Source: Candidatus Nomurabacteria bacterium (GTDB taxonomy: Bacteria; Patescibacteriota; Patescibacteriia; HK-STAS-PATE-3). From it: a stretch of 64,000 nucleotides of DNA. Both the position numbers and the translations under genes were made by a program. This document shows positions 1 through 64,000 of this stretch, piece after piece. The first letter of the stretch is position 1, and the number at the start of each line of letters is the position of its first letter. The stretch is taken from NCBI GenBank assembly GCA_023898465.1, contig CP060223.1, positions 960,001 through 1,024,000 of the forward strand. The letters are read 5' to 3'. The notes under the pieces are model-generated. The model made no database searches. It was not told the origin of the DNA and saw only the letters and a list, made by a program, of their open reading frames with translations.

Positions 1-2
1 CA

Positions 3-139
3 TCAGCTAGTGGATCACGCTATAGCACACAATGGACCCCTTTACTCGCAGGGGACTACACTATTCAAGCCATCATGACGGATGATGATGGTGAAACAAC
101 CAGCACAGACAATCTCAGTGTTAGTATCACTGCGGATTA
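3..139 (+). CDS. 3' end of a surface protein with an Ig/PKD-like C-terminal domain (partial, runs off the window start)
   Basis: Open frame from the window edge to TAA at 137-139. The translation (...QWTPLLAGDYTIQAIMTDDDGETTSTDNLSVSITAD) looks like a PKD/Ig-like beta-sandwich tail. Confidence 0.35.
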
Positions 140-140
140 A

Positions 141-455
141 CTACCGTAAACGATATCGTATTGCCTGCAAGCGAACGCTATGCCCATAGCGTTTTTGATA
201 GGCCGCAGCAAAGTCCTGACGTATCCTTGCCTCATGTGCGCGTAGTTGGTTTGCCAGAGCAGCTGAAGAAACGCGCAGGGTAATTATATTGTGCTTAAAA
301 GTATCCAAACTAATATCAGCCTGGATGTTTTGTGTTAGTATTTGCTGAATACAACCCTTCATCACGTCAAAAACTTGAGTCGCTTCTACTTGAGGGACTA
401 TGTTTGCCTTACGCAGGGATCGACCAATGAGTGATTGAAAGCTTTGCAGCGGCAC
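141..455 (-). CDS. DUF721 / DciA-like small protein downstream of dnaN
   Basis: 104-aa ORF immediately 3' of dnaN on the same strand. The position and size match the DUF721 family usually found in dnaA-dnaN-recF-gyrB neighbourhoods. Confidence 0.55.
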   Translation of the reverse strand: MPLQSFQSLIGRSLRKANIVPQVEATQVFDVMKGCIQQILTQNIQADISLDTFKHNIITLRVSSAALANQLRAHEARIRQDFAAAYQKRYGHSVRLQAIRYRLR

Positions 456-458
456 GAT

Positions 459-1556
459 TTATTGCCGAATCGGCATAATAAGATAGGTGTAGGACTCTTT
501 ATTCGTCGGACGAAATACTCCCGGTCCATCACTATCGGTTAACTCAATCTGCACCTCTTCACTACTCATACTTGCTAATCCATCAAGTAAGTAGCGGTAG
601 TTAAATAAGATGCTTGTTCCTTCTCCGTCCACCTGTCCTTCGAGGTGGGTAGAGTGCTCACCAACTTGCGTATTGGCCGCCTCGATGGTGACGCCCTTTC
701 CTGCCACAAAGGCTAGGGTAATATCATTAATCCCAGTTTTGCAAAAAAGACTTGCTGCTCGCACCTGTCGACTCAGCGCCTCTACGGAGAAGGTGGCAGT
801 GGTAAGATGTTCTTTTGGAATAATCTCTTGGTATTCAGGATATTGACCTTCAATGAGACGAGAAACAAGCTCTATATCGCCAATACGGAAGAGTATCTGG
901 TTCTCGCCTAATATAATACTCATTTCATTTTCCTCGGTATCTAATATCCGCACCACCTCTTGAAGAGCTCGACTTGGCACAATAACCGCTCGCGTGTCTC
1001 CACTTGCGTTAATGTTTATCTTTCGCTCGGCTAAACGATAGCTATCCGTAGCAGCCAGCACCATGTTGTTATTCTCGATTTTTACATAGATGCCGTTTAT
1101 CTCGGGTCGTGAATTATCATTTGCTGCAGCAAATAACACTTGAGTTAGAGCTTGGCGTAAATCGTTAGTGGCCGCTTTTGTTATGCTTTTTTCTTCCACG
1201 CTTGGGATGACTGGAAATTCATCAGCGGCAATTCCCTTCATGGTTGTAGTTGTTTCACCGGTGGTGATGTGTAAACCCTCTTCACGTAATTCAATATCGA
1301 TCCGTACATTCGATAAAAGATTCACAAAGTCGTGAAGAAGTCGACCCTGTATGGTATACGCGCCTGGTGTTTCTACTTTTGCTCGGACCATGCAAGTAAC
1401 ACCAATTTCAAGATTTGTTGCTGATAGACGTATGCCGGTTGACTCCGCGGTAAGAAGAATATTTCCTAAAATTGGTAAGGCTGCGTTCTTTCCTACAGCT
1501 CGTGACACAATGGTTAATCCACGGATAAGGTTTTCTTGTGTACAGGAGAATTTCAT
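459..1556 (-). CDS. dnaN: DNA polymerase III beta sliding clamp
   Basis: 365 aa. The N-terminus (MKF..ENL..GL..V.RAV...LPIL.NILL) and three-domain length are typical of DnaN, and it lies directly downstream of dnaA. Confidence 0.9.
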   Translation of the reverse strand: MKFSCTQENLIRGLTIVSRAVGKNAALPILGNILLTAESTGIRLSATNLEIGVTCMVRAKVETPGAYTIQGRLLHDFVNLLSNVRIDIELREEGLHITTGETTTTMKGIAADEFPVIPSVEEKSITKAATNDLRQALTQVLFAAANDNSRPEINGIYVKIENNNMVLAATDSYRLAERKININASGDTRAVIVPSRALQEVVRILDTEENEMSIILGENQILFRIGDIELVSRLIEGQYPEYQEIIPKEHLTTATFSVEALSRQVRAASLFCKTGINDITLAFVAGKGVTIEAANTQVGEHSTHLEGQVDGEGTSILFNYRYLLDGLASMSSEEVQIELTDSDGPGVFRPTNKESYTYLIMPIRQ

Positions 1557-1808
1557 AGTAGATATTTTATATAAAACAGGAAGTAGTAATAGTAAGGGCT
1601 GGGGAAATGTGGATGAATGTGAGAGGGGTAAGTTTTAGGTAAGTAATCCGGGCTTATTTTACTTTTCATTTTTTTCTCTCATGTGTATATCATCGGCATC
1701 CTTATGTGCACGGTGTGTGAGAGGAAAGGGGATGAAAAATGTCATGTACACTTATCCAGTTTTTGTGCGGATACCATCCCCAAAGATATCCCAATACTTA
1801 TCCGCAGC
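1557..1808. promoter_or_regulatory. dnaA-dnaN intergenic region with degenerate DnaA-box-like motifs (secondary oriC segment / dnaN promoter)
   Basis: AT-rich. Contains tgtggatga (~1608), ttatccag (~1752) and cttatccgc (~1797), each one to two mismatches from TTATCCACA. Confidence 0.35.
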
Positions 1809-3191
1809 TTATCCTGAGCCGTAGAGACGCTGAAGAATCAAGCGCAGGTTTTCCTGAAGGCGCTCATCCTCACGCAGCTGACCAGAAATTTTTGTTACCG
1901 CATGCATAGCAGTCGTGTGATCCCGATTACCTAACTCATAACCAATACTCGGGAAAGAGCTTTGAAGCTCCTCACGCATAAGATACATAGCAATTTGTCG
2001 GGGGACTACCAATTCTTTCTTACGGCTCACCCCAAGGAGATCAGCGATTTCAAGCTCGTAAAAATCAGCCACTACTTCAATAACCTGCCGCGGAGTAACA
2101 CCACCGCGTTTTGTTGAGCGCGTAACCGAAGAAAGTAGCTCTTTTACTGTATCCATGGTAAGTGATTTACCGCTTAACTCTTGGTAAGCCACCACACGAT
2201 TGAGGGCGCCCTCTAGTTCACGAATATTACTTTGTACATTTGTGCCGATGTAATGCAAAATTTCAGAAGAAAGTAAAAGGTTTTTTTCTCGACACTTCAC
2301 ATCCAGGATAGCAATACGCGTTTCTAGGTCTGGCTGGGCAATATCCGCAATCATTCCCCACTCAAAACGAGAGACAAGACGGTTTTCTAGTGAAGGAATT
2401 GATTTTGGTGGACGATCAGAAGTAATAATAATTTGTTTATTCGCCTGATGGAGCGCATTAAAGGTATGAAAAAACTCTTCTTGAGTTCCTTCCTTACCTG
2501 CCAAGAACTGGATATCGTCTACCAAGAGCACATCAACGCCACGGTAGCGATTTTTAAACTCCTCACCGTTTCCCTTACTAATAGCGCGAATGAATTCATT
2601 AGTAAATTTTTCTGAGGAGACGTAGAGCACACGCTTCGAAGAGTCCTGGGCAAGCACCTGATGGCCAATTGCCTGCATAAGGTGCGTTTTACCTAAGCCA
2701 GCACCCCCATAAATAAACAAAGGGTTATAAATTAACCCAGGTCGTTCTGCTACTGCTACGCAGGCCGCTTTTGCGAGTTCATTGGATTTGCCGGTAATGA
2801 AGGTGCCAAAGGTGTAGCGAGGATTTAAGGTAGCGTTTTCTGGTATCTTAGCGGTGGACGGGGCATCACTCACCACGTTCTGCGCTACGGGCGTCTCAGC
2901 CACGGCTACTTTTTGTAGGTTTTGGGCAGCTGGGGCTTTGCTTGGTGATTCTACTTTATAAGAAACCTGCACCTGAGCAGATCCAAGTGCCGATTTTACA
3001 GCTTTAAGTATTGATTCGTGGTATTTGCTCTCCAACCAGGCCTTAGTAAATGTATTAGGAACCCCGATAACCACACTATTTTCATCTTGGGACGCAACAA
3101 AAGTGTTACTAAACCAAGTAGTGAAATTTGGTCGGCTAATAAGTAGTTCTAATTCGCCTAATACGGCCTGCCAAAGCTGTTCATTGGTCAT
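1809..3191 (-). CDS. dnaA: Chromosomal replication initiator protein DnaA
   Basis: 460 aa. Walker A GGAGLGKTHL, an AAA+ core, and a C-terminal DNA-binding helix-turn-helix (..TTAMHAV..). Confidence 0.95.
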   Translation of the reverse strand: MTNEQLWQAVLGELELLISRPNFTTWFSNTFVASQDENSVVIGVPNTFTKAWLESKYHESILKAVKSALGSAQVQVSYKVESPSKAPAAQNLQKVAVAETPVAQNVVSDAPSTAKIPENATLNPRYTFGTFITGKSNELAKAACVAVAERPGLIYNPLFIYGGAGLGKTHLMQAIGHQVLAQDSSKRVLYVSSEKFTNEFIRAISKGNGEEFKNRYRGVDVLLVDDIQFLAGKEGTQEEFFHTFNALHQANKQIIITSDRPPKSIPSLENRLVSRFEWGMIADIAQPDLETRIAILDVKCREKNLLLSSEILHYIGTNVQSNIRELEGALNRVVAYQELSGKSLTMDTVKELLSSVTRSTKRGGVTPRQVIEVVADFYELEIADLLGVSRKKELVVPRQIAMYLMREELQSSFPSIGYELGNRDHTTAMHAVTKISGQLREDERLQENLRLILQRLYGSG

Positions 3192-3375
3192 AAAGCATGG
3201 GGAAATACTCCCAAAAAGACCGTGGATAACTATAGCATAAGCAAAATAAATTGGCTAAAATTAGCCAAAAAAATAGAAAATGTGGATAACTTGTTCATAC
3301 CATGTGTATCAAGCGGTTGAAAAATAGGCGCATTGTACCTTTTTCAAGAAGCTGATAAAATAGCAAAGATTTCTA
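3192..3375. promoter_or_regulatory. Putative oriC between dnaA and rpmH, with DnaA boxes, an AT-rich tract and a palindrome
   Basis: Perfect DnaA box tgtggataa at 3281-3289 and a near-perfect cgtggataa at 3221-3229. An 18-bp perfect palindrome ttggctaaaattagccaa lies at 3251-3268 inside an A/T-rich stretch. The flanks are divergent dnaA and rpmH. Confidence 0.7.
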
Positions 3376-3513
3376 TGCCTAAGCGTACCTATCAACCAAA
3401 AAAGCGAAAAAGAGCAAAAACACACGGCTTTTTGGCGCGGAAACGAACAAAGACCGGACGACGAGTGGTGCAACGACGCCGACGTAAGGGTCGGGCTCGT
3501 TTAGCGCAATAAA
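3376..3513 (+). CDS. rpmH: 50S ribosomal protein L34
   Basis: 45-aa [48 protein letters not shown], a strong match to L34. It is absent from the ORF track because it is under 60 aa. Confidence 0.9.
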
Positions 3514-3858
3514 ATGTTGCCGGCAGCTGCTCGCCTCCGCAAGGAGCAAGACGTACAACGGGTACGGCGTTTTGGTCGTCAGGCTCGAACTACCCACCTG
3601 GCGGTAAGGGTGGCGAAAAGCTCAGTAAAAGGTCCCCGCCTCACCGTGGTTGTGGCAAAACGGGTAGATAAGCGAGCAACAGTGCGTAATAGTATAAAGC
3701 GAAAAATCAGAGCGCAGCTGCAAGAGCTCTATCCCAAACTTTTAACTCACTGTGATATCCTCATAAGTACCCAGCCCTCAACAAAGAATTGCACAAGCAG
3801 TGATTTGCGGGCTGATCTCGAATTCCTATTTCGACGCTTACGACTTTTTCACTCATGA
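3514..3858 (+). CDS. rnpA: RNase P protein component
   Basis: 114-aa basic protein immediately after rpmH, with an RNR-like motif (KRKIRAQL). Classic rpmH-rnpA linkage. Confidence 0.85.
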   Translation: MLPAAARLRKEQDVQRVRRFGRQARTTHLAVRVAKSSVKGPRLTVVVAKRVDKRATVRNSIKRKIRAQLQELYPKLLTHCDILISTQPSTKNCTSSDLRADLEFLFRRLRLFHS

Positions 3859-4100
3859 CGAGTATTAGCATCTTCCTTATACGAGCCTACCAGCGGAGTC
3901 TTTCGCCTGACCATGGATGGTTGCGCGCACGCTATCCTTATGGATACTGCCGATTTCACCCAACCTGTTCTATGTATGCCATTGAAGCTCTTCAGCGGCA
4001 TGGTTTTTTCCGTGGTACATACTTAGCAGTTCGTCGCCTGCTACGTTGTCATCCTTTTCACGAACCTAGTATTGATCCAGTTCCTAAATCACAGCAATGA
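3855..4100 (+). CDS. yidD: Membrane protein insertion efficiency factor YidD
   Basis: 81 aa, YRYHPTCSMYAIEALQRHG-type motif. Four-nt ATGA overlaps with both rnpA and yidC. Confidence 0.85.
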   Translation: MTSISIFLIRAYQRSLSPDHGWLRARYPYGYCRFHPTCSMYAIEALQRHGFFRGTYLAVRRLLRCHPFHEPSIDPVPKSQQ

Positions 4101-4882
4101 ACATCATCGACATCCTTCTCTTTAATCCACTCTTTAACGGGCTCATTGGTACCTATCATATTTTGCCAGGGCAAGATATGGGAGTGGCGATTATTGTGTT
4201 AACCATAGTAGTGCGTGGGATTTTGGCGTATCCCTCAGCCAAGTCAATCAAAGCTCAACGCGAACTGCAGTTGATCCAGCCAAAACTTGAAGCCCTGAAA
4301 GAGCAGTACAAAGATAATAAGGAACAGATGGGTCAAAAACTCATGGAGTTTTATAAGGAGCACAAAGTAAATCCTTTTTCATCTTGTTTACCAACACTCA
4401 TTCAACTTCCCATAATCTTTGTGTTGTATCGAGTGTTTATTAATGGGCTAGCCCTGGACCCAGAAACCGGCACCTTGGTTGCTCATCAAATTGATCGTTT
4501 GTATGGCTCCTTGCATACTATTTATGCCACAACGCCAATTCACACGACAGCCTTTGGTTTTTTGGATCTCACGGCACCTCATAATATTTTATTAGCCCTA
4601 GTCACTGGCGCCTTGCAGTTTTGGCAATCGAGAATGTTAGTGGCCCGACAAGCGCCAATTAAATCAAAAGGTGCTCGAGACGAAAACATGGCTGCGAGCA
4701 TGAGCAAGCAGATGATGTATATTTTCCCGCTAATCACAGCGTACTTTGCCTATCTCTTCCCAGCCGGACTTGCGTTGTATTGGCTGACCTCTACGCTTTT
4801 CCAAGTTGTGCAGCAGTATATTCTTTTCCGTCGCGTTCATCCATCTAAGGAGCTTGATGACCTCACCGCTTCGCAAACATAG
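4097..4882 (+). CDS. yidC: Membrane protein insertase YidC/Oxa1 (short form)
   Basis: 261 aa, multi-TM, with a conserved amphipathic region (KLMEFYKEHKVNPFSSCLP.LIQLPI). Confidence 0.85.
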   Translation: MNIIDILLFNPLFNGLIGTYHILPGQDMGVAIIVLTIVVRGILAYPSAKSIKAQRELQLIQPKLEALKEQYKDNKEQMGQKLMEFYKEHKVNPFSSCLPTLIQLPIIFVLYRVFINGLALDPETGTLVAHQIDRLYGSLHTIYATTPIHTTAFGFLDLTAPHNILLALVTGALQFWQSRMLVARQAPIKSKGARDENMAASMSKQMMYIFPLITAYFAYLFPAGLALYWLTSTLFQVVQQYILFRRVHPSKELDDLTASQT

Positions 4883-5135
4883 CCTATTTCATCTACCCGT
4901 TGAAACAAAAAGTGGCCAAGCCCTGGGTCACATTGATGATATTGAACTTGATCCGATGACGCAACAAGTTCTTCGGTATTATGTGAAAAGCGGTCATCTA
5001 GTTGCCGCGCTTTTGCAAAAAGAGCTCATCGTTGCCGCTGAGCAAGTACTGAGTATTACTGAAGAAAAAATGGTGGTGGATGACCTCGTGCTACCACAAG
5101 CTGATGAAGGTATTGCCTCAGCTACGAGCGCCTGA
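4857..5135 (+). CDS. PRC-barrel domain protein in the jag/khpB position
   Basis: ATG at 4857 inside the yidC 3' end. GHIDDIELDP...G pattern typical of a PRC barrel. The usual Jag KH/R3H domains are absent. Confidence 0.4.
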   Translation: MTSPLRKHSLFHLPVETKSGQALGHIDDIELDPMTQQVLRYYVKSGHLVAALLQKELIVAAEQVLSITEEKMVVDDLVLPQADEGIASATSA

Positions 5136-5594
5136 TGGTTTTGTGACGCTAATTTCCCTCCCCATTTTCCCTTTCGGAGTGATGGTTATCCGATAGGTAG
5201 GCACTTGAGGCCACTCAAGCCTTTTTCCTTTTGGCCACTCAACTACAGTCACAGTATTTTTTTGCCCAAGGTATTCACTCATACCTAGGTCTTCTACTTC
5301 AGCAAAGCTACCTAGGCGATAGGCATCAATGTGCATGAGTCGTTGTATTTTCTTCCCCAGGGTTGAATACATTTTTACCAGCACAAAGGTGGGGCTACGG
5401 ACCGGCTCCTTTACCCCAAGTGATTTTGCTAGGGCCTGGGTAAAGGTGGTTTTTCCAGCCCCTACCGGGCCGTAAAGCAGGACTAATGTGCCGCCCAGGT
5501 TTTGGCGGGAGAATTTTTGGGCAAAGCGGCGGGTATCAGCCGGACTGCTGCTGTAGTAGGTTTCTGGGGTGGCCAGATGTCTTGACGTAGGCAT
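5118..5594 (-). CDS. tsaE: tRNA threonylcarbamoyladenosine biosynthesis protein TsaE
   Basis: 158 aa, P-loop LYGPVGAGKTTF and SPTF motif. Confidence 0.85.
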   Translation of the reverse strand: MPTSRHLATPETYYSSSPADTRRFAQKFSRQNLGGTLVLLYGPVGAGKTTFTQALAKSLGVKEPVRSPTFVLVKMYSTLGKKIQRLMHIDAYRLGSFAEVEDLGMSEYLGQKNTVTVVEWPKGKRLEWPQVPTYRITITPKGKMGREISVTKPSGARS

Positions 5595-5641
5595 AATCTA
5601 TAGCTATACTATCCTATTCTTTATCTACCCAGCAATTTTTC

Positions 5642-6793
5642 ATGGAACTCTCGACCAAGGAGCAAGTTGTTGATGCGCTGCGTTCGCGTGAAAGCATCCT
5701 CATCGTATTGCCAAAAAATCCCAGCCCAGATGCCATAGCTTCTGGGGCGGCCCTGTCTACTATTTTGCGGGCCATGCAAAAAGAAATCCGGATTGTTTCG
5801 AGTGATTTTCAATTTCCTTCCTCACTAGGCTTTTTGCCTGCTCGGCCTGATATCCATACCGACCTGGACGCTGACCGTAAGCTGGTTATTAGTCTCGCTC
5901 TCAAGGAGACCAAACTAGGCGAGCTATCGTATGACGTGCAAGATGACATGTTGAAAATTTTTATTACCCCAAAGGGAAAAGGTTTCCATGAAAAGGATGT
6001 GAAGGCGTCATTAGGAGAATATAACTTTTCACTCATCATCACCCTCGACACACCATCCCTGCAAAGCCTGGGTCCGCTTTTTGAACAAAACGCCGATCTC
6101 TTTTATCAGGTTCCGATTGTAAACATTGATCATCATCCGACAAACGATTCCTTTGGGCAGATTAACTATGTTGATTTAGTAGCGACGTCGACCTCAGAAA
6201 TTGTGCTTGATCTTATTCAAGAGCTAAAACCTGATGTGTTAGATGACGCTATGGCAACAAATTTACTGACTGGAATTATCACAAAGACCCGATGCTTCCG
6301 TAGTCCAAGCGTTACCCCAAAAGCGCTCTCTGTCGCCTCTCATTTAATTGAGATGGGAGCAAAGCGAGAAGATATTGTGCGACATCTTTATCAAACACAT
6401 TCACTCACCGCTCTGAAACTATGGGGACGAGCCTTAGCACGATTAAAAGAGGCGCATCACGGACAGTTTGTCTGGACTATTTTGAATCGCCAGGACTTCC
6501 AAAAATCTGGAGCGGATGCCCGAGCCTTGCACGGAGTAATTGATGAGTTGATTGTAAACATGCCTCGCGCTCGAGTGATTCTAGTAGTCTATGAGGGGGA
6601 AGATGGTCAAATTCATGGTTTGGCCCAGAGCGATAAGCAAATTCGTAATCTTGCCTTGTTTAAAGACTTTCAACCAAGCGGCACAGACGAGTACGCTGAG
6701 TTGCGTTTCCCAGATGAGAGCCTTGAAATTGTGGAAGCAAAAGTAGCAGAGCGAGTCGAAGCATATTTTCGAACGCAAGGACTTCTCTCCTAA
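5642..6793 (+). CDS. nrnA: DHH/DHHA1 phosphoesterase, NrnA-like nanoRNase/pAp phosphatase
   Basis: 383 aa, NIDHHPTND DHH motif, C-terminal DHHA1-like region. Confidence 0.7.
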   Translation: MELSTKEQVVDALRSRESILIVLPKNPSPDAIASGAALSTILRAMQKEIRIVSSDFQFPSSLGFLPARPDIHTDLDADRKLVISLALKETKLGELSYDVQDDMLKIFITPKGKGFHEKDVKASLGEYNFSLIITLDTPSLQSLGPLFEQNADLFYQVPIVNIDHHPTNDSFGQINYVDLVATSTSEIVLDLIQELKPDVLDDAMATNLLTGIITKTRCFRSPSVTPKALSVASHLIEMGAKREDIVRHLYQTHSLTALKLWGRALARLKEAHHGQFVWTILNRQDFQKSGADARALHGVIDELIVNMPRARVILVVYEGEDGQIHGLAQSDKQIRNLALFKDFQPSGTDEYAELRFPDESLEIVEAKVAERVEAYFRTQGLLS

Positions 6794-6851
6794 GCAGTAG
6801 CCCCCAGGTTCCGTTCTCCTCCTGAAGCGTGTATACTTGAGAGGCTGTATT

Positions 6852-8561
6852 ATGGTAGCTACATCCTCATCTTCCAACACTAGTTCATCTCACTCCATCC
6901 CGATTGCTCCAAAAGAAGTCGAGCAGCGTTTTGATAGAAAAATGGAGCAAATGAAGCAGCGAGAATTAGAGCGTCAGGTGCGCGATGAGGCCATTCGGCG
7001 AGGTTTGGGATATACCACCTTAGTAGGAGTGCCGATTGACCAAGACAGCCTCAAGGCCATACCCCGCGAAACTGCGCTGCAAAGGAAAATGATTTGCTTC
7101 AACCGTAGTCGCGAAGAAATGCGTGTAGCCGTACTTGATCCGAATCAAGAGGGTTTGGATGAGTTGCTGCAAAAATTAAGTGAGGAACAAAACCTGGCGA
7201 TCGGTCTCTACCTTGTTTCGCCAAAAAGTATTCAGGCAGCCTTAACGCAGTATGATACTTTGCCGCAAATTAAACCCCAAGTGAGTGGCGTGCAAGTAAC
7301 AGAAAAAGATTTGAATCGCTTCCGCAAAGAACCAACCCTACTCAAAGACCTGGAGGATCAACTCAATCGCATTCCAGTTACTGATGTGTTGAGTTTATTA
7401 CTCGCTAGTGCAACACAATCCCGAGCAACAGATATTCATATTGAGGCTGAGGAAAATGACGTGAAGATTCGCTTCCGTATTGATGGCATCCTACATACCG
7501 TTGCTACCTTACCAAAAGAGTCATGGAAAAAACTTATTAGCCGTATCAAGATTTTGGCCGGCCTGAAGCTAAACATTGAAGACAAGCCACAGGATGGTCG
7601 CATTACTTTACGACTCAGCGACGATGAAGTTGATATCCGTGTTTCCACCGTACCTACTGCCTATGGCGAGAGCGTGGCCCTTCGTTTACTTCTCGCTTCA
7701 GAGGCTGGACTTACCTTAGACGACCTGGGATTGCGTGGACAAGCCTTCGAGCAGTTGAAGCGAGAAATTAGTCGACCAAATGGCATGATAATTACCACTG
7801 GTCCAACCGGGTCCGGTAAAACCACGACGCTCTATGCTTTCTTAAAGCAGTTAAATCGACCAGAAACAAAAATCCTTACCCTGGAGGATCCGATTGAATA
7901 TAAGCTGGAAGGCATTAATCAGAGCCAAGTGAATCCCGAGGAAGGGTACAATTTTGTGCGCGGATTAAAGCACGCCCTCCGACAAGACCCAGACATTGTT
8001 ATGGTCGGTGAAATTCGTGATTTGGAAACTGCCGAGATTGCTATACAAGCGACACTGACTGGTCACTTAGTGATAAGCACGCTGCATACCAATAATGCGG
8101 CCGGTGCAGTGCCGCGTTTCTTATCGCTTGGCGTGAAGCCATTCTTACTCGCTCCCGCCCTGAATGCAGTTATTGGTCAGCGTCTGGTACGGCGCTTGTG
8201 TCAGGAATGTAAAAAGCCAGCTGAGTTGGATGGTGAGACAAGCCAGCGGATTAAAGAGTATTTAGAAAAAATTCCCGAGGATTCAAAGTTCCGACCAGAC
8301 ATGTCAAAACCGCTTACCTTCTACATCGGCGGCGGCTGTGAAGTCTGCGGCGGCATTGGCTATCAGGGTCGTGTTGGTATCTACGAAGTGATGACCATGA
8401 ACCAAGAGTTGGAAAAGCTAGTACTGGCCGGAAACACGTCTGAATATGATATTGAGGCTAATGCGGTAAAGCACGGCATGATTACCATGGTGCAGGACGG
8501 TTTACTAAAAGCACTCGACGGCATTACTTCAGTAGACGAAGTCTTCCGCGTCGCGGAATAA
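6852..8561 (+). CDS. pilB: Type II secretion / type IV pilus assembly ATPase (GspE/PilB family)
   Basis: Walker A TGPTGSGKTTT, Asp box, Walker B VGEIRD, His box TLHTN, and a C-terminal tetracysteine (CQEC...CEVCGG). Start chosen at the MVATSS ATG. Confidence 0.85.
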   Translation: MVATSSSSNTSSSHSIPIAPKEVEQRFDRKMEQMKQRELERQVRDEAIRRGLGYTTLVGVPIDQDSLKAIPRETALQRKMICFNRSREEMRVAVLDPNQEGLDELLQKLSEEQNLAIGLYLVSPKSIQAALTQYDTLPQIKPQVSGVQVTEKDLNRFRKEPTLLKDLEDQLNRIPVTDVLSLLLASATQSRATDIHIEAEENDVKIRFRIDGILHTVATLPKESWKKLISRIKILAGLKLNIEDKPQDGRITLRLSDDEVDIRVSTVPTAYGESVALRLLLASEAGLTLDDLGLRGQAFEQLKREISRPNGMIITTGPTGSGKTTTLYAFLKQLNRPETKILTLEDPIEYKLEGINQSQVNPEEGYNFVRGLKHALRQDPDIVMVGEIRDLETAEIAIQATLTGHLVISTLHTNNAAGAVPRFLSLGVKPFLLAPALNAVIGQRLVRRLCQECKKPAELDGETSQRIKEYLEKIPEDSKFRPDMSKPLTFYIGGGCEVCGGIGYQGRVGIYEVMTMNQELEKLVLAGNTSEYDIEANAVKHGMITMVQDGLLKALDGITSVDEVFRVAE

Positions 8562-8592
8562 GGAAAGCAGCTCCGTCAATTGACTAGAGCTG

Positions 8593-8841
8593 CTATGTGT
8601 TGAGTGCGGTGATCACTGAATGATCAACTAGCACGCCTTGACGTCCTTCCACCTCTACCGGAAGCGTGATTCCAGAAAGGCTTAACCTCTCAGTATCACT
8701 CTTCCAAAGAAGAAGAACGTAGTTGTTGAGGAGCTCGCCCGGGGGCAGTGCATACACATCGAAGTGATCGCTTGAGGCGATCGGATCGCTGCTTGCAGCC
8801 CTTTGAGCACGCTCGAGTAGCCCGTCAGAGAGTTGTATCAT
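8593..8841 (-). CDS. Hypothetical small protein
   Basis: 82-aa ORF with a GGAGGA Shine-Dalgarno upstream of the ATG on the minus strand. Confidence 0.4.
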   Translation of the reverse strand: MIQLSDGLLERAQRAASSDPIASSDHFDVYALPPGELLNNYVLLLWKSDTERLSLSGITLPVEVEGRQGVLVDHSVITALNT

Positions 8842-8918
8842 AGCTGATTTCCTCCCACATTTGGTTGTTCTCTGATGAGGGTCGTGGAATATACCATGGT
8901 TGTTTTATTTGGTCAAGA

Positions 8919-9650
8919 CTACGCGGCAATTAACTCATCCGAGTAGGCTCGTTCAGTAATTTCATTTAATATATATTCGTCACGGCGAAGGTTTGAGATG
9001 GTGACCATTTGACCATCCTTAAACATCTCTGCTTGATAAATTTCTTGATCTGACTCCGAGCTGAGAGTGACTTTTGCATCACCGAAATCGATAATATAAA
9101 AATTTCCCTCATTATCAATCATCACATTTCCGAAGTGTAAATCACGATGATAAATATTTGCTTCGTGCAGCTGTAAAATCATTTGCTTGAGCTGGTCCCT
9201 CATTTCCTTAATTTCGCTTTTCTCAAAACGACGTCCTTCCCTTTTCATATCACGAAACCATTGTTCAAGTGTGCGACCCTCGATTGCCTTCATAGCAAGT
9301 AAGGCGTGAAAATCGCCATTGCCTTCTCGACTTTCAATATATGCTAAGAGAGGAGGAACCCGTATTCCCGCCCGTTCTGCTTCTTGATGAATTTCAAATT
9401 CTCGGCGGAGGGTGTTTACTGTTGCGTGAGGGTCATGGATTGTTTTTGTGCACGTTTTATCAGAGTAGAAAGGATCTTGACCAACCCAGACTTCTCCTGA
9501 TTTTCCAATTCCGAGCTGTTCTCGTCTCTCATATTGTTCTTGAAAATGCTCCAGTAGCTCTCGAGCTGTCTCATCTATTTCAAATTCCTTAGCCTCAGCG
9601 TTTCGACCTCGGAAATATTCAGTGGTAAATTGGGCGCGTTCAATGCTCAT
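8919..9650 (-). CDS. Protein-kinase-like fold protein (RIO/Kdo-kinase-like mini kinase)
   Basis: 243 aa with catalytic-loop YHRDLHFGNVMI and IIDFGDA (DFG) motifs. Lies 11 nt downstream of valS on the same strand. Confidence 0.6.
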   Translation of the reverse strand: MSIERAQFTTEYFRGRNAEAKEFEIDETARELLEHFQEQYERREQLGIGKSGEVWVGQDPFYSDKTCTKTIHDPHATVNTLRREFEIHQEAERAGIRVPPLLAYIESREGNGDFHALLAMKAIEGRTLEQWFRDMKREGRRFEKSEIKEMRDQLKQMILQLHEANIYHRDLHFGNVMIDNEGNFYIIDFGDAKVTLSSESDQEIYQAEMFKDGQMVTISNLRRDEYILNEITERAYSDELIAA

Positions 9651-9661
9651 GTATTGAGGTA

Positions 9662-12202
9662 TTAACTGCTGCTCAAACTACTTAGTTGTTCCTTCAGGTT
9701 GCTAATATCCTCCTGCGTGGAAGCGCGTAATTCCTCCGGGATACGTGGATTATTGAGCATCGCCTCTTTTTTGGCAATGAGCTGCGTTAAACGCTCTCCT
9801 TCTTTTTCTAACCATTCGGCAAAGGCGGCGACTCGCGGGCGAGGGAAGCTTAATTCCAAGGCCCCGAGCTGAAGCTTGCTCGCATCCTTAGCTGCCGGGC
9901 CAAATGAAATCTTGGTGAGTTTTTCTAAGAGCTCAGTCGCATATCCCGTCTTACTGAGTAAGTGCGCGTGTTCTTCAGTGCTAATTCCGCTATGGGCCTT
10001 AAATGCGCGCAGTGATTGTACGGTTTGTTGGAAGCGTTGGAATTCTTTTTCTGCCTCCAGGTCAATAAAGGTTTTTTGCGGCTGCGGCCAGGCGCTAACA
10101 ATGAGCATTGAGCCCTTGGGATAGAGTTCGCGCCAAATGCGTTCAGTGAAAAAGGGGAGGTAGGGATGGAGCATCTTCAAGATGTGCTCGAGCACGTGTC
10201 GGATGACCGCCGGGTTATTTTCCGTTTTGGCAACTTCTAAATACCAGTCAGCAAATTCATGCCAGGCGAAAGTATATACTTCCTCAGCAGCCGCGCTAAA
10301 ACGATAAGCGTTGAGATGTTCAGTACTTGTTTTAATGCAAGTCTGAAGTCGGGAGAGAATCCATTGGTCAGCCAGACTATGGGCTGCCAAAGTAGTTTCT
10401 TTTTCTTCCACGCCCTGCAAAAGCGCAAAGCGGCTAATATTCCAGAGCTTGTTTACAAAGTTGCGATACGCAGCAATTTTTTGCTCTGATAAACGAGTGT
10501 CATTTCCCGGCGTTGTCCCAATAATGAGGGAGAGTCGTGTGGCGTCAGCGCCATACTTATCAGCCATCTCAAGCGGGTCAATACCATTACCGAGAGACTT
10601 TGACATTTTTCGTCCATGTTCATCACGCACCAGGCCGTGGAGATAGACTGTTTGAAATGGAACCTCTTGTAGGGCATAGGTAGACATGAGAATCATGCGG
10701 GCTACCCAGAAGAAGAGTATGTCATAACCTGTTTCCATGACGCTGGTTGGATGGAAGCGTTTGAGATCCTCAGTCTGCTTTGGCCAACCCAAAGTAGAGA
10801 AGGTCCATAAGCCAGATGAGAACCAGGTATCAAGCGTATCTGATGATTGTTGCCACTCCTTTCCCTTAGGGGCTTTTTCGCCAACATGGATTTCCTTTTG
10901 CTCAGGATTTTTTTCTGATGGACGTTCCCAAACTGGCAAACGATGACCGTACCAAATTTGTCGCGAGATATTCCAATCATGCAGATTTTCCATCCAGTGC
11001 TGGTAAATCTTTTTAAAGCGAGATGGCACGAAAGCTATTTCATCTTGAGTAGCTACCTCTAAAGCTCGCTGCTTCAGGCTTTTTCCATTCAATTTCTTTG
11101 TTGGGGTATCAACACTAATAAACCATTGTTCAGACGGGAGAGGCTCTAGCGCAGTGCCGCAGCGATAACAGGTTGCCAGGTTGTGGTTGTAGTTTTCGTC
11201 AATGTGATCAACCAGTCCTTTTTCTTGAAGAATCTCTACCACCTTCTTTCTCGCTTCTTGTACATCGATGCCAGCATAGGTGCCAGCAGCTTCGGTGAGC
11301 TTGCCTTGTTCATTGATAATTTTTTCGACCGGCAGTTGATATTTTTTAGCCAACTCAAAATCAAGTAGGCTATGACCCGGTGTGATCGTCATTGCACCAC
11401 TGCCAAGTTTCGGATCAGCTGATTCGTCCGCAATCACTCGAGCAGTGATTGGGCCATTGATCCACTCCAGTGCGAATTCTTTATCGATCATATCTCGGTA
11501 GCGCGTATCATCCGGATGAACAATAATTACCTTATCGCCGAATTTCGTTTCTGGACGGGCGGTACCAATAATCACCGGACCGTATTTGAAATAGTAGAAG
11601 GGTGCTTTTTCTTCCTTATACTCGACCTCGTCATCAGCTAAAGTGGATTGACAGCGAGTGCACCAATTTACTACCCGTTGACCACGGTAAATGAGACCGT
11701 CTTCATACATTTGTATAAACATGGTTTGGACGGCCTTGCTTAGACCCTCATCAAGTGTGAAGCGTTCACGGCTCCAATCACAAGAAGCACCGAGTCGTTT
11801 CATCTGTTCGGTAATTTGACCTTGCGATTCTTTTACAAATTTTTCTACCAGCTTGAGAAATTTTTCTCGACCCAAATCGTCCTTAGTTTTTTTTTCAGCC
11901 TTAAGTTTCTTCTCCACAACATTTTGAGTTGCAATTGCAGCATGATCTGTGCCGGGTAACCAGAGCGTTCGTTCACCCTTCATCCGATGATAGCGTACGA
12001 GGGTGTCTTGAAGAGCAATCATCACAGCGTGACCCATATGAAGATTTGCTGTGGTGTTTGGTGGCGGTAAGGCAATCGAAAAAGTAGGGGCACTCTCTGG
12101 TACTTTTAATTTATCTGGATTAAAGGCGCCGGACTTTTCCCACGCTTCGTAAATACCTTTTTCTTCTTCTTTTGGATTGTAGGTTTTGGAGAGCTCTTTC
12201 AT
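9662..12202 (-). CDS. valS: Valine--tRNA ligase
   Basis: 846 aa. HIGH-type motif NLHMGHA, KMSKS, editing domain, C-terminal coiled coil. Confidence 0.95.
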   Translation of the reverse strand: MKELSKTYNPKEEEKGIYEAWEKSGAFNPDKLKVPESAPTFSIALPPPNTTANLHMGHAVMIALQDTLVRYHRMKGERTLWLPGTDHAAIATQNVVEKKLKAEKKTKDDLGREKFLKLVEKFVKESQGQITEQMKRLGASCDWSRERFTLDEGLSKAVQTMFIQMYEDGLIYRGQRVVNWCTRCQSTLADDEVEYKEEKAPFYYFKYGPVIIGTARPETKFGDKVIIVHPDDTRYRDMIDKEFALEWINGPITARVIADESADPKLGSGAMTITPGHSLLDFELAKKYQLPVEKIINEQGKLTEAAGTYAGIDVQEARKKVVEILQEKGLVDHIDENYNHNLATCYRCGTALEPLPSEQWFISVDTPTKKLNGKSLKQRALEVATQDEIAFVPSRFKKIYQHWMENLHDWNISRQIWYGHRLPVWERPSEKNPEQKEIHVGEKAPKGKEWQQSSDTLDTWFSSGLWTFSTLGWPKQTEDLKRFHPTSVMETGYDILFFWVARMILMSTYALQEVPFQTVYLHGLVRDEHGRKMSKSLGNGIDPLEMADKYGADATRLSLIIGTTPGNDTRLSEQKIAAYRNFVNKLWNISRFALLQGVEEKETTLAAHSLADQWILSRLQTCIKTSTEHLNAYRFSAAAEEVYTFAWHEFADWYLEVAKTENNPAVIRHVLEHILKMLHPYLPFFTERIWRELYPKGSMLIVSAWPQPQKTFIDLEAEKEFQRFQQTVQSLRAFKAHSGISTEEHAHLLSKTGYATELLEKLTKISFGPAAKDASKLQLGALELSFPRPRVAAFAEWLEKEGERLTQLIAKKEAMLNNPRIPEELRASTQEDISNLKEQLSSLSSS

Positions 12203-12217
12203 TGGAGATTTTCTTGG

Positions 12218-12478
12218 ATAAATAAAAACGCCTTACTGTTTGTAAGGGTCCACGATGTTGCATCGGGACGGTACCACCTTACTCGCCCTCCGTAGCCTCG
12301 TGCGAAGGAGGGCTTCCGAAGAACTCTTCATTGACGCATGCTGACGGATGCGATCCGGCCAACTTACCTCAGTACCACCTAGGGTACAGGATTCAGTTAG
12401 CAGCTTCCCCAAGGGACACAATGTCTAATACATAGCCAGACAATCTTGGGTTAAGTGCTTTTCGTGAAATGAGAAATA
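12218..12478 (-). promoter_or_regulatory. T-box riboswitch leader of valS, with intrinsic terminator and sigma70-like promoter
   Basis: The minus-strand leader contains the T-box core AAGGTGGTACCG (forward complement at 12270-12278). It is followed by a terminator hairpin ccttac-aaacag-taagg plus cgtttttattt (12218-12247). Upstream lies TTGACT-17-TACTAT (~12484-12512). Confidence 0.6.
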
Positions 12479-12597
12479 ACTGCTTCGATAGTAGGCTTTT
12501 TTCATAAGTCAGTCAAGAACGCTTGACCAAGTTTTATTATCTACGCTAGGGTCAGAATAGATTTTGCAATGGCTGTTTGACAATGGAGGAAAAAGCG

Positions 12598-12909
12598 ATG
12601 AGCTGCAATCCACGGAATGTGCGGAATCGTCGACGGAATCTGTACGTAGCCCTTGGCCGTTTGGGGTTGCCACCGGATCAGCATCAGGAAGAGAAGCGGA
12701 AGATACGTGATGCCTGTCGTCATGGCAGGGCCTACGTGTTGCCTCCTCGCCGCGGTCGATCCATTTCCAAGCCGGTCTGTCGACCGTGTAATGGGAAGGG
12801 AAAGCGCGACTGTCATCTCTGTAATGGCAGGAGTAGTGGATGCTACTACTGCAATTACACTGGCAAGAAGACTTGCAACGTTTGCATGGGTGAGGGAGTG
12901 ACTACCTAG
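12598..12909 (+). CDS. Small basic protein with a DnaJ-type zinc finger (4x CxxCxGxG)
   Basis: GGAGGA Shine-Dalgarno 8 nt before the ATG at 12598. C-terminus is CRPCNGKG..CHLCNGRS..CYYCNYTG..CNVCMGEG. Lies in GC-rich cassette A. Confidence 0.55.
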   Translation: MSCNPRNVRNRRRNLYVALGRLGLPPDQHQEEKRKIRDACRHGRAYVLPPRRGRSISKPVCRPCNGKGKRDCHLCNGRSSGCYYCNYTGKKTCNVCMGEGVTT

Positions 12910-12924
12910 GAGTAAGGAGCTTCG

Positions 12925-13176
12925 ATGTCACAGAAGCGGCGTGGGCACTTGCTCATGCAAACGAACGTGGTAGGACTTGGACTTATCGCGATTTGGTATA
13001 CACCAGTTGGAAAAAGTCGACACGAGCTTGTTTCCTGGACAGTTACTTTTTCCTGTGGAGAAGTGTGTAGAATCAGAGGCCGCAGCCAGCACGAAATCAT
13101 AGCAACGTCTCGTCGTGAACACGGTGAATGTCGTCTGGGGTCTGCCTGTAGAGTGATTGCCTGCGACGAGCTGTGA
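12925..13176 (+). CDS. Hypothetical Cys-containing small protein
   Basis: AAGGAG Shine-Dalgarno before the ATG; 83 aa; GC-rich cassette A. Confidence 0.45.
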   Translation: MSQKRRGHLLMQTNVVGLGLIAIWYTPVGKSRHELVSWTVTFSCGEVCRIRGRSQHEIIATSRREHGECRLGSACRVIACDEL

Positions 13177-13282
13177 CACTTCCTTGCTCGGTTGTTGTCC
13201 GAGGCTGCTTGTCGTATACTAGATCTAGCGCCTCTCTTGCGAGGCATCAACAGAGCACCTTCACATACAGAAGGAGGATCTC

Positions 13283-13384
13283 ATGAAGATCAGGTCTCCC
13301 GTGAGCGTTGTCGTATCTCCGACTGCCGATGTTGATCGGCTCAACGCCTCCGGGAAGGAGGTGGTCCTAATCGAGAGGTCCTAG
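13283..13384 (+). CDS. 33-aa peptide ORF with a perfect Shine-Dalgarno (MKIRSPVSVVVSPTADVDRLNASGKEVVLIERS)
   Basis: GAAGGAGGA Shine-Dalgarno 5 nt upstream of the ATG. Followed by terminator hairpin gacggcca/tggccgtc (~13402-13436). Confidence 0.3.
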   Translation: MKIRSPVSVVVSPTADVDRLNASGKEVVLIERS

Positions 13385-13457
13385 GAGGCGTTGTGGGTTT
13401 CTGACGGCCATACTGTGTGTGGCCGTCGTTTCTTTGCCGCAGAATCCAGGGAGGGAG

Positions 13458-13635
13458 TATGTCGAAGGAGGAATCGAATTCTGCCCTAGGGGACTTTGTC
13501 TCAACCGTGCTGGGTTTCCTCGGTGCGCTCGCAGTCATGTTTGCTGCGTTGCTCGGCGCCCTGCTTCTCGCCTTCGTGAAAACACCGGATCTCGATCCAT
13601 ATGATGATCGTGGTCCGGTCTCTCGACAGCATTGA
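13458..13635 (+). CDS. Small single-pass membrane protein
   Basis: AGGGAGGGAG Shine-Dalgarno before the ATG at 13458. Hydrophobic core VLGFLGALAVMFAALLGALLLAFV. Confidence 0.45.
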
Positions 13636-13645
13636 CTGACATCCA

Positions 13646-13672
13646 CCTCTCTAGGCAACTAGGGAGGTTTTG
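13646..13672. terminator. Bidirectional rho-independent terminator (cassette A / tsaD)
   Basis: cctctctag-gcaa-ctagggagg stem followed by ttttgctt. Confidence 0.5.
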
Positions 13673-13673
13673 C

Positions 13674-14723
13674 TTAGGTTGTTTTTGATAGACTCCAGTT
13701 TGGGTCAGCCTTGAGTAACTTCCAATCTGTATATTTTTTTTGCTTCGCCTGGAAATACCCCGCTGCGGCAATCATTGCTGCGTTATCAGTGCAGTAAGGG
13801 AGATTAGGTTTCAAAAAAGTGACGGCTGGAAATCGACGCGCGACAGCCGCGCTAAGTTCAGCGCGGAGCCGCCCATTGGCGGCCACGCCGCCGGCCAGCA
13901 GCAAAGTGTTGACCTTATGTTCTTGCAGGGCCCGCAGCGTTTTTCCAATCAACACATCAACTACCGCCTGTTCAAAAGAGGCGGCAATATCAGGCAAGTC
14001 TTTTTTCTTTGGATGATGCTTTTCTAAATGATAGCGCACGGCAGTTTTTAATCCAGCAAAAGAGAATTCAAGGTTAGCGCTTTTCAGCATTGGTCGCGGC
14101 CAGCTGTAGGCTTTTGGATTCCCTGTGCTAGCCAGCGTACTTAAGACTGGTCCACCCGGATAACCTAAACCCATTAACTTGGCCACTTTATCAAAGGCTT
14201 CGCCGGCGGCGTCGTCGCGCGTCTCACCAAGCAGTTGGAATTTCCCATAACCACGCATGAGTACAAGTTCAGTGTGACCTCCTGACACGAGTAGTCCCAA
14301 GGCTGGGAAAGGTGCCTTAAGTATACTTGGCGTATTTCCCTCCGCATCTGGTAACCAATTTGCATAGAGGTGGCCGGCCAGATGGTTCACTCCTACTAAA
14401 GGTTTTTTTAAAGTCCAAGCCAACGTCCGCCCTACTTCAACTCCAACCATTAGGGCTGACATGAGTCCTGGGCCGGCTGTCACTGCAATGACATCAATAT
14501 CTTCAAGTGTTATTTTAGCCTCATGCAGGGCAGCATCAAGGCCGGGAATAATAACTTCAAGGTGCATGCGCGCAGCTACTTCAGGCACTACGCCACCAAA
14601 TTTTGCATGAGTCTTTACCTGTGAGGCAACAAAGTGACTACGGACAAGAAAATGATCAGCCTTTCTCTCGAGAATGGCGATTGAGGTTTCGTCACAAGAT
14701 GATTCAATGCCGAGGATGATCAT
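13674..14723 (-). CDS. tsaD: tRNA N6-adenosine threonylcarbamoyltransferase TsaD (Kae1/Gcp)
   Basis: 349 aa. MIILGIESSCDETS N-terminus and HxxGH metal motif (HLAGHLYA). Confidence 0.9.
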   Translation of the reverse strand: MIILGIESSCDETSIAILERKADHFLVRSHFVASQVKTHAKFGGVVPEVAARMHLEVIIPGLDAALHEAKITLEDIDVIAVTAGPGLMSALMVGVEVGRTLAWTLKKPLVGVNHLAGHLYANWLPDAEGNTPSILKAPFPALGLLVSGGHTELVLMRGYGKFQLLGETRDDAAGEAFDKVAKLMGLGYPGGPVLSTLASTGNPKAYSWPRPMLKSANLEFSFAGLKTAVRYHLEKHHPKKKDLPDIAASFEQAVVDVLIGKTLRALQEHKVNTLLLAGGVAANGRLRAELSAAVARRFPAVTFLKPNLPYCTDNAAMIAAAGYFQAKQKKYTDWKLLKADPNWSLSKTT

Positions 14724-15298
14724 GTGAGTTGTTTCCGTCGAATGAGGAGTAAGACGCTGAGTGAACCATCAAGCAAGACAATTGCAGCCGGGTAGAGCCA
14801 GGTACTTGGTACTATAGTGTCCAGAGCCAGAAGTGCAAAGACGTGGGCAATTGCGGCAAAAGCGTAGGATAGCACCTTTTCCTCATGCGGATAATGGTAA
14901 CCTTTTCGAAAAGTAGGAAGTGAGCCAAAAAAATCAACCAAGACAATAAGTACGATGGATGCTAGAGGCTCTTTTGTGAGTATCCAAAGGAGTAAAGAAA
15001 AAGCTGCGGCACTCAAGGCAATCCAATCAAAGCGTAAGAAGCGGCGATCTCCCCATTTCAGCGCGCCAATAAATATAAGCAGGCAAGATATGGAGTTAAT
15101 CCCAGTGACCCAGGCGCCTGGCCCGGCATCTTTCGCAATCTGAGCAGCAAAGGCGATAATGTTGAGCGTACCCCAGACTAACCAGGAAAAGGCATGTGGT
15201 TTGAGCTCTTTGCGTAGAACGCCGCGGACATATAAAAGGTCTCCAGATATGAGCAGTAGCGAGCCGATAATGCCAAAAAGTGTGGTCATACTTTGCAT
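14720..15298 (-). CDS. Hypothetical polytopic membrane protein, translationally coupled to tsaD
   Basis: 192 aa with about 5 TM segments. Four-nt overlap with the tsaD start. Confidence 0.5.
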   Translation of the reverse strand: MQSMTTLFGIIGSLLLISGDLLYVRGVLRKELKPHAFSWLVWGTLNIIAFAAQIAKDAGPGAWVTGINSISCLLIFIGALKWGDRRFLRFDWIALSAAAFSLLLWILTKEPLASIVLIVLVDFFGSLPTFRKGYHYPHEEKVLSYAFAAIAHVFALLALDTIVPSTWLYPAAIVLLDGSLSVLLLIRRKQLT

Positions 15299-15396
15299 GC
15301 TGATATTGTAGCACGCGCATTGACATTTTCATGTTTTTTGCTACAGTAGCCTGTCGTTCATTACACTTGAATAGTCAGGAAAGGGAGGGCTATCAC

Positions 15397-15726
15397 ATGT
15401 TTTCGGTCTGGAATCTCGTCTGGGTGATACTCCTTGGATGCGTCTTTCTCTACTTCGGTCCTGTGCGGTTGCGGCGGCGTCGCAATAAGGTACGGCGAGA
15501 CGTGCTTGGGATGTTGTCGAAAAGGACCGTGCGAACGACAAGGCCTGAGCTGGTGTCGATGGTACGAGAAAGGCACAAGCATCCAACAGCTTTGATCGAA
15601 GAAGCGATTCGGGATCTCGTTAATCAGGGCAAGATTCTCAAACTCTCCTTCTCTGAGGGTTCGCGCAGCTACACGAACTACGTGATAGCTCAGCGAGACA
15701 GCTCGGAAGAAGGTCGTTCCCCTTAG
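15397..15726 (+). CDS. Hypothetical protein with an N-terminal TM helix (cassette B)
   Basis: AAAGGGAGGG Shine-Dalgarno before the ATG at 15397. TTGACA-17-TACAGT promoter at ~15323-15350. GC-rich. Confidence 0.45.
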   Translation: MFSVWNLVWVILLGCVFLYFGPVRLRRRRNKVRRDVLGMLSKRTVRTTRPELVSMVRERHKHPTALIEEAIRDLVNQGKILKLSFSEGSRSYTNYVIAQRDSSEEGRSP

Positions 15727-15734
15727 GTTTCGAC

Positions 15735-16034
15735 GTGAGAGGAGACGAAGTGCACGAGGCGCATATTCATGTGACTTGCTCCACAGATGAGCATGATCGC
15801 ACGAAGGACTTTTTTGAAGATCACATCGCTGATGTGGTCGATGGCTACCGAGGCGCGGGAGCAGATACCCAGATTGAAGCTGAAGGAATGATTCGGGTGA
15901 GTTTCAACTTTCCTTCAGTGGAGATGCGGGAACGTTTTTGTCGGATGGAACAACGAGCATTGAGCTTGATGCTTCGGCATGCAGGAATCAATGCGAGTTG
16001 CAGATTGTGTGCAGACGAATGCACGCAAGGATAG
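15735..16034 (+). CDS. Hypothetical protein (cassette B)
   Basis: GTG starts at 15735 or 15750, with GAGAGGAG upstream. About 95 aa. Confidence 0.35.
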   Translation: MRGDEVHEAHIHVTCSTDEHDRTKDFFEDHIADVVDGYRGAGADTQIEAEGMIRVSFNFPSVEMRERFCRMEQRALSLMLRHAGINASCRLCADECTQG

Positions 16035-16046
16035 AGAGGGGGCACC

Positions 16047-16673
16047 GTGCGTTTCTGGACTCTGTTTTTGATCCTGTGTTGTCTCTGTGCAAATACCGCC
16101 TTTGCGCGTTCACTGACCTTCACGGCCGGTGAGACTGCGGTGGCCAAGGGTGGCGGCATCGAGTACGCACAGCGTTCTGGTCAGGTTGAGTGGGCAGCCT
16201 TTGCTTATCTCAACGGCAACGTCAACGAGGGCAAAGCGCTCTTGAGCGCTGACCCCACATCGTGGTGTCGGGTTATGGCTGGTCCGATTGTGGGCCTGCA
16301 ATACCAGGACACCCTGGGCGCGCGTCTCTATGGCGGGGCTGAAGCCAAGGTGTTACCGCACTTTGGTAAAGAGCACCTCACCATCAAGGCGGCAACTCGA
16401 CACCGAGGAAGCACACGCTTCCATCATCTGGTGGTAGTGAATTGGATGCATGACTGGTCGCCGAGTATTTCGGCTGGTCCGGTCTACCAACCAATTCTGC
16501 GATCTGATCATTCCCTACCCTGGGATCACCGATTTGGCGTGCAAGTGAACTATAGTCAGAATAGTCACTTCACGTTGATGAGCGAGGTGCGAATGTCGAC
16601 CGGGTCGGCTGACGCGTCCTATGGTGTGTACCATCGGGTGAGTGGCCACATCGAACTGGCCTTCAAGTTCTGA
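16047..16673 (+). CDS. Secreted beta-barrel-like protein with an outer-membrane-protein-type C-terminus (cassette B)
   Basis: Signal peptide MRFWTLFLILCCLCANTAFA|RS. Alternating amphipathic strands and a terminal ...IELAFKF (C-terminal Phe beta-signal). GC-rich. Confidence 0.5.
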   Translation: MRFWTLFLILCCLCANTAFARSLTFTAGETAVAKGGGIEYAQRSGQVEWAAFAYLNGNVNEGKALLSADPTSWCRVMAGPIVGLQYQDTLGARLYGGAEAKVLPHFGKEHLTIKAATRHRGSTRFHHLVVVNWMHDWSPSISAGPVYQPILRSDHSLPWDHRFGVQVNYSQNSHFTLMSEVRMSTGSADASYGVYHRVSGHIELAFKF

Positions 16674-16679
16674 CTCCGA

Positions 16680-16737
16680 CCCCGTCTCTCGTAATCCGAT
16701 ACTGTCGGAGAAACGAGAGGCGGGGTTTTCTTTTATC
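16680..16737 (+). terminator. Rho-independent terminator after the beta-barrel gene
   Basis: 13-bp GC stem ccccgtctctcgt/acgagaggcgggg followed by ttttctttt. Confidence 0.7.
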
Positions 16738-16778
16738 AAAAGGAAAAAGCGCTGATGCAATGCACCAGCGCTTTGTAG

Positions 16779-17336
16779 CTAGCTAAATCGTCGAACCAAG
16801 AAGGCCGACCAACCAAGCAGATCCCACACTAGGAAGGAAAGGAAATGCCGGAAGCGTTTCTGGCAGTTACCTCCATAAGACGAGCGGGCCTTTATGACTA
16901 TGATCTCGATGCCGGAGCCATGCCACACATAGCGGAAAATCGCTCGAGCTCGCCGGGCGTGCCAAGGGTGAGTGACTAGCGCCACGCTACGCCATTCGGG
17001 GTGCTGACGCGTGATGCGCAGGACCTCGATCGCGTTATTGATAGTGCCGATTGAGCCGTTCTCCAGTATCATGTATACATTGCGTGCTCGCGCCTCGATC
17101 AAACGCTTCATCGCGATGGCTTCAGTCATGTGACCATCGTTGCCGTTGCCACCGCTCAGGACAATGCACCGAGCTAGTTCAGCTTGGTAGAGATTGAGAC
17201 CCTTGCGAGCGATTGATGCACTTTGGCGACTGGCTTGCGTGCCATCTGGCGAGAGGCCACAGCCGAGACAGATCACTGCATCGACGGGTTGTTCCGGGTT
17301 GATTCGTTCGTCTGGTATTTCCAGTCGGTGAACCAT
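16779..17336 (-). CDS. DUF218 (YdcF/SanA/ElyC-like) domain protein
   Basis: 185 aa with VICLGCG...LSGGNG..HMTEAIAMKR pattern. GC-rich, same cassette B. Confidence 0.55.
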   Translation of the reverse strand: MVHRLEIPDERINPEQPVDAVICLGCGLSPDGTQASRQSASIARKGLNLYQAELARCIVLSGGNGNDGHMTEAIAMKRLIEARARNVYMILENGSIGTINNAIEVLRITRQHPEWRSVALVTHPWHARRARAIFRYVWHGSGIEIIVIKARSSYGGNCQKRFRHFLSFLVWDLLGWSAFLVRRFS

Positions 17337-17528
17337 CCGCCGGATCCGTTTTTTAAGCCTGTTCGTATATCACCCCCATGGTTGCGATCTGTGAAAGAAC
17401 GTCCTGTTTGGTCGATAAAGTAGCACAGCGCCAGCTAGAGTCAAGTTGTCCTTCACTTGACGGAGAAAGACGTTTTTAGATATAGTGCACGTAGACAGAT
17501 TTTGGTGGCTCTCAAACGGGAGTCACCT

Positions 17529-19655
17529 ATGTTTTTACGCGCATGTATAGTATTGCTCTTTGTCTTTACGCAAAGCGTTCCCTTCTTTCCTGTGACACAG
17601 GCAATTGAAATCCCAACTGTTGTGATAAATGAGCTTATGTGGATGGGTTCATCCGCTTCCTCGGCTGACGAATGGATAGAGCTGCGTAATACTAGCGATC
17701 AACAGATAGATATTTCTGGATGGAAAATGACCAAGAAGAGCGGTGAAGACAACGCGCTCATGTTAACTATTCCAGAAAATCAATTCATTGCCCCACGGGC
17801 ATATTACCTCATTGCGAACTATGCTGATGATGCGACAAATTCACATTTAGCCATAGCACCTGATTTGGTTGAGACCGACGTCGCATTAGTAAACTCGGCC
17901 TTGCAGATTGGGCTTTATACTTCCCAAGATGAACTTATTGACAGTGCGGATGACGGAGTGGGCAAGCCCTTGGCAGGTGAGTACACATCAGGTGAAATAT
18001 GGAAATCAATGGAGCGAGTACGTGAGCCAAGTGATGGAACTAGGCCGGAGGATTGGAAGACCTCAAGCGCTCAAGTGAATTTTGATGCCGCTTCCCCAGA
18101 GTATGGTACGCCAGGGGCAGAGAATAGTAATACTGCGCCAGCGGCAAATGCTGGAGAAGATTTCTCTATCCAGGTCGGTGAAACAGCGACATTTGACGCT
18201 TCACTTTCTGAAGATGCTGACCATGACACACTTAGTTACTCATGGGATTTTGACGACGGCGGAGTTGCGAGTGGGATAACTCCTACGCACGTGTATCAAC
18301 ATGAAGGGGAATACCACGTAGTTCTGATTGTTTCCGATGGGATGCTTACATCGAGTGATGAGGTGCTGGTGAGTGTAAGCTTAGAATCAGTCTTACCAAC
18401 ACCAGAGACTCAAGAGGATAATCCAGGGGAAGAGGAGTCTAGCGATCCTGAATATATGCGGGGTAATGTGCTGCTCAATGAAGTCTTCCCTAATCCAAGT
18501 GGGCGAGATCAAGAAGCAGAGTTTATCGAGCTCTATAATGCGGATGACAAAGCGGTTTCGCTGAGCGGCTGGAAAGTAACCAATGATAAAAGCTCATATC
18601 ACTTTGATGATCAAGTAATTGCACCTGGAGCCTTTCTCTCCATATCATATTCGACGAGTAAAGTCTTGCTGCGCAATAGCGGCGGTGTAGTTCGACTAGT
18701 AAACCCCTTCAATGAAATAGTGAGCGGGTTAGAGTACGGCGTGGCCGAAGAAGCAATGAGCTTTGCTCGAGTGAATGATACGACACATTGGGAATGGACA
18801 AGCCTGCCCACCCCCGGGAGTGAAAATGAGATTGAGCAAGATATTTCTTCTTCAAACACGGAAGTAGAAGGAGATAGCAACGCAATAATTTTAGAAAAGA
18901 CAAACGAGACTAATACAAGCCTTCCAAAAAATATTAAGGTGGCTGAAATTGCCGGACTTGATCCAAAAACCCTTGTGCAAGTTGAAGGTGTGGTGACCGC
19001 CGCGCCAGGCATGTTCTCCGTTTCGTCATTTTGGCTGCAGGATGAGAGTGGGGCAGCCGAGGTTTCATCAACAAATAAACTATTCCCAGAGCTAGAGCTT
19101 GGCAATCTCGTGCGCGTGATTGGTACGGTGTCGAGTGCTGGAGAGGGCTTACGCATAAACCAGCGCAAAGATGAAATTGAAGTAATTGGTGTGAGCGTTG
19201 TAGCTCCTGAGGAATTGCAAAGCGATGATCTTAATGAGGCACTCATTGGTCATCTCGTGAGCGTCCAGGGACAGATAACAAAATCAGCCAAGACAAAACT
19301 CACCTTGCGTGATGAGCAGGGTGAATTGGCCGTCGTCGCCAAGAAAGGCACTGAGCTTGATCTCAGTAGTTTCAGCGTTGATGAGCCCGTGCAGATTCTC
19401 GGCATACTTGGATGGACAAGCGCTGGGCCACAAATTTGGCCAAGGACTATTGAAGATATTCAAATTGCCGGAGAGGTTTTAGGCGAAGCAACAAGCTTAG
19501 AAGCTCAAACTCCACTTACTGACTCGACAGCCATCGTGAATGATGATCGAAAAGTATTTCCCACCTGGTTAGTTATGGTAATCATCGGTGTCATGTTAAG
19601 TCTGGGAGCGTGGTGGTACTGGAAACATCGCGTCGATACCACTTCCCATGTCTAA
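17529..19655 (+). CDS. Large surface protein: 2x lamin-tail domain (LTD) + PKD domain + OB-fold-like region + C-terminal TM anchor
   Basis: Signal/TM N-terminus. LTD motifs (INELMW..DEWIELRN.., LLNEVFPNP..EFIELYN). PKD signature (LSYSWDFDDG...HVY..G.Y). C-terminal TM WLVMVIIGVMLSLGAWWYW. Confidence 0.7.
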   Translation: MFLRACIVLLFVFTQSVPFFPVTQAIEIPTVVINELMWMGSSASSADEWIELRNTSDQQIDISGWKMTKKSGEDNALMLTIPENQFIAPRAYYLIANYADDATNSHLAIAPDLVETDVALVNSALQIGLYTSQDELIDSADDGVGKPLAGEYTSGEIWKSMERVREPSDGTRPEDWKTSSAQVNFDAASPEYGTPGAENSNTAPAANAGEDFSIQVGETATFDASLSEDADHDTLSYSWDFDDGGVASGITPTHVYQHEGEYHVVLIVSDGMLTSSDEVLVSVSLESVLPTPETQEDNPGEEESSDPEYMRGNVLLNEVFPNPSGRDQEAEFIELYNADDKAVSLSGWKVTNDKSSYHFDDQVIAPGAFLSISYSTSKVLLRNSGGVVRLVNPFNEIVSGLEYGVAEEAMSFARVNDTTHWEWTSLPTPGSENEIEQDISSSNTEVEGDSNAIILEKTNETNTSLPKNIKVAEIAGLDPKTLVQVEGVVTAAPGMFSVSSFWLQDESGAAEVSSTNKLFPELELGNLVRVIGTVSSAGEGLRINQRKDEIEVIGVSVVAPEELQSDDLNEALIGHLVSVQGQITKSAKTKLTLRDEQGELAVVAKKGTELDLSSFSVDEPVQILGILGWTSAGPQIWPRTIEDIQIAGEVLGEATSLEAQTPLTDSTAIVNDDRKVFPTWLVMVIIGVMLSLGAWWYWKHRVDTTSHV

Positions 19656-19702
19656 AAATACTTGCCGTAAAGGAAAAAATATGCTATACTTCCCTTACAA
19701 AA

Positions 19703-21529
19703 ATGCAAAAGAAAAAAATAGACAAGCGATCATTGTCATGGCAGCTTCTGACACTACTAGGCGTTTTTCTTTTTGTTGTTGTAGCGCAAAAGAGCTTAGC
19801 TGATACGGCGTACTATGTTGATCAAAACAATGTAAGTTGTTCAGATGCGGGACCTGGCTCACCTTCTGTTCCTTTCTGTAGTTTAGTGCCCACACAGGGA
19901 GTAGTGGCTCCAGGAGATACGGTATATATAGCTGACGGGCGCTATGGTGATCCCCTCAGCTTTACTGTTTCAGGGACTGAGGGTAATCCTATTCGCTACA
20001 TCGCTCAAGGCGAGAACGTTGTCCTTGGTGTTTTTGAAGACTTGGTAGATGAAAATTTTACCAAAACTCCCGGGTACACCAATGTGTATGAAATAGCTTT
20101 ACCCATAAGCGATCCTGACCATCGTTTGTTCCAAACCTATTTCCCCGACATCCTGGTAGACGATCCGGACAATGATTCATACTTTACCATGAAAGATGCG
20201 GATGGTCCTTTAGGACTCACTGAGACGGATGATTTGACCCTTGTCGATGAAAACGAGGGGTCCTGGATGATTAGTGGTGAGACTATTTATGCGCATGCTT
20301 ATGGCAGCCGTGTTCCAAGCACTGCATCAACAGATTTTGTGTATACCTACGATAAATGGCAATTAGGAATTGGGGCATCAATTTCCTATCTTGTGTTTGA
20401 CGGTTTCCAATTTCACTACAACGGAGAGTATAACTTTGTCGTAAACGGCACGCACAATACATTTTATAATATTAAAAAAACAAGTGGCTTTGAAATACGA
20501 GGAAGTGATAACTACGCTGAAGGGATAACCGCGAGCCACGAAATAACTCGGAATGCTCCTAGTGGGAGCTTTTACAGTGGCGCAAGTGGTTACGGTTTGT
20601 TTATCCGAGGTACAAATAACACCTTAAAAGATATTCACGTATTTCATAATTGGAATAATATTGGAGTGAATGGAAGCAACATCACTATTCAAAGCGGCGA
20701 GATTCATGGCTCACCAAATCATTGTTTTCAACCTCAACACAATGATGGATTGACCATACAAAATCTAAAATCTTGGAATTGCCAAGATGGCTATGGATAT
20801 ATCTCGGGTGATGTTACTAATGCAGTTTTTGAGAATGGGACCGTGCAGTCGAGTATTCTTTTTCAAGACCTAATTGTTGCTGCACATTATCCAAATAGCA
20901 ATCTTACTTTTCGGAATATGCTATTTAATGACTGTAAGATTATTACCGGAGGATATGGCGTTAACGAGTGTAGCTATGAAAGCACAGTCACAATAGAAAA
21001 CTCGATTTTTTTCTGTGATAATATTTCGAATTTTGAGATTCAGCATTGCGTTGCACCAGGAAATCTTGAGACCTATTCCTCGATCGCTGCATATCAGGCA
21101 AATTGTGGAGACAACTGTATGACCTTAAATAACGTTCAGTTGATCGATACAAACCATACTAACGTTATTCAGGGTGGTAAGTGGCCAGGTGAAACACCGC
21201 TCTGGGATATTCATATTCCAAATGAAAGTAGTGTAGCCTTTGATGCCGGATCTTCATTAGCTAGCTCAAGTATTGACTACGAAGGCGACACTCGACCACA
21301 AGGGCTTAGATACGACATTGGCGCTGACGAATTACCAGTTGTAGATTCAGGAGGAGAAGAATGTACACCTGATTGGCAATGTGACGCTTGGGCATCGTGC
21401 AGCAATGGCAATCAAACGCGAACTTGCCATGATAGTAATAGCTGTGGCACTGAGAGTGGACGACCGAGTCAGAGCAGATCCTGCGACTCCTATGTACCGG
21501 GCAGAATAACTAACTTACGCGTCGAGTAA
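19703..21529 (+). CDS. Surface right-handed beta-helix (pectate-lyase-fold) protein with a C-terminal Cys-rich module
   Basis: N-terminal TM. Beta-helix repeats with many N/G/I rungs. C-terminal CTPDWQCDAWASCSNGNQTRTCHDSNSCGTESGRPSQSRSC. Confidence 0.6.
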   Translation: MQKKKIDKRSLSWQLLTLLGVFLFVVVAQKSLADTAYYVDQNNVSCSDAGPGSPSVPFCSLVPTQGVVAPGDTVYIADGRYGDPLSFTVSGTEGNPIRYIAQGENVVLGVFEDLVDENFTKTPGYTNVYEIALPISDPDHRLFQTYFPDILVDDPDNDSYFTMKDADGPLGLTETDDLTLVDENEGSWMISGETIYAHAYGSRVPSTASTDFVYTYDKWQLGIGASISYLVFDGFQFHYNGEYNFVVNGTHNTFYNIKKTSGFEIRGSDNYAEGITASHEITRNAPSGSFYSGASGYGLFIRGTNNTLKDIHVFHNWNNIGVNGSNITIQSGEIHGSPNHCFQPQHNDGLTIQNLKSWNCQDGYGYISGDVTNAVFENGTVQSSILFQDLIVAAHYPNSNLTFRNMLFNDCKIITGGYGVNECSYESTVTIENSIFFCDNISNFEIQHCVAPGNLETYSSIAAYQANCGDNCMTLNNVQLIDTNHTNVIQGGKWPGETPLWDIHIPNESSVAFDAGSSLASSSIDYEGDTRPQGLRYDIGADELPVVDSGGEECTPDWQCDAWASCSNGNQTRTCHDSNSCGTESGRPSQSRSCDSYVPGRITNLRVE

Positions 21530-21530
21530 T

Positions 21531-23024
21531 ATGCCCCAAACCGAACAAATCGTTGCGACAAAGACATGGTTGCAAGTGTCTATCAGTAGCACTCTAGCCT
21601 CTTTTATACTCATTTCTTTAACCGGTTTGAGTATGGGGCTTATTTCTTTTCAATCAGATATTTTTCCCATTTTCCAACAGCAAGAAGCGACGAGTCAATA
21701 CGATAATAGCAATTCAGCAAAATTAATATGGACGGCGCCAGGTGATGATGGATATACCGGACAAGCGAGCGGCTATGATATTCGCTATGCTCAGACTCCC
21801 ATTACATCCGCAAGCTGGAGTTCAGCCACTCAGGTAGCCAACACACTGCAACCAAAAGTTGCTGGGGCATCTGAATCGTTTCGAGTGACCGGCCTCCTGT
21901 CCGCCAAAACCTACTATTTTGCAGTGAGGGCGTATGATGAGGTGGGTAACTACGGAGAGATTTCGAATGTACCAAGTATAACGACAGCCTGCTATGTTTC
22001 GTGGTCCTGCGATGAGTGGTCAGCTTGTGTGGACGGTCAGCAGGTGAGGACTTGTAGTGATACAAATAGCTGTGCTTCAGATGAGGGTAGACCAGAGGAA
22101 AGCCGAGCGTGCGGAGCGGGGGGTCCATCACCTGAGCCGATTATTGTGGGTACACATACTGGATATCCGCCACACCTACGGGTGCTAGATAGCAACGGCG
22201 GTCTCATGAGTCAGTTTTATGCCTACGCAGAAAATTTCCGTAACGGGGTAAACTTTTCTTTTGGTGATGTTGATGGTGATGGCAAAAAAGATATCGTCGT
22301 AGGAACCATTGGAAAATCAGCCGCGCATATCCGAATCTTTCGCCAGGATGGAAGCCTCCTTTCGCAATTTTTTGCCTACCCAGCGCAGTGGCGCATAGGA
22401 GTGAGTGTGAGTACCGGTGATCTCGATGGCGACGGAAAGGATGAGATTATTGTTTTACCGAATACTCGCTCGCCTGCCCATGTGCGAATTTTTTCTTACA
22501 CCGGACAATTACAAAATCAATTTTATGTTTTCCCTTCCCAGTGGAGACTGGAATTAAATCTAGAGAGTGGAGATGTAAACGGAGATGGGAAAGACGAGAT
22601 TGTTGTTTCTACTACTGAGGGTTATACGCCGCATGTCCGTATTTTTTCTGGTACTGGTAATTTAGTCGGACAATTTTTTGCCTATGATTTAGGATATCGT
22701 GGTGGGGTCCCGATCGCCACCGGTGACACAAATGGGGACGGGAAGGATGAAATAATTACTGGCACAGGGCCAGGCTATCGACCGCATGTCCGTATACTGG
22801 ATTTAGATGGATCAGTCGTTGGTCAGTTTAATGCCTATGATCCAAATTATCGTGGCGGACTAACACTCTCCTCGACTGATGTGGATGGTGATGGGGTTGA
22901 TGAGGTTATCGTCGGTACTATGCCAGGCTATCCTGCTCATGTGCGAGCGCTTACCAATACCGGCGACCTCGTTAGCCAGTTTTATGCCTATCCGCCTGAA
23001 TGGAAGATTGGAGTGAAGTTGTAA
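21531..23024 (+). CDS. Surface protein: N-terminal TM + FN3-like + Cys-rich module + 8x FG-GAP/VCBS-type repeats
   Basis: Starts 2 nt after the previous stop. Cys module YVSWSCDEWSACVDGQQVRTCSDTNSCASDEGRPEESRAC. Repeats GDV(D/N)GDGKDEI.VGT...HVRI. Confidence 0.65.
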   Translation: MPQTEQIVATKTWLQVSISSTLASFILISLTGLSMGLISFQSDIFPIFQQQEATSQYDNSNSAKLIWTAPGDDGYTGQASGYDIRYAQTPITSASWSSATQVANTLQPKVAGASESFRVTGLLSAKTYYFAVRAYDEVGNYGEISNVPSITTACYVSWSCDEWSACVDGQQVRTCSDTNSCASDEGRPEESRACGAGGPSPEPIIVGTHTGYPPHLRVLDSNGGLMSQFYAYAENFRNGVNFSFGDVDGDGKKDIVVGTIGKSAAHIRIFRQDGSLLSQFFAYPAQWRIGVSVSTGDLDGDGKDEIIVLPNTRSPAHVRIFSYTGQLQNQFYVFPSQWRLELNLESGDVNGDGKDEIVVSTTEGYTPHVRIFSGTGNLVGQFFAYDLGYRGGVPIATGDTNGDGKDEIITGTGPGYRPHVRILDLDGSVVGQFNAYDPNYRGGLTLSSTDVDGDGVDEVIVGTMPGYPAHVRALTNTGDLVSQFYAYPPEWKIGVKL

Positions 23025-23055
23025 TCTAGTTGCAAAGAAAAGCCAGTCTGTATAG

Positions 23056-23211
23056 CTACAGACCGGCTCGGTGGGCGCGCCTTTGCAGGAGGAGATAAGG
23101 AACCAGGAAGAAAAGCGTGCCAAAGGTGAGACCAATGAGCATGCCCACACCAGTGAGCAAGAGGCCACAAAGGCCAAAAACGGCACAGGTCAACAATTTC
23201 AGAATTTTCAT
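23056..23211 (-). CDS. Possible 51-aa small membrane peptide (coordinates approximate)
   Basis: GGGAGGGAAAC Shine-Dalgarno before a minus-strand ATG. Hydrophobic MKILKLLTCAVFGLCGLLLTGVGMLIGLTFGTLFF... My by-eye reading of this stretch disagrees by 1 nt with the provided ORF track, so this call is low confidence. Confidence 0.25.
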   Translation of the reverse strand: MKILKLLTCAVFGLCGLLLTGVGMLIGLTFGTLFFLVPYLLLQRRAHRAGL

Positions 23212-23294
23212 GTTTCCCTCCCAGGAGCGCCGCTAGTATAGTACGGCTTATTTGGTATGTAAAATCCCGCACAAGAGCGTGCTACAATATACTT

Positions 23295-24314
23295 ATGCGC
23301 GCAAAATACTTCTTAGGAGCCCTTATTCTCACCTTCGGGATTGTTGCTTTAGCGTGGTACGTGGGTGATCCTGTCCAATCGGTTGGAGCGGAGGATAAAC
23401 AGACCAAGGAAGCTATTTCACGAGGCTTGGATTTTTTAGCACAAAGCCATCATCCTTATACTTTTGATGATGCGTATTTGCAGTATCTCTACCCAGACGA
23501 GAATCTCTCGTGTCCTTTACCTAATTGTCAGCTTAGTTATCGTCTGCTTGATGCATACTTCGCCGTTGCCATGCTTCGTGATCGATTAAGTGCAAAAGAA
23601 AAGCAGAGCATCCAAGACGTGCTTGAGGAACAAGAGGCAGTTTTTGAAATCCTCTTGCCTACATGGCGCACTGCACCGATCGAAGGCACCTTACGAAGTG
23701 AAGCGGCAAGTAGCGAGAGTGTAGCCTTGGATACCTATTGTCTTCTCGGCTATCTCACTAAAGATAAAGCAATGGCAGAGCACGCATTGGAATATCTCTC
23801 ACCATCAGGCGAGTGGTTTGCAGCTGATCATTTTACTAGTGATCAGTGGCGGAATATTGCTGATGAAACATGGTGCATTCGTTTGCTTGCTGTAACCGAA
23901 ACCTATCCGGAGCAGTTTGCCAACATGGTTGAAACAAAAACTATTGAGGTTCGCGGTTTTCTCCAATCGCAAAAACCGGTCGCTGAAAAAATAGCCGCAG
24001 TCTATCATGTATTGCTTATGATACAAGAGCCGGGAATTACCCAATCAGCCGAACAAATTCCCGTTTTACAAGAGACAGCTGCCGCACTTATTGCGAGCGC
24101 GAGCACACAACTTGATGCGGTGACAATGGCAAACAGTCTTGAAATGTTAACCCTAAGTCACTTTTCCACTGACTCGTATGTGAGTGGCTTACGCGAAGGT
24201 CTCTTGCGATCGCAAAGCACGGACGGTGCGTGGCGTTACGGCGATGACAATCAGTATGCCGTGTTTGCTACCCTTCGCAGTTTATTAGGATTAACCAGTG
24301 ATCGAGTGGAATGA
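23295..24314 (+). CDS. Secreted/anchored hypothetical protein (alpha-helical)
   Basis: 339 aa. N-terminal signal/TM MRAKYFLGALILTFGIVALAW. Confidence 0.45.
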   Translation: MRAKYFLGALILTFGIVALAWYVGDPVQSVGAEDKQTKEAISRGLDFLAQSHHPYTFDDAYLQYLYPDENLSCPLPNCQLSYRLLDAYFAVAMLRDRLSAKEKQSIQDVLEEQEAVFEILLPTWRTAPIEGTLRSEAASSESVALDTYCLLGYLTKDKAMAEHALEYLSPSGEWFAADHFTSDQWRNIADETWCIRLLAVTETYPEQFANMVETKTIEVRGFLQSQKPVAEKIAAVYHVLLMIQEPGITQSAEQIPVLQETAAALIASASTQLDAVTMANSLEMLTLSHFSTDSYVSGLREGLLRSQSTDGAWRYGDDNQYAVFATLRSLLGLTSDRVE

Positions 24315-25180
24315 ATATGAAAAAGATATTTTTACTCGATGTATTTTTTCTCCTAGCACTGCAGTATATTTTTTTTCATGGCCTAGGGGCAACGTATCGC
24401 TGGGTAAACTCCAGCCTCGTACATATTCCCATCTTCCTGGCTTGGTTTAATATACAAATGCTCTTTCTCTGTCTTGCTACACTGGTTTTGGTAATGGTGG
24501 GACTTGCTCTACGCGGAAAATCTTTTGTTTGGTTAGGATTCGAGGCACTTCCTAAAAATACAGTATCAAGTATAGGGTTGTTTATTGCATTGAGTTTTCC
24601 CATTGCGCTCCTTGGTCGATTAATCGTATCTGATTTTGATGCATGGTATGCCAATGGAGCTGGCCTGCTGAGCTGGGCAGGTGTTGGCGCCTTTGTCGTA
24701 ACCTTAGTTTTTTCAGTGTTGAAAGAGGAATTATTGCAACGCTTCATGCAAAGGATGCTCATGGAGCACTTGAGCAACTTGAGTATTGCGATTGTTATGG
24801 CAAGCAGCTTTGCCTTGGCGCACTATTTTACTCCCGTGGCCTATGGCGTCAGCTCAGTGGTGAGTGTAGCGTTTATTGCTTTCCTTCTGGCTGTGCTTTA
24901 TCTCCGTACGAAAAATATACTTGTCACATTCTTTTTTCATTTTTGCTTTAATCTCATTATCACTATTCAGATTAGTTTGCACGCCCGGGGCGATGGCGTA
25001 GGAGAATTCCTGCTTTGGAGTCTTTGGGGATTAGCCTTTCTCTGGACCCTTAAGCCAGCCTGGAAAGCATTACGTGAAAGTTTATCTTTTTCCTCAAGCG
25101 ATCTCCAGCCAAAAACACTTGTATTTCTTACACTCTTTGGATTTCTCCTCCCTCTGCTCTACACCTTTCTGCTGAACTAA
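24311..25180 (+). CDS. CPBP-family intramembrane metalloprotease (CAAX protease / Abi-like)
   Basis: EExxxR (KEELLQRF), FxxxH (FALAHYF) and HxxxN (HFCFNL) motifs. Polytopic. Four-nt overlap with the upstream gene. Confidence 0.7.
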   Translation: MNMKKIFLLDVFFLLALQYIFFHGLGATYRWVNSSLVHIPIFLAWFNIQMLFLCLATLVLVMVGLALRGKSFVWLGFEALPKNTVSSIGLFIALSFPIALLGRLIVSDFDAWYANGAGLLSWAGVGAFVVTLVFSVLKEELLQRFMQRMLMEHLSNLSIAIVMASSFALAHYFTPVAYGVSSVVSVAFIAFLLAVLYLRTKNILVTFFFHFCFNLIITIQISLHARGDGVGEFLLWSLWGLAFLWTLKPAWKALRESLSFSSSDLQPKTLVFLTLFGFLLPLLYTFLLN

Positions 25181-25194
25181 GGTACTCTGCAAAT

Positions 25195-27981
25195 ATGGCA
25201 AAAAAGGAAAAAACATTTGTTATCTTTGACGGCAATGCGTTAATTCACCGTTCTTTTCACGCACTTCCGCCCTTAACAATCAAAGATGGACGCATGGTAA
25301 ATGCGGTCTATGGATTTACTGCTGTGCTTTTAAAAGTGGTGAAGGAGTTAAAGCCTGAATACTGGGCAGTAGCCTTTGATGTGTCTGGCCCGACTTTTCG
25401 TCATAAGATGTATAAGGAGTATAAGGCTACTCGGCAAAAAGCACCGCAGGAATTGTATGATCAAATTCCCATGGTGAAACAGGTGGTGGAGAGTTTTCAT
25501 ATCCCTGTTTTAGAAAAAGCCGGCTACGAAGCTGATGATGTGATTGGTACAGCCGTGCATCAAGTAAAAAATGTCAGGAGCATTATTGTGACAGGTGATG
25601 GCGATAGTCTGCAGCTAGTAAGTCCACAGACGCAGGTTTATAAAATCCAAAAGGGTATCACTGACACAAAGCTTTTTGGAGTCGCGGATGTAAAAGAAAA
25701 GTACGGACTCACGCCGGAGCAAATTATTGACTATAAAGCATTGCGCGGTGATCCGTCTGATAATATCCCAGGTGTTCGTGGTATTGGTGAAAAAACCGCA
25801 ACGCAGCTTTTGCAAGACTTCGACACTCTAGAAAAAATATACGCCGCTCTTGATGCAGGAGGGAAGAAAGCAGAGAAAATTTCAGAGCGCATCCAAAAAT
25901 TATTACACGAGCATAAGAAAGAAGCGGAGCTTTCTAAAAAACTAGCCACCATTGATATTGCCATGCCGCTGGAACTTCAACTAGAGGATTGCGCAGTGCA
26001 GCACTATGATCGCAGCGAAGTAGCAAAGCTTTTTCAGGAGTTTGAATTTAAGAGTTTATTAAACCGTTTGCCAGATATCGCGACAAGCGAAAAAAGTTCT
26101 CTAGAGCCTACTAGCACGCAGGCGAGTTTACAGTTTACCACCGAGGCAAGTCCGAAGAAGAAAGTAAAAGATAATGGCGCAACATATCAGTGCATTACCA
26201 CCGAAGCTGGTCTCAAAAAAGTGCTTGAAGAAATAGAAAAGGCGCCTGAGTTAGCGGTTGATACCGAAACCACAGGCGTAGATCCTTTCCGAGATCGCCT
26301 CATTGGTATCAGCCTTTCGTGGAAGCCCGGCCTAGCAGCCTATGTCCCGGTTGATGCTCATCCAGATCTAGTGAAGACTGCTACTTTCAATAAACTGAAA
26401 GGGCTACTGGTCGATACAAATCTTCCGAAGATCGGTCATAATATCAAGTTTGATCTCGAGGTGTTATGCCAAGCCGGTTTAAGCATTGCGCCATTGAGCT
26501 TTGATAGCATGATTGCTGCGTATCTCATTAACTCGGGCACGCGACGCTACGGGCTCGATGATCTGGTGTTCACTGAGTTGGGTTACGAGATGCAGCCAAT
26601 TGAAGAGCTGATCGGCCCGAAAGGCAAAAAGCAAAAAACCATGGATCAGGTGCCGGTAGAAGAAGTATCATGGTATGCCTGTGAAGATGCTGACTACACC
26701 TTACGTCTGGCCCAACATTTGCGAGCAAAGTTAAAGGAGCAAAATATTCTCGGTCTTTTTAGTAAAATTGATATGCCCCTAGTTGGCGTGTTAGCTGAGA
26801 TGGAGCAAAGCGGGATAAAAATTGACGCAGAGTTTTTAGAAAAAATGGGCAAGCAGGTTGGTAAAGATATTGGAAAGTTAGAAAAGAAGATTCATGAGGT
26901 GGCTGGAAGTGAGTTTAATATCCAATCTCCTCTCCAGTTGAAAAAAGTTTTGTTTGAGCAACTTGAGCTTGATACCAGAGGTATCGGCAAAACGAAAACC
27001 GGACTTTCAACTGCGGCAAGTGAATTAGAAAAATTGAAGGACCTGCATCCTATCATTCCACTCATCTTAGAATTTCGTGAATTAGCCAAGTTAAAAAATA
27101 CTTACTTGGATGCCTTACCTGAATTGGTTAATCCAAAAACCGGCCGGGTACACACCGACTTTAATCAGACCATTGCTGCCACCGGGCGTCTCTCCTCGGT
27201 AAATCCTAATTTGCAAAACATTCCTATCCGCACGGAATTAGGCAATGAGATTCGTAAGGCCTTTGTTACCGAGCGTGGCTACCGACTCATTTCCGTTGAC
27301 TACTCGCAGATCGAATTGCGAGTTATTGCATCAATTGCGAATGATCCAAAGATGATTGCTACTTTCCAGCGCGGAGAAGATATTCATACCATGACCGCCA
27401 GTGCTATTCATGATGTGCCGCCAGAAAAGGTGAGCAAAGAGCTGCGTCGTACAGCAAAAGAAGTGAACTTTGGCGTGATCTACGGCCTAGGATATGTAGG
27501 CCTGGCCCAGCGGCAAGGTATTAGCCGAGATGAAGCGCGCGCTTTTATTGAAAAGTATTTTTTCACCTATACCAAAGTGAAAGAGTGGATTGAGCAGACG
27601 AAACTCCTGGCTGCTGAGCAGGGTTATGTTGAGACGCTGTATGGACGACGACGCTACTTACCAGAAATCGTTTCCTCCAATCATATGATCCGAGCGCAGG
27701 CTGAGCGTATTGCGGTCAACATGCCGATCCAGGGCACAGCAGCGGACCTGATGAAACTAGCTATGTTAAAAGTAGCTGAAGAGCTGCCAAAGGAGTTTCC
27801 AAAGGCGCGCATGTTACTCCAAGTACATGACGAGTTGGTATTTGAAGCGCCGGCTGATGAAGCAGAAGCGGTCGCTCGCTTGGTGAAGAAGCTTATGGAA
27901 GAAGTAGCTGAGCTACGTGTGCCAGTCTTAGCCGAAGCAGAAATCGGCTTGAACTGGGGTGAGATGAAGGCATTGGAGTAA
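25195..27981 (+). CDS. polA: DNA polymerase I (5' nuclease + 3'-5' exo-like + polymerase domains)
   Basis: 928 aa. N-terminal FEN motifs, polymerase motif A (DYSQIELR), motif B (RR.AK..NFG..YG), motif C (QVHDEL). Confidence 0.95.
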   Translation: MAKKEKTFVIFDGNALIHRSFHALPPLTIKDGRMVNAVYGFTAVLLKVVKELKPEYWAVAFDVSGPTFRHKMYKEYKATRQKAPQELYDQIPMVKQVVESFHIPVLEKAGYEADDVIGTAVHQVKNVRSIIVTGDGDSLQLVSPQTQVYKIQKGITDTKLFGVADVKEKYGLTPEQIIDYKALRGDPSDNIPGVRGIGEKTATQLLQDFDTLEKIYAALDAGGKKAEKISERIQKLLHEHKKEAELSKKLATIDIAMPLELQLEDCAVQHYDRSEVAKLFQEFEFKSLLNRLPDIATSEKSSLEPTSTQASLQFTTEASPKKKVKDNGATYQCITTEAGLKKVLEEIEKAPELAVDTETTGVDPFRDRLIGISLSWKPGLAAYVPVDAHPDLVKTATFNKLKGLLVDTNLPKIGHNIKFDLEVLCQAGLSIAPLSFDSMIAAYLINSGTRRYGLDDLVFTELGYEMQPIEELIGPKGKKQKTMDQVPVEEVSWYACEDADYTLRLAQHLRAKLKEQNILGLFSKIDMPLVGVLAEMEQSGIKIDAEFLEKMGKQVGKDIGKLEKKIHEVAGSEFNIQSPLQLKKVLFEQLELDTRGIGKTKTGLSTAASELEKLKDLHPIIPLILEFRELAKLKNTYLDALPELVNPKTGRVHTDFNQTIAATGRLSSVNPNLQNIPIRTELGNEIRKAFVTERGYRLISVDYSQIELRVIASIANDPKMIATFQRGEDIHTMTASAIHDVPPEKVSKELRRTAKEVNFGVIYGLGYVGLAQRQGISRDEARAFIEKYFFTYTKVKEWIEQTKLLAAEQGYVETLYGRRRYLPEIVSSNHMIRAQAERIAVNMPIQGTAADLMKLAMLKVAEELPKEFPKARMLLQVHDELVFEAPADEAEAVARLVKKLMEEVAELRVPVLAEAEIGLNWGEMKALE

Positions 27982-27986
27982 AGGAA

Positions 27987-28012
27987 GGAGCCCGAGAAAT
28001 TTCTCAGGCTCC
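27987..28012. terminator. Bidirectional hairpin terminator after polA
   Basis: ggagcccgagaaatttctcaggctcc, a near-perfect 26-nt palindrome. Confidence 0.5.
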
Positions 28013-28022
28013 ATAGTCGAGT

Positions 28023-28280
28023 TCAGCTCGCATGAGCGAATCGGCGTGCGGCGAGGTCATAGTCAACTTCTTTGGCACAGGTCCGCACCGTCTCGGCGCT
28101 TGCCTGGACAAAAGGCGAGCGGCAACCGGGCTCAGAGCAAGCCTGCACCGTACGGCCAGGTACATCGTGCCGCATGACCGTTCCCTTGCAGCCCTGCACT
28201 ACGCAAGGTCCAACCGTTGTACCCGACATCAACTCACTCCTTTCAGGTCTCACTGTTTCTTGGATATCCGCGAAGCACAT
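28023..28280 (-). CDS. Small Cys-rich hypothetical protein (GC-rich cassette C)
   Basis: AGGAGGA Shine-Dalgarno before a minus-strand ATG (MCFADIQ...). 85 aa with 7 Cys. Lies between polA and holA on the opposite strand. Confidence 0.4.
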   Translation of the reverse strand: MCFADIQETVRPERSELMSGTTVGPCVVQGCKGTVMRHDVPGRTVQACSEPGCRSPFVQASAETVRTCAKEVDYDLAARRFAHAS

Positions 28281-28385
28281 GACTCCTCCTCTGCTGCAAG
28301 TCAAAAATGCGCCCCATGAGCTAAAGAGCGTAACATACGACGTCAGATTTACTCATTAGCCTACTTGTGTCAAGATAGCTGAGCT

Positions 28386-29363
28386 ATGATTATCTTCTTG
28401 CACGGTCCAGACACGTATCGTTCAAAGCAGCGCTTACAGGCTTTGCGGACGGCTTTTCAGGAGAAGTATGACAAAGACGGACAGAGTATTGTTCGTCTAC
28501 ACGGGGCTGAATTAAGTGTGGAACAGTTTCGTCAGGCAGTCCATACAGTCGGTCTCTTTAGCCAACGTCGCTGCATTCTTATTGAGGAGCTGCTCGGACA
28601 GGGTAAAGCAGCTGTCCAAGATGGAGTCTTGCAGGCGCTTGAGCAAGATATCGTGCCAAAAGATTTTGTGCTTATTTTTTGGGAAGCTGATTTACCAGTT
28701 GCAAAAGGAAAGGCAGCGCGCGGCGAGAGCGCTTTGCACACATATCTCCTGAAACAAAAAACTGAGACTTTTCCCTTACTCGATATTGCACATGTACATG
28801 GGTGGATTACCCAATATGTGCAAAGCGCTCAGGCAAAGATTGCTCCGGCAGCCGTGCAGCAACTTATTGATCGCATCGGATCTGATTTGTGGCGCATGCA
28901 AAGTGAGCTAGAAAAACTGATTGCCTTAGCCGGAGAAGGAGCGATTAGCGTCGAGCTTACCAAGCAAATAGCTCAACAATCAGCTGAGGTAAAAATCTTT
29001 GCCTTCAGCGATGCGCTGGCCGCGCGCAATCCCAGTCGGGCAATTATTGAGTTACAACGCTTATTACATGATGGCATGCATCCCTTAGCCTTGGTGCAGA
29101 TGATTGCTCGTCAGTTGCAAACGCTACTTCTCGTAGATGAGGCAGCTCAGGACACTCAAAACTCGGCCACGATCGCTAAGCGACTCGGCGTCCACCCTTT
29201 TGTAGCAAAAAAATCGCTCGAGCAGGTTCGTCGCTTCACTCGAGCCGAGCTTCTCACCTTACATGAGCGTTTAGTTGAGCTTGATCACAAACTCAAATCC
29301 AGCCGAGTCGATCCGACCGTGCTGGTTGAGGAATATATACTAGGTTTTTCGACTAAGCGATAG
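28386..29363 (+). CDS. holA: DNA polymerase III delta subunit
   Basis: 325 aa. MIIFLHGPDTY N-terminus. Typical length and helical C-terminus. Confidence 0.75.
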   Translation: MIIFLHGPDTYRSKQRLQALRTAFQEKYDKDGQSIVRLHGAELSVEQFRQAVHTVGLFSQRRCILIEELLGQGKAAVQDGVLQALEQDIVPKDFVLIFWEADLPVAKGKAARGESALHTYLLKQKTETFPLLDIAHVHGWITQYVQSAQAKIAPAAVQQLIDRIGSDLWRMQSELEKLIALAGEGAISVELTKQIAQQSAEVKIFAFSDALAARNPSRAIIELQRLLHDGMHPLALVQMIARQLQTLLLVDEAAQDTQNSATIAKRLGVHPFVAKKSLEQVRRFTRAELLTLHERLVELDHKLKSSRVDPTVLVEEYILGFSTKR

Positions 29364-29616
29364 TCTTGACCAACTTGCTCAAGCGGGACTTCATTCGACT
29401 GCCGGTGTTTGGTTTGATGACCTTATTTTGGACAGCCTTGTCATAGGCCTTGAGAGCCTTTTTCAAAAAGTCTTGTGCCTGATCTTTTGCTTTGTTGGTA
29501 ACTGCTCGGCGAGTGTGCTTCACAAGATAGCGCAATTCGGTTTTCACCTTATCGTTGCGATCTTTCTTACGAGCATCTTGTCGGAGTGCCTTAGCGGCTG
29601 CTTTAGAGTTTGGCAT
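29353..29616 (-). CDS. rpsT: 30S ribosomal protein S20
   Basis: MPNSKAAAKALRQDARKKDRN... basic helical protein of 87 aa. Confidence 0.85.
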   Translation of the reverse strand: MPNSKAAAKALRQDARKKDRNDKVKTELRYLVKHTRRAVTNKAKDQAQDFLKKALKAYDKAVQNKVIKPNTGSRMKSRLSKLVKTIA

Positions 29617-29658
29617 AGCAATAGGTATGAATACGCGGGCCAGTGTACCAGTCAATCC

Positions 29659-30180
29659 TTATTTTGGCAAGTCCTGGGCCGCTGGCGCCTTTCCTTTACC
29701 ATTTTGGAACTGTTTTTTGAGGATAGATGATTTAAACTCCTCAGGTCGATACGCATCAATCCGGACAATCGAGCAGCGGAGGCGACGGCGTTTTAATTCG
29801 CGTTTTAGGTTTCGGGTAAAGGCTTTTTGATCATAGCCAAGCGCAATAACATCTGGTCGATAGTCATCAAGGACGCGATAGACATGGCGTTCATTGCCCA
29901 GGACAGCCTTAGTGACCGGCTTCAAGCGCTCGACTGAAATCCGACGCGTTTCTTCATCCCGGAGCGGCCAGGCCTTTTTCACGGTCAGCACAGTGCGATC
30001 ACGACCAACTACCACGATGAGCTCTTCACCATGCTTGCGGGCCTGCTCTAGGTAGTACTTGTGTCCAGGGTGGAGTAAATCAAAAGTGCCAAATGCTAAG
30101 ACCCGTCGTTTCCGACTCTGATTTCGGGGCATTGTACGCGGCATTTGAGTTGTAGTATTTGGGGTAGGCATTGCGTGCAC
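29659..30180 (-). CDS. Cytidylyltransferase-like nucleotidyltransferase (HxGH motif; RibL/FAD-synthetase or TagD-like)
   Basis: FGTFDLLHPGH motif. 173 aa with a Ser/Thr/Pro/Arg-rich N-terminal extension. Confidence 0.55.
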   Translation of the reverse strand: MHAMPTPNTTTQMPRTMPRNQSRKRRVLAFGTFDLLHPGHKYYLEQARKHGEELIVVVGRDRTVLTVKKAWPLRDEETRRISVERLKPVTKAVLGNERHVYRVLDDYRPDVIALGYDQKAFTRNLKRELKRRRLRCSIVRIDAYRPEEFKSSILKKQFQNGKGKAPAAQDLPK

Positions 30181-30267
30181 GAGTGTAGCATAAAAAGGAA
30201 AAGTGGCAAGCTGTAGGGACTGATAAGAGTCTATCCTAAGTCCCGACTTGAATCACTTCCTATTTTG

Positions 30268-32328
30268 TTATTTCTTTCCCCACCTACCCCGACCGGGTAG
30301 ATTGGCGTGACTTCGTTTGCCGCGCCGCGCGCGTAGGCTGCTTGTCCGCTTGGTCGGTTTCATTTGCGCGCGCAGTTCACTAATCTGATCGCGCAGCCGG
30401 GCAGCTTTTTCAAATTCCAAATTCCGAGCGGCTAAGTCCATGTGCCCTTCTAGCTCTCGAATAAGTTTAGGCAGCTCCTCGGCCGGGATGTCACCCATGC
30501 TTGGTTCGGGTGTTTCTTCTTCTACGCGTTTTTGGCCCGAGAGGCGATCCTCTTTGATAGCCTTTTTGATTCCTTTTGGAGTGATGCCGTGAGTTGTGTT
30601 GTAGTCCTGCTGGATTTTTCTGCGTCGTTCAGTTTCTTTTATAGCCCGGCGCATCGAGCCAGTCATTTTATCAGCGTACATAATAACGGTGCCATTGATA
30701 TGGCGCGCGGCGCGGCCCATAGTTTGGATGAGGGAGGTTTCAGAACGAAGATAGCCTTCTTTGTCAGCATCCAGAATAGCTACCAGAGAAACTTCTGGCA
30801 GATCGAGCCCTTCCCGCAGCAGGTTAATACCCACCACCACGTCATAGGTGCCAAGCCGTAAGTCACGGAGGATTTCCAATCGCTCCATTGTGTCCACATC
30901 GGCGTGAAGGTAGTGCACCTTAATACGCAGCTCGCGTAAATACTCAGCCAGGTCCTCAGCCATTCGTTTCGTAAGCGTCGTGATGAGGACGCGTTCCTTT
31001 GCGTGAATACGCTTTTCCACCTCTTCAACCAGGTTATCGATCTGATGCTTGGTTGGTCGGATCTCTATCACCGGATCGAGTAAGCCGGTCGGGCGGATAA
31101 CCTGCTCTACCACTTGACTACTGCGCTGTATCTCTAGATCGGTTGGCGTGGCTGAGACGTAAACAGTCTGCCCGGTGCGTTGTTCGAATTCATCTACTCG
31201 CAGCGGTCGGTTATCCAGTGCAGCTGGCAGGCGGAATCCAAAGTTCACCAGGTTTTGTTTGCGTGCTCGATCGCCCTCGTACATCCCGCGGATTTGCGGT
31301 AGGGTAATATGCGACTCATCAATGAAGAGGAGGAAGTCTTTTGGGAAGAAGTCGAGCAAGGTGTAGGGTGGCATGCCAGGTTTGCGGAAGGAGAAAAAGC
31401 GAGAATAATTTTCCACTCCATTGCAATAACCAGTAGCGGCAATCATTTCCATATCAAAGCGAGTGCGCTCTTCTATACGCTGCGCTTCAATCAGCTTATC
31501 GTGCTGTTTAAACCACTGCACGCGCTCGACCATTTCAGCTTCAATAGCCTGGAGAATCTCTTTTATTTTGTCTTTAGGAGTGACAAAGAGGCGAGCCGGA
31601 TAAATAGTGGTGGACTGCATAGTTTCGAGCGCATCACCGCTCAGAGGGTCGAGCTCAACAATGCGGTCAATCTCATTTCCAAAGAAGCTCACTCGCAAAC
31701 CGGTTTCTGCGTAGGCTGGATACACATCCACTGTATCGCCACGCACCCGGAAAGTACCGCGCCGGAAATCCTGCTCATTTCGCTGGTACAGGTTTTCTAC
31801 CAGCTGCTTCTGAAAATCATAGGGCGCTAATTGTTTTCCAAGCTTTAGGTCAATCGCAACACCTTGATATTCCTCTGGTGAACCAATACCGTAGATGCAA
31901 GAAACAGAGGCGACGATGATAACATCTTTGCGAGTGAGTAAGTCACGCGTGGCTGCATTGCGCAATCGTTCAATCTCCTCGTTAATTTGTGTTTCCTTTT
32001 CTATATAGGTATCAGAGCGCGGGATGTAGGCCTCTGGTTGGTAGTAGTCATAGTAGGACACAAAGTAGTCAACGGCGTTCTCCGGGAAAAATTCTTTAAA
32101 CTCAGAAGCCAGCTGAGCGGCCAATGTTTTGTTATGCGAAATGATTAAGGTTGGTTTACCAATATTGGCAATGACATTTGCCATGGTAAAAGTTTTACCT
32201 GAGCCCGTGACGCCCAGGAGGGTTTGATAATGATTACCCTTTTGCAGACCCTTGGTTAAGCCCTCGATTGCCTTGGGTTGGTCGCCGGTTGCTTGGAATG
32301 GAGAGACGAGCGTAAATGGAGAAGACAT
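30268..32328 (-). CDS. uvrB: Excinuclease ABC subunit B
   Basis: 686 aa. Walker A GVTGSGKT, helicase motifs, C-terminal UVR coiled coil (..[12 protein letters not shown]..). Confidence 0.95.
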
Positions 32329-32413
32329 AGTTTAGGTAGTGTAGCATGTCTTGACATTCATGTATGGTCCGCTATGGTTGCTGCAGTTCTTTTGAGTTTG
32401 CCAAGGAGGGACT

Positions 32414-32776
32414 ATGGCATACCGAGCACTTCGGCAGGAAACCCGAAAAAAGAGAGTTGGCTACCCGGTCATATTGAGGAAGGTGTCTCTCACGGGTCAC
32501 CAGCAGCATTTCGGATGCTTGGCGACTTTTGTATGGATGTTAGCCTTTGTTTGGCTCTGTCTTTTCCTGGAGTGGTGCCTTGATCTAAAGGTTGATACAG
32601 TGCTGAGTTCGACACAAGTCGCTCATCTCATGTATGAGGCCGGATTGAGGTTGATCACCCTCGCGGTGCTCATCGGCGCGTATGGCTACTTCAGTGTTCA
32701 AGCAACTCGCCAAGTCCTTATCCGACGTCCCACCAGTAAGAGGCGGCCGAAGCTGACAAAGGAGGATGCTCAATGA
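32414..32776 (+). CDS. Hypothetical 2-TM membrane protein (cassette D)
   Basis: AAGGAGGG Shine-Dalgarno before the ATG. 120 aa. GC-rich. Confidence 0.45.
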   Translation: MAYRALRQETRKKRVGYPVILRKVSLTGHQQHFGCLATFVWMLAFVWLCLFLEWCLDLKVDTVLSSTQVAHLMYEAGLRLITLAVLIGAYGYFSVQATRQVLIRRPTSKRRPKLTKEDAQ

Positions 32777-32997
32777 GTTGGCAACAGCGCGTGGAGGTGA
32801 GAGGTAATGAAGAGGTCGTGCAATCACAAGATGTGTGGCTGACACACAGGCCTGGACCAGGCGAGCAGCTCATCCTCGAGCTTCAACTCGTGAGAGGTGG
32901 TCGGCAGGCATTCTCCTGCTTCGTGGATGAGGCTGCCTCGACAGAGTCACGGATGGTTTTGCGAGATTTGCAAGAGACTCGCATCTCAGTGGGCTGA
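32773..32997 (+). CDS. Hypothetical protein (cassette D)
   Basis: AAGGAGGA Shine-Dalgarno. ATGA overlap with the previous ORF. 74 aa. Confidence 0.4.
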   Translation: MSWQQRVEVRGNEEVVQSQDVWLTHRPGPGEQLILELQLVRGGRQAFSCFVDEAASTESRMVLRDLQETRISVG

Positions 32998-33133
32998 ACT
33001 TGAGGCGCAGCATGAAGAGTATTTGAGAGCAGTGTGGTACACCCCGCTGCTCTTTATCTTGACTTTCTTCCTCTTTTTTCGCACACTGTGGCTGGTTCCT
33101 TGCATTTGAATGAACAAAAGGCTGGGGGAAGAT

Positions 33134-33634
33134 ATGAGGCTAATCCAAGTAGGCGAATTGGTACTGAGCCTGCGGAGCAATTTAGGAACTTTGGTCAGTC
33201 TGAGCGATGACATTGTTCGCATGGACGACAAGGTGGACAATATGGCTCAGGACGAAAGTCAGGAGTCGACTCCGAGCCCGGAGGATGATGATGGACCAGA
33301 GGCAAGCCCGGTGATGTCCATGGAACAACTCATGGGGCAGATCGGGGAAACCTGGCAGCGGATAGGGGGAGCCGCAACTACTCTTCTCGACGAAAGAGAG
33401 AGCCCCGGCTATGGAGCCGCGTGCCACTGCATGGGCGAGATGTTGATGGGTCTTCATCAGCGCCTCGGTGGGAGGTCCCTGGATGACAGTGGCAGGGAGC
33501 TTGTTGCTGCACTGCATGAATCTTTGCAGGGAATAGGCACTGACCCTGGCAACATCTCAATGATGAGTCTCGGGCATTACAGTAGCGATTTCAGTGAGCG
33601 CTATCTTGGCTGGTGCGCGAGACAAAGGGGCTAG
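33134..33634 (+). CDS. Hypothetical acidic protein (cassette D)
   Basis: GGGGGAAG Shine-Dalgarno before the ATG at 33134. 166 aa. Followed by terminator 33659-33695. Confidence 0.45.
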   Translation: MRLIQVGELVLSLRSNLGTLVSLSDDIVRMDDKVDNMAQDESQESTPSPEDDDGPEASPVMSMEQLMGQIGETWQRIGGAATTLLDERESPGYGAACHCMGEMLMGLHQRLGGRSLDDSGRELVAALHESLQGIGTDPGNISMMSLGHYSSDFSERYLGWCARQRG

Positions 33635-33658
33635 CCAGGATTACTCGGAGGGTTACGC

Positions 33659-33695
33659 ACAGCGCTTTGTCGATTGATAGAGCGCTGTTTTCTTG
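33659..33695 (+). terminator. Rho-independent terminator after cassette D
   Basis: acagcgct-ttgtcgattgatag-agcgctgt followed by tttcttg. Confidence 0.6.
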
Positions 33696-33736
33696 CTTAG
33701 TAGCCGAAAGAGATAAACCTACGCTATACTCCAAAC

Positions 33737-34309
33737 ATGATTGCCATACTCCGCGGAAAAGTTATTCAACTTGGTGAAAAAACTGCCATTCTCGATGTGC
33801 AGGGCGTTGGTTATGAGCTTTTTCTCAGTCCAAATGTGCGCGCATCGTTGAACGTAGATCAAGATATTACTCTGCATACCTATCTGAATGTGCGGGAAGA
33901 TGCCATGGAACTCTATGGTTTTCAATCAGCGGCCGAGCGTTCATTCTTTAAGCAGCTTATTTCGATTTCCGGTGTTGGACCAAAAAGTGCGCTGGGTGTG
34001 TTGGCAGTAGCAAGCTTGGATGAGGTGAAACGAGCAGTGGCCTCTGGTGATGCCAGTATGCTGACCAAGGTGGCCGGTATAGGGCGTAAGACGGCTGAGC
34101 GTATTGTGGTTGAGTTGAAGGAAAAACTAGTCGGAGAAGTATTAGAATCCCAAGGCGCCACAGCCGGCGACAGTGGTATTTTGGAAGCGCTGCAAGGCTT
34201 AGGGTATTCACTTATGGAAGCACGTGAGGCAGTTCGCGGGATCCCGGCTACTATTGAGGGTTTTGATGAGCGATTGAAAGTGGCCTTAAAGATGATTGGA
34301 AAGTCATAA
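33737..34309 (+). CDS. ruvA: Holliday junction DNA helicase RuvA
   Basis: 190 aa. MIAILRGKV..GVGYEL N-terminus and HhH motifs (ISGVGPKSA, VAGIGRKTAERI). Confidence 0.9.
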   Translation: MIAILRGKVIQLGEKTAILDVQGVGYELFLSPNVRASLNVDQDITLHTYLNVREDAMELYGFQSAAERSFFKQLISISGVGPKSALGVLAVASLDEVKRAVASGDASMLTKVAGIGRKTAERIVVELKEKLVGEVLESQGATAGDSGILEALQGLGYSLMEAREAVRGIPATIEGFDERLKVALKMIGKS

Positions 34310-35316
34310 TGGACGTTAGGGAAATAAGTGACGCGGTAGCTTGGGATGGATTTATCGGAGCGCAAAATCAAGCGCAGTTTTTACAGTCTTGGCATTGGGG
34401 TGAATTTCAGCGAGCGCTAGGTCGACAAATAGTACGCCTGGGTGTCTTTGACGGAGCGCGGCAACTCGCAGCCGCCCAAGGTGCCATTTATCATCTGCCG
34501 ATGAATCAACGCTATCTCTATATTCCTCGTGGCCCCATTATGCTGGACTATACTGACAAAGCAGTGTGGCAGGCGCTTCATCAAGCCTTATTGGAGCGGG
34601 CGCAACAAGCTCGTGCATTGGCGATTCGGATAGAGCCACTCATGCTCCGCAGCGCTGAAGCACCATCGATTGTTGAGTTGGGGTATCAACAGACTGAGGC
34701 AATGCAGCCGGCTGATACACGACTCCTTTCCCTTCACACAAGCGAGGATGACATCCTAAATGCAATGCATCAGAAGACTCGCTACAATATTCGCTTGGCT
34801 GAGAAGAAGGGTGTGCAGGTGATAACGACACACGCGGAAAAAGACCTCGAGACCTTTTTACAGCTCCAGCACGTGACCGCGAGCCGCGATAACATTAGCC
34901 CCTTCCCAGACAGCTACTTCCGCACAATGTTTGCGACTTTACCAGAGCTCATGCGCTCCATCGTGCTGGCGCAATACAACGGCATGACCCTAGCAGCCAA
35001 TCTCATGATTCGTTATGGCGATACCATGACCTATAGTCATGGTGCTTCATCAAATGAGCATCGAAATGTGATGGCACCCTATCTTGCCCAATGGCGATCA
35101 ATTCAACACGCAGCGCAGTCAGCTTTGAAATGGTATGACTTCCGTGGTATTGCACCGAGTGACGATCCACAACATGCCTGGGCTGGTATTACACGTTTCA
35201 AAGCCGGCTTCGGTGGCGAGGCGGTGCATCTCATTGGCACCTATGATTTCCCAGTTGAAAAAGGTTGGTATCAAGCCTATATGTTTGGTAGGAAGTTAGT
35301 CGGCTTGGTCCGTTAG
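34309..35316 (+). CDS. FemAB-family peptidoglycan interpeptide-bridge aminoacyltransferase
   Basis: 335 aa. FLQSWHWGEF N-terminal motif typical of Fem/MurM proteins. One-nt overlap with the ruvA stop. Confidence 0.7.
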   Translation: MDVREISDAVAWDGFIGAQNQAQFLQSWHWGEFQRALGRQIVRLGVFDGARQLAAAQGAIYHLPMNQRYLYIPRGPIMLDYTDKAVWQALHQALLERAQQARALAIRIEPLMLRSAEAPSIVELGYQQTEAMQPADTRLLSLHTSEDDILNAMHQKTRYNIRLAEKKGVQVITTHAEKDLETFLQLQHVTASRDNISPFPDSYFRTMFATLPELMRSIVLAQYNGMTLAANLMIRYGDTMTYSHGASSNEHRNVMAPYLAQWRSIQHAAQSALKWYDFRGIAPSDDPQHAWAGITRFKAGFGGEAVHLIGTYDFPVEKGWYQAYMFGRKLVGLVR

Positions 35317-35480
35317 CTCTGCAGCAATTTACAATACGCAGGCTTCCCGCTATGCTGATTTTGCTTCCTTACTTTGCGCCCGTAGCTCTCGCCCGCTACG
35401 CCTGAGCGAAGCGATGGCGAGTGGGCAGTTGGCCCCTCGGCCATCTCGATGACAATATTAAAATCTTACGCATTATATAT

Positions 35481-35557
35481 GCGCCCGTAGCTCAGTTGGA
35501 TAGAGCGTATGGTTCCGGTCCATAAGGTCGTAGGTTCGATTCCTGCCGGGCGCACCA
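35481..35557 (+). tRNA. tRNA-Arg (anticodon CCG)
   Basis: Manual cloverleaf. Acceptor GCGCCCG/CGGGCGC, D-arm GCTCAGTTGGATAGAGC, anticodon stem TATGG/CCATA with loop TTCCGGT, T-arm GTAGGTTCGATTCCTGC, and an encoded CCA. Confidence 0.85.
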
Positions 35558-35578
35558 CGCGAAGTACGTTATTACTAA

Positions 35579-36142
35579 GTGACAGTACATAACATGCAGT
35601 TTGGCTTCCTGACACTTACCTATCTCTTCTTTATTGCCCTGGCCCTAGCAGTCATGGAAATTCAAATTGAGGGGAAGCACGGTTGGGCAACTCAGTTACC
35701 GACTTGGCGTTATGCACGTCCATGGCTCCTGCGGCTCACCAATGGACGACCTCTCACGGGCTATCACATTGCCCTTGGCGCTTTACTCCTCCTCTTCTTT
35801 CATTTACCACAGGCGTGGTTTGGTTGGTCGCGACAAGCTGAGGCAGTGACCCTTGCCTCTTTCTTTTTCCTTACAGTGTTTTGGGATTTTCTTTGGTTTG
35901 TTTTGAATCCACACTACGGATTGCGTCGTTACTCCCAAGCTCATGTATGGTGGTTTCCTAAACGCTTCCTGGGTTTACCGGTGGAGTATTACGGCGGCCT
36001 CTTTCTCTCCGTGTTGAGCTATGTAGCACTCTCTTCTCAGGACATCCCTACAGCCCTAAGTGAGTGGGCGATTGCTGGCGTCATTTTCCTTGGCTATGTA
36101 GTTGTTACAGCGCTACTGAGTTTACTTATTCGGCGACAATAA
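35579..36142 (+). CDS. Hypothetical polytopic membrane protein
   Basis: 187 aa. Several Trp/Phe-rich TM segments. Confidence 0.45.
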   Translation: MTVHNMQFGFLTLTYLFFIALALAVMEIQIEGKHGWATQLPTWRYARPWLLRLTNGRPLTGYHIALGALLLLFFHLPQAWFGWSRQAEAVTLASFFFLTVFWDFLWFVLNPHYGLRRYSQAHVWWFPKRFLGLPVEYYGGLFLSVLSYVALSSQDIPTALSEWAIAGVIFLGYVVVTALLSLLIRRQ

Positions 36143-36300
36143 TACATTACTTGACTGCATATGCATGACTTGCTAGTGTCTCAAGTCGTTCTTTAGCATA
36201 GTCTCAGTAGCGAGGTGGGCAAGCGTCTTGCTTAGCTCGCTGCTGAGATGGCAGCTGTTCTCAGATGTCCTGAGGACACTTCCCGAGATGGGAGGGATAG

Positions 36301-36693
36301 ATGTACCCGAAGCCGATTAACTTGGAGTTGACCGAGTCGCTGCTGGTTGCCATTACGGCAATTCTGCGAGGAGTTGCCTTCCTGTGCAAGCTCGAAGTGA
36401 GTGCGCTCAAGTTGGTGAATGAAGACGGATCCGGCAGTGATAGAATCCGGCACATCAACTTCGAGGTGAAGTGCGTCATCGACGGCAAGCCCGTTGTCAT
36501 GACTGGTCGGGTATCAGTCGAGCGAGGCAGTGAGGACGATCCGACGCCTTGGCAGCCGATGCTTCTGGATCTCGATTTGGCTGAAGGTAAAGGAAGCGTC
36601 AGTTGTGGTTTCGACTTCGAGGCCGTCTGCGGCAAGGTGCTCGTGATTCGCTGCGTCCCCATGGAGTCGTGCCAATCACGCCCTAGAGCCTAG
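36301..36693 (+). CDS. Hypothetical protein (cassette E)
   Basis: GGGAGGGATAG Shine-Dalgarno before the ATG. 130 aa. GC-rich. Followed by terminator 36703-36733. Confidence 0.4.
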   Translation: MYPKPINLELTESLLVAITAILRGVAFLCKLEVSALKLVNEDGSGSDRIRHINFEVKCVIDGKPVVMTGRVSVERGSEDDPTPWQPMLLDLDLAEGKGSVSCGFDFEAVCGKVLVIRCVPMESCQSRPRA

Positions 36694-36810
36694 GCCCAAC
36701 GAGCCGTCGTACTCTTTGTTACGGCGGCTTTTTCTTGACACTCAGCAGTGAACAGCGTAAAGAGACCGTGAAGTTAGTCTTGCACATTTACTTTACTGAA
36801 GGAGGATTTC

Positions 36811-37386
36811 ATGAGTGGCAAAACACTCATCTCTGTATTCGACAAGTCTGGATTGGTTGAAGCCCTTGCTCCACTTCATAAGCTCGGCTACACGGAGCGA
36901 CTGGCTTCGGCGGGTACGGCGAAACTACTGACCGAGTCTGGTATGCCGACCGATGACGTAGCGAGCTTGGTCGGCGGAGGACCGATCCTGGGACACAAGG
37001 TAGTGACTTTGTCCCGTGAGGTTCACGCAGGTCTTCTGGCCAGCGAGGCTGAGCAAGCTGAGCTGAATGAATTGGGCATCCCACGGATCGAAATCCTCAT
37101 CGTCGGGTTCTATCCACTGCACGCGGCGCTGGTTGACCCGGGCCGTACTTTGGCATCTGTGCTGCAGTCGCTCGACATCGGTGGTCCGACCATGGTGATG
37201 TCTGCAGTGAAGGGTGGACGCATTGTCGTGGTCGACCTGAACGATATTCCCCAGCTCGTGCGCTACCTGAAGGGCGAGTTATCGGATGGTCCCGGCTTCC
37301 TGGCCACCTTGTGGTGGAAGGCGGCAGCCAGGGTGGCTGAGTACTACGCTTCCCTGGCAATGTATCTCAATGAGTACCGCCGTTAG
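36811..37386 (+). CDS. MGS-like domain protein resembling the IMP-cyclohydrolase (PurH N-terminal) domain
   Basis: AAGGAGGA Shine-Dalgarno. TLISVFDKSGLVEALA..LASAGTAKLL..GMP..VASLVGG.ILGH.VVTL...HAGLLA parallels the PurH/MGS signature. Confidence 0.5.
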   Translation: MSGKTLISVFDKSGLVEALAPLHKLGYTERLASAGTAKLLTESGMPTDDVASLVGGGPILGHKVVTLSREVHAGLLASEAEQAELNELGIPRIEILIVGFYPLHAALVDPGRTLASVLQSLDIGGPTMVMSAVKGGRIVVVDLNDIPQLVRYLKGELSDGPGFLATLWWKAAARVAEYYASLAMYLNEYRR

Positions 37387-37427
37387 CCTGATCTCAGGAT
37401 CGTACAGTGACATCCACTCGGTTCTTT

Positions 37428-37471
37428 GCCCCGCCACGATCTACATACAGTAGTAGTGGGCGGGGCTTTTT
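37428..37471 (+). terminator. Rho-independent terminator
   Basis: gccccgccac...gtgggcggggc followed by ttttt, then TTGACT. Confidence 0.65.
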
Positions 37472-37547
37472 CTTGACTGCGTACAACTATGTGCTAAGGT
37501 CGGCGTAGAGTTTCTTGAGCGGGGTAGAAACAGAAGGAGGGTGTGAC

Positions 37548-38531
37548 ATGCCGTTCTTTGACAGTAGTCCTGTAATCCTGAGTGGTAGTGCACACCCGGC
37601 ATTAGCCACTGCGATTGCCAGAAACCTGGGACTAGATCCGGGGGCTATGAATGTCGGTCGCTTTCCGGATCATGAGATCAAAGTGCAGATCGGCGGAAAC
37701 ATTCGTGGTAAGGACGTTTTCATTGTCCAGCCAACGCATGCAACTGCTGATCGAGGCTCGGACAACTTGCTAGAACTACTCATCATGACTGATGCTGCAC
37801 GGCGTGCGTCGGCCGAACGCATCACTGTTGTTCTTCCTTACTTCGGGTACGCCCGACAGGATCGGAAGGACAAACCTCGGGTGCCTATCACTGCGAAGTT
37901 GGTGACGAGCATGATTCAGCATGCCGGCGCTGATCGCTTCCTCAGCATTGATTTGCACTCGGGCCAGATCCAGGGCTTCACTGACGCTCCCTTTGACCAT
38001 CTCTATGGTTGGATCGTCTTGCTGCCGGTGATCAAGTCCCTCAATCTTGCGGCACTTTCCATCGGGTCGGTCGATCTGGGCGGAGCAACTATGGTTGGGA
38101 ACTGGCGCTCGCGTATTCCGGGGTCTGATGTGGTGCTGATCGACAAGCAGCGATTGGGCGATCGAAGCACCAGGATCAGGCAAGTGATCGGCGAAGTTGA
38201 AGGCCGCGATATGGTTCTGGTTGACGATGTGCTTAGCAGTGGCATTTCCATGGAGGTAGCGGCTAGGGCTATGCAAGAGCGAGGCGCGCGTAGTGTTCGT
38301 GCAGCGGTGACCCACGGAGTTTTCTGTGAAGACTGTATTCGTCGGTTGGAGGAGGCGCCGATAACCGAAGTGTATGTGACCGATACCTTGCCTCTCCCGA
38401 GCAGCCTTCCAGGCAAGTTCCGCGTTTGTTCGGTGGCACCGTTGCTCGGCGACGCCATCATGGACATTCACAACTCGAATTCACTCACCCACCATTTTGG
38501 GCTGGATGGATCGGATGTGAAAAGCGAATGA
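37548..38531 (+). CDS. prs: Ribose-phosphate pyrophosphokinase (PRPP synthetase)
   Basis: AGGAGGG Shine-Dalgarno before the ATG at 37548. DHEIKVQIGGNIRGKDVFIVQ, VLPYFGYARQDRK, and PRPP-binding loop VLVDDVLSSG. Confidence 0.85.
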   Translation: MPFFDSSPVILSGSAHPALATAIARNLGLDPGAMNVGRFPDHEIKVQIGGNIRGKDVFIVQPTHATADRGSDNLLELLIMTDAARRASAERITVVLPYFGYARQDRKDKPRVPITAKLVTSMIQHAGADRFLSIDLHSGQIQGFTDAPFDHLYGWIVLLPVIKSLNLAALSIGSVDLGGATMVGNWRSRIPGSDVVLIDKQRLGDRSTRIRQVIGEVEGRDMVLVDDVLSSGISMEVAARAMQERGARSVRAAVTHGVFCEDCIRRLEEAPITEVYVTDTLPLPSSLPGKFRVCSVAPLLGDAIMDIHNSNSLTHHFGLDGSDVKSE

Positions 38532-38541
38532 CGCAGCAGCA

Positions 38542-38575
38542 ACGCCCGTCTCTTTCGAGAGCCGGGCGTTTTTCT
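38542..38575 (+). terminator. Rho-independent terminator after prs
   Basis: acgcccg-tctctttcgagag-cgggcgt followed by ttttt. TTGACC-17-TACAAC promoter immediately downstream. Confidence 0.6.
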
Positions 38576-38649
38576 CATATTGACCCAGGAAAATACCTAT
38601 GTTACAACGCTAACGCATTGGCGTGTGTAGCGAGAGTATTGGAGGGCGC

Positions 38650-38769
38650 ATGACTACGCTAAAAGGGAGTCGTCGTAACGAGCGCTGCCTGCGATGCGGG
38701 TACAAGCTCAAGTCCTGCATTTGCCCTAAGGGCATCTTTGGTTGGTTCCGGCGGCTTTTTCCTGGATAG
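38650..38769 (+). CDS. 39-aa zinc-ribbon-like mini-protein (CxxC...CxC)
   Basis: GGAGGG Shine-Dalgarno 4 nt before the ATG. MTTLKGSRRNERCLRCGYKLKSCICPKGIFGWFRRLFPG. Confidence 0.3.
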   Translation: MTTLKGSRRNERCLRCGYKLKSCICPKGIFGWFRRLFPG

Positions 38770-38920
38770 GACGGGATAACTCCTTGATGTGCCAATTGAT
38801 GAGGCGACATCCACTTCCCGGCGGCACTGCATTGCAGGTCGCCGGCGTTTTCATTGACAAAAAAGCCTTGAGGTTGTTTTGTGATAGCAAAACACCGCCC
38901 TTTGTCATGAGGAGGGAAAG

Positions 38921-39124
38921 ATGGACTCAAAGGAAATAGAACGCATGCGTGAATTGCTGGCCCTCGGCGACCGCCGAGAGTTGACCATGCCTGAAGTAAT
39001 CGAGCTTCAGGAGCTACGAAGGCAGGTGGGAGAATTGAGTCCGGGAACAATCCCAGAAGCAATGTTCCCTCAGGGGCCACCCAGAGAATCAGGCGATGAT
39101 GAGAGCATTGGACTCATTGCCTAG
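38921..39124 (+). CDS. Hypothetical 67-aa protein (cassette F)
   Basis: GAGGAGGGAAAG Shine-Dalgarno before the ATG. Terminator at 39140-39172. Confidence 0.4.
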   Translation: MDSKEIERMRELLALGDRRELTMPEVIELQELRRQVGELSPGTIPEAMFPQGPPRESGDDESIGLIA

Positions 39125-39205
39125 ACGATCTTCGCAATTGGCGACGTGCGTTTGTGCGTCGCCTTTCTTTTTCCAGGATTTTCGAAAAAATGCTACACTT
39201 TTACC

Positions 39206-39448
39206 ATGGAAGAAAAACATCGTGACGTGCATGGCCACAAAGTATTCTATGCCGAGGAGGCAAAACGCGGCGTGGAATATTTAGATAATGCTCTTGATTA
39301 TAAAGAGGCTGAGGTATTTTTTCGCGATGCAAAATCACATGGAGAAAGTGAATTCGAAGACGAAGATCGGAGAAACTTCACTTTAGTGTATAATAAAAAC
39401 GGAACCTACACCCTAGTGTACCGTAAAGAATCTCGAGGCTGGTTTTAA
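39206..39448 (+). CDS. Hypothetical 80-aa protein
   Basis: ATG at 39206 in a lower-GC context. MEEKHRDVHGHKVFYAEEAKRGVEYLD... Confidence 0.35.
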   Translation: MEEKHRDVHGHKVFYAEEAKRGVEYLDNALDYKEAEVFFRDAKSHGESEFEDEDRRNFTLVYNKNGTYTLVYRKESRGWF

Positions 39449-39454
39449 TACCAT

Positions 39455-39850
39455 ATGCGAAAACGAGTAAAAAAAGAATTTGAGCAGCGCTCTACGTGGC
39501 AAGATAGAATCGCCGATACAATAACTCGTTTTTCCGGTTCAATGACTTTTGTTTACCTCCACATCGGATGGTTTATTTTATGGTTAATAGTGAATGGTTT
39601 AGAGGGAACAAAGCCATGGGATCCCTATCCATACAACTTCCTCACTCTGATTGTTTCACTGGAAGCGATTTTCCTTTCCACCTTTGTGCTTATTTCACAA
39701 AACCGTGAATCTGAGCGGACCGATGTGCGCGATCAGCTTGACTATGAAATTGATGTGAAGGCTCAGGAGCAAATCGAACGCATTATGAAGAGCCTGGAAC
39801 GCATTGAACGCAAACTCAATACTAGCAGCAAAAAAACAAAGCAAAAGTAG
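39455..39850 (+). CDS. DUF1003 family membrane protein
   Basis: 131 aa, 2 TM. WQDRIAD.IT.F.GSM.FVY.H..WF..W......PWDPYP..LL.L..SLEAIFLS.FVL..QNR pattern. Confidence 0.65.
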   Translation: MRKRVKKEFEQRSTWQDRIADTITRFSGSMTFVYLHIGWFILWLIVNGLEGTKPWDPYPYNFLTLIVSLEAIFLSTFVLISQNRESERTDVRDQLDYEIDVKAQEQIERIMKSLERIERKLNTSSKKTKQK

Positions 39851-39880
39851 TTCCTGATTCTTTGTAATTCCGGCCGGCAT

Positions 39881-41188
39881 ATGTTGAAACAGCTACTCAG
39901 ACCTTTTATCCCACGATCAATCCTTTTAAGTTATCATCGTTGCCGAGCGCATTTGACCGCGTTTCGTTTTGGCTATCCGGGTAAGAAGCTGCGCGTCATT
40001 GCGGTGACCGGCACAAATGGGAAATCAACAGTAGTAGAGTGGATCGGGCAATTGCTTGCTCTCATGGGTGAGCCGGTAGGATGGATTTCTACCGCATCGG
40101 TTCGTATCGGCGATGAGACAAAGCTAAATACAACGAAGTTGACTACGGCTGATACGAGTTTTTTACAGTCTCATCTTGCTAAAATGGTGCGAGCAGGCGC
40201 AAAGTATGCAGTTCTAGAAGCTTCCTCTCAGGGCTTAGCGCAAGGTCGTTTGAACGGGGTGCCGATTCAGGGTGCAGTTTTTACCAATCTCACACCAGAA
40301 CATATTGAATGGCACGGATCGATGTTGGCATATCAACGGGCTAAGGAGCTATTGTTTCAAAGACTCATGTCGAGTGCTCGTGTAACAGATGCCCCAAAAG
40401 TGAGTGTGGTAAACGGAGACGACCCAGTGGCTGATGCCTTTCTTCGCTACCCAGCGGATAAAAAGGTTGTATGTACTCTGTATGGAAGCGTGCACACAAA
40501 AGCTGACGTGCATCGTCGAGCCGAAATTGTTGAGCAAAACGAAAAAGGAACCCGCATTCGTATTGAGGAGCATGAGGTGTTTTTACCTTTTCTTGGGCGC
40601 TTCAATGTGATGAATGCCCTGGAAGCAGTAGCCGTGCTTGAGCAATATGGTTTCCCATTAGCTAAGCTAGTACCTGCATTGGCGCAGTTAGTGCCGGTAC
40701 CGGGACGCTTAGAGTTTATTCCAAGTAAGCGCGATTTTCAGATTTTAGTCGACTATGCGCCTGAACCAGCTTCTATGCAGGCGCTTTATCAAGTGCTTGA
40801 GCAGCTCCATCCAAAGCGTATATTGCATGTTTTTGGTTCGGCTGGCGGTGGACGTGATAAGAGTCGGCGTCCAGTGCTCGGCAAATGGGTGGCCGAACAC
40901 GCAGACCTTGCTATTGTGACAAACGAGGATCCTTATGACGAAGACCCAGAGCAGATAATTGACGATGTTGTAGCCGGAACAAAAGAGGCCTCACCCCTTC
41001 GTGCCCAAGTTGAACGGGTATCTGATCGTCGGCAAGCCATTGCCCATGCACTTTCCCTAGCAAAATCAGGCGATTTAGTCGTAATTACCGGCAAAGCATC
41101 TGAACAATGGCTGATGGGCCCAAAAGGTACGCGCCAGGCCTGGGACGATCGTCAGGTTGTGCGCGAAGAACTCGGGAATAGACTTTAA
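39881..41188 (+). CDS. murE: Mur ligase family protein (MurE-like UDP-MurNAc-tripeptide synthetase)
   Basis: 435 aa. P-loop VTGTNGKST, LEASSQGL, TNLTPEHIEWHGS, C-terminal Mur ligase domain. Confidence 0.6.
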   Translation: MLKQLLRPFIPRSILLSYHRCRAHLTAFRFGYPGKKLRVIAVTGTNGKSTVVEWIGQLLALMGEPVGWISTASVRIGDETKLNTTKLTTADTSFLQSHLAKMVRAGAKYAVLEASSQGLAQGRLNGVPIQGAVFTNLTPEHIEWHGSMLAYQRAKELLFQRLMSSARVTDAPKVSVVNGDDPVADAFLRYPADKKVVCTLYGSVHTKADVHRRAEIVEQNEKGTRIRIEEHEVFLPFLGRFNVMNALEAVAVLEQYGFPLAKLVPALAQLVPVPGRLEFIPSKRDFQILVDYAPEPASMQALYQVLEQLHPKRILHVFGSAGGGRDKSRRPVLGKWVAEHADLAIVTNEDPYDEDPEQIIDDVVAGTKEASPLRAQVERVSDRRQAIAHALSLAKSGDLVVITGKASEQWLMGPKGTRQAWDDRQVVREELGNRL

Positions 41189-41229
41189 GAAGTTTTTCGT
41201 TACAGCTTTCTCCCTGCGCAAGGGGGGAA

Positions 41230-41510
41230 TTCGGATAAAATGTGGATAAGTGTGCACGCACTAAAAGTGAAATAGGGCAATCCGAAAACATATTTTGCTA
41301 ATATTAGCAGAAAATAACAAAAAATAGCCCTGAGAACACTACCCTTGACAGCTGTCAAGTTGATTGGTATGGTGTTGAAGCATCTATTTTGACCCTAAAT
41401 CGCGATTCCTGACCTTGCGGAAGAACATTTCCTCAGTCCGAGGCACACAATAGGCGACGCGACAGTATATTACGTCCCCGGGACTACCGAGCGGACGTGG
41501 TAATTTTTTA
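41230..41510 (+). promoter_or_regulatory. rpoB upstream region: DnaA box, two palindromes and a sigma70-like promoter
   Basis: tgtggataa at 41241-41249. Palindrome tgctaatattagca at 41296-41309. Palindrome cttgacagctgtcaag at 41344-41359 overlapping -35 TTGACA, then 17 nt and TATGGT -10. Confidence 0.5.
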
Positions 41511-44500
41511 ATGCAAAAAAACTCATCAGGGGTAACTAAAGAACGGAAGTTTTTTACAAAACTTCACGAAGCCATTCCGCTGCCTGATCTCATCGAGATT
41601 CAGAAGCGTTCCTATGAATGGTTTTTCCGCGATGGGCTCAAAGAGCTTTTCGAGGAGATTTCACCTATCCGCGACTTTATCGGTCGTGACCTTGAGTTAT
41701 ATTTTGGTGACTACTACCTGGATGAGCCAAAGTTTGATGAAGTAGCTGCCAAAGCAAAGAACGTAACCTATGAGGCTGCACTTCGCGTACAAACTCGTTT
41801 AGTTAACAAAAAGACTGGTGAAATCAAGGAACAGGAAATTTACCTGGGTGATTTCCCACTCATTACTGATCGCGGCACTTTCATTATCAACGGTATTGAG
41901 CGCGTGGTTGTTTCACAGCTGATTCGTTCAGCTGGCGCCTTCTTTACTGCTGAGTACTTGCGCGGACGTTATTACTATGGTGCAAAAATTATTCCAAACC
42001 GTGGCGCTTGGCTGGAATTAGAAACTGATGCGAATAATGTTATCTCAGTAAAGATTGACCGTAAGCGCAAAGTACCGATCACATCACTGCTTCGCGCCTT
42101 TGGCCTTGGTTCTGATGAAGAATTGCTCGGCCTCTTTAAAGAAGTTGATACTCACGCGACTGATAAATATCTAGAAGCAACGATTGCTAAGGATGCCGCT
42201 CGTTCAGAGGCAGAGGGCTTGAAGGAAGTCTACAAGCGTATTCGTCCAGGTGACTTGGCTACAACTGACAACGCACGTGAATTGATTCACAAGATGTTCT
42301 TCTCATTCGATCGATATGACTTCGGTCGAGTTGGTCGTTACAAGCTGAATCATCGCTTCGGCTTTGATTTCCCAAATGACAAAGAGCATCGTGTCTTGCA
42401 AAAAGATGATGTGATCGCCATTGTTCGCGAAATCATCACCTTGAATAACCGCCAAGCAGAGCCGGATGATATCGACCACTTAGGTAATCGACGAGTTCGC
42501 GCCATCGGTGAATTGGTTCAAAACAAGTTCCGCGTTGGTTTGGCTCGCATGGAGCGTATCGTAAAAGATCGCATGTCCACTCGCGACATCACTACACTCA
42601 CTCCAAACCAATTAATTAATGCGCGTCCAATTATTGGTGCAGTAAAAGAGTTCTTCATGAGCTCCCAGTTGTCCCAATTCATGGATCAGCATAATCCATT
42701 GGCTGAGTTAGAGCACAAGCGCCGCTTGTCTGCTATGGGTCCTGGTGGTTTGTCACGCGAACGAGCCGGATTTGATGTGCGTGACGTGCACCGCACCCAC
42801 TATGGTCGTATCTGTCCAATTGCCACTCCAGAAGGACCAAACATTGGTTTGGTCGGACACTTGGCCAGCTACGCACGTATTAATGACTATGGATTTATCG
42901 AAACACCGTTCCGCCGAGTTATTCATGATATACCAAACGATCCTAAGCAAACTGAAGGTGAAGAGCTACGTGAGGATGTACAAGATGCAGCTGGTCAGAC
43001 TGTGGCCAGTGCCGGCACAAAAATCACTAAGGATATCGCTGAGAAGTTAAAGCAATCTGGCAAAGAGCTTATTCCGATTAAGCCACGTGTGTTAAGCGAT
43101 GTGCTTTACTTGGATGCCTTTACTGAAGAGCGTGCTGTGACCACTGCCGCAACCACCCCGATTGATGAAAACGGTTATTTCATGAGCGAGCGGGTTGAGG
43201 TTCGACGTCATGGTGAGCCAACCATTGGTACACCGTGGGAAGTTGATTACATGGACGTTTCACCGAAGCAGATTGTGAGTGTGACCACGTCCTTAATTCC
43301 TTTCTTGGAACACGATGACGCGGTACGTGCCCTGATGGGTACCAATATGCAACGCCAGGCTGTGGCTGTTATTAACCCACAATCACCGATTGTTGGTACT
43401 GGTGTTGAGGGTCGCGCAGCACGTGATTCTGGTCAGGTTGTCTTAGCGAAGAATGCCGGTGAGATTGTGAAGGTGCAAGGTAACCTTATACAGATTAAGG
43501 AAGCTGATGGTACTATTCGTGATTATCCTTTGCGTAAATTCAATCGATCAAACGCTTCCGGATCAATTAACCAGAAGCCTTTAGTTGATCGTGGACAAGA
43601 AGTAGAAGCCGGTGCGCTTTTGGCTGATGGTCCTTCCACTGAAGACGGTGAATTAGCACTTGGGCAAAACATTCTTGTGGCTTTCATGCCATGGGAAGGT
43701 GGTAACTACGAAGACGCTATTCTCTTGTCTGAACGTTTGGTGCAGGGCGACCGCTACACTTCTATTCACATCGAGGACTACTCAATTGATGTACGCGACA
43801 CAAAGCTCGGACCAGAAGTAGTTACGCGCGATATTCCTAACGTGTCTGAAGAGAAGTTAAAGGATTTGGATGAAGACGGTGTGATTCGCATCGGAGCAGA
43901 AGTTTCTTCAGGTGATATTTTGGTCGGCAAGATCACCCCGAAGGGTGAGACCGAGCTCTCAGCTGAGGAAAAATTACTCCGGGCAATTTTTGGTGAAAAA
44001 GCGAAGGATGTAAAAGATAGCTCACTCTACTTAGAGCATGGTGAGCACGGTAAAGTGGTTGACATCAAAGTCTTTTCACGAGAAAAGGGTGACAAACTTT
44101 CATCCGGCGTGATCAAGACTATCCAAGTTTCAGTTGCCCAACTTCGCAAGATTCAAGTTGGCGACAAGATGGCTGGCCGACACGGAAACAAAGGTGTTAT
44201 TTCTCGCATTGTGGCTGTAGAAGATATGCCATTCCTAGAGGACGGTACCCCGGTCGACATTATTCTCAACCCGTTGGGTGTTGCCTCTCGTATGAACCTC
44301 GGACAAATTTTGGAAACCCACCTCGGGCTCGCCGCAAAGAAGCTTGGTTACAAGGTTGCCAGTCCAGCTCTCGATGGCGTACCAGAAGAAACCATTCGTG
44401 AAGAATTAGCCAAGGCTGGTTATCCAGTTGACGGTAAGCTGACCTTGATTGATGGTCGTACTGGTAAGCCAATGGATCAAAAAGCTACCGTGGGTAACAT

Positions 44501-44963
44501 TTACATGTTGAAATTGAATCACTTGGTTGAAGATAAGATTCACCAACGTTCCATTGGTCCATACTCTCTCGTTACGCAGCAGCCGCTCGGTGGTAAAGCT
44601 CAGTTCGGTGGTCAGCGCTTTGGAGAAATGGAAGTGTGGGCACTCGAAGCATATGGTGCCGCCCATACCCTGCAAGAAATGTTGACCATTAAGTCTGACG
44701 ACGTACCAGGTCGCTCCAAGGCCTATGAGTCAGTCATTAAGGGTGAACCAATTACCCGACTCAATGTTCCAGAATCCTTTAACGTATTAGTCCGTGAATT
44801 AAAGGGTCTTGGTTTGGATGTTGATTTGATCGGCGCCAAACCACGTGATGGAGAAGAAGAAAAACCTCGCCAACCCTCTGAAGAAGAGAAAAAACTAGCA
44901 ACGGCTGAAACAGGTGGAGGAGAGGACGTCCCCGAAGAACCTAAAGAATCAAGCGATGATTGA
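41511..44963 (+). CDS. rpoB: DNA-directed RNA polymerase subunit beta
   Basis: 1150 aa with conserved RpoB blocks (..[13 protein letters not shown].., ..[18 protein letters not shown]..). Confidence 0.97.
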
Positions 44964-47900
44964 AGAAGTAAAGCCAGCAGATTTTAAAGCCATCCGATTA
45001 AAGCTCGCCTCCCCGGACGCGATTCATGCGTGGTCCTATGGTGAAGTCACCAAACCAGAGACGATTAACTATCGGACACAAAAACCGGAAAAATCCGGTC
45101 TCTTTGCCGAGGAAATTTTTGGACCTTCCAAGGACTGGGAGTGTTACTGTGGCAAATACAAGCGCATCCGCTATAAGGGCATTGTCTGTGACAAGTGTGG
45201 AGTAGAAGTTACTCGCTCACTGGTTCGACGTGAACGCATGGGTCACATTGATTTAGCTGCTCCATGTTCACACATTTGGTTCCTCCGCGGCGTGCCATCC
45301 AAGATCGGCTTGATTCTCGATCTCTCGGTACAGGAGTTAGAGCGCGTTATTTACTTTGCAAATTTCATTATCACCGATGTCAACGAAGAGTTACGTAAGA
45401 TGACATTGGAGCAGCTTGATCAAGAAGCTCAAGCAAAGAAAAAGGCCATCGAGTCTGAATTGCATCAGCAGATCCAGTCTGTGAAACAGCGCCGAGCCGA
45501 TGCTGATAAGAATGGTAAAGATACTAAAGCTTTTGATGAAGAGCTCGACGGTTTGCAAAAGATGAAAGAAGAGCAGCTGCAGAATTTGAGCGAAGTGGTT
45601 GACATTGCTAAGAAGGAATTAAAGGATCTGCAAAAGTATCAGATCGTTTCTGAGAACGTGTATCATAATCTTTCCTTGAAATACGGCCAGGTTTTTGAGG
45701 CCGGTATTGGTGCTGAATCAATCCGTCAGCTCTTGGTGGAAATCGACCTCAAGGAAATGGCAAAGCAACTCGAAAATGAACTAATTGATGCGCCAGAAAA
45801 TAAGGCCCGTCGTTTAGTTCGTCGCTTGAAGCTGGTAAAGAATTTCCTCCGCAATGGTTTGCGACCTGAATGGATGATTTTGTCTGCTATCCCGGTTATC
45901 CCACCGGATTTGCGTCCGATGGTGCAATTGGATGGCGGTCGCTTTGCTACCTCTGATTTGAATGATCTCTATCGCCGCGTTATCAATCGTAACAATCGAT
46001 TGAAGCGTTTGATTGAATTGAATGCACCTGAAGTTATCTGTCGCAACGAAAAGCGTATGTTGCAAGAAGCAGTTGACGCCTTGATTGATAATGGTGCTCG
46101 ACATGGTAAGACGGTAACTGCTTCAACCGGTCAGAAGCGCATGCTGAAATCAATTGCTGACACCCTTAAGGGTAAGCAAGGTCGCTTCCGCCAAAACTTG
46201 CTTGGTAAGCGCGTTGATTATTCCGGTCGCTCGGTTATTGTTATCGGTCCTCACCTGAAGCTCTACCAATGTGGTCTGCCAAAGCGCATGGCCCTCGAGC
46301 TTTTCCGACCATTCGTGATTTCTGAATTGATTAAGCGCGAATACGTCCATAACGTTCGTAGCGCATCCCGTTTCATTGAAGCAAACCGTCCGGAAGTTTG
46401 GGATATCCTAGAAGAAATTACCAAAGGCGCGCACGTGCTCTTAAACCGTGCTCCTACTTTGCACCGACTTGGTATTCAGGCTTTCCAACCAATCCTTATT
46501 GAAGGTAAGGCTATTCAAATTCACCCATTGGTGTGTGCAGCTTTCAACGCTGACTTCGATGGTGACCAAATGGCCGTCCACGTTCCGTTAACTGAACAAG
46601 CCAAATGGGAGGCTAAGGAATTAATGCTTTCGAGCAAGAACTTGCTGAAGCCGGCTACTGGTTCACCAGTGGTTAGCCCCTCACAGGACTTGGTCTTGGG
46701 TATGTACTACCTCAGCTTAATGGATGAGTCTGATAAGAATATTGCCTTCTCTTCACCAGAAGAAGCTAAACTAGCCTATGACACTGGCCGAGTAACACTC
46801 CACCAGCAAGTGAAGATCCGTCTCACGCCAAGCACCCTTACTGAAACAACAGTTGGTCGGGTTATCTTCAATGAAATCGTGCCGAAGGAAATGGGTTTTG
46901 TGAACGAGGTACTTGATAAGAAGACCCTTTCAAAGTTGGTAGGTGGCATCCTCAGTCTCCTTGGCAACGATCGCACAGTAGAATTTTTGGATGCAGTGAA
47001 GCGACTCTCCTTTGAAACCCTGACCTCATCCGGTTTGTCCTGGGGTATGGATGACTTACCAATTCCTGAAGCAAAGCAGGATGTTATCAAAGAAGCTGCC
47101 ACGAAGGTTGATGAGATTCACTCTCACTACGAATCAGGATTACTGACTGAAGAAGAACGTCACGCCAAGATCATCGAGATTTGGGCAAGTGTGAAATCGC
47201 AACTGCAGGCTATTAGCCGAGACCGATTAGATAAGTCCGGTCCGGTCTACATGATGATTGAATCAGGCGCCCGTGGTTCCTGGGAACAGATTACTCAGAT
47301 GATGGGTATGAAAGGTTTGGTAACCAACCCATCCGGAGGCATTATTGAACTGCCGGTAAAAGGTAGCTTCAAAGAAGGTTTCGATGTACTGGAATACTTC
47401 ATCTCCACTCACGGTGCACGTAAAGGTTTGTCTGATACCGCCCTCCGTACTGCAAATGCTGGTTATCTGACTCGCCGTCTCATTGATGTAGCGCAGGACA
47501 TTGTTATCCGTGAAGAGGATTGTGGTGATACCGCAGGCTTCACCTATGTTGCCGAAGAGGCTGAACAGATGGGTGAGAGTCTGCAAACCTTTGTACACGG
47601 TCGCGTGTTGGCAGCTGATATTGTCCATCCAAAGACCAAGAAAGTCCTTATCGCAGCCGGCACCCTCGTAACCGATGAAGAATACGCTAAGCTTGAAAAA
47701 GTGCAGCTTGAGTCAGTAACGATTCGCAGCGTATTAAGCTGTGTATCCCGACGCGGTATTTGTCAGAAGTGTTATGGATATGACTTGGCTTACAACCGCA
47801 TGGTGAATATGCACGTGGCGGTCGGTATTATCGCTGCACAGTCTATCGGTGAGCCTGGTACTCAGCTGACAATGCGTACTTTCCACACTGGTGGTGTGGC

Positions 47901-48867
47901 CGGACAAGATATCACCCAAGGTTTACCTCGCGTTGAAGAGTTATTTGAAGCACGTCCAGTCCGCAAGCCATCTATCTTAGCTGACCAAGCTGGAACCGCT
48001 CGAGTTGAAGAGCGCGATGGTCAAACCATTGTGACTATCCGTGGTATTGGCACCACTCCTGAAGCGTATAAATTCCCTCGTAAGAAGGCCGGCTTAAAAG
48101 TGCTCGTAGAGGATGGGTCTGAGGTCCAAGAAGGCGATGTGCTTTATGAAATTGACGGGGATAAGACGCTTAGCAAATCGGCTGGTAAGTGTAAGGTAAA
48201 CAAAACCGCTGTGACAGTGATTACCGAAGGCATGTCTGATAAGGAATATATCATCCCGGCCGGGTATACACTCTGGGTAAAAGACGGTGATCTCGTGAGC
48301 GTTGGTGACACCTTAACTGAAGGTAGCGTGAACCTGGGCGAGCTCTATCACCTGAAGGGCGTCTCAGCAGTCCAGAAATACGTTATCAAGGACATTCAGT
48401 ACATCTACTCATCTCAGGGTCAGAAGCTTAATAACAAGCACATCGAAGTTATTGTGCGCCAGATGTTCTCACGTGTGTACGTGACCGATCGCGGTGAAAC
48501 AGAATTGCTTGATGGTGATATTGTTGAATACACTCGATTAGTAGAGGCTAATGACAAGGCAAAGAAAGAAAAGACCAAGCCAGCTACTTATGAGCATCTC
48601 TTGCTCGGTATTACCAAGGCTAGCTTGACCACCGAAAGCTTCTTGTCCGCTGCTTCTTTCCAAGAAACCGCCCGCGTCCTCATTGATGCCGCAGTTTCAG
48701 GTAAGATGGACACATTGCGCGGTCTCAAAGAAAACGTGATCATCGGTAAGCTTATTCCGGTTGGAACTGGCGTCACTATGCCGCGTGTAGAGAACGCAGA
48801 AGCAGAGGCTGACGAGACTGAAGTCGATCCAGCACCAGAGGCAGAGAAAGAAGCCGAAAAGGCCTAG
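44956..48867 (+). CDS. rpoC: DNA-directed RNA polymerase subunit beta'
   Basis: Zn-binding CYCGKYKR...[22 protein letters not shown] catalytic motif, and C-terminal blocks. ATG at 44956 overlaps the rpoB end by 8 nt. Confidence 0.97.
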
Positions 48868-48962
48868 GATTTATTCTACCCTCCCTTTGCCTAGATGCAT
48901 GTCACATGCTATGCTTTTTGAGTTGCCGCAATGTTGCGGTACGAGCCTCGAAGGAGGACTAG

Positions 48963-49091
48963 ATGCACACGACGACTCGACTCAGGGGACCGACGACGTC
49001 GACAACGAAGGCGCGGTATCAGAAGAAGACGACGGCCTGGCTCGATCAAGGTGTGATCGCCAGCGTCACGAAGTCGGGCGGCCAGGACTAG
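48963..49091 (+). CDS. 42-aa Thr/Arg-rich mini-ORF (cassette G)
   Basis: AAGGAGGA Shine-Dalgarno before the ATG. GC-rich. Terminator 49117-49152. Confidence 0.25.
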   Translation: MHTTTRLRGPTTSTTKARYQKKTTAWLDQGVIASVTKSGGQD

Positions 49092-49116
49092 CGCATCCCT
49101 GCTAGCTCTTGGAACA

Positions 49117-49152
49117 GCGGCCATACTCCGTGTATGGCCGCTCCTTTTCTTG
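49117..49152 (+). terminator. Rho-independent terminator before ftsK
   Basis: gcggccata-ctccgtg-tatggccgc followed by tccttttctt. Confidence 0.6.
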
Positions 49153-49192
49153 CTTTGTTTATTGCCTAAAAAAGTGGTACAATACGCAGGCT

Positions 49193-51493
49193 ATGGCAAC
49201 GAAAAATGTCCGACGTCGGGGCCGTCCGACGCCTTGGGATACTGACGAAGAGCAGGCCCCAGAGGAATCACAACTCAGTCCAGAGACGAAGCGCGGAATT
49301 ATAGTAGTTGTGATTTTTGTGGCCGCCCTTGTTTTCATTTTAGGATTTTTTGACTTGGCTGGTGTGGTGGGCGAGTGGCTAGACAAAGGTCTAGGTTGGC
49401 TTTTTGGTTGGTCAAGGTATCTCCTACCTCTTTTTCTGGTGGCTATCGGCTTCGCGCTACTGAAACCTGACACGATTCGCCTGCGCGCCTGGGCCTATGT
49501 GGGCGCTGGGCTATTTATGATTGCTTTTGCTGGTCTACTTCACCTCCTGGTTGATGAAGCAGAAATACAAAATGCGATAACTGACGGGCGCGGCGGCGGC
49601 GGAATAGGATATGTTATGCGACAAGGTTTAGAAAGCATGTTTGGCCAGATCGCGGCGATCACTATTCTCTTAGCCCTGTTGATCATCGGTGTACTTGTTA
49701 TGTTCAACACTACATTGCACGCTATTGCCGGACAGCGCACGGTGGTAGATCGCAGCATGAACCGTCTACGCTTCTGGTTTTATCGTCTGAAGATTGCTTT
49801 TGAGTCTCACAAAGATGAAGAACCAGAAGAAGAGGAAGAAGATGTAGAGGAGGATGAGCGAGAATTCACTGCTCGTGATATTGCTGGTGCAGAAGATGGT
49901 GAGGAAGAGGGAGAAGGAGAAGAGGACATCCCAGCTCATGGTGAAGGCACTCAAGCGCAAATATTTCCAAAAGTCCGTCGCAAGAAGCGCAAGGCTGACG
50001 TGCCGATTAATCTCTTAGAACAGAAACACGAAAAGCCGATGAGCGGCAACATTGAAGAAGGCAAGCAAAAAATTAAGCGTACACTTGAGACTTTTGGCAT
50101 CGACGTAGAAATGGATGAAGTCAACGTAGGTCCAACAGTCACTCAGTACACTCTGAAGCCAGCCGAGGGTGTGAAATTGGCTCAAATAACCACACTGCAG
50201 AACGATCTCGCGCTTGCCTTGGCGGCCCACCCAATTCGTATTGAGGCGCCGATTCCCGGTAAGTCCTTGGTTGGTATTGAAGTGCCGAATAAAGCCAGCG
50301 CGGTGGTAACTATCCACGAAATGCTCAGCTCGGATAATTACTCCAAGCGTAAATCAAACCTAAGCCTCGCTCTAGGTAAGGATGTGGCGGGCAATGCTTG
50401 GGTAAGCGATCTCGATCCCATGCCTCACTTGTTGATTGCTGGTTCAACTGGATCAGGAAAGTCGGTTTGTATCAACACAATTCTGATGAGCTTGCTCTAC
50501 AGTAATACACCTGACGACTTGCGACTTATCATGGTTGACCCAAAGCGGGTGGAGTTAAGCAACTATAATGGTATTCCACATTTGCTCACGCCAGTCATTA
50601 CTGATGTTGATAAAACAGTGCACGCTTTGAAATGGGTGGTAGGTGAAATGGATCGCCGCTATGAAACACTCTCTCAGACGGGCAAGCGAAATATTAAAAT
50701 GTATCGCGAGGAAATCGACGATGGCATGCCATACATTGTCGTTGTCATCGATGAGTTAGCTGATTTAATGGCTGTGGCCTCTCGTGATGTAGAAGCAGCA
50801 ATTGTTCGCTTAGCTCAAATGGCTCGAGCAGTTGGCATCCACTTAATCGTAGCAACCCAACGACCATCGGTTGATGTTATTACTGGGCTTATTAAGGCAA
50901 ACATCACTGCACGTATTGCTTTTAACGTTGCATCAATTATCGACTCACGCACGATTTTAGATTTGAGTGGCGCTGAGAAGCTGCTTGGTAAAGGTGATAT
51001 GCTTTTCCTATCTTCCGACCTCTCTAAGCCAAAACGTTTGCAGGGTGCCTTTGTTTCAGAAAAGGAAATTGAGCGAGTGGTTGATTATCTCAAAGATCAA
51101 GCTGAACCGCAGTATGTTGAAGAAGTGACCGCTCGTCCGAAATCAGCCATTGGGGCGGGTGGATCCGATATGAGCGGCGAGGATGACTTACTCGAGGAAG
51201 CAAAAGAAGTTATTTTACGGGCTGGTAAAGCCTCGGCCTCTCTTCTCCAGCGGCGTTTACGCGTTGGCTATGCTCGAGCTGCTCGTTTGCTCGACTTACT
51301 CGAAGAGGAAGGCTTCATTGGTCCAGGTGAAGGAGCAAAGCCGCGTGAAGTTTTGGGCGGAGTGCCGGTCAGTAATGATGGCTTTGATGTAGCAGAGGAG
51401 CTAGATGATGAAGAAATTGTTGAGGATGATGGCGAAGAAGCAGAAGTGGCAGATGACGATGAAGAAGAGGACGAAGAAGAGTCGCGCGCATGA
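49193..51493 (+). CDS. ftsK: DNA translocase FtsK/SpoIIIE
   Basis: N-terminal TM segments, acidic linker, Walker A LLIAGSTGSGKSV, gamma-domain wHTH (LLQRRLRVGYARAARLLD), and a poly-acidic tail. Confidence 0.9.
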   Translation: MATKNVRRRGRPTPWDTDEEQAPEESQLSPETKRGIIVVVIFVAALVFILGFFDLAGVVGEWLDKGLGWLFGWSRYLLPLFLVAIGFALLKPDTIRLRAWAYVGAGLFMIAFAGLLHLLVDEAEIQNAITDGRGGGGIGYVMRQGLESMFGQIAAITILLALLIIGVLVMFNTTLHAIAGQRTVVDRSMNRLRFWFYRLKIAFESHKDEEPEEEEEDVEEDEREFTARDIAGAEDGEEEGEGEEDIPAHGEGTQAQIFPKVRRKKRKADVPINLLEQKHEKPMSGNIEEGKQKIKRTLETFGIDVEMDEVNVGPTVTQYTLKPAEGVKLAQITTLQNDLALALAAHPIRIEAPIPGKSLVGIEVPNKASAVVTIHEMLSSDNYSKRKSNLSLALGKDVAGNAWVSDLDPMPHLLIAGSTGSGKSVCINTILMSLLYSNTPDDLRLIMVDPKRVELSNYNGIPHLLTPVITDVDKTVHALKWVVGEMDRRYETLSQTGKRNIKMYREEIDDGMPYIVVVIDELADLMAVASRDVEAAIVRLAQMARAVGIHLIVATQRPSVDVITGLIKANITARIAFNVASIIDSRTILDLSGAEKLLGKGDMLFLSSDLSKPKRLQGAFVSEKEIERVVDYLKDQAEPQYVEEVTARPKSAIGAGGSDMSGEDDLLEEAKEVILRAGKASASLLQRRLRVGYARAARLLDLLEEEGFIGPGEGAKPREVLGGVPVSNDGFDVAEELDDEEIVEDDGEEAEVADDDEEEDEEESRA

Positions 51494-52200
51494 GCACCTT
51501 CCGGAGAAAGCAACTGCGAGCTAGCATCACTTTGGGTGAGCGCCTAAAATCCCATCGCCTTGAACAGGGCTGGGAAATTTTTGATGTAGCTGAGTCTACT
51601 CATATTGCACAGAAATATATTCAAGCCCTAGAAGAAGGCGCCTATGGTCAATTGCCTGGCGAAGTGTACATTCGAAATTTTCTCCGCCAGTACGCAAACT
51701 TTCTTCGCGTGAGTCCTGATGATGTTATTAGCTCATATGAAAAAGAGCGAGGCCTGGTTAAGCATCTGTTAAATAAAGATAAGAAGTTTGTCCAACGACA
51801 CGTAGATGTGAAGCCAGTCTTCACTCCTCGAAGATTGCGCATCCTAGGCTTTACTACCATTGTCGTCGTCGTTCTTGCGTACTTAGTTGTACAAGCGTGG
51901 TCAATTATTCGGGCGCCGGAACTTGTGGTAGATAGCCCGGAGCCACAACTGACAACCATCGAACGGACTATTAAGGTGGGCGGAATGACCGAGGCAGAGA
52001 GCGAAGTAACTATCAACGGACAGCGAGTTTTAATTGATACCGAAGGGCGTTTTAGCGAGTTAATTGATTTACATGAAGGATTAAATACCATTCAGGTGGT
52101 GGCGAAGAAAAAGCGTAGTCAGGCCAGCACCATAACCCGACAAGTATTAGTGACCATCCCGGAAATCCAGGACGTTGACACGAATAGTGACAACCGATAG
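51490..52200 (+). CDS. rodZ: RodZ-like cytoskeleton protein (XRE-type HTH + TM + C-terminal domain)
   Basis: N-terminal [39 protein letters not shown] and a TM segment (~aa 120-140). ATGA overlap with ftsK. Confidence 0.6.
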
Positions 52201-52235
52201 GCTTAGAGCGGTGGCACATAAGGAGTACCAAATTT

Positions 52236-53276
52236 ATGGCAACAAAAACAAGCAGTCAGGAAAACGATAGCGCCGGACGCGGCAAAGCAGCTGAAATAGC
52301 TATTGAGCAAATTCGCGAGCGTTTTGGCGACGGTTCGATTATGAAGCTGGGAGAAGCACGTAAATCTGATGTGGAAGCAGTTTCCACTGGATGCTTATCC
52401 CTTGATATTGCTCTTGGTGTTGGCGGCGTACCCCGTGGGCGCGTTATTGAGATTTATGGACCGGAAGCTTCAGGTAAAACAACCCTTGCTCAGCACATTG
52501 TCGCCGAGGCACAGAAGAAAGGCGGTTTAGCGGCTTTTATCGATGCTGAGCACGCGCTTGACCCTGACTATGCTCGTAAGATTGGCATTAAGGTTGATGA
52601 TTTACTCATTTCTCAGCCTGATACCGGCGAGCAAGCCTTGGATATCTTAGAGACCTTGGTGCGTTCAAACGCAGTAGATATTATCGTCGTTGACTCGGTT
52701 GCTGCCTTAACACCAAAGGCGGAAATTGAAGGAGAAATGGGTGACTCACATATGGGTTTGCAAGCTCGCCTCATGAGTCAGGCCTTACGTAAGCTTACCG
52801 CTCTAATTTCTCGATCTCGCACCATTGTTATCTTCATCAACCAAACACGCATGAAGATCGGTGTCTTCTTTGGGAATCCTGAGACAACCACAGGTGGTAT
52901 GGCGTTGAAGTTTTATTCCTCAGTTCGCATCGAGATTCGACGTATTGGTCAAATTAAGCAGGGCGAACGGATTATTGGTAGCCGCACTAAAGCAAAAGTA
53001 GTGAAGAATAAAGTGGCCGCACCATTTAAGGTGACCGAGTTCGATATCATGTACAACGAAGGAATCTCCGTAGCCGGCGACCTCATTGATACTGGTCTCC
53101 AATATGGCGTGGTTGAAAAACGAGGTAATACCTATTCCTTTGGTGAAGCCAAGTTGGGAGTAGGTAATTACGCAGCACGCGACTTCCTTAAAAATGAGCA
53201 GAAATTACAGCAAGAAATTCGTACGCAAATTCTCGCTGCCGTGAAAGCAGAGCAGGAAGAAGCAGACAAAAAATAG
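52236..53276 (+). CDS. recA: Recombinase RecA
   Basis: [11 protein letters not shown] Walker A and the L1/L2 loop region. AAGGAG Shine-Dalgarno. Confidence 0.97.
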
Positions 53277-53291
53277 CTATTGTAGCAGATA

Positions 53292-53325
53292 AAAACAAAA
53301 GCGCGGTGATATGCCGCGTTTTTGT
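53292..53325. terminator. Bidirectional terminator between recA and ddl
   Basis: aaacaaaagcgcgg-tgatat-gccgcgtttttgttt palindrome. Confidence 0.55.
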
Positions 53326-55710
53326 TTAGTAGCCAGTATTCGCGATGATCGTAGAGAGAAACTCAGCCGGAAATTTCGGGGGCTGGTCGGCTAAGGCTTG
53401 ATGGTAAATAACCGTAGATCCAGTTAAACCTGGTAAGGTGTTTACCTCAATAACATGTATTGCCCCAGTTTTGAGATGAACAAAGATATCGATCCGCGCG
53501 TAGCCTCGTATGCCTAGTGCAGTGGCTAGTTCAGCAATACGCTGCCTTACCTTCTCCACCGTCGATCCTTGAATCAAATGTTCAGGCGGTGGCGTGATAT
53601 TAATTCCAGTACCACCTTGGAATTTTTCTTCAACAGTGAGGACTTCACCCTCCGCGATCGTGATACTCGGAGCTAAGGCGTGTATTTTTCCTCGCACCTC
53701 AATCACTCCGGCAGTCATTTCCACCCAACCTGATACTGGCAGGTGCTTCATTTTATTCGCTTTGACCCGTAGCTTGTCAGTGGCAATGAAGCGTTCAATG
53801 AGGAGGCGCTTCGGAGCGGCGCTTGGTAACTCAATAATATCAGCCTGTCCGTGGAAAGTATTTTTAGGTATGTACGCAGCTCTTTTTTGTAGATACGCCA
53901 AGTAGGTTTTAAGATCCTGCGCGGTGAAGATGTGTGCGACTCCAGTTGTGCAGCCATCACTTTGCGGCTTGATAATAAAGGTTTTTGAATGAAGTTCTGT
54001 ATGTAATTTTTTCCAGAGCGCTTCAATTTGGCTACTTGTCATATGCAAAAGCGTGCTCGTCAAGAAGCTTTCTCCAGCAATTGCCTGCACCCCGGGTATG
54101 TTGAGTTGGCGAATGGCTTCCGCAGTTTTCCATTTATCCATACAGAGTTGAGAAGTCGTGGCTGGGGAGCCATTAAATTTTACCTTTGCCTTTTCGCAGG
54201 CTGCCTGAAGTGTCCCGTCTTCACCCTTACCACCATGCAGTGCAATGAAAAGGAAAGATGATGAGTGAAGGAGTTCATTCAGACTCAGTTTTCTCGGGTC
54301 AAAAAAGTCTTGTGCATTCTTCTCTTCTCGTAAACCTAGCTTGATTCGGGCCCGACGCTCAAAGTCCTCCAGCCGATGTTTTTCGTTTGGGTATTGCTGA
54401 CAGTTTTCCATTATTTCCTCTACCGTGTGATTCAAGCTGAGATGGTAGGGCAGCTTCCACACATCGCCATGTGTATCAAGCAAGTAGGGCTGTGGCTCAT
54501 ACTCTTTTGTTTGCCGTAGCTTTAGCCAGACATTTGTTCCACTCATGAGAGAAACCTGGCGCTCGGAGTTGCTCCCACCCATGAGAATTGTCACCGTCTT
54601 CCCTTTCTTTTTTTGTGAAGAGATTTCAGGGAAGTGAACACCTTGACGCGCGCTAGAGTGCTGTACAATGTATTGCAAAACATCCCGATGCGTTAGTCCT
54701 ACTCGAGCGGCCTGCTGGAAAAGAAAACTGTTTTGCTCCATACCGCTTACGGTATTAAAGTCACAGAACCATATTTTTCCATTAGGTAACACCCATCCGT
54801 CAAAACGAGCAGCATCGTGCATGCCAAAGAGGCGGAAGAGCTGTTCCCCTTGCGCCTGAATGCGTTCAATAATCTCTTGGCTAAAGCGAGGAGGGCAGTG
54901 CCATGTTACCTGTCGAGTTGGTAAATATTTCCTGCGGAAGTCAAAGATTTGATGCTCTGTATAGTCTGTTTCAATCTCAGTTGGCGGTAGGGCTACCGGC
55001 AGGGCAAACTGGTTTTCTAGTATGATCATGGTAAATTCCTTGCCCTGCGCAAAAGGCTCCACAACCACCCGGGTATCCATTCGCTTTGAGAAAATGAGTT
55101 TTGTTTTCTCGAGTGCTTCCTGAGGTGTTGCCACTGAAAATACTCCGATACTTGATCCGCCGCTAGCGGGCTTTACTACTGCGCGCTGGACTTTGTTATT
55201 TGCAAAAAAATCTTTGAGTATTTTTTCGTGATCAGTATGAAAAATTTTTAATACCGCGGAGGGAAGGGTAAAAAAATCGTGCCCAGCAATAAATGTATTT
55301 GCCGTGTGCTTATCAAAAGCCAGTCGACAAGCCTTTGATCCGGAGCCAACAAAAGGGATAGCATGTTTTTCTAAGAAACGCTGGATGCCACCATCCTCCC
55401 CAAAAGGTCCGTGCATCGCCGGGAAGGTGATAGCCACTTCTCGTAGCTTTTTCACTAGCGCTGCTGTGGTGAGTGGTGTGGCTGTTTGTTGAAGTTTAAA
55501 ATCAAAATCCGAAGGGGTGTTACTGTAGAGTTGGGCTTGAGAAATTTGATAGGCTTGTTTTTTGTTATCAAAATAAATTGGCACAATCTCAATTTGCTCA
55601 GATTTTAAGTGATCCATGAGCGAGCGAGCCGAGTTTAAAGAGATACCCCGTTCGAGTGAGGGGCCTCCGCAGAGCACTGCTACAGAAAATTTTGCAGATT
55701 TTTTTGCCAT
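53326..55710 (-). CDS. ddl: Tandem D-alanine--D-alanine ligase fusion (two complete Ddl/ATP-grasp units in one 794-aa polypeptide)
   Basis: N-terminal unit begins VAVLCGGPS.ER.ISL.SA. A second unit begins around aa 370 (VTILMGGSNSERQVSLMSG). Each is followed by an ATP-grasp core. Confidence 0.75.
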   Translation of the reverse strand: MAKKSAKFSVAVLCGGPSLERGISLNSARSLMDHLKSEQIEIVPIYFDNKKQAYQISQAQLYSNTPSDFDFKLQQTATPLTTAALVKKLREVAITFPAMHGPFGEDGGIQRFLEKHAIPFVGSGSKACRLAFDKHTANTFIAGHDFFTLPSAVLKIFHTDHEKILKDFFANNKVQRAVVKPASGGSSIGVFSVATPQEALEKTKLIFSKRMDTRVVVEPFAQGKEFTMIILENQFALPVALPPTEIETDYTEHQIFDFRRKYLPTRQVTWHCPPRFSQEIIERIQAQGEQLFRLFGMHDAARFDGWVLPNGKIWFCDFNTVSGMEQNSFLFQQAARVGLTHRDVLQYIVQHSSARQGVHFPEISSQKKKGKTVTILMGGSNSERQVSLMSGTNVWLKLRQTKEYEPQPYLLDTHGDVWKLPYHLSLNHTVEEIMENCQQYPNEKHRLEDFERRARIKLGLREEKNAQDFFDPRKLSLNELLHSSSFLFIALHGGKGEDGTLQAACEKAKVKFNGSPATTSQLCMDKWKTAEAIRQLNIPGVQAIAGESFLTSTLLHMTSSQIEALWKKLHTELHSKTFIIKPQSDGCTTGVAHIFTAQDLKTYLAYLQKRAAYIPKNTFHGQADIIELPSAAPKRLLIERFIATDKLRVKANKMKHLPVSGWVEMTAGVIEVRGKIHALAPSITIAEGEVLTVEEKFQGGTGINITPPPEHLIQGSTVEKVRQRIAELATALGIRGYARIDIFVHLKTGAIHVIEVNTLPGLTGSTVIYHQALADQPPKFPAEFLSTIIANTGY

Positions 55711-55866
55711 ATTTTTCTTAAAAAATATAGCATTTTCTTATATTTTTAGCAATAACGCTAATAATTACTATTTTTTTTGCAAAAATATTACTATTGCTTT
55801 GGTGATAAACCATATTGTTTCTTTGTTTCGTCAGGAGTAAACTAAAGCTAAAGATTAGTAACTAGT

Positions 55867-57000
55867 ATGCTTATGAAACGCTGGCAGAAGATTGTTCTTT
55901 CCGTCGCAGGAGTCTTTTTAATTCCCGGCATAGCTCTGGCAGCTACTATCCAGAGTGGAAATACCTATACTTTAGCCACTAGTGAAACCCTGGAAGGGGC
56001 TTTGTATGTGGCAGCTGGTACAGTAAATGTGGATGGCACAGTCAACGGAGATGTGATGGTGGCTGGTGGCACAGTTACAATCTCCGGCACAGTCAACGGA
56101 GACGTTCTTGCAACAGGCGGGACGGTCTCAGTGACTGGTAGTGTAAGTGAAGATATTCGTTTAGCTGGTGGTCAGTTAACCATTGCCACAACAGTGCCGG
56201 GAGATGTAACAGTTGCCGGTGGATCAGTTACCTTAGAAGATAATGCCGAGGTGATGGGAGATGTGCTAGTGGCCGGCGGTGACCAAATGTTGCACGGCAA
56301 GATCCACGGTAAAGTACGAGCAGCGGGTGGAGATATCACCTTAGCTGGAAGTATTGACGGTGATGTTCGCGTGTATGCTGGTGCGCTTAGCGTGGCTGAT
56401 GGTGCGGTGGTAAACGGTGACCTTACCTATTCCTCGGAGCATGAAGCAAGTATTGCCGCTGGAGCGAATATTGTAGGCACAGTGCATTATGACAAAACCA
56501 CCTATCGCTTAAGCTATGGCTTACTCGGTCTAACTATTGTAAGTCTGATTATCAAATTCCTTGCCTTGATGGTAGCGGCAGTTGTTGTGGCGGCTGGTTT
56601 CCGACGCTACAGCGAGAAGATTGTACACCTCGGACGGATGCAAATTGGTAAGCAGTTTGTGATTGGCTTACTCGTCTTCATTGTTACTCCAATCGCCTTT
56701 GCCATTCTCTTTAGCACGGTTATAGGGAGTATGCTTGGACTTCTCCTCCTTAGCATTTATATAGCCGTACTGATTGGGGCTGGCATCTTTGCTGGCATCC
56801 TTTTTGGAGCTATGGGTATGCGCTTCTTGAAAAAGGATTACCCAGAAAATGGCGACTGGGTTTCCGCCCTCCTAGGAGTATTAGTCTTGCAGCTAATTGT
56901 CCTGATCCCTATCGTGGGTTGGTTAGTCGGATGCTTCTTCTTCCTGCTCGCCCTCGGTAGTATTTGCACTGATAAATGGGTGACGATCAGAGGAAAATAA
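55867..57000 (+). CDS. Bactofilin-like beta-helical repeat protein with signal peptide and a C-terminal polytopic membrane domain
   Basis: Repeated G.V.GDV.V.GG.V.I.G.V.GDV rungs (aa 40-200). Four C-terminal TM helices. Confidence 0.5.
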   Translation: MLMKRWQKIVLSVAGVFLIPGIALAATIQSGNTYTLATSETLEGALYVAAGTVNVDGTVNGDVMVAGGTVTISGTVNGDVLATGGTVSVTGSVSEDIRLAGGQLTIATTVPGDVTVAGGSVTLEDNAEVMGDVLVAGGDQMLHGKIHGKVRAAGGDITLAGSIDGDVRVYAGALSVADGAVVNGDLTYSSEHEASIAAGANIVGTVHYDKTTYRLSYGLLGLTIVSLIIKFLALMVAAVVVAAGFRRYSEKIVHLGRMQIGKQFVIGLLVFIVTPIAFAILFSTVIGSMLGLLLLSIYIAVLIGAGIFAGILFGAMGMRFLKKDYPENGDWVSALLGVLVLQLIVLIPIVGWLVGCFFFLLALGSICTDKWVTIRGK

Positions 57001-57061
57001 CTGAGTAGATAAAGCAAAGGCCCCGGTGAGTACTAGGGGCTTTTGTTATTACCTAGATATC

Positions 57062-58768
57062 TTAGCTCAGTTGCTTTTTTAGCGAATCAAGAATTTTTAC
57101 GTCATGTCGTCGCCATTGCTGCATAGTTGCCGTATTAAGACGCCCACTTTTCAGTAAGGTTGCTAAGTGTTGACCGCTCACAAAGTGTGGCAGGATAACG
57201 TAGTCTGCTCCAGCGTCATAGAGTTGCTGCGCTTCCCAATTTGTATACGCAGTTACGATAGTAGTAGGACGATTTTTTTTGCGGTCCTGTTCACGGAGTA
57301 TGCCCAGCAAAAGTAGCGTGTCATTTAAATCCGGAATAGTTGAAATGATCACTGACGCATCCTCTAGTCGAATATGTTCTTGGATGTCCGGCTCTGTCAC
57401 ATCGCCAAATACAACTCGATAACCATCTTCTTCTAGTCGTTTTGCTACGACTGGGTCAAGGTCAACAATAACCACTTTTTTCTTTTGTATCTTTCGAAGT
57501 AGGTGTCCACCTAAGCGATTTGCCCCAGCAATAACAATTGATCCAGCTGGGATTGCCGGCATGGCTGATTCTTCTTTCGCATTCTTTTTTTCAAAAATAC
57601 CGAGTATTTTTTCAAGTCTAGGATAGAGCTCTTTACTATAAAGAATGAGATAGGTGGATAGTACGATGGTAATAATGCCGACCAGAGTAACAAGTGAAAC
57701 CTCTTGTGATCCAATATGCCCAAGCGTTAATCCCATACTCATGACAATGAGGCTGAATTCAGAAATCTGGGCGACAGTGACACTGGCATAGAAGCTAGTT
57801 TTTTTACGGTATCCCAAAAGCCCCATAATAATCAGCACAATGAGCGGGTTGCCAATCAGGACAAAGAATGAGAGTAAAATTGCTGGTCCAAGTACGGACG
57901 AGAAATCAGAGATGACAAGTGTCGAGCCGAGTACAATGAAGAAAATAACAATGAAGAAATCACGCAGAGGTCGAATTTGTGATTCAATTTGATATTGTTC
58001 TAGCGACTTGGCCAAGGCAACACCGGCTAGGAAGCCACCAATTTCAATAGAGAGGCCAATAATATCACTGGCAACAAAGAGGCTAATGCCAAAGGCCCAG
58101 GCAATACTCGTGACAAAGAGGAGCTCTTGCGATCGGGCAAGTTTTTCAAAAAACCAGGGCAGAACTTTTTGCGATAACCAAAGCATGATGCCAAAGAGGG
58201 CGGCGCTCTTCGCTAAAGTTAAGAGAAAGGGAGTGATTTGTAGACCAGTGGCGTTCTGCTGATAGCTGGCCAAAAAGATAAGCATGAAAATAGCCACCAC
58301 ATCTTGGACAAGCAAGAAGCCTACCACGATGCGGCCATAGAGGCTTTGGAGATCTCGTTTTTCCGATAACAGTTTCACCACGATGATTGTGCTCGAGAAG
58401 GTGATGGCCACTGCGATGTAAAGTGCAGAAACGGTGCTGTAGCCAAGTAGCTTCACAATTCCAAAGCCGATCAAACAGGTAAAAAGAATTTGTCCTACCC
58501 CAGTTAAGAGCGCTGCCCGTCCTACCGTTTTTAATGTATCAAAGCGCATCTGCATACCAACTAAGAAGAGGAGCAAGGTAATACCAAAAGATGCCATCAG
58601 GTCGAGAACGTGTGCGCTCCCATCAAATTCGAGTAAGCCAAATGCTCCAACTAAAATCCCAGCAACCAAGTAGGCCACTAAGGTAGGTTGACGTAGCACT
58701 CGGGCAACGAGTCCGAGAATTGCAGCGAGAACGATGACAAGGGTTACGTCGGCAAATGCAGCAGGCAT
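57062..58768 (-). CDS. kefB: Kef-type K+/H+ antiporter (CPA2) with a C-terminal RCK/TrkA-N domain
   Basis: About 12 TM helices. Rossmann GxGxxG-like IVIAGANRLGGHL. Start placed at the internal ATG (MPAAFADVT). The ORF-track N-terminal extension covers the repeat/leader. Confidence 0.75.
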   Translation of the reverse strand: MPAAFADVTLVIVLAAILGLVARVLRQPTLVAYLVAGILVGAFGLLEFDGSAHVLDLMASFGITLLLFLVGMQMRFDTLKTVGRAALLTGVGQILFTCLIGFGIVKLLGYSTVSALYIAVAITFSSTIIVVKLLSEKRDLQSLYGRIVVGFLLVQDVVAIFMLIFLASYQQNATGLQITPFLLTLAKSAALFGIMLWLSQKVLPWFFEKLARSQELLFVTSIAWAFGISLFVASDIIGLSIEIGGFLAGVALAKSLEQYQIESQIRPLRDFFIVIFFIVLGSTLVISDFSSVLGPAILLSFFVLIGNPLIVLIIMGLLGYRKKTSFYASVTVAQISEFSLIVMSMGLTLGHIGSQEVSLVTLVGIITIVLSTYLILYSKELYPRLEKILGIFEKKNAKEESAMPAIPAGSIVIAGANRLGGHLLRKIQKKKVVIVDLDPVVAKRLEEDGYRVVFGDVTEPDIQEHIRLEDASVIISTIPDLNDTLLLLGILREQDRKKNRPTTIVTAYTNWEAQQLYDAGADYVILPHFVSGQHLATLLKSGRLNTATMQQWRRHDVKILDSLKKQLS

Positions 58769-58780
58769 ATACATAGTATA

Positions 58781-58822
58781 AAGTGACAAGTAATAAGTGA
58801 CAAGTAATAAGTGACAATAGAT
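58781..58822. repeat. 3x tandem 14-bp repeat aagtgacaagtaat in the kef 5' region
   Basis: Copies at 58781-94, 58795-808 (both perfect) and 58809-22 (degenerate). Confidence 0.7.
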
Positions 58823-58885
58823 ACAAAGCAATTTCTCTTTGTTTACTTGTGAGAAAGGCAAGTTACTTGCTATACTTTTGCTGTT

Positions 58886-59530
58886 ATGTTCACACGTAAA
58901 ACATTCATTCTTAGCATAAGCGCGCTTGGTCTGCTTGGTTTGATTTTCGCCTTCACTCGTTCCGGGGGAAATGTGAGTGAATCAAATACCAATACAAGTC
59001 GCGTTGAAGGAGTAGCCACTATGTCTAGTCAGCAGGAGAAGCTTGCCCAGTCGCCGACAGCTGTTGTAGAAACAAATTTCGGGACAATGAAGATTCGCTT
59101 TTATGCAGATGATGCGCCAGAGCTAACAAAAAACTTTATTGAGCTAGCCAAGAGCGGGTATTACGATGGATTAACTTTTCATCGGATTGTCCCGGGTTTT
59201 GTTATTCAGGGTGGTGACCCAAATGGTACAGGTACAGGCGGGCATAGCTATAAAGGTGAGGGTCAGGGCTTAGCCGATGAGCCAGGTGCTTTAGCGCTTA
59301 CGCATGAAGTTGGTGCGGTGGCCTGGGCAAAATCAAGCCTACCGAATTCTATTGGTAGTCAATTCTATATCGCTTTGCAGGAGTTACCAATGCTTGATGG
59401 TGGTTACTCAGTTTTTGGTCAGGTTGTTGAAGGTATGGATGTAGTGCAAAAAGTTGCTGCAGTGCAAACTGATGCCAGTGACATGCCAGTGGATCCGGTG
59501 ACCATTACAAAAGTAAGCTTGTTAGAATAA
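58886..59530 (+). CDS. ppiB: Cyclophilin-type peptidyl-prolyl cis-trans isomerase with N-terminal signal/anchor
   Basis: FHRIVPGFVIQGGDP and later cyclophilin blocks. N-terminal hydrophobic segment. Confidence 0.85.
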   Translation: MFTRKTFILSISALGLLGLIFAFTRSGGNVSESNTNTSRVEGVATMSSQQEKLAQSPTAVVETNFGTMKIRFYADDAPELTKNFIELAKSGYYDGLTFHRIVPGFVIQGGDPNGTGTGGHSYKGEGQGLADEPGALALTHEVGAVAWAKSSLPNSIGSQFYIALQELPMLDGGYSVFGQVVEGMDVVQKVAAVQTDASDMPVDPVTITKVSLLE

Positions 59531-59545
59531 CTTAGCAAAAAAATA

Positions 59546-59578
59546 AAAATCAGCTCGTAAAAAGCTGATTTTTATTTA
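59546..59578. terminator. Bidirectional terminator (ppiB/efp)
   Basis: aaaatcagct-cgtaaaa-agctgatttt palindrome. Confidence 0.6.
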
Positions 59579-59627
59579 GTCAAATTTATGCGCGCTCGAC
59601 CTCTCAACTTGCTCGAAGTCTCGCTCG

Positions 59628-60200
59628 CTACGCTCTCTCGACGTATTCGCCGGTTTCAGTGTTGACGCGGATGACGTCGCCGTTTTTCACAAATGCCGGG
59701 ACGCGGATAGTCGCACCAGTTTCCACTTTTGCTTCTTTTAAAACAGCACCTTGGGCAGTATCACCACGGACAGCGTCTGTGGTTTCTGTTACCGTCAGAG
59801 TTAGCTTCATTGGCAATTCAATAGTAACTGGCTTGCCGTTGTAGTTCATGATATCGACATCGAGTCCCTCAGTCATGAATTGCACTTCGTGTTCGAGTTG
59901 TGTTAGGGGGAGGGAGAATTGGTCGTAGCTTTCCGAGTCCATAAACACGCACTGATCGCCCTCGACATAGAGGAAACTTGCTTTGCCACGGCTAAGATCA
60001 GCCCGCTCTACTCGGTCGCCTGACTTAAAGGTCTGCTCGATAACCCGGCCATCCAACAAGTTTTTCAACTTCGTACGCATGTTCGGCTTACCCTGCGATT
60101 TGCGCATGAAGGATGCTTCCACAATCTTATATGGTGCACCACTCCAGTTAATCACCACGCCGAGTTTTAGGTCGGTGAGGTTTTGTAGAATGTCAGCCAT
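59628..60200 (-). CDS. efp: Elongation factor P
   Basis: 190 aa with KOW-like N-terminus and three-domain length. Confidence 0.85.
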   Translation of the reverse strand: MADILQNLTDLKLGVVINWSGAPYKIVEASFMRKSQGKPNMRTKLKNLLDGRVIEQTFKSGDRVERADLSRGKASFLYVEGDQCVFMDSESYDQFSLPLTQLEHEVQFMTEGLDVDIMNYNGKPVTIELPMKLTLTVTETTDAVRGDTAQGAVLKEAKVETGATIRVPAFVKNGDVIRVNTETGEYVERA

Positions 60201-60203
60201 ATA

Positions 60204-60428
60204 CTATTGAACCACAAATGGGATAAGCGCCATGAAGCGAGCACGCTTGATTGCTTCGGCCAGGCGTCGCTGGTGCTTCATGCAGACACCTGATCGGCGC
60301 CGCGGCACAATCTTCCCATATGAAGAAGTGAAACGCTGCAAGAGGCGAGTATCTTTGTAATCAATGTCTTCGATTGCGTTGACGCAAAAGTGACATGAGT
60401 GAGGTTGGATTTTTTGAGTGTTGTTCAT
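60204..60428 (-). CDS. rpsR: 30S ribosomal protein S18
   Basis: 74 aa. CHFC...IDYKD..LL..F.S..GKI.PRR..G.C.KHQR.L..AIKRAR. Confidence 0.9.
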
Positions 60429-60429
60429 A

Positions 60430-60870
60430 CTAGAAAGGAATTTCTTCTACATTAATTTCGCCGTCATCAGCTGGGGCCGATTGAGGAGCACTTGCACCAG
60501 CACTGTCCTGTGACGGTGCGCTAGACATCGGGCTTTGGCCAGGTCGGTCAAGCATAATCATATTCTCAGCTACGATTTCTGTTCGGTTTCGCTTATTGCC
60601 TGATGGGTCTTCCCAGTTACGGGTTTGCATGCGACCTTCGATGAAGACGCGGCTACCCTTTTTGAGATATTGACTGCAGGTTTGTGCTAAACCAGACCAG
60701 GCGACAACATTATGGAACTCAGCAGCTTGCTTTCGTTCTCCGCTGTCTCGGTCTTTCCAAGTGCGGTTTGTAGCGACGCCGAATGAGCAGACTGATTGTC
60801 CGTTTGGAGTGTTACGGAGCTCAGGGTCTCGAGTGACGTTGCCGATAATTTGTGCGCGATTGAAATCCAT
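60430..60870 (-). CDS. ssb: Single-stranded DNA-binding protein
   Basis: OB-fold N-terminus. Gly/Ser/Ala/Pro-rich linker. C-terminal acidic tip ending EEIPF. Confidence 0.9.
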
Positions 60871-60882
60871 AGGTGTGTTTGC

Positions 60883-61380
60883 TTATTTGATGAGATCTTG
60901 TTCAAGGAGCTCGTCGATTTTTTCGTCTAAGTTTTCGAGAGAAGCGCGATCGTCTTCTTTTTCCACCTTGCGAGAAGAGGTGTTTTCCTCTTTTTCATCG
61001 CGTGACTCTTCAGCCTCGCTTTGCGCTTCTGCGCGTCGCTTGGCTTGAATGCGTTCTTGCAATTCCCGCTGGGCTGCTTCCATTTCTGGAGTGCGGACTG
61101 GCAAACGGATAATCTGATGACGTACTAAGTCTTGCTCGAGTCGAAAAATGCGATCGAGCTCAGCTAACTTTGTGCCGTCGATATCAAGCTCAAGAAGGAC
61201 ATAGAAGCCCTGCTTTAAGTGATTAATCTCATAGGCTAAGCGGCGCTTGCCCATGTTTTCGATTTTGGTGATTTGTCCACCAATATCGCTGATGTGCTTT
61301 TGCAACGTAGAAGCGTATTGTTCAGCTTCTTCGTCAGTAAAGCGGGGGTTGATGAGGAGGAGTAATTCGTAGTGTTGCAT
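60883..61380 (-). CDS. rpsF: 30S ribosomal protein S6 with an acidic C-terminal extension
   Basis: MQHYELLLLINP... First gene of the rpsF-ssb-rpsR operon. Start trimmed to the internal ATG. Confidence 0.85.
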   Translation of the reverse strand: MQHYELLLLINPRFTDEEAEQYASTLQKHISDIGGQITKIENMGKRRLAYEINHLKQGFYVLLELDIDGTKLAELDRIFRLEQDLVRHQIIRLPVRTPEMEAAQRELQERIQAKRRAEAQSEAEESRDEKEENTSSRKVEKEDDRASLENLDEKIDELLEQDLIK

Positions 61381-61688
61381 ATGCTGAATTAAGAATATCG
61401 CACGGATGGCGGACCCGGGCGATGTAGACTTAGCTATATCGTGCGGGGGCCCTTGAGGGGTAATCCTTACTTCGCATAGAGCTCGAAGGACTGTCCGCAA
61501 TCTCGTTGTAAAAGCACCCTAACACAGGGTTATTTTTTTGGCAAGGGTAGAGAAAGTAAAGCACGAAACTCCAAATACAAGGCTCTAAACAAATTCTAAA
61601 TCCAAAACATTTACTAAATAGACTGAATTTAGGTCATTGAAATTTCTTATTTGTTTGGATATTCGATATTAGTATTTAGAATTTATCT

Positions 61689-62921
61689 ATGAGACTGTGC
61701 TACACTTCTCCTATGCCCCAGTATTACTTTATTCTTGGTAAAAACCCGAAGCTCTCTTTAGCAGAGCTAGACCAAGCCCTGCAGACTCGTGCCATTACCA
61801 GCGAAGTGGTGGCTCGTGCTTCTGACTACTGTATTTTGGAGACCAAAGAAGAGTTAAATCTGGTGGAGTTATTGCAGCACTTGGGAGGTACACTGAAGGC
61901 AGGGCAAATACTTGAAGGGCTTTCTTCACGAGATGAAGTACAAAGTATCTGCGCAAATGTAGATTGGGCAGAGAAAAAACTACCGCTCACAAAACATCGG
62001 GCAGAATTTGGTATAAGCGTCTACGGGACAAAAAAGTCTGGACCCTTAAGTAAGCGCTATGGTCTAGGTTTAAAAAAAGCATTGCAGTCAATTGGACATT
62101 CTGTGCGGATGATTTTTGATCCAAGCGGCCAACTCAGCAGTGTTACCGTAGCAAAGAATGGATTACTGAGTAAGGGTTTTGAGCTTTGCGTGTTAGAAAG
62201 TGCCACTCAACATTGGCTTGGACTTAGTCAGGCAGTGCAATCATTCCGCAAGTTTAGTGAGCGGGATTATGGCCGACCTGACCGTGATGCGCGCAATGGC
62301 ATGCTTCCGCCAAAGTTGGCACTCATGATGCTTAATATTGCGGGCGCAAAAAGCGGAAGCGTCGTGCTCGATCCTTTTTGTGGATCAGGTACTGTACTGC
62401 AAGAAGCACTTTTGCTGGGATGCAAAAAAGTTTATGGTTCGGATATTAGCGAGAAGGCGGTAAAAGATTCGCAAAATAATGTACAGTGGCTTAGTACGCA
62501 GGAGAAGTCGATTGGCACTGTGCAGATACGTAAAGTTGACGCTCGTCAGCTGCGTCCTACCTATGTCGCAGAGTCGGTTGATGTGATTGTGACCGAGCCA
62601 GACCTTGGTCCGCCGCGACCGGCGCGTAACGAGGAGCAAATAGAAGAACGACGACAAGAAGCCATTGCTTTGTATCGATCTTTCTTATCATCAGCGACCA
62701 AGGTGTTGAAGGCAAACGGTCGGGTGGTTATGGCTTGGCCCGTTTGGTCTCTGCAGGATACTCGTTATCACTTGCATCCAAAGAAAATACTACCAGACGG
62801 CTGGACACTACTTTGGCCCTATGGTGATCTAGTATCGCAGGATGGTGAAAAGACCTTGCTCTATGAGCGACCAGGTCAGTTTGTAGCTCGTGAGATTGTG
62901 ATACTCTCCCCAAATAAATAG
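61689..62921 (+). CDS. Class I SAM-dependent RNA methyltransferase with a THUMP-like N-terminal region (RlmL/Trm14-like)
   Basis: Motif I VLDPFCGSGTV. Acidic residue after beta2 (YGSDIS). Motif IV-like VTEPDLGPP. Confidence 0.6.
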   Translation: MRLCYTSPMPQYYFILGKNPKLSLAELDQALQTRAITSEVVARASDYCILETKEELNLVELLQHLGGTLKAGQILEGLSSRDEVQSICANVDWAEKKLPLTKHRAEFGISVYGTKKSGPLSKRYGLGLKKALQSIGHSVRMIFDPSGQLSSVTVAKNGLLSKGFELCVLESATQHWLGLSQAVQSFRKFSERDYGRPDRDARNGMLPPKLALMMLNIAGAKSGSVVLDPFCGSGTVLQEALLLGCKKVYGSDISEKAVKDSQNNVQWLSTQEKSIGTVQIRKVDARQLRPTYVAESVDVIVTEPDLGPPRPARNEEQIEERRQEAIALYRSFLSSATKVLKANGRVVMAWPVWSLQDTRYHLHPKKILPDGWTLLWPYGDLVSQDGEKTLLYERPGQFVAREIVILSPNK

Positions 62922-62991
62922 CCTTGACATTGATGTCGGCATTACTTATGTTGGCAGTGTTTGTTGCACCTTAAAGAGGAGGGAAGAGTCG

Positions 62992-63180
62992 ATGGGAGAT
63001 TGTGAGGGTGAACACGAGGGCGTTAGGACTGGACTTACGGAAGTCTACTGGGATCCCAAATCAGGGAAGTTTCTATATAGAGGCCGTACGCGTCCGGGTG
63101 TGCCCAGTGAAAGGTCCATCAAGTCGAAGCTCGGGGAGAAGTCGAAATCTCGAAAGAAAAGGAGTGGCAAGAAGAAATGA
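62992..63180 (+). CDS. Small Lys/Arg-rich hypothetical protein (cassette H)
   Basis: GAGGAGGGAAG Shine-Dalgarno before the ATG. 62 aa ending SRKKRSGKKK. Terminator 63191-63222. Confidence 0.35.
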   Translation: MGDCEGEHEGVRTGLTEVYWDPKSGKFLYRGRTRPGVPSERSIKSKLGEKSKSRKKRSGKKK

Positions 63181-63616
63181 GGCGGCGTATGGCGACACAT
63201 CAGGACGATGGTCGCCTTTTTCTTATAAAAAGCAAAAAGCTGAGATAGTGACTAGTTTCAAAAAATGAACGAAAAAGAGACTGACACAGAGGCCAGTCTC
63301 TTTGGAATTCAATCAGATCGCGTTATCGAACACGAGTCCCCATCATTTGTTGACGGGGCCGCGGAATGACGCGGGGAGGTGGCGAGGGTCGAGTGGTGCG
63401 TCTGCTTTGGATGAGCAGGCGGGCCGCCATTCGTACAGCAAATCGTCCGTCAACACAAGGGCGAAGTCCGTATTTGAAATTCGCCCACAGGGTTCTCCTG
63501 TTCGTGGCGATCATGCCAGTCCTTTCGTTGCAGTGTGGAAAGTGCATTCCCTCCACTAACATAGCTAGTATAGCGCGTTCCTATACGACTGCAAGTGGAT
63601 AGCGTACAATGCACAT

Positions 63617-64000
63617 ATGTCAGAACGATTACAGAAATTTATTGCCCGTTCGAGTCAGTATTCGCGACGCCGAGCTGAGGAGCTCATGAAAAGCGGTGTG
63701 GTAAAAGTAAACGGCCAGGTTATTCGCCAACTCGGCACCAGTGTAAATCCAGAAGAAGACGTGGTGGAGGTGCTTGGTAAGAGGGTGAATCCAGAAACGC
63801 GGATCCGCTACATAGTTGTACATAAGCCGCGCGGGTATGTGTGTACACGGGCGCGTCATGCAAAAGAAAAAACAGTCTACGACCTTGTGCCAAATAGTCG
63901 AGACCTGGTGATTGCTGGGCGCTTGGACAAAGAGTCAGAGGGTCTCGTACTACTCACCAATGATGGCGCATTAGTGCAGCAGCTGACCCATCCTAGTTAC
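63617..64000 (+). CDS. Pseudouridine synthase, RsuA/RluB family (N-terminal S4 domain; partial, continues beyond the window)
   Basis: MSERLQKFIARSSQYSRRRAEELMKSGVVKVNGQV (S4 domain), then KPRGYVCT and GRLD..SEGL catalytic motif. Confidence 0.8.
   Translation, partial: MSERLQKFIARSSQYSRRRAEELMKSGVVKVNGQVIRQLGTSVNPEEDVVEVLGKRVNPETRIRYIVVHKPRGYVCTRARHAKEKTVYDLVPNSRDLVIAGRLDKESEGLVLLTNDGALVQQLTHPSY

Follow-up and report, generated by a model that had tools for sequence, protein, structure and literature searches.

Phage 'morons', reported by Hendrix and colleagues from lambdoid phages, are said to be single genes or small gene groups that bring along a sigma-70-type promoter and a factor-independent terminator of their own. 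They reportedly separate two genes that lie side by side in relatives, and differ from these neighbours in base composition. Classical integrative genomic islands are tRNA-linked, carry an integrase and span 10-200 kb. 'Atypical' genes, or genomic islets, have GC content and codon usage that depart from the genome model; horizontal acquisition is their usual explanation, and about 8-9% of the genes of an average genome belong to them (Lomsadze et al. 2018, PMC6028130). The same study defines the GeneMarkS-2 'Group C', in which a Pribnow box lies 6-10 nt before first-in-operon starts in many operons and Shine-Dalgarno (SD) sites are used elsewhere; it was described mainly for Actinobacteria and Deinococcus-Thermus (PMC6028130). 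We found no report of a Group C-type organisation in Patescibacteria in the literature searched.

The DNA analysed here, the window, is a 64-kb stretch of the 1.08-Mb MAG of a member of the Patescibacteria (CPR), 'Candidatus Nomurabacteria bacterium', with a small, symbiont-type genome. Two gene classes stand side by side in it, SD-less core genes and GC-richer, SD-led cassettes, and this is a real genome layout; calling it genome-wide is an extrapolation from the window. We count about 14 self-contained cassette units with about 20-21 ORFs, mostly lineage-specific genes. In brief, a unit combines -35 (TTGAC) and -10 boxes with a leader of 36-122 nt, an AGGAGG before the start codon and, at its end, a GC-stem terminator, the T-tract of which often continues straight into the following -35 box. 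Besides a PRPP synthetase (Prs), a stand-alone IMP-cyclohydrolase domain and a YdcF protein, the units encode small proteins, some of them Cys/Arg-rich and zinc-finger-like, others membrane or secreted proteins.

Morons are the closest match in anatomy, but the cassettes are chromosomal and several are conserved in position over deep divergence. PHROG matches were found only for Prs and the PurH-like domain, and the remaining cassette genes had no phage relatives in IMG/VR or INPHARED. As in atypical genes, GC content and codon usage depart from the genome's own; unlike these, which are more often AT-richer than the host, the cassettes are GC-richer, have their own initiation signal, and several are old and syntenic. 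With classical islands they share atypical composition, variable presence and recurrent hotspots, but the units are only 0.3-3 kb, without integrase or flanking direct repeats, and only one lies near a tRNA gene. The mixture of leaderless-type first genes and SD-led genes resembles Group C. For the published cases the two modes are not reported to divide core genes from compositionally distinct accessory genes, as they do here; internal core operon genes here also lack SD sites.

The initial annotation listed eight GC-rich stretches, here islands 1 to 8. All eight are indeed GC-richer than their surroundings (53.5, 53.7, 55.0, 53.0, 55.3, 52.4, 56.5 and 50.5%, in order), with a pooled GC content of 53.8% (8,983 nt) versus 46.6% for the rest and 47.6% for the whole window. 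The contrast is thus about 7 points and not the 10-15 estimated by eye. It is weak in the last stretch (62940-63600), whose GC ranks at the 82nd percentile among windows of the same length, and a ninth cassette (8562-8918) had been missed. The stretches are not intergenic as described, since they bear about 20 ORFs; prs, a YdcF gene and several hypothetical cassette genes are annotated in the NCBI record, and Logan assemblies and that record provide independent gene calls.

The computed codon and tetranucleotide statistics also set the stretches apart from the core. Pooled GC3 is 0.602 in cassette ORFs and 0.444 elsewhere (Mann-Whitney p = 1e-9), and GC2 is 0.462 versus 0.388. The products are, as noted by eye, rich in Cys (4.0 times) and Arg (1.6 times). 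Tetranucleotide z-scores of the stretches correlate with the rest of the window at 0.47, compared with 0.60 +/- 0.055 for random core chunks of the same size. Relative synonymous codon usage (RSCU) of the cassettes correlates at 0.21 with their own core and at 0.50-0.63 with core genes of GC-rich relatives. G- and C-ending codons are favoured, with both G3 and C3 raised, and AGA/AGG codons are in fourfold excess (AGR is 20.6% of Arg codons). Because the genes for EF-P, S6, S18, SSB and L34 shift differently, with only a T3 to C3 change and avoidance of AGR (4.8%), the cassette bias is not simple translational selection. No SD site precedes the large accessory surface-protein genes (19610-23024), and their composition is native.

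Comparison with GC-rich relatives indicates where the contrast arises. Core GC3 is 0.44 in the window versus 0.72 in these relatives for TsaD, 0.42 versus 0.67 for murE, 0.43 versus 0.75 for rpoB and 0.48 versus 0.75 for a 187-aa membrane protein. The corresponding cassette values are 0.59 versus 0.66-0.71 for Prs and 0.66 versus 0.77 for the IMP-cyclohydrolase (IMPCH)-like gene. The GC contrast therefore exists because core GC3 lies about 0.27 below that of the GC-rich relatives and cassette genes only about 0.11 below.

A match of 5 nt or more to the anti-SD complement, situated 2-9 nt upstream of the start, is present in 17 of 20 cassette ORFs but in only 6 of 45 core genes, for which the start with the best SD was chosen (Fisher p = 4e-8). 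Cassette start codons were picked partly by their SD sites, a circularity that the shuffle test and the independent gene calls reduce but do not remove. Combinations of SD, start and an ORF of at least 30 aa number 16 in the stretches versus 2.6 +/- 1.5 in dinucleotide shuffles, and 11 versus 7.8 +/- 3.0 in the other 55 kb. Of the 13 full TTGACN-16/18-TANNNT sites in the window, seven are found 36-122 nt ahead of a cassette ORF, and of the nine strongest terminator hairpins (10 or more pairs, 5 or more of them G-C), eight lie at cassette ends. The strong SD sites, the TTGAC boxes and the closing GC-stem terminators proposed from inspection are thus borne out.

Core genes without an SD site include dnaA/N, polA, holA, uvrB, ruvA, murE, rpoBC, ftsK and tsaD. 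Of 25 first-in-operon core genes, 11 have a Pribnow box 1-13 nt upstream of the start, versus none of 15 cassette first genes (Fisher p = 0.002), and a box this close to the ATG suggests leaderless core transcripts. For example, the gene of a 192-aa membrane protein (14720..15298, minus strand) carries TGcTACAAT exactly 6 nt upstream of the ATG and lacks an SD, and the box is conserved at its orthologues in relatives L083, L084 and L091. The same layout is seen at 23295, 25195 (polA), 32328 (uvrB), 33737 (ruvA), 39206, 49193 (ftsK), 58768, 58886 and 61689. In downstream core operon genes, which lack an SD as well, the start overlaps the preceding stop codon (coupling). The two classes are not clean: recA has a TAAGGAG SD site and rpoB a 137-nt leader, yet both have core composition, the DUF218 gene is a cassette gene without a clear SD, and the surface-protein genes also break the pattern. 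The split between SD-led cassettes and SD-less core recurs in relatives L083, L084, L086, L088, L091 and L109.

The ninth cassette (8562..8918, minus strand; GC 52%, GC3 0.53) encodes an 82-aa ORF (8593-8841) with a TTGACC-17-TATATT promoter from 8916, a GGAGG SD and a hairpin at about 8568-8593; relatives have other small ORFs in this spacer. Island 1 (12523..13672, plus strand) starts with the promoter TTGACC-18-TAGGGT at 12523. It encodes a 103-aa protein with four CxxCxG-type zinc-finger motifs (12598-12909), a Cys-rich 83-aa protein (12925-13176), a putative 33-aa ORF (13283-13384) followed by a terminator (13402-13428), and a 58-aa protein with a membrane helix (13459-13635; terminator 13645-13668). 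ORFs of 33, 39 and 42 aa in the window are putative and supported only by their expression signals. The zinc-finger ORF has a same-strand homologue within the tsaD-valS spacer of L083, and the 58-aa ORF is 88% identical to its L087 copy (dN/dS 0.23).

Island 2 contains a plus-strand operon (15320..16730) with the promoter TTGACA-16-TACAGT (15320-15347) and a terminator at about 16683-16724 (-30 kcal/mol). It encodes 109 aa with one membrane helix and a weak winged-helix match (15397-15726), 94 aa (15750-16034), and 208 aa with a signal peptide and a predicted all-beta fold (16047-16673). The operon has dN/dS of 0.14-0.45 versus L087, and its order and position are kept in L091. On the minus strand (16746..17444) lies the YdcF/DUF218 gene (16779-17336, 185 aa; dN/dS 0.14 versus L087), with the promoter TTGACT-16-TACTTT from 17444, a terminator at 16774-16746 and no clear SD.

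Island 3 (27987..28385, minus strand) encodes a Cys-rich protein (28026-28229, 67 codons plus stop) with an AAGGAG SD, and shares its terminator (28012-27987) tail-to-tail with polA. Homologues in L083 (99 aa) and L084 (101 aa), syntenic between polA and holA, carry the motif GPCxVxGCxGxV. Island 4 (32351..33688, plus strand), with the promoter TTGACA-16-TATGGT (32351-32378) and a terminator at 33659-33688, encodes a 120-aa membrane protein (32414-32776), 74 aa (32773-32997) and an acidic 166-aa protein (33134-33634).

Island 5, on the plus strand, consists of three units and is the only one near a tRNA gene (tRNA-Arg, 600 nt upstream). Unit 5a (36151..36730) has the promoter TTGACT-17-TAGTGT at 36151, a 130-aa ORF (36301-36693) with a GGAGG SD, and a terminator (36701-36730) whose T-tract enters the next -35 box (TTTTTCTTGACA). 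Unit 5b (36736..37465) encodes a stand-alone PurH-type IMP-cyclohydrolase (MGS-like) domain protein (36811-37386, 191 aa; AAGGAGG SD; terminator about 37424-37465), 60% identical to a syntenic homologue in L109. Unit 5c (37473..38567) encodes the ribose-phosphate diphosphokinase Prs (37548-38531, 327 aa), with the promoter TTGACT-16-TAAGGT at 37473, an AAGGAGG SD and a terminator at about 38537-38567. In L109 the IMPCH-like gene and Prs follow in the same order behind the same membrane-protein gene, and in L088 Prs precedes the 80aa-DUF1003-murE block.

Island 6 (38581..39163, plus strand) has two units. TTGACC at 38581 precedes a putative 39-aa CxxC...CxC ORF (38650-38769; terminator about 38817-38846), and TTGACA at 38856 precedes a 67-aa ORF (38921-39124, in the NCBI record; terminator 39140-39163). 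Island 7 (48868..49152, plus strand), in the rpoC-ftsK spacer, holds a putative 42-aa ORF (48963-49091) with an AAGGAGG SD and a terminator at 49116-49142. Island 8, the weakest (62924..63600), consists of two convergent units: on the plus strand TTGACA-17-TATGTT at 62924 with a 62-aa ORF (62992-63181; terminator about 63187-63216), and on the minus strand an Arg-rich 74-aa ORF (63323-63547; terminator about 63277-63248).

Occupancy of the hotspots among relatives is a mix of conserved and variable. Several cassettes are found at the same site in relatives whose core proteins are 60-70% identical, and there show a native composition; other cassettes vary between relatives. The initial annotation proposed synteny as a check on insertion. 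Island 2 (DUF218 and three ORFs) is missing from L083/L084, and island 4 from the distant relative L092, where the uvrB-ruvA spacer is only about 170 nt; relative to these genomes insertion is real. Islands 2, 3 and 5 are syntenic in other relatives, island 2 in L087 (TsaD 96% identical) and L091 (DUF218 64% identical). The gene set of the tsaD-valS spacer differs in each of the window, L083, L084, L086 and L087, in L088 and L090 the rpoC-ftsK spacer, about 1 kb long, is different, and Y1 transposase genes fill the same hotspot spacers in L086 and L090. At the cassettes of the window, as already observed, we found no integrase or transposase families and no flanking direct or att-like repeats. 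Five cassette genes have dN/dS of 0.14-0.45 versus L087 with dS similar to core, and are under purifying selection.

We consider it probable that the two expression layouts are genuine and that the cassettes are an old flexible-genome compartment, inherited vertically after insertion at hotspots. As judged from motif position and conservation, core genes would in many cases be read from an extended -10 promoter 6-12 nt ahead of the ATG into leaderless mRNAs, with SD-independent initiation, and cassettes would be translated by 30S/SD-dependent initiation. Foreign or fast-evolving genes may have been inserted at a limited number of intergenic hotspots between core blocks, followed by vertical inheritance in the genus or family. 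Their GC3, G/C-ending codons and AGA/AGG excess would be the mark of a codon regime that has not come to match the core's. This counts against the explanation, since under neutral theory old, vertically inherited cassettes should have core-like GC3.

Alternatively, these genes may be native and kept GC-rich at synonymous sites by an active process: selection tied to the expression mode (leadered, SD-dependent, short monocistronic mRNAs), GC-biased gene conversion at recombination hotspots, or repeated recombination with a family-wide accessory pool of about 55-60% GC on average. The contrast is still visible against L091 at a near-saturated dS of 0.7 to >3 (from a small core sample of two gene fragments), the same genes look native in GC-rich relatives, and the class-specific AGR excess is found in relatives too (12-16% versus about 5%). 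The hotspot spacers are clearly recombinogenic, and dS of island-2 genes versus L087 is uneven (0.13-0.62; core 0.28-0.36). However, no known mechanism links SD use to whole-gene GC3, recA is SD-led at core GC3, and highly expressed genes shift in C3 only, so that we regard this as unlikely, if worth keeping in mind.

Recent, repeated transfer from a higher-GC donor (host, partner or GC-rich sister Patescibacteria), with the contrast as unameliorated foreign DNA, agrees with the atypical GC3, tetranucleotides and codon usage, the RSCU closer to the core of GC-rich relatives, the excess of rare AGR codons and the variable hotspots, with islands 2 and 4 missing in places. The closest Prs outside the clade is from Omnitrophota/PVC (52% identical), and most cassette ORFs have no family and fall into 90%-identity clusters of just 1-3 members. 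As a recent process this reading, one of the two offered by the first description, is mostly unsupported, and we rate it as quite improbable. Islands 2, 3 and 5 are syntenic in relatives of 60-96% core identity, the contrast outlasts near-saturated dS to L091, and the Prs of the window is the NJ sister of that of L088. Identity to proteins of the GC-rich sister clade is 47-60% for cassette proteins, below the roughly 71% of core proteins, and therefore gives no sign of recent transfer from there. No near-identical donor was found (none above 64% identity), nor any phage, plasmid or defence links of cassette genes.

That the islands are non-coding GC-rich spacers or structured RNA genes is highly improbable: GC-rich DNA yields long chance ORFs (several spurious antisense ORFs occur here), three ORFs are below 45 aa and most lack a family, but the codon-position GC pattern is typical of coding sequence, dN/dS is low (0.14-0.45), SD-start-ORF combinations occur at six times the shuffle frequency, and three ORFs match curated Pfam/NCBIfam families (PRPP synthetase, PurH-type IMP-cyclohydrolase domain, YdcF/DUF218). 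For ORFs of at least 58 aa it is largely refuted. No Rfam matches were found in the islands, searching the whole window at the gathering threshold and 12150-12600, 36100-39250 and 62900-63650 at E <= 1.

The cassettes look like an old accessory gene set and not like fresh imports from a high-GC host. The results support the other suggestion of the initial annotation, a distinct class of lineage-specific accessory modules. From the signals in the DNA, the class is marked by composition together with predicted SD-dependent, leadered and individually terminated expression, next to an SD-less core that would be largely leaderless. The new point is that the core genes are essentially without Shine-Dalgarno sites.

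The eight GC-richer stretches of the window differ in composition from the core genes around them. They are found at 12523-13672 (island 1), 15320-17444 (island 2), 27987-28385 (island 3), 32351-33688 (island 4), 36151-38567 (island 5), 38581-39163 (island 6), 48868-49152 (island 7) and 62924-63600 (island 8). The GC content of the window is 47.6%, that of the individual stretches 50.5-56.5%, and that of the pooled stretches 53.8% as compared to 46.6% for the rest. The contrast described in the initial annotation is thus borne out at about 7 points; that of the last stretch is marginal. Although the initial annotation had called them intergenic, the stretches carry genes, with about 20 ORFs that form about 14 transcription units. 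A ninth unit, at 8562-8918, had been overlooked.

The ORFs in the stretches have a codon-position pattern that is normal for coding sequence. Their GC3 is 0.60 against 0.44 in 45 core genes (p = 1e-9), and GC2 is also raised. As the initial annotation had noticed, the products are rich in Arg and Cys, with Cys enriched fourfold and Arg 1.6-fold. The Arg codons AGA/AGG account for 20.6% in the cassettes and 4.9% in the core, and the RSCU values of the two classes are poorly correlated (r = 0.21). The tetranucleotide correlation with the rest of the window is 0.47 for the stretches and 0.60 +/- 0.055 for random core chunks of equal size. By GC, GC3, codon usage and tetranucleotides the stretches therefore do differ from the rest of the window, and the cassettes have the atypical base composition and codon usage of genomic islands.

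The cassettes also share a stereotyped build, and this build is real. With cassette starts placed by reading the sequence, 17 of 20 cassette ORFs have a Shine-Dalgarno (SD) site, scored where 5 nt or more match the anti-SD complement at a distance of 2-9 nt from the start; in 16 of these ORFs the distance is 4-9 nt. This is in line with the strong sites reported before. An SD together with a start and an ORF of 30 aa or more is found 16 times in the stretches, as compared to 2.6 +/- 1.5 times in dinucleotide shuffles. The proposed TTGAC promoters are likewise present: seven of the 13 complete TTGACN-16/18-TANNNT sites of the window precede a cassette ORF by 36-122 nt. In islands 5 and 6 the -35 hexamer does sit right after a terminator, the T-tract running into the following -35 box, as GGCTTTTTCTTGAC. 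Eight of the nine strongest hairpins from a consensus scan are found at cassette ends, as had been predicted, and a free-energy scan agrees. At the level of motifs, one or a few genes are thus enclosed by their own promoter and intrinsic terminator. Two of the cassette terminators (13405-13420 and 49118-49133) have a common stem, CGGCCATACT..GTGT; since the search pattern for this stem was taken from these two copies, the match gives no independent support for a repeat family.

The genes between the cassettes are organized differently. Pfam confirmed the housekeeping genes named earlier and added others; the core set includes dnaA, dnaN, polA, holA, uvrB, ruvA, a FemAB-family gene, murE, rpoB/C, ftsK, recA, a double ddl, efp, ssb and rpsF. 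The SD sites of these genes had been described as weaker, which is an understatement, as there are essentially none; only 6 of 45 core genes reach a 5-nt match, even when the start with the best SD is chosen. In the 55 kb outside the stretches, SD, start and ORF coincide 11 times as compared to 7.8 +/- 3.0 times in shuffles, i.e. there is no excess. Instead, of the 25 core genes that come first in an operon, 11 have their best -10 box, often TGnTAnnnT, 1-13 nt before the start, most often at 6 nt, against a background of 7.7% for such a box before ATG in any frame. For the 15 first genes of cassettes, no -10 box is nearer than 47 nt (Fisher p = 0.002 vs core). The box next to the start is retained in orthologues from relatives, and downstream core genes have starts that overlap the stop codon of the preceding gene. 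Exceptions in the core are recA, with TAAGGAG, and rpoB, with a 137-nt leader. The placement of the -10 box is a signature of leaderless transcripts, and we infer that leaderless expression would be the mechanism at these core starts.

This layout corresponds to 'group C' of GeneMarkS-2 (PMC6028130), in which a Pribnow box is found approximately 6-10 nt before first-in-operon starts in a considerable share of operons. Group C organisation is mainly described for Actinobacteria and Deinococcus-Thermus (Lomsadze et al. 2018, PMC6028130). A literature search on leaderless transcription or SD usage in CPR gave nothing relevant, and we found no 'group C' report for CPR bacteria.

Outside the cassettes, positions 19610-23024 encode two large surface proteins (Pel9A-like beta-helix, FG-GAP repeats) that are missing at that position in L083 and L084, two contigs of relatives. 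These genes have a native, low GC content (42-47%) and no SD, so not every accessory gene belongs to the cassette class. A 794-aa protein encoded at 53326-55710 on the minus strand has two complete D-Ala-D-Ala ligase modules, the N- and C-terminal Pfam domains each matching twice, and is by this domain content a tandem Ddl-Ddl fusion. ARAGORN placed a tRNA-Met at 6578-6662, inside a DHH-family coding sequence (5642-6793); Rfam has no tRNA there, and the call is thus probably false.

Three of the cassette products belong to known families. Island 5 encodes Prs, a ribose-phosphate diphosphokinase (full-length match to NF002320 with 334 bits, cut-off 297; Pribosyltran_N, E = 3e-46), and a 191-aa protein that matches Pfam MGS (28.7 bits, cut-off 24.1), positions 7-195 of the 510 in NF002049 and, over residues 4-191, PDB chains of PurH. 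The latter corresponds to the N-terminal approximately 190 residues of PurH and does not have the AICAR transformylase domain. It is a stand-alone copy of the IMP-cyclohydrolase (MGS-like) domain, IMPCH-like below. It resembles the cyanophage 'PurH2', and stand-alone relatives of approximately 195-210 aa are common in metagenomes. The third is a DUF218 protein (68.1 bits, cut-off 27.6), named YdcF family protein by NCBI. For the other cassette ORFs we found no Pfam, NCBIfam, PHROG or PADLOC family. They encode small proteins with CxxC pairs, one of which has four CxxCxG-type motifs, small membrane proteins, acidic or Arg-rich proteins, and a protein of 208 aa that has a signal peptide and, by prediction, beta strands, for which a single-sequence AlphaFold model was unusable (pLDDT 35).

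The cassette ORFs are real genes where this can be tested. Five of them have dN/dS of 0.14-0.45 relative to L087, a contig whose TsaD is 96% identical, with dS within the range of the adjacent core genes. Cassette proteins are 99-100% identical in contigs of two Logan assemblies, where translation of the called genes gives the query exactly, and several are exact matches to NCBI-annotated proteins (locus tags H6760_048xx-049xx). Runs SRR12358675/76 contain this sequence as well. The ORFs of 33, 39 and 42 aa are putative genes, judged from their signals. A collection of 15 billion proteins has no exact copies of three ORFs, at 12598-12909, 28026-28229 and 62992-63181, and does contain the other NCBI-annotated cassette ORFs. 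Start codons vary among pipelines. The three uncalled ORFs encode the 103-aa zinc-finger protein with four motifs, a 67-aa Cys protein and a 62-aa protein, and the first two have homologues in relatives.

Relatives were represented by contigs (numbered L083 to L109) with TsaD or MurE orthologues that are 56-96% identical, and with homologues of two cassette proteins. The core proteins are closest to Patescibacteria, and the TsaD and MurE matches are named Patescibacteria, Kerfeldbacteria or Nomurabacteria. In these contigs the cassette positions are in part occupied and in part empty. The same four genes as in island 2 are found at the same position in L087 and L091; the L091 proteins are 56-69% identical, with dS from 0.7 to >3. 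For island 3, L083 and L084 each have a homologue of the Cys-rich protein in synteny, between polA and holA. In L109 a membrane-protein gene is followed by a small ORF, the IMPCH-like gene and Prs, as at island 5, and in L088 Prs likewise precedes the 80aa-DUF1003-murE block. In a neighbour-joining tree that included the 80 best matches from 185,579 species genomes, the Prs of the window is sister to that of L088, and the nearest among those 80 matches are from Omnitrophota, with at most 52% identity. Island 2 is missing from L083 and L084, where the flanking genes are 190-680 nt apart; in L084 the LTD/PKD gene and the 193-aa gene that flank it are separated by 190 nt. Island 4 is missing from L092, where uvrB and ruvA are approximately 170 nt apart. 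A metagenome scan with the FemAB-like protein gave only distant relatives (at most 42% identity), of use for the uvrB-ruvA spacer. The synteny comparison thus gave a mixed answer, with islands 2, 3 and 5 occupied in some relatives and islands 2 and 4 absent from others. The shared positions of islands 2, 3 and 5 suggest that these cassettes are old and were passed on vertically.

The tsaD-valS spacer, which holds island 1, has a different gene set in each of the window, L083, L084, L086 and L087, and that of the window shares only the zinc-finger ORF with L083 and a 58-aa ORF with L087. A tblastn search with the RidA-like and AAA genes of the relatives' spacers gave no pseudogene remnants in island 1. 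Only in two relatives (L086, 1475-1981; L090, 8445-8900) are IS200/IS605-type Y1 transposase genes found at intergenic hotspots that carry cassettes in the window, in the tsaD-valS spacer and upstream of the 79aa-DUF1003-murE block. A GC-rich leader of 320 nt (12203-12520, minus strand) lies upstream of valS. It contains a T-box-like AGGTGGTACC followed by a terminator hairpin and a T-run immediately before the valS ATG. Motif and hairpin also precede valS in L083, where the leader is partly N, and in L084. The leader matches no Rfam family even at E <= 1, and may be a divergent T-box leader; islands 5, 6 and 8 likewise gave no known RNA family at that threshold. In L109, the IMPCH-like gene and Prs are preceded by junctions (2164-2306 and 2889-3057) that are by eye approximately 80-85% identical copies over approximately 110 nt, and each consists of a terminator hairpin, TGcTACACT, a hairpin GGCGAAA..TTCGCC, GTTTTG and then an SD. 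They may form a common attenuator or riboswitch-like leader of two nucleotide-metabolism genes; they have no Rfam match and no counterpart within the window.

The difference in expression signals recurs in L084, L086, L088, L091 and L109. GGAGG or AAGGAGG precedes small genes of no known family and Prs/IMPCH, and the relatives' polA, tsaD, murE, ftsK and other core genes have no SD and keep the Pribnow box beside the ATG. The difference in GC depends on the relative. Apart from L087 and L091, whose core genes are low in GC like those of the window, the closest relatives fetched by TsaD/MurE are GC-rich (54-58% GC, core GC3 0.57-0.76), and in these the genes of the cassette class appear native. 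The window shows the contrast because its core GC3 sits approximately 0.27 below that of the GC-rich relatives (TsaD 0.44 vs 0.72, murE 0.42 vs 0.67, rpoB 0.43 vs 0.75, and the membrane-protein gene adjoining island 5 0.48 vs 0.75). The GC3 of the cassettes is only approximately 0.07-0.12 below (Prs 0.59 vs 0.66-0.71, IMPCH-like 0.66 vs 0.77), and relatives, too, have an AGR excess in their cassette class. The pattern suggests a codon regime that persists and is specific to the class, and that may stem from weak codon selection, from a biased process at recombining hotspots or from exchange within a shared accessory pool.

Of the two explanations offered in the initial annotation, that of lineage-specific accessory modules as a class of their own is the better, and repeated horizontal acquisition is improbable as a recent process. 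Recent import as the source of the GC contrast is at odds with the synteny of the cassettes in relatives, and the cassette proteins are 47-60% similar to those of the GC-rich clade, below the core proteins at approximately 71%. A recent arrival should be missing from the corresponding site of close relatives, and such an absence was seen only for islands 2 and 4, in more distant relatives. Searches for a donor gave no close homologue: Prs has at most 52% identity among 185,579 species representatives, DUF218 matched in the same clade only, and the best IMPCH-like match (61%) is on a related Patescibacteria contig. As the initial annotation had noted, there are no signs of integration; no integrase, recombinase or transposase family of Pfam, NCBIfam or PHROG is present among the 21 cassette ORFs, and a repeat search of 12200-17600 and 35300-39500 gave no direct repeats flanking the boundaries. 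The one repeat related to a tRNA is a perfect 14-nt match to the 5' end of tRNA-Arg(CCG) (35375-35388 and 35480-35493); it is located in the GC-rich spacer that follows the FemAB-family gene, 105 nt upstream of the tRNA gene, and encloses nothing.

Translational selection for high expression does not account for the codon usage, since in the genes for EF-P, S6, S18, SSB and L34 the only shift is from T3 to C3 and AGR is rare, whereas in the cassettes G3 and C3 are both raised and AGR is frequent. A phage or plasmid origin and a link to defence systems were rejected: PHROGs match only Prs and the PurH-like domain, tblastn with the latter gave only cyanophage PurH2 and bacterial purH (32-35% identity), the 208-aa and 166-aa proteins have no IMG/VR match and island 2 no INPHARED blastn match, plasmid matches are weak and limited to prs, and PADLOC gave only weak PRTase-domain matches for Prs.

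None of the cassette features is a new kind of element. In anatomy the cassettes are closest to phage 'morons'. Like these, islands 2 and 4 lie between genes that are adjacent in relatives, which is not the case for islands 3 and 5. Unlike morons they do not reside in a phage or prophage genome; chromosomal housekeeping genes flank the cassettes, and no phage structural or replication genes are present around them. In population terms their nearest parallels are genomic islets or 'atypical genes', here within a genome of the 'group C' leaderless type. They do not pass the tests that define integrative islands and recent horizontal arrivals.

The description of a two-class genome layout in this CPR bacterium is correct and statistically solid. 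The initial annotation called the pattern genome-wide; it holds within the 64 kb, and carrying it to the whole genome is to extrapolate. What is new, as a variation on known themes, is that accessory status is linked to SD-dependent expression and to a GC-rich codon regime that persists. The biology of CPR/Patescibacteria is deduced almost wholly from annotation, and the practical value of the layout lies in the annotation of CPR genomes. If the core is leaderless and SD-less and the accessory genes are SD-led and atypical, standard gene finders would mis-call both classes. The combination of SD, own promoter and terminator and raised GC3 offers a sequence handle for the lineage-specific gene set, the likeliest place for host-interaction factors. 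A GC3 contrast of 0.15 that is kept across saturated synonymous divergence is also a small, clean test case for compositional heterogeneity in a 1-Mb genome. We speculate, and consider it improbable as things stand, that this Patescibacteria family has kept two translation regimes apart through speciation, an SD-independent, largely leaderless core and SD-dependent, insulated cassettes for small Cys/Arg-rich proteins, envelope proteins and a nucleotide-salvage pair, the GC-rich codon regime of the latter being actively maintained by selection, biased conversion or accessory-pool exchange and not a fading trace of import. If this were true, the whole accessory set could be switched on or off via the initiation pathway, for example at host contact.

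Follow-up and report, generated by a model that had tools for sequence, protein, structure and literature searches.

Described systems closest to the island

The cysteine-rich domain (CRD) of DnaJ has a V-shaped fold with two zinc ions, Zn1 held by repeats 1 and 4 and Zn2 by repeats 2 and 3. The at operon, which specifies anti-TRAP, is under T-box control. Anti-TRAP (RtpA) of Bacillus is itself a 53-aa stand-alone zinc protein of the DnaJ-CRD-like type (PMC2896485, PMC4027176). ORF1, the first of four open reading frames in a small island between valS and tsaD in the DNA analysed here (a stretch of 64,000 nucleotides, called the window below), would likewise be a small, bacterial, stand-alone, Cys-rich protein with predicted zinc binding and a T-box in its genomic setting. 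That T-box governs the divergent valS gene, unlike the one of anti-TRAP, which acts on its own operon, and the four Cys and single zinc ion of an anti-TRAP monomer contrast with the eight Cys of the ORF1 module. With the CRDs of DnaJ (PF00684) and BSD2 (PF25436; PDB 6ekb), ORF1 shares four CxxC motifs (eight Cys) that are followed by Gly, and the expectation of two zinc ions. It lacks the long hairpin inserts that separate the repeats of DnaJ, as well as the J domain, the G/F region and the C-terminal substrate domains of that protein, and its repeats are spaced by 7, 6 and 7 residues, as against about 13, 18 and 10 in E. coli DnaJ. We know of no TRAP-like partner for ORF1.

Riboswitches, T-boxes and leader-peptide attenuators have in common a promoter, a 5' RNA with paired ends, an intrinsic terminator, a Shine-Dalgarno (SD) sequence and a gene, which is also the order of elements at ORF4, the last frame of the island. 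The ORF4 leader differs from these terminator-based leaders in that it has no Rfam match, no antiterminator was found, the gene it would gate encodes a 58-aa single-TM protein, and it is represented by two sequences. Type I toxin-antitoxin systems (hok/sok, tisB/istR) resemble the ORF4 locus in their hydrophobic ORF of less than 60 aa, heavily folded 5' RNA and short upstream ORF (compare mok). ORF4 departs from them in being acidic, in its conserved polar tail, in the terminator between leader and ORF and in the lack of an evident antisense RNA gene, and its locus is present in single copy only.

Layout of the island

The following features were located in and around the island, which is read entirely on the plus strand, opposite to the flanking valS and tsaD.

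9662-12202, minus strand: valS, flank of the island
12241-12464, minus strand: divergent T-box leader of valS, flanking the island and outside the island proper
12512-12527, no strand: palindrome GTCAAGAACGCTTGAC with back-to-back -35 boxes, read from the sequence
12523-12552, plus strand: putative promoter P1 for ORF1-ORF2 (TTGACC, 18 nt, TAGGGT), read from the sequence
12598-12909, plus strand: ORF1, 103 aa
12925-13176, plus strand: ORF2, 83 aa
13188-13202, plus strand: small hairpin CTCGG/CCGAG (helix 1, one compensatory pair), a weak terminator candidate after ORF2
13192-13220, plus strand: putative promoter P2 (TTGTTG, 17 nt, TATACT), -10 host-like, invariant in the sister contig L001
13227-13395, plus strand: rod-like structured leader RNA of ~170 nt, from folds and from pairing in the window and L001
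13229-35 with 13384-90, plus strand: outer helix of the leader
13258-62 with 13270-74, plus strand: leader hairpin
13275-86 with 13371-82, plus strand: long helix of the leader
13325-30 with 13335-40 and 13345-51 with 13357-63, plus strand: inner hairpins of the leader
13283-13384, plus strand: ORF3, an open frame of 33 aa, probably not a gene
13402-13437, plus strand: intrinsic terminator (12-bp stem, 3-nt loop, U tract), ~20 nt upstream of the ORF4 SD
13459-13635, plus strand: ORF4, 58 aa, acidic, single-TM
13645-13675, plus strand: terminator hairpin (13645-13668) and U tract, ending the ORF4 unit
13674-14723, minus strand: tsaD, the other flank

We hold with moderate confidence that the block at 12.5-13.7 kb is a clade-restricted, vertically inherited island of small genes in a variable tsaD/valS slot, with two transcription units. 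Transcription of the first from P1 (about 12523-12552) would cover ORF1 and ORF2. The second, from P2 (13192-13220), would open with the ~170-nt rod RNA and an intrinsic terminator, and ORF4 would be reached only by read-through of the latter.

An earlier note, made from the letters of this DNA, had described four plus-strand ORFs with strong SD sites between the valS leader and tsaD. The ORFs lie where it placed them, the ORF3 sequence reads as it was quoted, and both flanks are on the minus strand on either side of the island. GGAGG-type SDs are found 3-8 nt upstream of each of the four ORFs (4/4). The terminator that had been seen directly after ORF3 is present (13402-13428 plus U tract), and a second one follows ORF4 (13645-13668), where it faces the tsaD stop at 13674 in convergent orientation; L001 keeps this second hairpin with altered pairs, as read from the alignment. 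The description of the block as GC-rich held in so far as its GC content is raised (0.50-0.585 against a window mean of 0.476), but the difference is modest and parts of tsaD equal it.

The valS leader contains the T-box motif GGUGGUACC, followed by a terminator at 12247-12231 with a U tract. The T-box sequence GUAAGGUGGUACCG is located at about 12270-12283 on the minus strand, upstream of valS, and pairing is possible between its GUAAGG and the CCUUAC in the terminator CCUUACAAACAGUAAGG, which with its U tract directly precedes valS. RF00230 aligned with this leader over the full span of the model (1-219) at 21.6 bits and E 0.0056, the gathering score being 93, and at the gathering threshold the family had no match across the whole window. 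L001 and L004 contain the T-box motif too. On its minus strand the palindrome at 12512-12527 provides TTGACT as the -35 of the valS leader promoter (-10 TACTAT, down to 12488), and on its plus strand TTGACC as the -35 of the putative ORF1 promoter; it is conserved in L001. P1 carries GCTAGGGT, which is similar to the host -10 element GCTAYAMT, and a transcription start for this promoter is presumed from these elements. The segment 12521-12598 is gap-free and 87% identical in L001. In 3/3 genomes with a visible junction, ORF1 accompanies the divergent T-box leader of valS.

Distribution and constraint

L001, a sister metagenome contig, is colinear with the island at 79% nucleotide identity, with ORF3 frameshifted. 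There are no indels across ORF1 and ORF2, and both stay open at about 80-90% nucleotide identity. A homologue of ORF1 occurs in L004 (E 2e-5), between T-box valS and tsaD, and one of ORF2 in L003 (39% identity, E 4e-9), where it has its own SD and terminator and adjoins tsaD. In two more distant relatives, L005 and L006, tsaD abuts valS without an island, and L007 has other genes in the tsaD-valS gap. The colinear locus in L001, the homologues in L004 and L003 and the empty slots in L005 and L006 together indicate a clade-restricted, variable insertion. Conservation outside this genome was thus found for ORF1, ORF2 and ORF4 in L001, for ORF1 in L004 and for ORF2 in L003. In relatives with a TsaD identity of 70%, at which the DNA can no longer be aligned, homologues are still recognised at the protein level.

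Scans anchored on tsaD yielded only L003, L004 and L083 as close relatives, the last of which ends 160 nt past tsaD. Three further contigs carrying ORF2 are uninformative on variation, as they are 100% identical to the window, and an exact 27-mer from ORF2 had no match in GTDB genomes or JGI metagenomes. Weak tblastn matches of ORF1 in L085 and L086 were set aside; they fall within a 580-aa ORF that by reading resembles a secretion ATPase. No significant match of ORF1, ORF2 or ORF4 was obtained in Pfam, NCBIfam, PHROGs, PDB, 5.8 billion proteins or viral collections, and the viral contigs and phage records that were searched contained no significant match to the island proteins either. A profile search of the 5.8 billion proteins with the ORF1 alignment retrieved P0001 alone.

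The dN/dS values of the island ORFs (0.3-0.4) compared with that of tsaD (0.07) indicate a much weaker constraint. The dS of ORF1 and ORF2 is low, as it is in parts of tsaD, and can reflect recombination tracts rather than function.

The structured leader and ORF3

The hairpin at 13188-13202 overlaps the -35 of P2, from which a transcript would start at about 13227. The leader RNA folds with z-scores of -3.17 and -4.73 in the two orthologues, and independent folds give a common architecture. All 56 of 56 pairs are kept in both sequences, seven of them by compensatory changes as against 0-1 in slid controls; these covariation statistics are weak because only two full orthologous loci are available, and the tested structure was derived from those same two sequences. 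The stem of the 13402-13437 terminator is conserved in L001 as well, with one compensatory pair (helix 9). A search of Rfam with the ORF3/leader RNA returned no family, only noise at E > 1, and a covariance model of the leader found no other copy. Upstream of ORF4 there follow one another a promoter, the structured leader, a GC-rich hairpin with a U tract, and the SD and gene, with no intervening promoter. This RNA is most likely an attenuator-type leader: since expression of ORF4 would need read-through, it would act as a cis-regulator of that type. Folds of partial transcripts gave no alternative antiterminator pairing, which counts against regulated read-through before ORF4.

The 33-aa ORF3 had been singled out for its perfect SD, and a check of its conservation had been proposed. 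The open frame and its SD are indeed there; neither the peptide sequence nor the frame is kept in L001, in which indels of 1 and 2 nt shift the frame. Two synonymous codons stand against 19 nonsynonymous ones, and the differences are distributed over the codon positions as 12/13/8. Its SD and AUG are paired within the long helix of the leader, which is kept by three compensatory changes. ORF3 is probably a by-product of a structured RNA rich in GGAGG/CCUCC and not a gene.

Among the alternatives, ORF3 could be a translated leader peptide, the position of the ribosome setting the 13402-13437 terminator, so that ORF4 would be subject to ribosome-mediated attenuation. The strong SD GAAGGAGGA, 5 nt before the ATG, is conserved in both genomes; the ORFs are alike in length (33 and 30 codons) and both stop 18-31 nt before the terminator stem; and the ORF3 of the window, which adjoins valS, is rich in Val (7/33). 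Such a role is nevertheless unlikely in view of the unconserved sequence and frame (Val makes up 3/30 residues in L001), the sequestration of SD and AUG in a helix with three compensatory changes, the lack of an alternative antiterminator in the folds and a stop-to-terminator distance that shifts by 13 nt from one genome to the other.

The RNA might also be an independent trans-acting sRNA of ~210 nt (13227-13437), with the expression of ORF4 being incidental or driven by a different signal. In favour are the RNA's own promoter, conserved and host-like, and its strong terminator, together with the pairing of its 5' and 3' ends into a closed rod and its GGA-rich loops and stems. We consider this improbable: the SD of ORF4 begins only ~20 nt past the terminator, which provides no space for a promoter, the codon usage of ORF4 is gene-like and its SD conserved, and no second copy or target could be recognised.

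ORF4 as a probable coding gene

For the proposed attenuator-type leader, the gene to be gated would be ORF4. In agreement with its earlier description as a 58-aa single-TM protein, it has one strongly hydrophobic segment (KD19 2.56). The protein is acidic (pI 4.6) with the C-terminal tail PDLDPYDDRGPVSRQH, and its codon score of 0.15 is gene-like. In L001 the SD is kept, the ATG is replaced by TTG, and a 1-nt deletion lies between the TM segment and the tail; the C-terminal changes are mostly in third positions. ORF4 is probably a weakly constrained coding gene (dN/dS 0.3-0.4).

The 8-Cys protein ORF1

The N-terminus of ORF1, a basic two-helix or Pro-rich extension with two predicted helices, is followed by an 8-Cys module at the C-terminus that is made up of four CxxC units of ~11 residues. 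The protein is as basic as had been stated (pI 10.1, 23 K+R versus 6 D+E) and contains 10 Cys. Its units follow one another at even intervals of 10-11 residues (linkers of 7/6/7), and units 1 and 2 form a visible 33-nt tandem duplication. Of the four CxxCxGxG repeats that had been claimed, two conform (CRPCNGKG and CNVCMGEG) and two deviate (CHLCNGRS and CYYCNYTG); motif 2 of the L004 homologue is CxC, the eight Cys themselves being invariant. Compared with L001, ORF1 is 67% identical, without indels and with all 8 module Cys kept. Its 38 nonsynonymous and 23 synonymous changes, where ~47 and 14 would be expected under neutrality, correspond to a dN/dS of 0.42 (window versus L001), significantly below 1. 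ORF1 is thus probably a real, weakly constrained orphan protein without a detectable family, and it probably binds two zinc ions.

The resemblance to a DnaJ-type zinc-finger module is confined to the motif level. PF00684 had no match to ORF1 at E<=1 in Pfam, PF25436 (BSD2_CRD) scored 13.2 bits (E 0.11), under its cutoff of 27, and a PDB profile search returned BSD2 chains at an insignificant E of 2.4-3.3. With hhalign, a 5-sequence DnaJ CRD alignment gave a probability of 30% (P 5.5e-4); BLASTP against E. coli DnaJ gave E 0.28, and the NCBIfam DnaJ model E 4.2, for the L004 homologue only. BSD2_CRD and DnaJ are nonetheless the best matches of ORF1, though insignificant. Neither a PF00226 match nor an HPD motif was found in ORF1, and a degenerate J domain at its N-terminus was rejected, the similarity to the N-terminus of DnaJ being limited to 10 residues at E 1.7. 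Anti-TRAP aligned by hhalign with a probability of 15% over 11 columns (with the B. subtilis AT sequence as query).

The account built on the earlier note makes ORF1 a stand-alone DnaJ-CRD holdase or assembly factor and, more speculatively, ORF3 plus ORF4 a peptide/membrane toxin or regulatory module. That account has in its favour the eight Cys as four CxxC with two exact CxxCxGxG, the identity of the weak best matches, and an ORF4 product that is hydrophobic, shorter than 60 aa and encoded downstream of a strongly folded 5' region, a layout known from type I toxin mRNAs. Against it stand the missing HMM and profile support, the repeat spacing unlike that of E. coli DnaJ, the CxC of the L004 homologue, the unconserved ORF3 peptide, and the acidity of ORF4 where typical type I toxins are cationic. 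Near ORF4, an antisense promoter and terminator were represented only by weak consensus matches, and no sRNA was evident; what is seen in place of an antisense partner is a terminator-gated leader. As a whole the account is doubtful. For ORF1 as an orphan zinc protein, we would only tentatively suggest that it binds a partner (a nucleic acid or a protein) in a zinc-dependent manner and does not act as a DnaJ-type chaperone module.

The Cys/His protein ORF2

ORF2, described before as an 83-aa Cys-containing protein, is a basic Cys/His protein, predicted to be all-beta, with the conserved core WYxPxGK...VTFSCG...H..C.....C.V...DE. L001 has ACG where its ATG stands, and the true start is therefore uncertain. 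Its dN/dS (window versus L001) is within the 0.3-0.4 range, and ORF2 is probably a real, weakly constrained orphan protein without a detectable family. The AF2 models of ORF2 (pLDDT 49) and ORF1 (pLDDT 52, below 50 over residues 52-103) were both too poor for a fold search.

Because the ORF2 region is 93% identical at the nucleotide level, has a low dS and lacks the ATG in L001, it was also considered as a conserved ncRNA. This idea was dropped on account of folding z-scores of +0.36 and +1.69, the L003 protein homologue without alignable DNA, and stretches of tsaD with equally low dS. A relation to ribosomal protein L31, prompted by SCGxVxxIR, was rejected as well (hhalign probability 4%, no Pfam match). 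Among 1.84 billion representatives, the matches to ORF2 were confined to proteins built of perfect repeats, P0003 (six identical fn3 units) and P0004, with scores that are artefactual because they are summed over perfect repeats.

Origin of the island

A GGAGG-type SD is found at the annotated start of 2/28 large host ORFs, as against 4/4 island ORFs, and at 7/41 host ORFs when the start may lie anywhere within the first 100 codons; across the whole window, 4.6% of ATGs are preceded by such a sequence. Overall, the host genome is poor in SDs and partly leaderless. The codon log-odds of ORF1-3 are under those of every real-gene chunk. The higher GC, the atypical codon usage and the strong SDs in such a genome suggest an old foreign origin of the island. 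A search for a mobile-element signature revealed neither direct nor inverted repeats at the flanks of the island.

That the block is merely decaying foreign DNA, with small ORFs that have, in part or all together, ceased to function as genes, is very unlikely: its atypical GC, codon and SD usage, the dN/dS of 0.3-0.4, the L001 copy without the ORF2 ATG and with a frameshifted ORF4, and the varying gene content of the slot among relatives would agree with decay, but ORF1 and ORF2 are open without indels, protein homologues are kept where the DNA no longer aligns (70% TsaD identity), dN/dS is below 1, significantly so for ORF1, and promoters, SDs and terminators are conserved. As regards the ACG of ORF2 and the 1-nt deletion of ORF4 in L001, either the copies there are undergoing decay or the two ORFs are less important than supposed.

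Significance

The island is a modest curiosity without a recognisable system; its evidence base is thin, with two to four genomes, and no long-standing question is resolved by it. Two bolder readings are long shots: the ~170-nt leader and its terminator might be a riboregulator of a new class that responds to a ligand or a protein and gates a single-TM micro-protein, and ORF1 might have a new zinc-knuckle fold, of four tandem 11-residue CxxC units, and act as a regulator linked to the divergent T-box leader of valS. Provided that the proteins are real, a deep and uncultivated lineage, with Patescibacteria as its closest named relatives, would contribute three micro-proteins without a family; one has an evenly repeated 8-Cys module of predicted zinc knuckles. 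ORF3 illustrates that a GGAGG-rich structured RNA can mimic a peptide gene with a 'perfect' Shine-Dalgarno sequence, and the leader RNA is a candidate for a new cis-regulatory element. The presence of an SD-using island in an SD-poor, leaderless host raises a small question about the translation of acquired genes in such organisms.

Layout of the block

Four small ORFs are located on the plus strand between valS and tsaD, at exactly the positions given in the earlier note, and each is preceded by a GGAGG-type Shine-Dalgarno (SD) sequence.

9662-12202, minus strand, valS (flank)
12598-12909, plus strand, ORF1, 103 aa
12925-13176, plus strand, ORF2, 83 aa
13283-13384, plus strand, ORF3, 33 aa
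13402-13428, terminator-like hairpin and U tract after ORF3
13459-13635, plus strand, ORF4, 58 aa
13645-13668, terminator-like hairpin and U tract after ORF4
13674-14723, minus strand, tsaD (flank)

The block had been called GC-rich; its GC content is raised, albeit modestly (0.50-0.585, compared with a window-wide 0.476). The earlier observation was largely right and its interpretation partly so: the small-gene block is real and conserved, but the DnaJ assignment is not supported and the 33-aa peptide is most likely no peptide. Directly downstream of valS, and near tsaD (Kae1/TsaD family), lies the gene of a 243-aa Pkinase/Kdo/RIO-like kinase (8919-9650, minus strand), an arrangement reminiscent of the Kae1-Bud32 pairing in archaea and eukaryotes.

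Relatives and the tsaD-valS slot

The window is itself a contig of metagenomic origin (Logan SRR12358676). The single ORF1 homologue among 5.8 billion proteins, P0001 (67% identical), is carried by the 2.6-kb sister metagenome contig L001, which aligns end to end with positions 12174-14862 at 79% identity and with zero indels over the promoter region, ORF1, and ORF2. With tsaD as the anchor, relatives were sought in GTDB genomes and JGI metagenomes. Close ones were few: contigs L003 and L004, with TsaD 70-71% identical, and L083, which is truncated. Beyond these, TsaD identity falls to ~50-54%, and several of the more distant relatives bear Patescibacteria or Saccharibacteria labels. L004 has a 77-aa ORF in the same place and orientation, the C-terminus of which aligns with all eight Cys residues of the ORF1 module (E 2e-5), followed by a RidA-like gene. 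ORF2 has a 77-aa homologue in L003 (39% identity, E 4e-9); it carries an SD and a terminator of its own and adjoins a CDP-alcohol phosphatidyltransferase gene (CDP-OH_P_transf) next to tsaD. The slot is empty in L005 and L006, tsaD leading straight into valS, and in L007 it holds an IS200-like Y1 transposase and a TrmB-like regulator. As its contents differ across L003-L007, the slot is variable, and its present content is limited to one small clade. In L003, REP-like palindromes (GTAGGCGAAGTTGGCCAGCTTCGCCTAC and variants, ~7040-7070, 7985-8012, and 7940-7970) lie on either side of the ORF2 homologue and the gene next to it. The valS gene of L004 (8008-10962, plus strand) carries an insertion of ~125 aa without a Pfam match (984 versus 846 aa).

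Coding status of ORF1, ORF2, and ORF4

Between the window and L001, dN/dS was 0.42 for ORF1 (38 nonsynonymous and 23 synonymous changes; ~47:14 expected under neutrality), 0.40 for ORF2, 0.30 for ORF4, and 0.07 for tsaD. Because of these values, and because L003 and L004 show similarity at the protein level only, ORF1 and ORF2 were accepted as coding on sequence grounds. Coding of ORF4 is supported by its gene-like codon usage, an SD kept in L001 (where TTG stands for ATG), a conserved transmembrane (TM) segment, and tail changes that are mostly at third positions. Two features of L001 are caveats: its ORF4 has lost 1 nt between TM segment and tail, and the ATG of ORF2 reads ACG. At the ORF1/ORF2 junction (12907-12927; L001 712-732), both ORFs share one reading frame and are separated by two in-frame stops (TAG, TAA) in the window and a single TAG in L001. 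With this single TAG and the ACG, translation of ORF2 in L001 would have to begin at a non-AUG codon or at an internal start (Met11), or rely on read-through of the stop.

A function at the RNA level was first suggested by the low dS of ORF1 (0.43) and ORF2 (0.17). It was rejected, as stretches of tsaD also reach a dS of 0.29; folding of the ORF2 region was no better than that of shuffles. The dS of tsaD (13674-14723 compared with L001) is a mosaic, from 0.29 mid-gene to saturated in the N-terminal part, which suggests recombination tracts between the two lineages.

Identity of the encoded proteins

ORF1 is strongly basic (pI 10.1) and ORF4 is acidic, with a single very hydrophobic segment. 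Nothing significant was obtained for the island proteins in family searches of Pfam, NCBIfam, PHROGs, and PDB, in a profile search of 5.8 billion proteins, or in viral and phage collections. For ORF2, the only hits from a full HMMER scan of 1.84 billion representatives were artefactual ones to perfect-repeat proteins, and its superficial likeness to L31 was not supported. In AF2 models of low confidence (pLDDT 52 and 49), ORF1 appears to have a pair of helices at its N-terminus and ORF2 to be all-beta.

ORF1 had been described as ending in four CxxCxGxG repeats. Four Cys motifs are present, but only two are true CxxCxGxG sequences, and the resemblance to the DnaJ CRD is at motif level only; membership of that family is not supported. 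The score against BSD2_CRD was 13.2 bits (cutoff 27), hhalign gave 30% probability against a DnaJ CRD alignment (four loci and E. coli) and 15% over 11 columns against anti-TRAP, and BLASTP against DnaJ gave an E of 0.28. The module consists of four evenly spaced units of ~11 residues. Units 1 and 2 (KPVCRPCNG and KRDCHLCNG) are a recognisable 33-nt tandem duplication (12769-12827, plus strand) with 73% nucleotide identity, a pattern that shows, as read from the sequence, growth of the module by unit duplication. The second unit of the L004 homologue is CxC. The conserved core of ORF2, WYxPxGK...VTFSCG...H-x2-C-x5-C...DE, could be a metal site.

A probable structured leader RNA before ORF4

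ORF3, proposed earlier to encode a 33-aa peptide, most likely belongs to a structured leader RNA. The window and L001 differ in this ORF by 2 synonymous and 19 nonsynonymous codon changes, third-position bias is absent, and 1- and 2-nt indels cause frameshifts. When folded independently, both sequences adopt the same rod-like architecture over ~13227-13395 (z -3.17 and -4.73). The consensus structure keeps 56 of 56 pairs in both, with compensatory double changes at 7 pairs (0-1 with partners slid), statistics that are only suggestive as the structure itself comes from these two sequences. The long helix 13275-86/13371-82, where the SD and AUG of ORF3 are located, accounts for three of these seven pairs.

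An invariant, host-like promoter (TTGTTG, 17 nt, TATACT; 13192-13220) precedes the RNA. The RNA is followed by a 12-bp terminator, with the SD of ORF4 ~20 nt further on, leaving no room for another promoter. Promoter, conserved fold, terminator, and the lack of space for a second promoter together make this stretch most likely a terminator-gated leader of ORF4. This reading is weakened by the limited statistics above and by three negative results: the leader had no match in Rfam, its covariance model found no other copy, and an antiterminator alternative was sought but not found.

Translation signals and origin

SD sites are rare in the host genome (2/28 large ORFs; 7/41 if the start may lie anywhere in the first 100 codons). 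In many genes the ATG is preceded, at a distance of 6-8 nt, by TGCTAYAMT, an extended -10-like element, for example upstream of 14720-15298 (minus), 23295 (plus), 30268-32328 (minus), 33737 (plus), and 58886 (plus). This placement suggests that leaderless mRNAs are widespread in the host. The few host genes with a strong SD encode an MGS-like protein, PRPP synthetase, and RecA (36811-38531 and 52236-53276, both plus). The 36-39 kb stretch is GC-rich like the island (0.53-0.555).

In the island, a strong SD-like motif precedes each of the four ORFs, the codon-usage scores of ORF1-3 are lower than those of every real-gene chunk, and GC is higher in the island. Together, these properties suggest that the island was acquired long ago from a source that uses SD sites and was then inherited vertically in the clade. 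A search for direct or inverted repeats on either side of the block was negative.

Proposed functions and the valS leader

The best mechanistic commitment is a putative two-part one, in which one transcription unit would provide a zinc-knuckle binding protein and a partner small protein, and the other an attenuator-controlled micro-membrane protein. On a palindrome, GTCAAGAACGCTTGAC (12512-12527), a plausible promoter for ORF1 lies back to back with that of the valS leader.

The valS leader had no Rfam match at the gathering threshold. A focused search gave a full-length, weak T-box match on the minus strand at 12241-12464 (21.6 bits, gathering 93; E 0.0056). The leader contains the T-box motif GGUGGUACC, whose GUAAGG could base-pair with the 5' arm of the terminator directly ahead of valS; a second GGUGGUAC copy is found at ~12377-12384. 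Judged by its sequence, the valS leader is a divergent T-box, one that standard Rfam annotation would overlook.

What the first reader, a model, noticed from the sequence alone, without database searches (positions are those of the whole stretch)
17529..23024. Three-gene cluster of large surface proteins (LTD/PKD, beta-helix, FG-GAP); the last two share a ~40-aa Cys-rich module
Consecutive, co-directional genes with almost no spacing encode three proteins. The first is a 708-aa protein with two lamin-tail domains, a PKD domain and a C-terminal TM anchor. The second is an N-anchored pectate-lyase-like beta-helix protein. The third is an N-anchored protein with an FN3-like domain and eight FG-GAP/VCBS repeats (GDVDGDGKDEI.VGT). 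The second ends, and the third begins after FN3, with the same module, C-x3-W-x-C-x2-W-x2-C-x3-G-x-Q-x-R-T-C-x-D-x-N-S-C-x3-(E/S)-G-R-P-x2-S-R-x-C: CTPDWQCDAWASCSNGNQTRTCHDSNSCGTESGRPSQSRSC versus CYVSWSCDEWSACVDGQQVRTCSDTNSCASDEGRPEESRAC. This looks like a shared disulfide-rich interaction or attachment domain. The cluster is a candidate host-attachment or adhesion apparatus typical of episymbiotic ultra-small bacteria. PilB, the type IV pilus ATPase, lies upstream at 6852-8561.
Basis: partly seen in the sequence, partly recalled or inferred. Interest (0 to 1): 0.55.

Follow-up and report, generated by a model that had tools for sequence, protein, structure and literature searches.

The report
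Surface enzyme with docking tail beside anchor
Three neighbouring surface-protein genes of an ultra-small (Candidatus Nomurabacteria) bacterium are real, their shared 41-residue cysteine module belongs to a very large uncatalogued domain family with a thrombospondin-repeat-like fold, and the second protein ends in a short conserved tail that probably docks it onto the third.

Summary
The three ORFs exist. The module is shared (21/41 identical; BLASTP E 2e-14) and occurs only twice in the window.

Corrections:
- g1 also carries an OB-fold.
- g2 probably has a cleavable signal peptide, and its beta-helix assignment is weak.
- g3 has six propeller blades, not eight repeats.

The module is not special to this cluster. 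A profile finds 8,485 protein clusters, with up to 17 tandem copies per protein. Pfam and NCBIfam do not cover it. The predicted fold resembles thrombospondin type-1 repeats, but only weakly, and there is no significant sequence similarity. It most likely acts as a spacer.

The new point is g2's last 9 residues (GRITNLRVE). They match the canonical first strand of an FN3 domain. The same tail (P-x-x-[VI]-x-[DN]-L plus 1-4 residues, then stop) ends unrelated secreted proteins, mostly beta-helix types. These genes repeatedly lie directly upstream of genes encoding a membrane-anchored FN3 that lacks this strand. This is seen in CPR, Zixibacteria and Ignavibacteria.

Best reading, inferred and not shown: g2 docks on g3 through this tail, much as a dockerin docks on a scaffoldin. 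There is no evidence linking g1 or PilB to this pair.

The parts
17457..17486 (+). Promoter-like site upstream of g1. Its -35 hexamer contains the TTG at 17457, so ATG 17529 is the likelier start.
   Evidence: 10 of 12 consensus positions. This is a consensus match only, and such matches are not enriched over shuffled sequence.
17529..19655 (+). g1, a 708-aa surface protein. Domains: signal peptide; LTD (17613-17948); PKD (18129-18377); second LTD (about 18465-18830); OB-fold (18975-19160); C-terminal TM anchor (19563-19622). No module and no tail.
   Evidence: An orthologue (E 4e-98) lies 5 kb from a tail protein in L092.
19662..19690 (+). Promoter-like site with an extended -10 element, directly upstream of the g2 start.
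   Evidence: 9 of 12; consensus match only.
19703..21529 (+). g2, a 608-aa secreted protein. Domains: signal peptide (19703-19801); right-handed beta-helix-like body; choice-of-anchor Q motif (21212-21331); module; tail.
21362..21484 (+). Six-Cys module of g2 (aa 554-594).
   Evidence: 63 bits against the family profile.
21485..21526 (+). C-terminal tail of g2, DSYVP-GRITNLRVE, followed by a TAA stop. It matches the FN3 strand-A motif P-x-x-[VI]-x-[DN]-L.
21531..23024 (+). g3, a 497-aa membrane-anchored protein. Domains: TM (21585-21650); FN3 without the canonical strand A (21705-21983); module; six-bladed FG-GAP propeller (22140-23021).
21990..22112 (+). Six-Cys module of g3 (aa 154-194).
   Evidence: 65 bits; modelled together with the rest of g3.
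23040..23069 (.). Hairpin with a 13-bp stem, 16 nt after the g3 stop. It may mark the end of the g2-g3 transcription unit.
   Evidence: It was reported on the minus strand; terminator function on the plus strand is inferred.

Best explanation
g2 and g3 form a two-part surface display unit.

g3 is the anchor. It sits in the membrane through an N-terminal TM helix. Outward from the membrane it presents an FN3 domain that starts at strand B, one spacer module and a six-bladed integrin-type FG-GAP propeller, which is a likely Ca2+-dependent ligand- or glycan-binding head.

g2 is exported through a cleavable signal peptide. It carries a polysaccharide-lyase-like or glycosidase-like beta-helix body. 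Where related proteins carry a dockerin or nothing, g2 ends with one spacer module plus a 9-residue tail that has the sequence of FN3 strand A.

The tail is proposed to dock g2 onto g3, most simply by supplying the missing strand of g3's FN3 in trans. The 1-nt gene spacing would favour coupled synthesis of the two proteins.

The shared 41-aa module is a disulfide-stabilised spacer with a thrombospondin-repeat-like fold, from a very large uncatalogued family. It is not itself the docking element.

g1 is a separately anchored protein that probably binds nucleic acid.

Shown here: the domain content, the size of the module family, the conserved tail, and its recurring position upstream of genes encoding an anchored FN3 that lacks strand A.

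Inferred: physical docking, strand donation, cleavage of the signal peptide, and any role in host contact.
For: Tail conservation:
- The tail is conserved up to the stop codon in proteins whose bodies are unrelated. Examples: L001 ..CDSTSPNAISDLETE*; three genes in L003; P0272 ..NQITDLAVS*; P0277; P0214, P0228, P0241 and P0244.
- All three stop codons are used.
- In the sample, when the tail motif follows the last module the protein ends within 5 residues: 26 of 27 entries, duplicates included.
- The tail occurs in 22 of 5,280 ORF fragments of the fetched loci.

Gene neighbourhood:
- Nine tail genes lie directly upstream of a gene whose product begins with a TM or signal segment followed by a WTAPGDD-type FN3 without the strand-A motif: window, L001, L003, L004, L005, L011, L043, L088 and L091. 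Four more tail genes stand in tandem arrays leading to such a gene.
- Among loci chosen through the anchor gene, 5 of 10 have a tail gene immediately upstream.
- Among loci chosen through the tail, the g2 body or the module, 2 of 9 that could be evaluated have the anchor gene overlapping the stop codon.

Complementary FN3:
- 154 of 221 other WTAPGDD-type FN3 domains carry the motif. Only 1 of 14 g3-like FN3 domains does, and that one is in the fused L010 protein.
- The Pfam fn3 match in g3 starts at profile position 12.
- In the AlphaFold model of g3 the first strand is residues 62-68, and residues 1-56 have pLDDT below 50.

Fusion evidence:
- In L010 one ORF holds head, module, three FN3, two modules and FG-GAP repeats.

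The anchor slot:
- A choice-of-anchor Q motif precedes the module in g2.
- The g2 homologue P0273 has a dockerin at that position.
- All tail proteins examined have signal-peptide-like N-termini, and none has a C-terminal TM.

The module as a spacer:
- 8,485 clusters, with up to 17 tandem copies per protein.
- Of 725 unique module instances, 635 keep all six Cys, 79 lack Cys2 and Cys4 together and only 1 lacks Cys2 alone. This indicates a Cys2-Cys4 disulfide.
Against:
- Many N-terminal FN3 domains without the strand-A motif have no tail gene upstream (34 of 43). Starting at strand B may simply be how this FN3 subtype begins when it is N-terminal.
- Several g3-like proteins have a strand-like segment between the TM helix and strand B (for example PAVITLATA) that could serve as their own strand A.
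- The low confidence for g3 residues 1-56 may reflect a poorly aligned N-terminal region in a 26-sequence alignment.
- Tail genes in L083, L084, L085, L086, L089, L090 and L092 have no anchor gene in the DNA held.
- Loci with three tail genes have only one anchor gene (L003, L004).
- The loci from the genome collection were selected for containing this FN3 type, which biases the adjacency counts.
Confidence: 0.45

Rival explanations
1. There is no physical coupling. These are three independent surface proteins that share a spacer domain popular in this lineage. The tail is a leftover of the linker and first strand of an FN3, retained after an ancestral head-module-FN3-propeller gene split.
For: - The module is generic (8,485 clusters).
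- A fused form exists (L010).
- Many N-terminal FN3 domains start at strand B without any tail gene nearby.
- Tail genes also occur away from anchor genes.
Against: - A useless remnant should decay. Instead the motif and the exact length (usually three residues after the conserved Leu) are kept in proteins with unrelated bodies, in tandem paralogues and in three phyla, with all three stop codons.
- In L003 and L004 the first two tail genes are followed by another head gene, not by the FN3 gene, so a single fission event cannot explain them.
Confidence: 0.28
2. The shared Cys-rich module is itself the interaction or attachment domain, pairing g2 with g3 module-to-module or binding a host ligand.
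For: - Both partners carry the module in the window, L001, L003, L088 and L091.
- Eukaryotic thrombospondin repeats, the nearest fold, are ligand-binding modules (their function is from general knowledge).
Against: - Tail genes without any module still precede anchor genes (two in L004, plus L005, L011 and L043).
- The Zixibacteria and Ignavibacteria partner genes (L011, L043) gave no module match; none was found in any locus L011-L082 apart from one weak hit in L047.
- Arrays of up to 17 copies, with varied partner domains such as CARDB, S-layer and PG_binding_1, fit a spacer better than a specific pairing domain.
Confidence: 0.15
3. The tail is a C-terminal sorting or processing signal read by an enzyme. 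One candidate is the Rce1-like CPBP intramembrane protease encoded two genes downstream. The enzyme would cleave the tail or attach the protein to the envelope.
For: - The distance to the C-terminus is fixed at three residues after the conserved Leu, which is reminiscent of CAAX-type processing.
- An Rce1-like gene lies at 24311-25180.
- The tail occupies the slot after a choice-of-anchor domain.
Against: - The CPBP gene and its neighbour have no homologue in any of the other loci.
- The tail has no Cys and no TM segment of the kind found in known sorting signals.
- No NCBIfam sorting-signal model matches the C-terminal 66 residues.
Confidence: 0.08

Closest known systems
Thrombospondin type-1 repeat (TSR; Pfam TSP_1 PF00090)
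   Same: - About 45 residues with six Cys.
- Conserved Trp residues before a Cys and a G-x-Q-x-R-x-C stretch (W9 98%, W14 94%, R24 91%).
- A predicted elongated fold of short strands.
- The top three Foldseek hits are complement TSRs.
   Different: - There is no Pfam match even at E 10.
- hhalign against the TSP1 repeats gives a probability of 2.9%.
- The Trp spacing is W-x-C-x-x-W rather than W-x-x-W.
- There is one conserved Arg rather than an R-x-R ladder.
- The cysteine of the TSR C-S-x-T-C-G motif is absent.
- A Cys2-Cys4 disulfide is inferred.
- The family is prokaryotic and often forms long tandem arrays.
Cohesin-dockerin display of carbohydrate-active enzymes (cellulosome)
   Same: - Secreted beta-helix or glycosidase-like enzymes carry a short C-terminal docking element.
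- A separately encoded, cell-anchored partner gene lies nearby.
- Several enzyme genes can precede one anchor gene (L003, L004).
- The g2 homologue P0273 carries a dockerin at the same position.
   Different: - Neither g2 nor g3 has a dockerin or cohesin profile match.
- The proposed docking element is a 9-residue strand, not a Ca2+-binding domain of about 70 residues.
- The proposed receptor is an FN3 domain.
- Binding has not been shown.
Donor-strand complementation in chaperone-usher and type V pili, and split Ig-like domains such as SpyTag/SpyCatcher
   Same: - An Ig-like sandwich lacking one edge strand would be completed by a strand from another polypeptide.
- In L011 and L043 single proteins carry both an FN3 lacking strand A and a C-terminal tail, as a polymerising subunit would.
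   Different: - The donated strand would be the N-terminal strand A of an FN3, carried on the donor's C-terminus.
- No chaperone, usher or isopeptide chemistry is indicated.
- The idea is wholly inferred from sequence.
Integrin alpha-type FG-GAP beta-propellers (Psathyrella velutina lectin 2bwr, integrin alpha-V and alpha-5, Vibrio cholerae Bap1)
   Same: - FG-GAP repeats with DxDGDG Ca2+-loop motifs.
- The best structural matches are 2bwr (E 4e-8), integrin alpha subunits and Bap1.
   Different: Six blades are predicted, against seven in integrins and the lectin. The ligand is unknown.
Extracellular nucleases with LTD or OB-fold domains (Shewanella ExeM; Bacillus subtilis YhcR, the latter from general knowledge)
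   Same: g1 combines LTD domains with an extracellular OB-fold nucleic-acid-binding domain and a membrane anchor. It has a weak match to the ExeM N-terminal region.
   Different: No nuclease domain was detected in g1. The ExeM match scores 20 bits against a cut-off of 1300.

Membership tests
Thrombospondin type-1 repeat (TSP_1, PF00090) | Significant match to the family's sequence profile | tested here: not met
   - No Pfam family matched at E up to 10 for either module.
- None matched in proteins with 5-10 copies.
- hhalign against the three TSP1 repeats gave probability 2.9%.
- A profile search of PDB sequences found no TSR.
Thrombospondin type-1 repeat (TSP_1, PF00090) | Elongated three-stranded fold | tested here: inconclusive
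   - The model has pLDDT 83 and short strands.
- The top three Foldseek hits are TSRs at E about 1.
Thrombospondin type-1 repeat (TSP_1, PF00090) | W-x-x-W Trp ladder stacked on an R-x-R ladder, and the C-S-x-T-C-G motif | tested here: not met
   The consensus from 725 instances is C-x3-W-x-C-x2-W-S-x-C-x2-G-x-Q-T-R-T-C. It has one conserved Arg and no second Cys before the Gly.
Thrombospondin type-1 repeat (TSP_1, PF00090) | Disulfide pattern C1-C5, C2-C6, C3-C4 (from general knowledge of TSP1) | tested here: inconclusive
   Only one pair could be inferred. Cys2 and Cys4 are lost together in 79 of 725 instances, and Cys2 is lost alone in 1. Model coordinates could not be read.
Fibronectin type III (fn3, PF00041), in g3 | Profile match above the curated cut-off | tested here: met
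   29.5 bits against a cut-off of 25, covering aa 59-146.
Fibronectin type III (fn3, PF00041), in g3 | Complete seven-strand sandwich including strand A | tested here: not met
   - The profile match starts at position 12 of 84.
- The first modelled strand is residues 62-68, and residues 1-56 have pLDDT below 50.
- The strand-A motif is absent in 13 of 14 g3-like FN3 domains.
Caveat: a divergent strand A of g3's own is not excluded.
FG-GAP / integrin-type beta-propeller, in g3 | FG-GAP repeat profile matches with Ca2+-loop motifs | tested here: met
   - PF01839 scores 81.5 bits in five stretches, and PF13517 scores 74.1 bits.
- Five D-x-[DN]-G-D-G motifs lie exactly 51 aa apart.
FG-GAP / integrin-type beta-propeller, in g3 | Seven blades | tested here: not met
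   The model shows 24 strands, which is six blades, with pLDDT above 90.
Right-handed parallel beta-helix polysaccharide lyases and glycosidases (Pel9A-like PF22842, Beta_helix PF13229), in g2 | Profile match above the curated cut-off | tested here: inconclusive
   - g2 scores 21.6 bits against a cut-off of 25.2, over aa 33-85 only.
- Homologues reach E 6.3e-6 for Pel9A-like and 3.2e-5 for Beta_helix.
- The family profile hits beta-helix enzymes 3vst, 5olq and 6qps at E 6.7e-5 to 0.027.
- No structure of g2 was predicted.
Choice-of-anchor Q domain (NF041518), in g2 | Profile match above the curated cut-off, located before the C-terminal anchoring region | tested here: met
   27.4 bits against a cut-off of 25, at aa 504-543, directly before the module and tail.
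Cohesin-dockerin system | Dockerin on the enzyme and cohesin on the scaffold | tested here: not met
   Neither g2 nor g3 has a dockerin or cohesin match. Only the homologue P0273 has a weak Dockerin_1 match (E 2.2e-4). The comparison is functional only.
Donor-strand complementation systems | Physical insertion of a strand from one subunit into the incomplete fold of another | not testable with these tools
   No multimer prediction was available. The evidence is limited to complementary sequence features and gene adjacency.
Lamin-tail, PKD and OB-fold domains, in g1 | Profile matches above the curated cut-offs | tested here: met
   - LTD scores 110.4 bits in two stretches.
- PKD_4 scores 80.5 bits.
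- tRNA_anti-codon OB-fold scores 35.6 bits against a cut-off of 27.

The most novel reading that the evidence does not exclude
A previously undescribed way of attaching bacterial surface proteins: a split FN3 domain. Secreted proteins end in a tag of about 9 residues that is FN3 strand A (P-x-x-[VI]-x-[DN]-L-x-x-x-COOH). A partner protein starts with a membrane anchor or signal segment followed by an FN3 lacking that strand, and the tag completes the fold in trans. The system would span CPR bacteria, Zixibacteria and Ignavibacteria. It would let several enzyme heads share one anchor. Where one protein carries both parts (L011, L043), it could build head-to-tail fibres without a chaperone-usher machine.
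Probability: 0.3. Interest if true: 0.8.

Novelty: new variant of a known kind. Interest (0 to 1): 0.6.

Why it matters
CPR bacteria depend on contact with other cells, yet how they assemble their surface machinery is largely unknown.

First, this work defines a very large six-Cys domain family that Pfam and NCBIfam do not cover: at least 8,485 clusters at 50% identity. Its predicted fold is that of thrombospondin repeats, a module usually regarded as eukaryotic.

Second, it points to a simple, testable docking rule. A short C-terminal FN3 strand would tether secreted polysaccharide-active enzymes to an integrin-like anchor protein.

If the rule holds, enzyme-anchor pairs could be predicted from sequence in uncultured lineages. 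It would also provide a small natural peptide-and-domain pair of possible use as a protein-ligation or display tag.

If it does not hold, the cluster is an ordinary set of surface proteins that share a common spacer.

Tried and rejected
- Word-indexed homologue search with the two-module alignment found nothing, because the query was too short for the index. It was replaced by a search with whole g3 and a profile search of all cluster representatives.
- My first DNA pattern for the tail had two extra N and matched nothing, not even the window. The corrected, relaxed pattern found 7 metagenome loci.
- Sequence-level membership in the TSR family was rejected: Pfam, a PDB profile search and hhalign were all negative.
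- The AlphaFold-database fold library was unavailable.
- A link between the tail and the downstream Rce1-like protease was rejected as a conserved feature. Neither that gene nor its neighbour has a homologue in any other locus.
- The idea that only anchor proteins with an adjacent tail gene lack a strand-A-like segment was not borne out. L088 and L091 have strand-like segments after the TM helix, and loci without tail genes also lack the motif.
- A recent DNA duplication as the source of the shared module was rejected; the coding DNA is 54% identical.
- Frameshift or read-through fusion of g2 and g3 is considered unlikely. It would place a 56-residue insertion containing a TM segment inside the FN3, and in L003 and L004 tail genes are followed by other head genes.
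- Cluster look-ups returned no organism names for the module proteins.
- Literature searches found nothing linking thrombospondin repeats, dockerins or FG-GAP proteins of this kind to CPR or DPANN organisms.

Full report
**Observation.** The window holds three co-directional ORFs.
- g1: 17529-19655, 708 aa.
- g2: 19703-21529, 608 aa.
- g3: 21531-23024, 497 aa.
- The gaps are 47 nt and 1 nt, the second reading TAA T ATG.
- g2 is 100% identical to a hypothetical protein of a Candidatus Nomurabacteria MAG found on a 1.08-Mb contig.

**Domain content (Pfam and NCBIfam).**
- g1 has two lamin-tail domains, a PKD domain and a C-terminal hydrophobic anchor.
- g2 has only a sub-threshold Pel9A-like beta-helix match at its N-terminal cap, plus a choice-of-anchor Q motif (aa 504-543, above the cut-off).
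- A profile of g2 and its five homologues hits the beta-helix enzymes GH120 xylosidase 3vst (6.7e-5), rhamnogalacturonan lyase 5olq (1.6e-3) and a PL6 lyase (0.027). Individual homologues match Beta_helix and Chondroitinase B. The beta-helix reading is plausible but not proven.
- The g2 N-terminus (KKK..KR, a hydrophobic core, then ..SLA/DT) looks like a cleavable signal peptide rather than an anchor. This is read from the sequence; no predictor was run.
- g3 has a TM segment, an FN3 domain and FG-GAP repeats. Five DxDGDG loops lie exactly 51 aa apart.
- The AlphaFold model of g3 (pLDDT 84.8) shows 24 strands, which is six blades, not eight repeats. Its nearest solved structures are the Psathyrella lectin, integrin alpha propellers and Bap1.

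**The shared module is real.** The two copies are 21/41 identical. BLASTP gives 44% identity over 57 aa, E 2e-14. The motif occurs nowhere else in the six frames of the window. The coding DNA is only 54% identical, so this is not a recent duplication.

**What the module is.**
- Neither Pfam nor NCBIfam matches it, even at E 10.
- Among the 120 best homologues of g3, 27 carry one to four copies between the FN3 and the propeller.
- A 44-instance profile searched against 1.84 billion representative proteins finds 8,485 proteins at E up to 1e-3 and 3,580 at E up to 1e-10, with up to 17 tandem copies.
- Ten of the top hits have no Pfam coverage of the module region. Their partner domains include CARDB, an archaeal-type S-layer domain and PG_binding_1.
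- Across 725 unique instances, 635 keep all six Cys, 79 lack Cys2 and Cys4 together and only one lacks Cys2 alone. This indicates a Cys2-Cys4 disulfide.

**Fold of the module.**
- The AlphaFold model (pLDDT 83) has short strands.
- The top three Foldseek hits are complement TSRs at E about 1.
- hhalign against the three TSP1 repeats aligns only W-S-x-C...G-x-Q-x-R, with probability 2.9%. I had typed that sequence from memory and checked it against PDB entry 7yyk.
- I therefore call the module TSR-like in fold and do not file it in the TSR family. Its wide use in arrays fits a rigid spacer.

**The tail.**
- In the closest relative locus (L001), the gene directly before the g3 orthologue encodes a 1,225-aa protein. 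Its body is unrelated to g2, yet it aligns with g2 over the last 59 residues right up to the stop..CDSTSP-NAISDLETE* against ..CDSYVP-GRITNLRVE*.
- L003 has three consecutive such genes before its g3-like gene.
- The same ending is seen in the g2 orthologue P0272, in the beta-helix protein P0277, and in P0214, P0228, P0241 and P0244.
- All three stop codons are used.
- When the motif P-x-x-[VI]-x-[DN]-L follows the last module, the protein ends within 5 residues in 26 of 27 sampled entries, duplicates included.
- A DNA pattern for module plus tail plus stop retrieved 7 more loci from JGI metagenomes. In two of them (L088, L091) a g3-like gene overlaps the stop codon.
- The tail also occurs without any module: twice in L004, and in L005, L011 (Zixibacteria) and L043 (Ignavibacteria). 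In each of these loci it leads, directly or (for the first of the two L004 genes) through the next tail gene, to a gene whose product starts with a TM or signal segment followed by a WTAPGDD-type FN3.
- Overall the tail is present in 22 of 5,280 ORF fragments. Nine tail genes sit immediately upstream of such a gene, and four more lie in tandem arrays that lead to one.

**What the tail resembles.**
- It is the canonical start of this FN3 subtype, for example DNTPPAGITNLAVT..SWTAPGDD inside L010.
- 154 of 221 other FN3 domains of this subtype carry the motif. Only 1 of 14 g3-like FN3 domains does, and that one lies in the fused L010 protein.
- In g3 the Pfam match starts at profile position 12. 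The model's first strand is residues 62-68.
- In L010 one ORF contains head, module, three FN3, two modules and FG-GAP repeats, which is a natural fusion of the two parts.
- The heads of tail proteins are mostly beta-helix types (Pel9A-like, Beta_helix, Chondroitinase B, DUF1565, DUF5123), often followed by a He_PIG or Big_9 Ig domain.
- All tail proteins examined have signal-peptide-like N-termini.
- The g2 homologue P0273 has a dockerin in the position of the module and tail.

**Interpretation.**
- The most economical reading is that g3 is a membrane anchor and g2 is a secreted enzyme-like head. The head would be tethered to the anchor by its C-terminal tail, possibly by donating strand A to the anchor's FN3. 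The module would serve as a spacer in both proteins.
- This works like cohesin-dockerin display or donor-strand complementation, but the cluster belongs to neither family.
- Points against:
  - Docking was not modelled.
  - 34 of 43 N-terminal FN3 domains lacking the motif have no tail gene upstream.
  - Some g3-like proteins have a strand-like segment after the TM helix.
  - Several tail genes have no anchor gene in the DNA held.
  - The genome loci were selected for this FN3 type.
- Rival readings are gene fission leaving a remnant, module-to-module pairing, and a processing signal. They are weighed separately in the Rival explanations section.

**Context.**
- A promoter-like site lies before g1, another lies before g2, and a 13-bp hairpin follows g3. 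These are consensus matches only.
- A PilB-like ATPase is present 9 kb upstream, but unrelated genes on the other strand lie between it and the cluster.
- An orthologue of g1 lies near a tail protein and an FG-GAP protein in one other genome (L092), but not in the remaining loci. Its link to the pair is weak.
- No paper in the searched library connects thrombospondin repeats or dockerins with CPR or DPANN surface proteins.

**Verdict.** The module is an uncatalogued but widespread spacer with a TSR-like fold. The conserved FN3-strand tail and its recurring position before genes for an anchored FN3 lacking that strand are the notable result, and they are directly testable.

Noticed in passing
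window 18975-19160 (g1 aa 483-544): g1 carries an extracellular OB-fold nucleic-acid-binding domain and weak DUF5689 similarity, but no nuclease domain. It may capture DNA or RNA at the cell surface. An orthologue (E 4e-98) lies 5 kb from a tail protein in L092.
   Followed up: partly
window 23295-24314 and 24311-25180: A 339-aa protein has no Pfam match. It has an N-terminal hydrophobic segment and a Q-x-x-D-G-x-W-like motif near its C-terminus. Its gene overlaps by 4 nt the gene of an Rce1-like CPBP intramembrane protease. Neither protein has a homologue in the other fetched loci.
   Followed up: partly
L011 4608-5108 and 5112-5864; L043 9845-10999 and 11252-12595: In a Zixibacteria MAG and an Ignavibacteria MAG, single proteins combine a signal peptide, an FN3 starting at strand B and the C-terminal strand-A tail. 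Each is followed by another gene for an FN3 starting at strand B. Such proteins could in principle chain head-to-tail.
   Followed up: partly
L010 1436-6793: A 1,786-aa ORF fuses a glycosidase-like head (DUF4434, 3-keto-disaccharide hydrolase) with a module, three FN3 domains, two modules and FG-GAP repeats. This is the fused counterpart of the split g2/g3 arrangement.
   Followed up: partly
P0273 (homologue of g2), C-terminus: This 34%-identical homologue of the g2 body ends in dockerin-like repeats (Pfam Dockerin_1, E 2.2e-4) in place of the module and tail.
   Followed up: partly
g3-like proteins, first ~20 residues (window 21531-21590 and homologues P0003, P0008, P0013, P0022, P0026): The short segment before the TM helix shows a recurring alternating pattern (for example KTEIAIKTKV, TEVQLEVKER, TLIATETQVK). 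Its role is unknown.
   Followed up: no
window 20001-22000: G+C content drops to 0.43 over the g2 body. The window is mostly 0.44-0.51, and the region just upstream is 0.52.
   Followed up: no
L003, L004, L006, L010, L018 (record titles): Several MAGs that carry full-length g3 homologues typical of Patescibacteria are titled 'uncultured Gammaproteobacteria'. The labels may be wrong.
   Followed up: no
L007 and L084 (contigs JACRFO010000096 and JACRFO010000126; L084 is from assembly GCA_016217865.1): A Kerfeldbacteria MAG (both contigs carry the JACRFO01 accession prefix) encodes a g3-like anchor on one contig and a beta-helix protein with module and tail (P0277) on another. The two parts therefore need not be adjacent.
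   Followed up: partly
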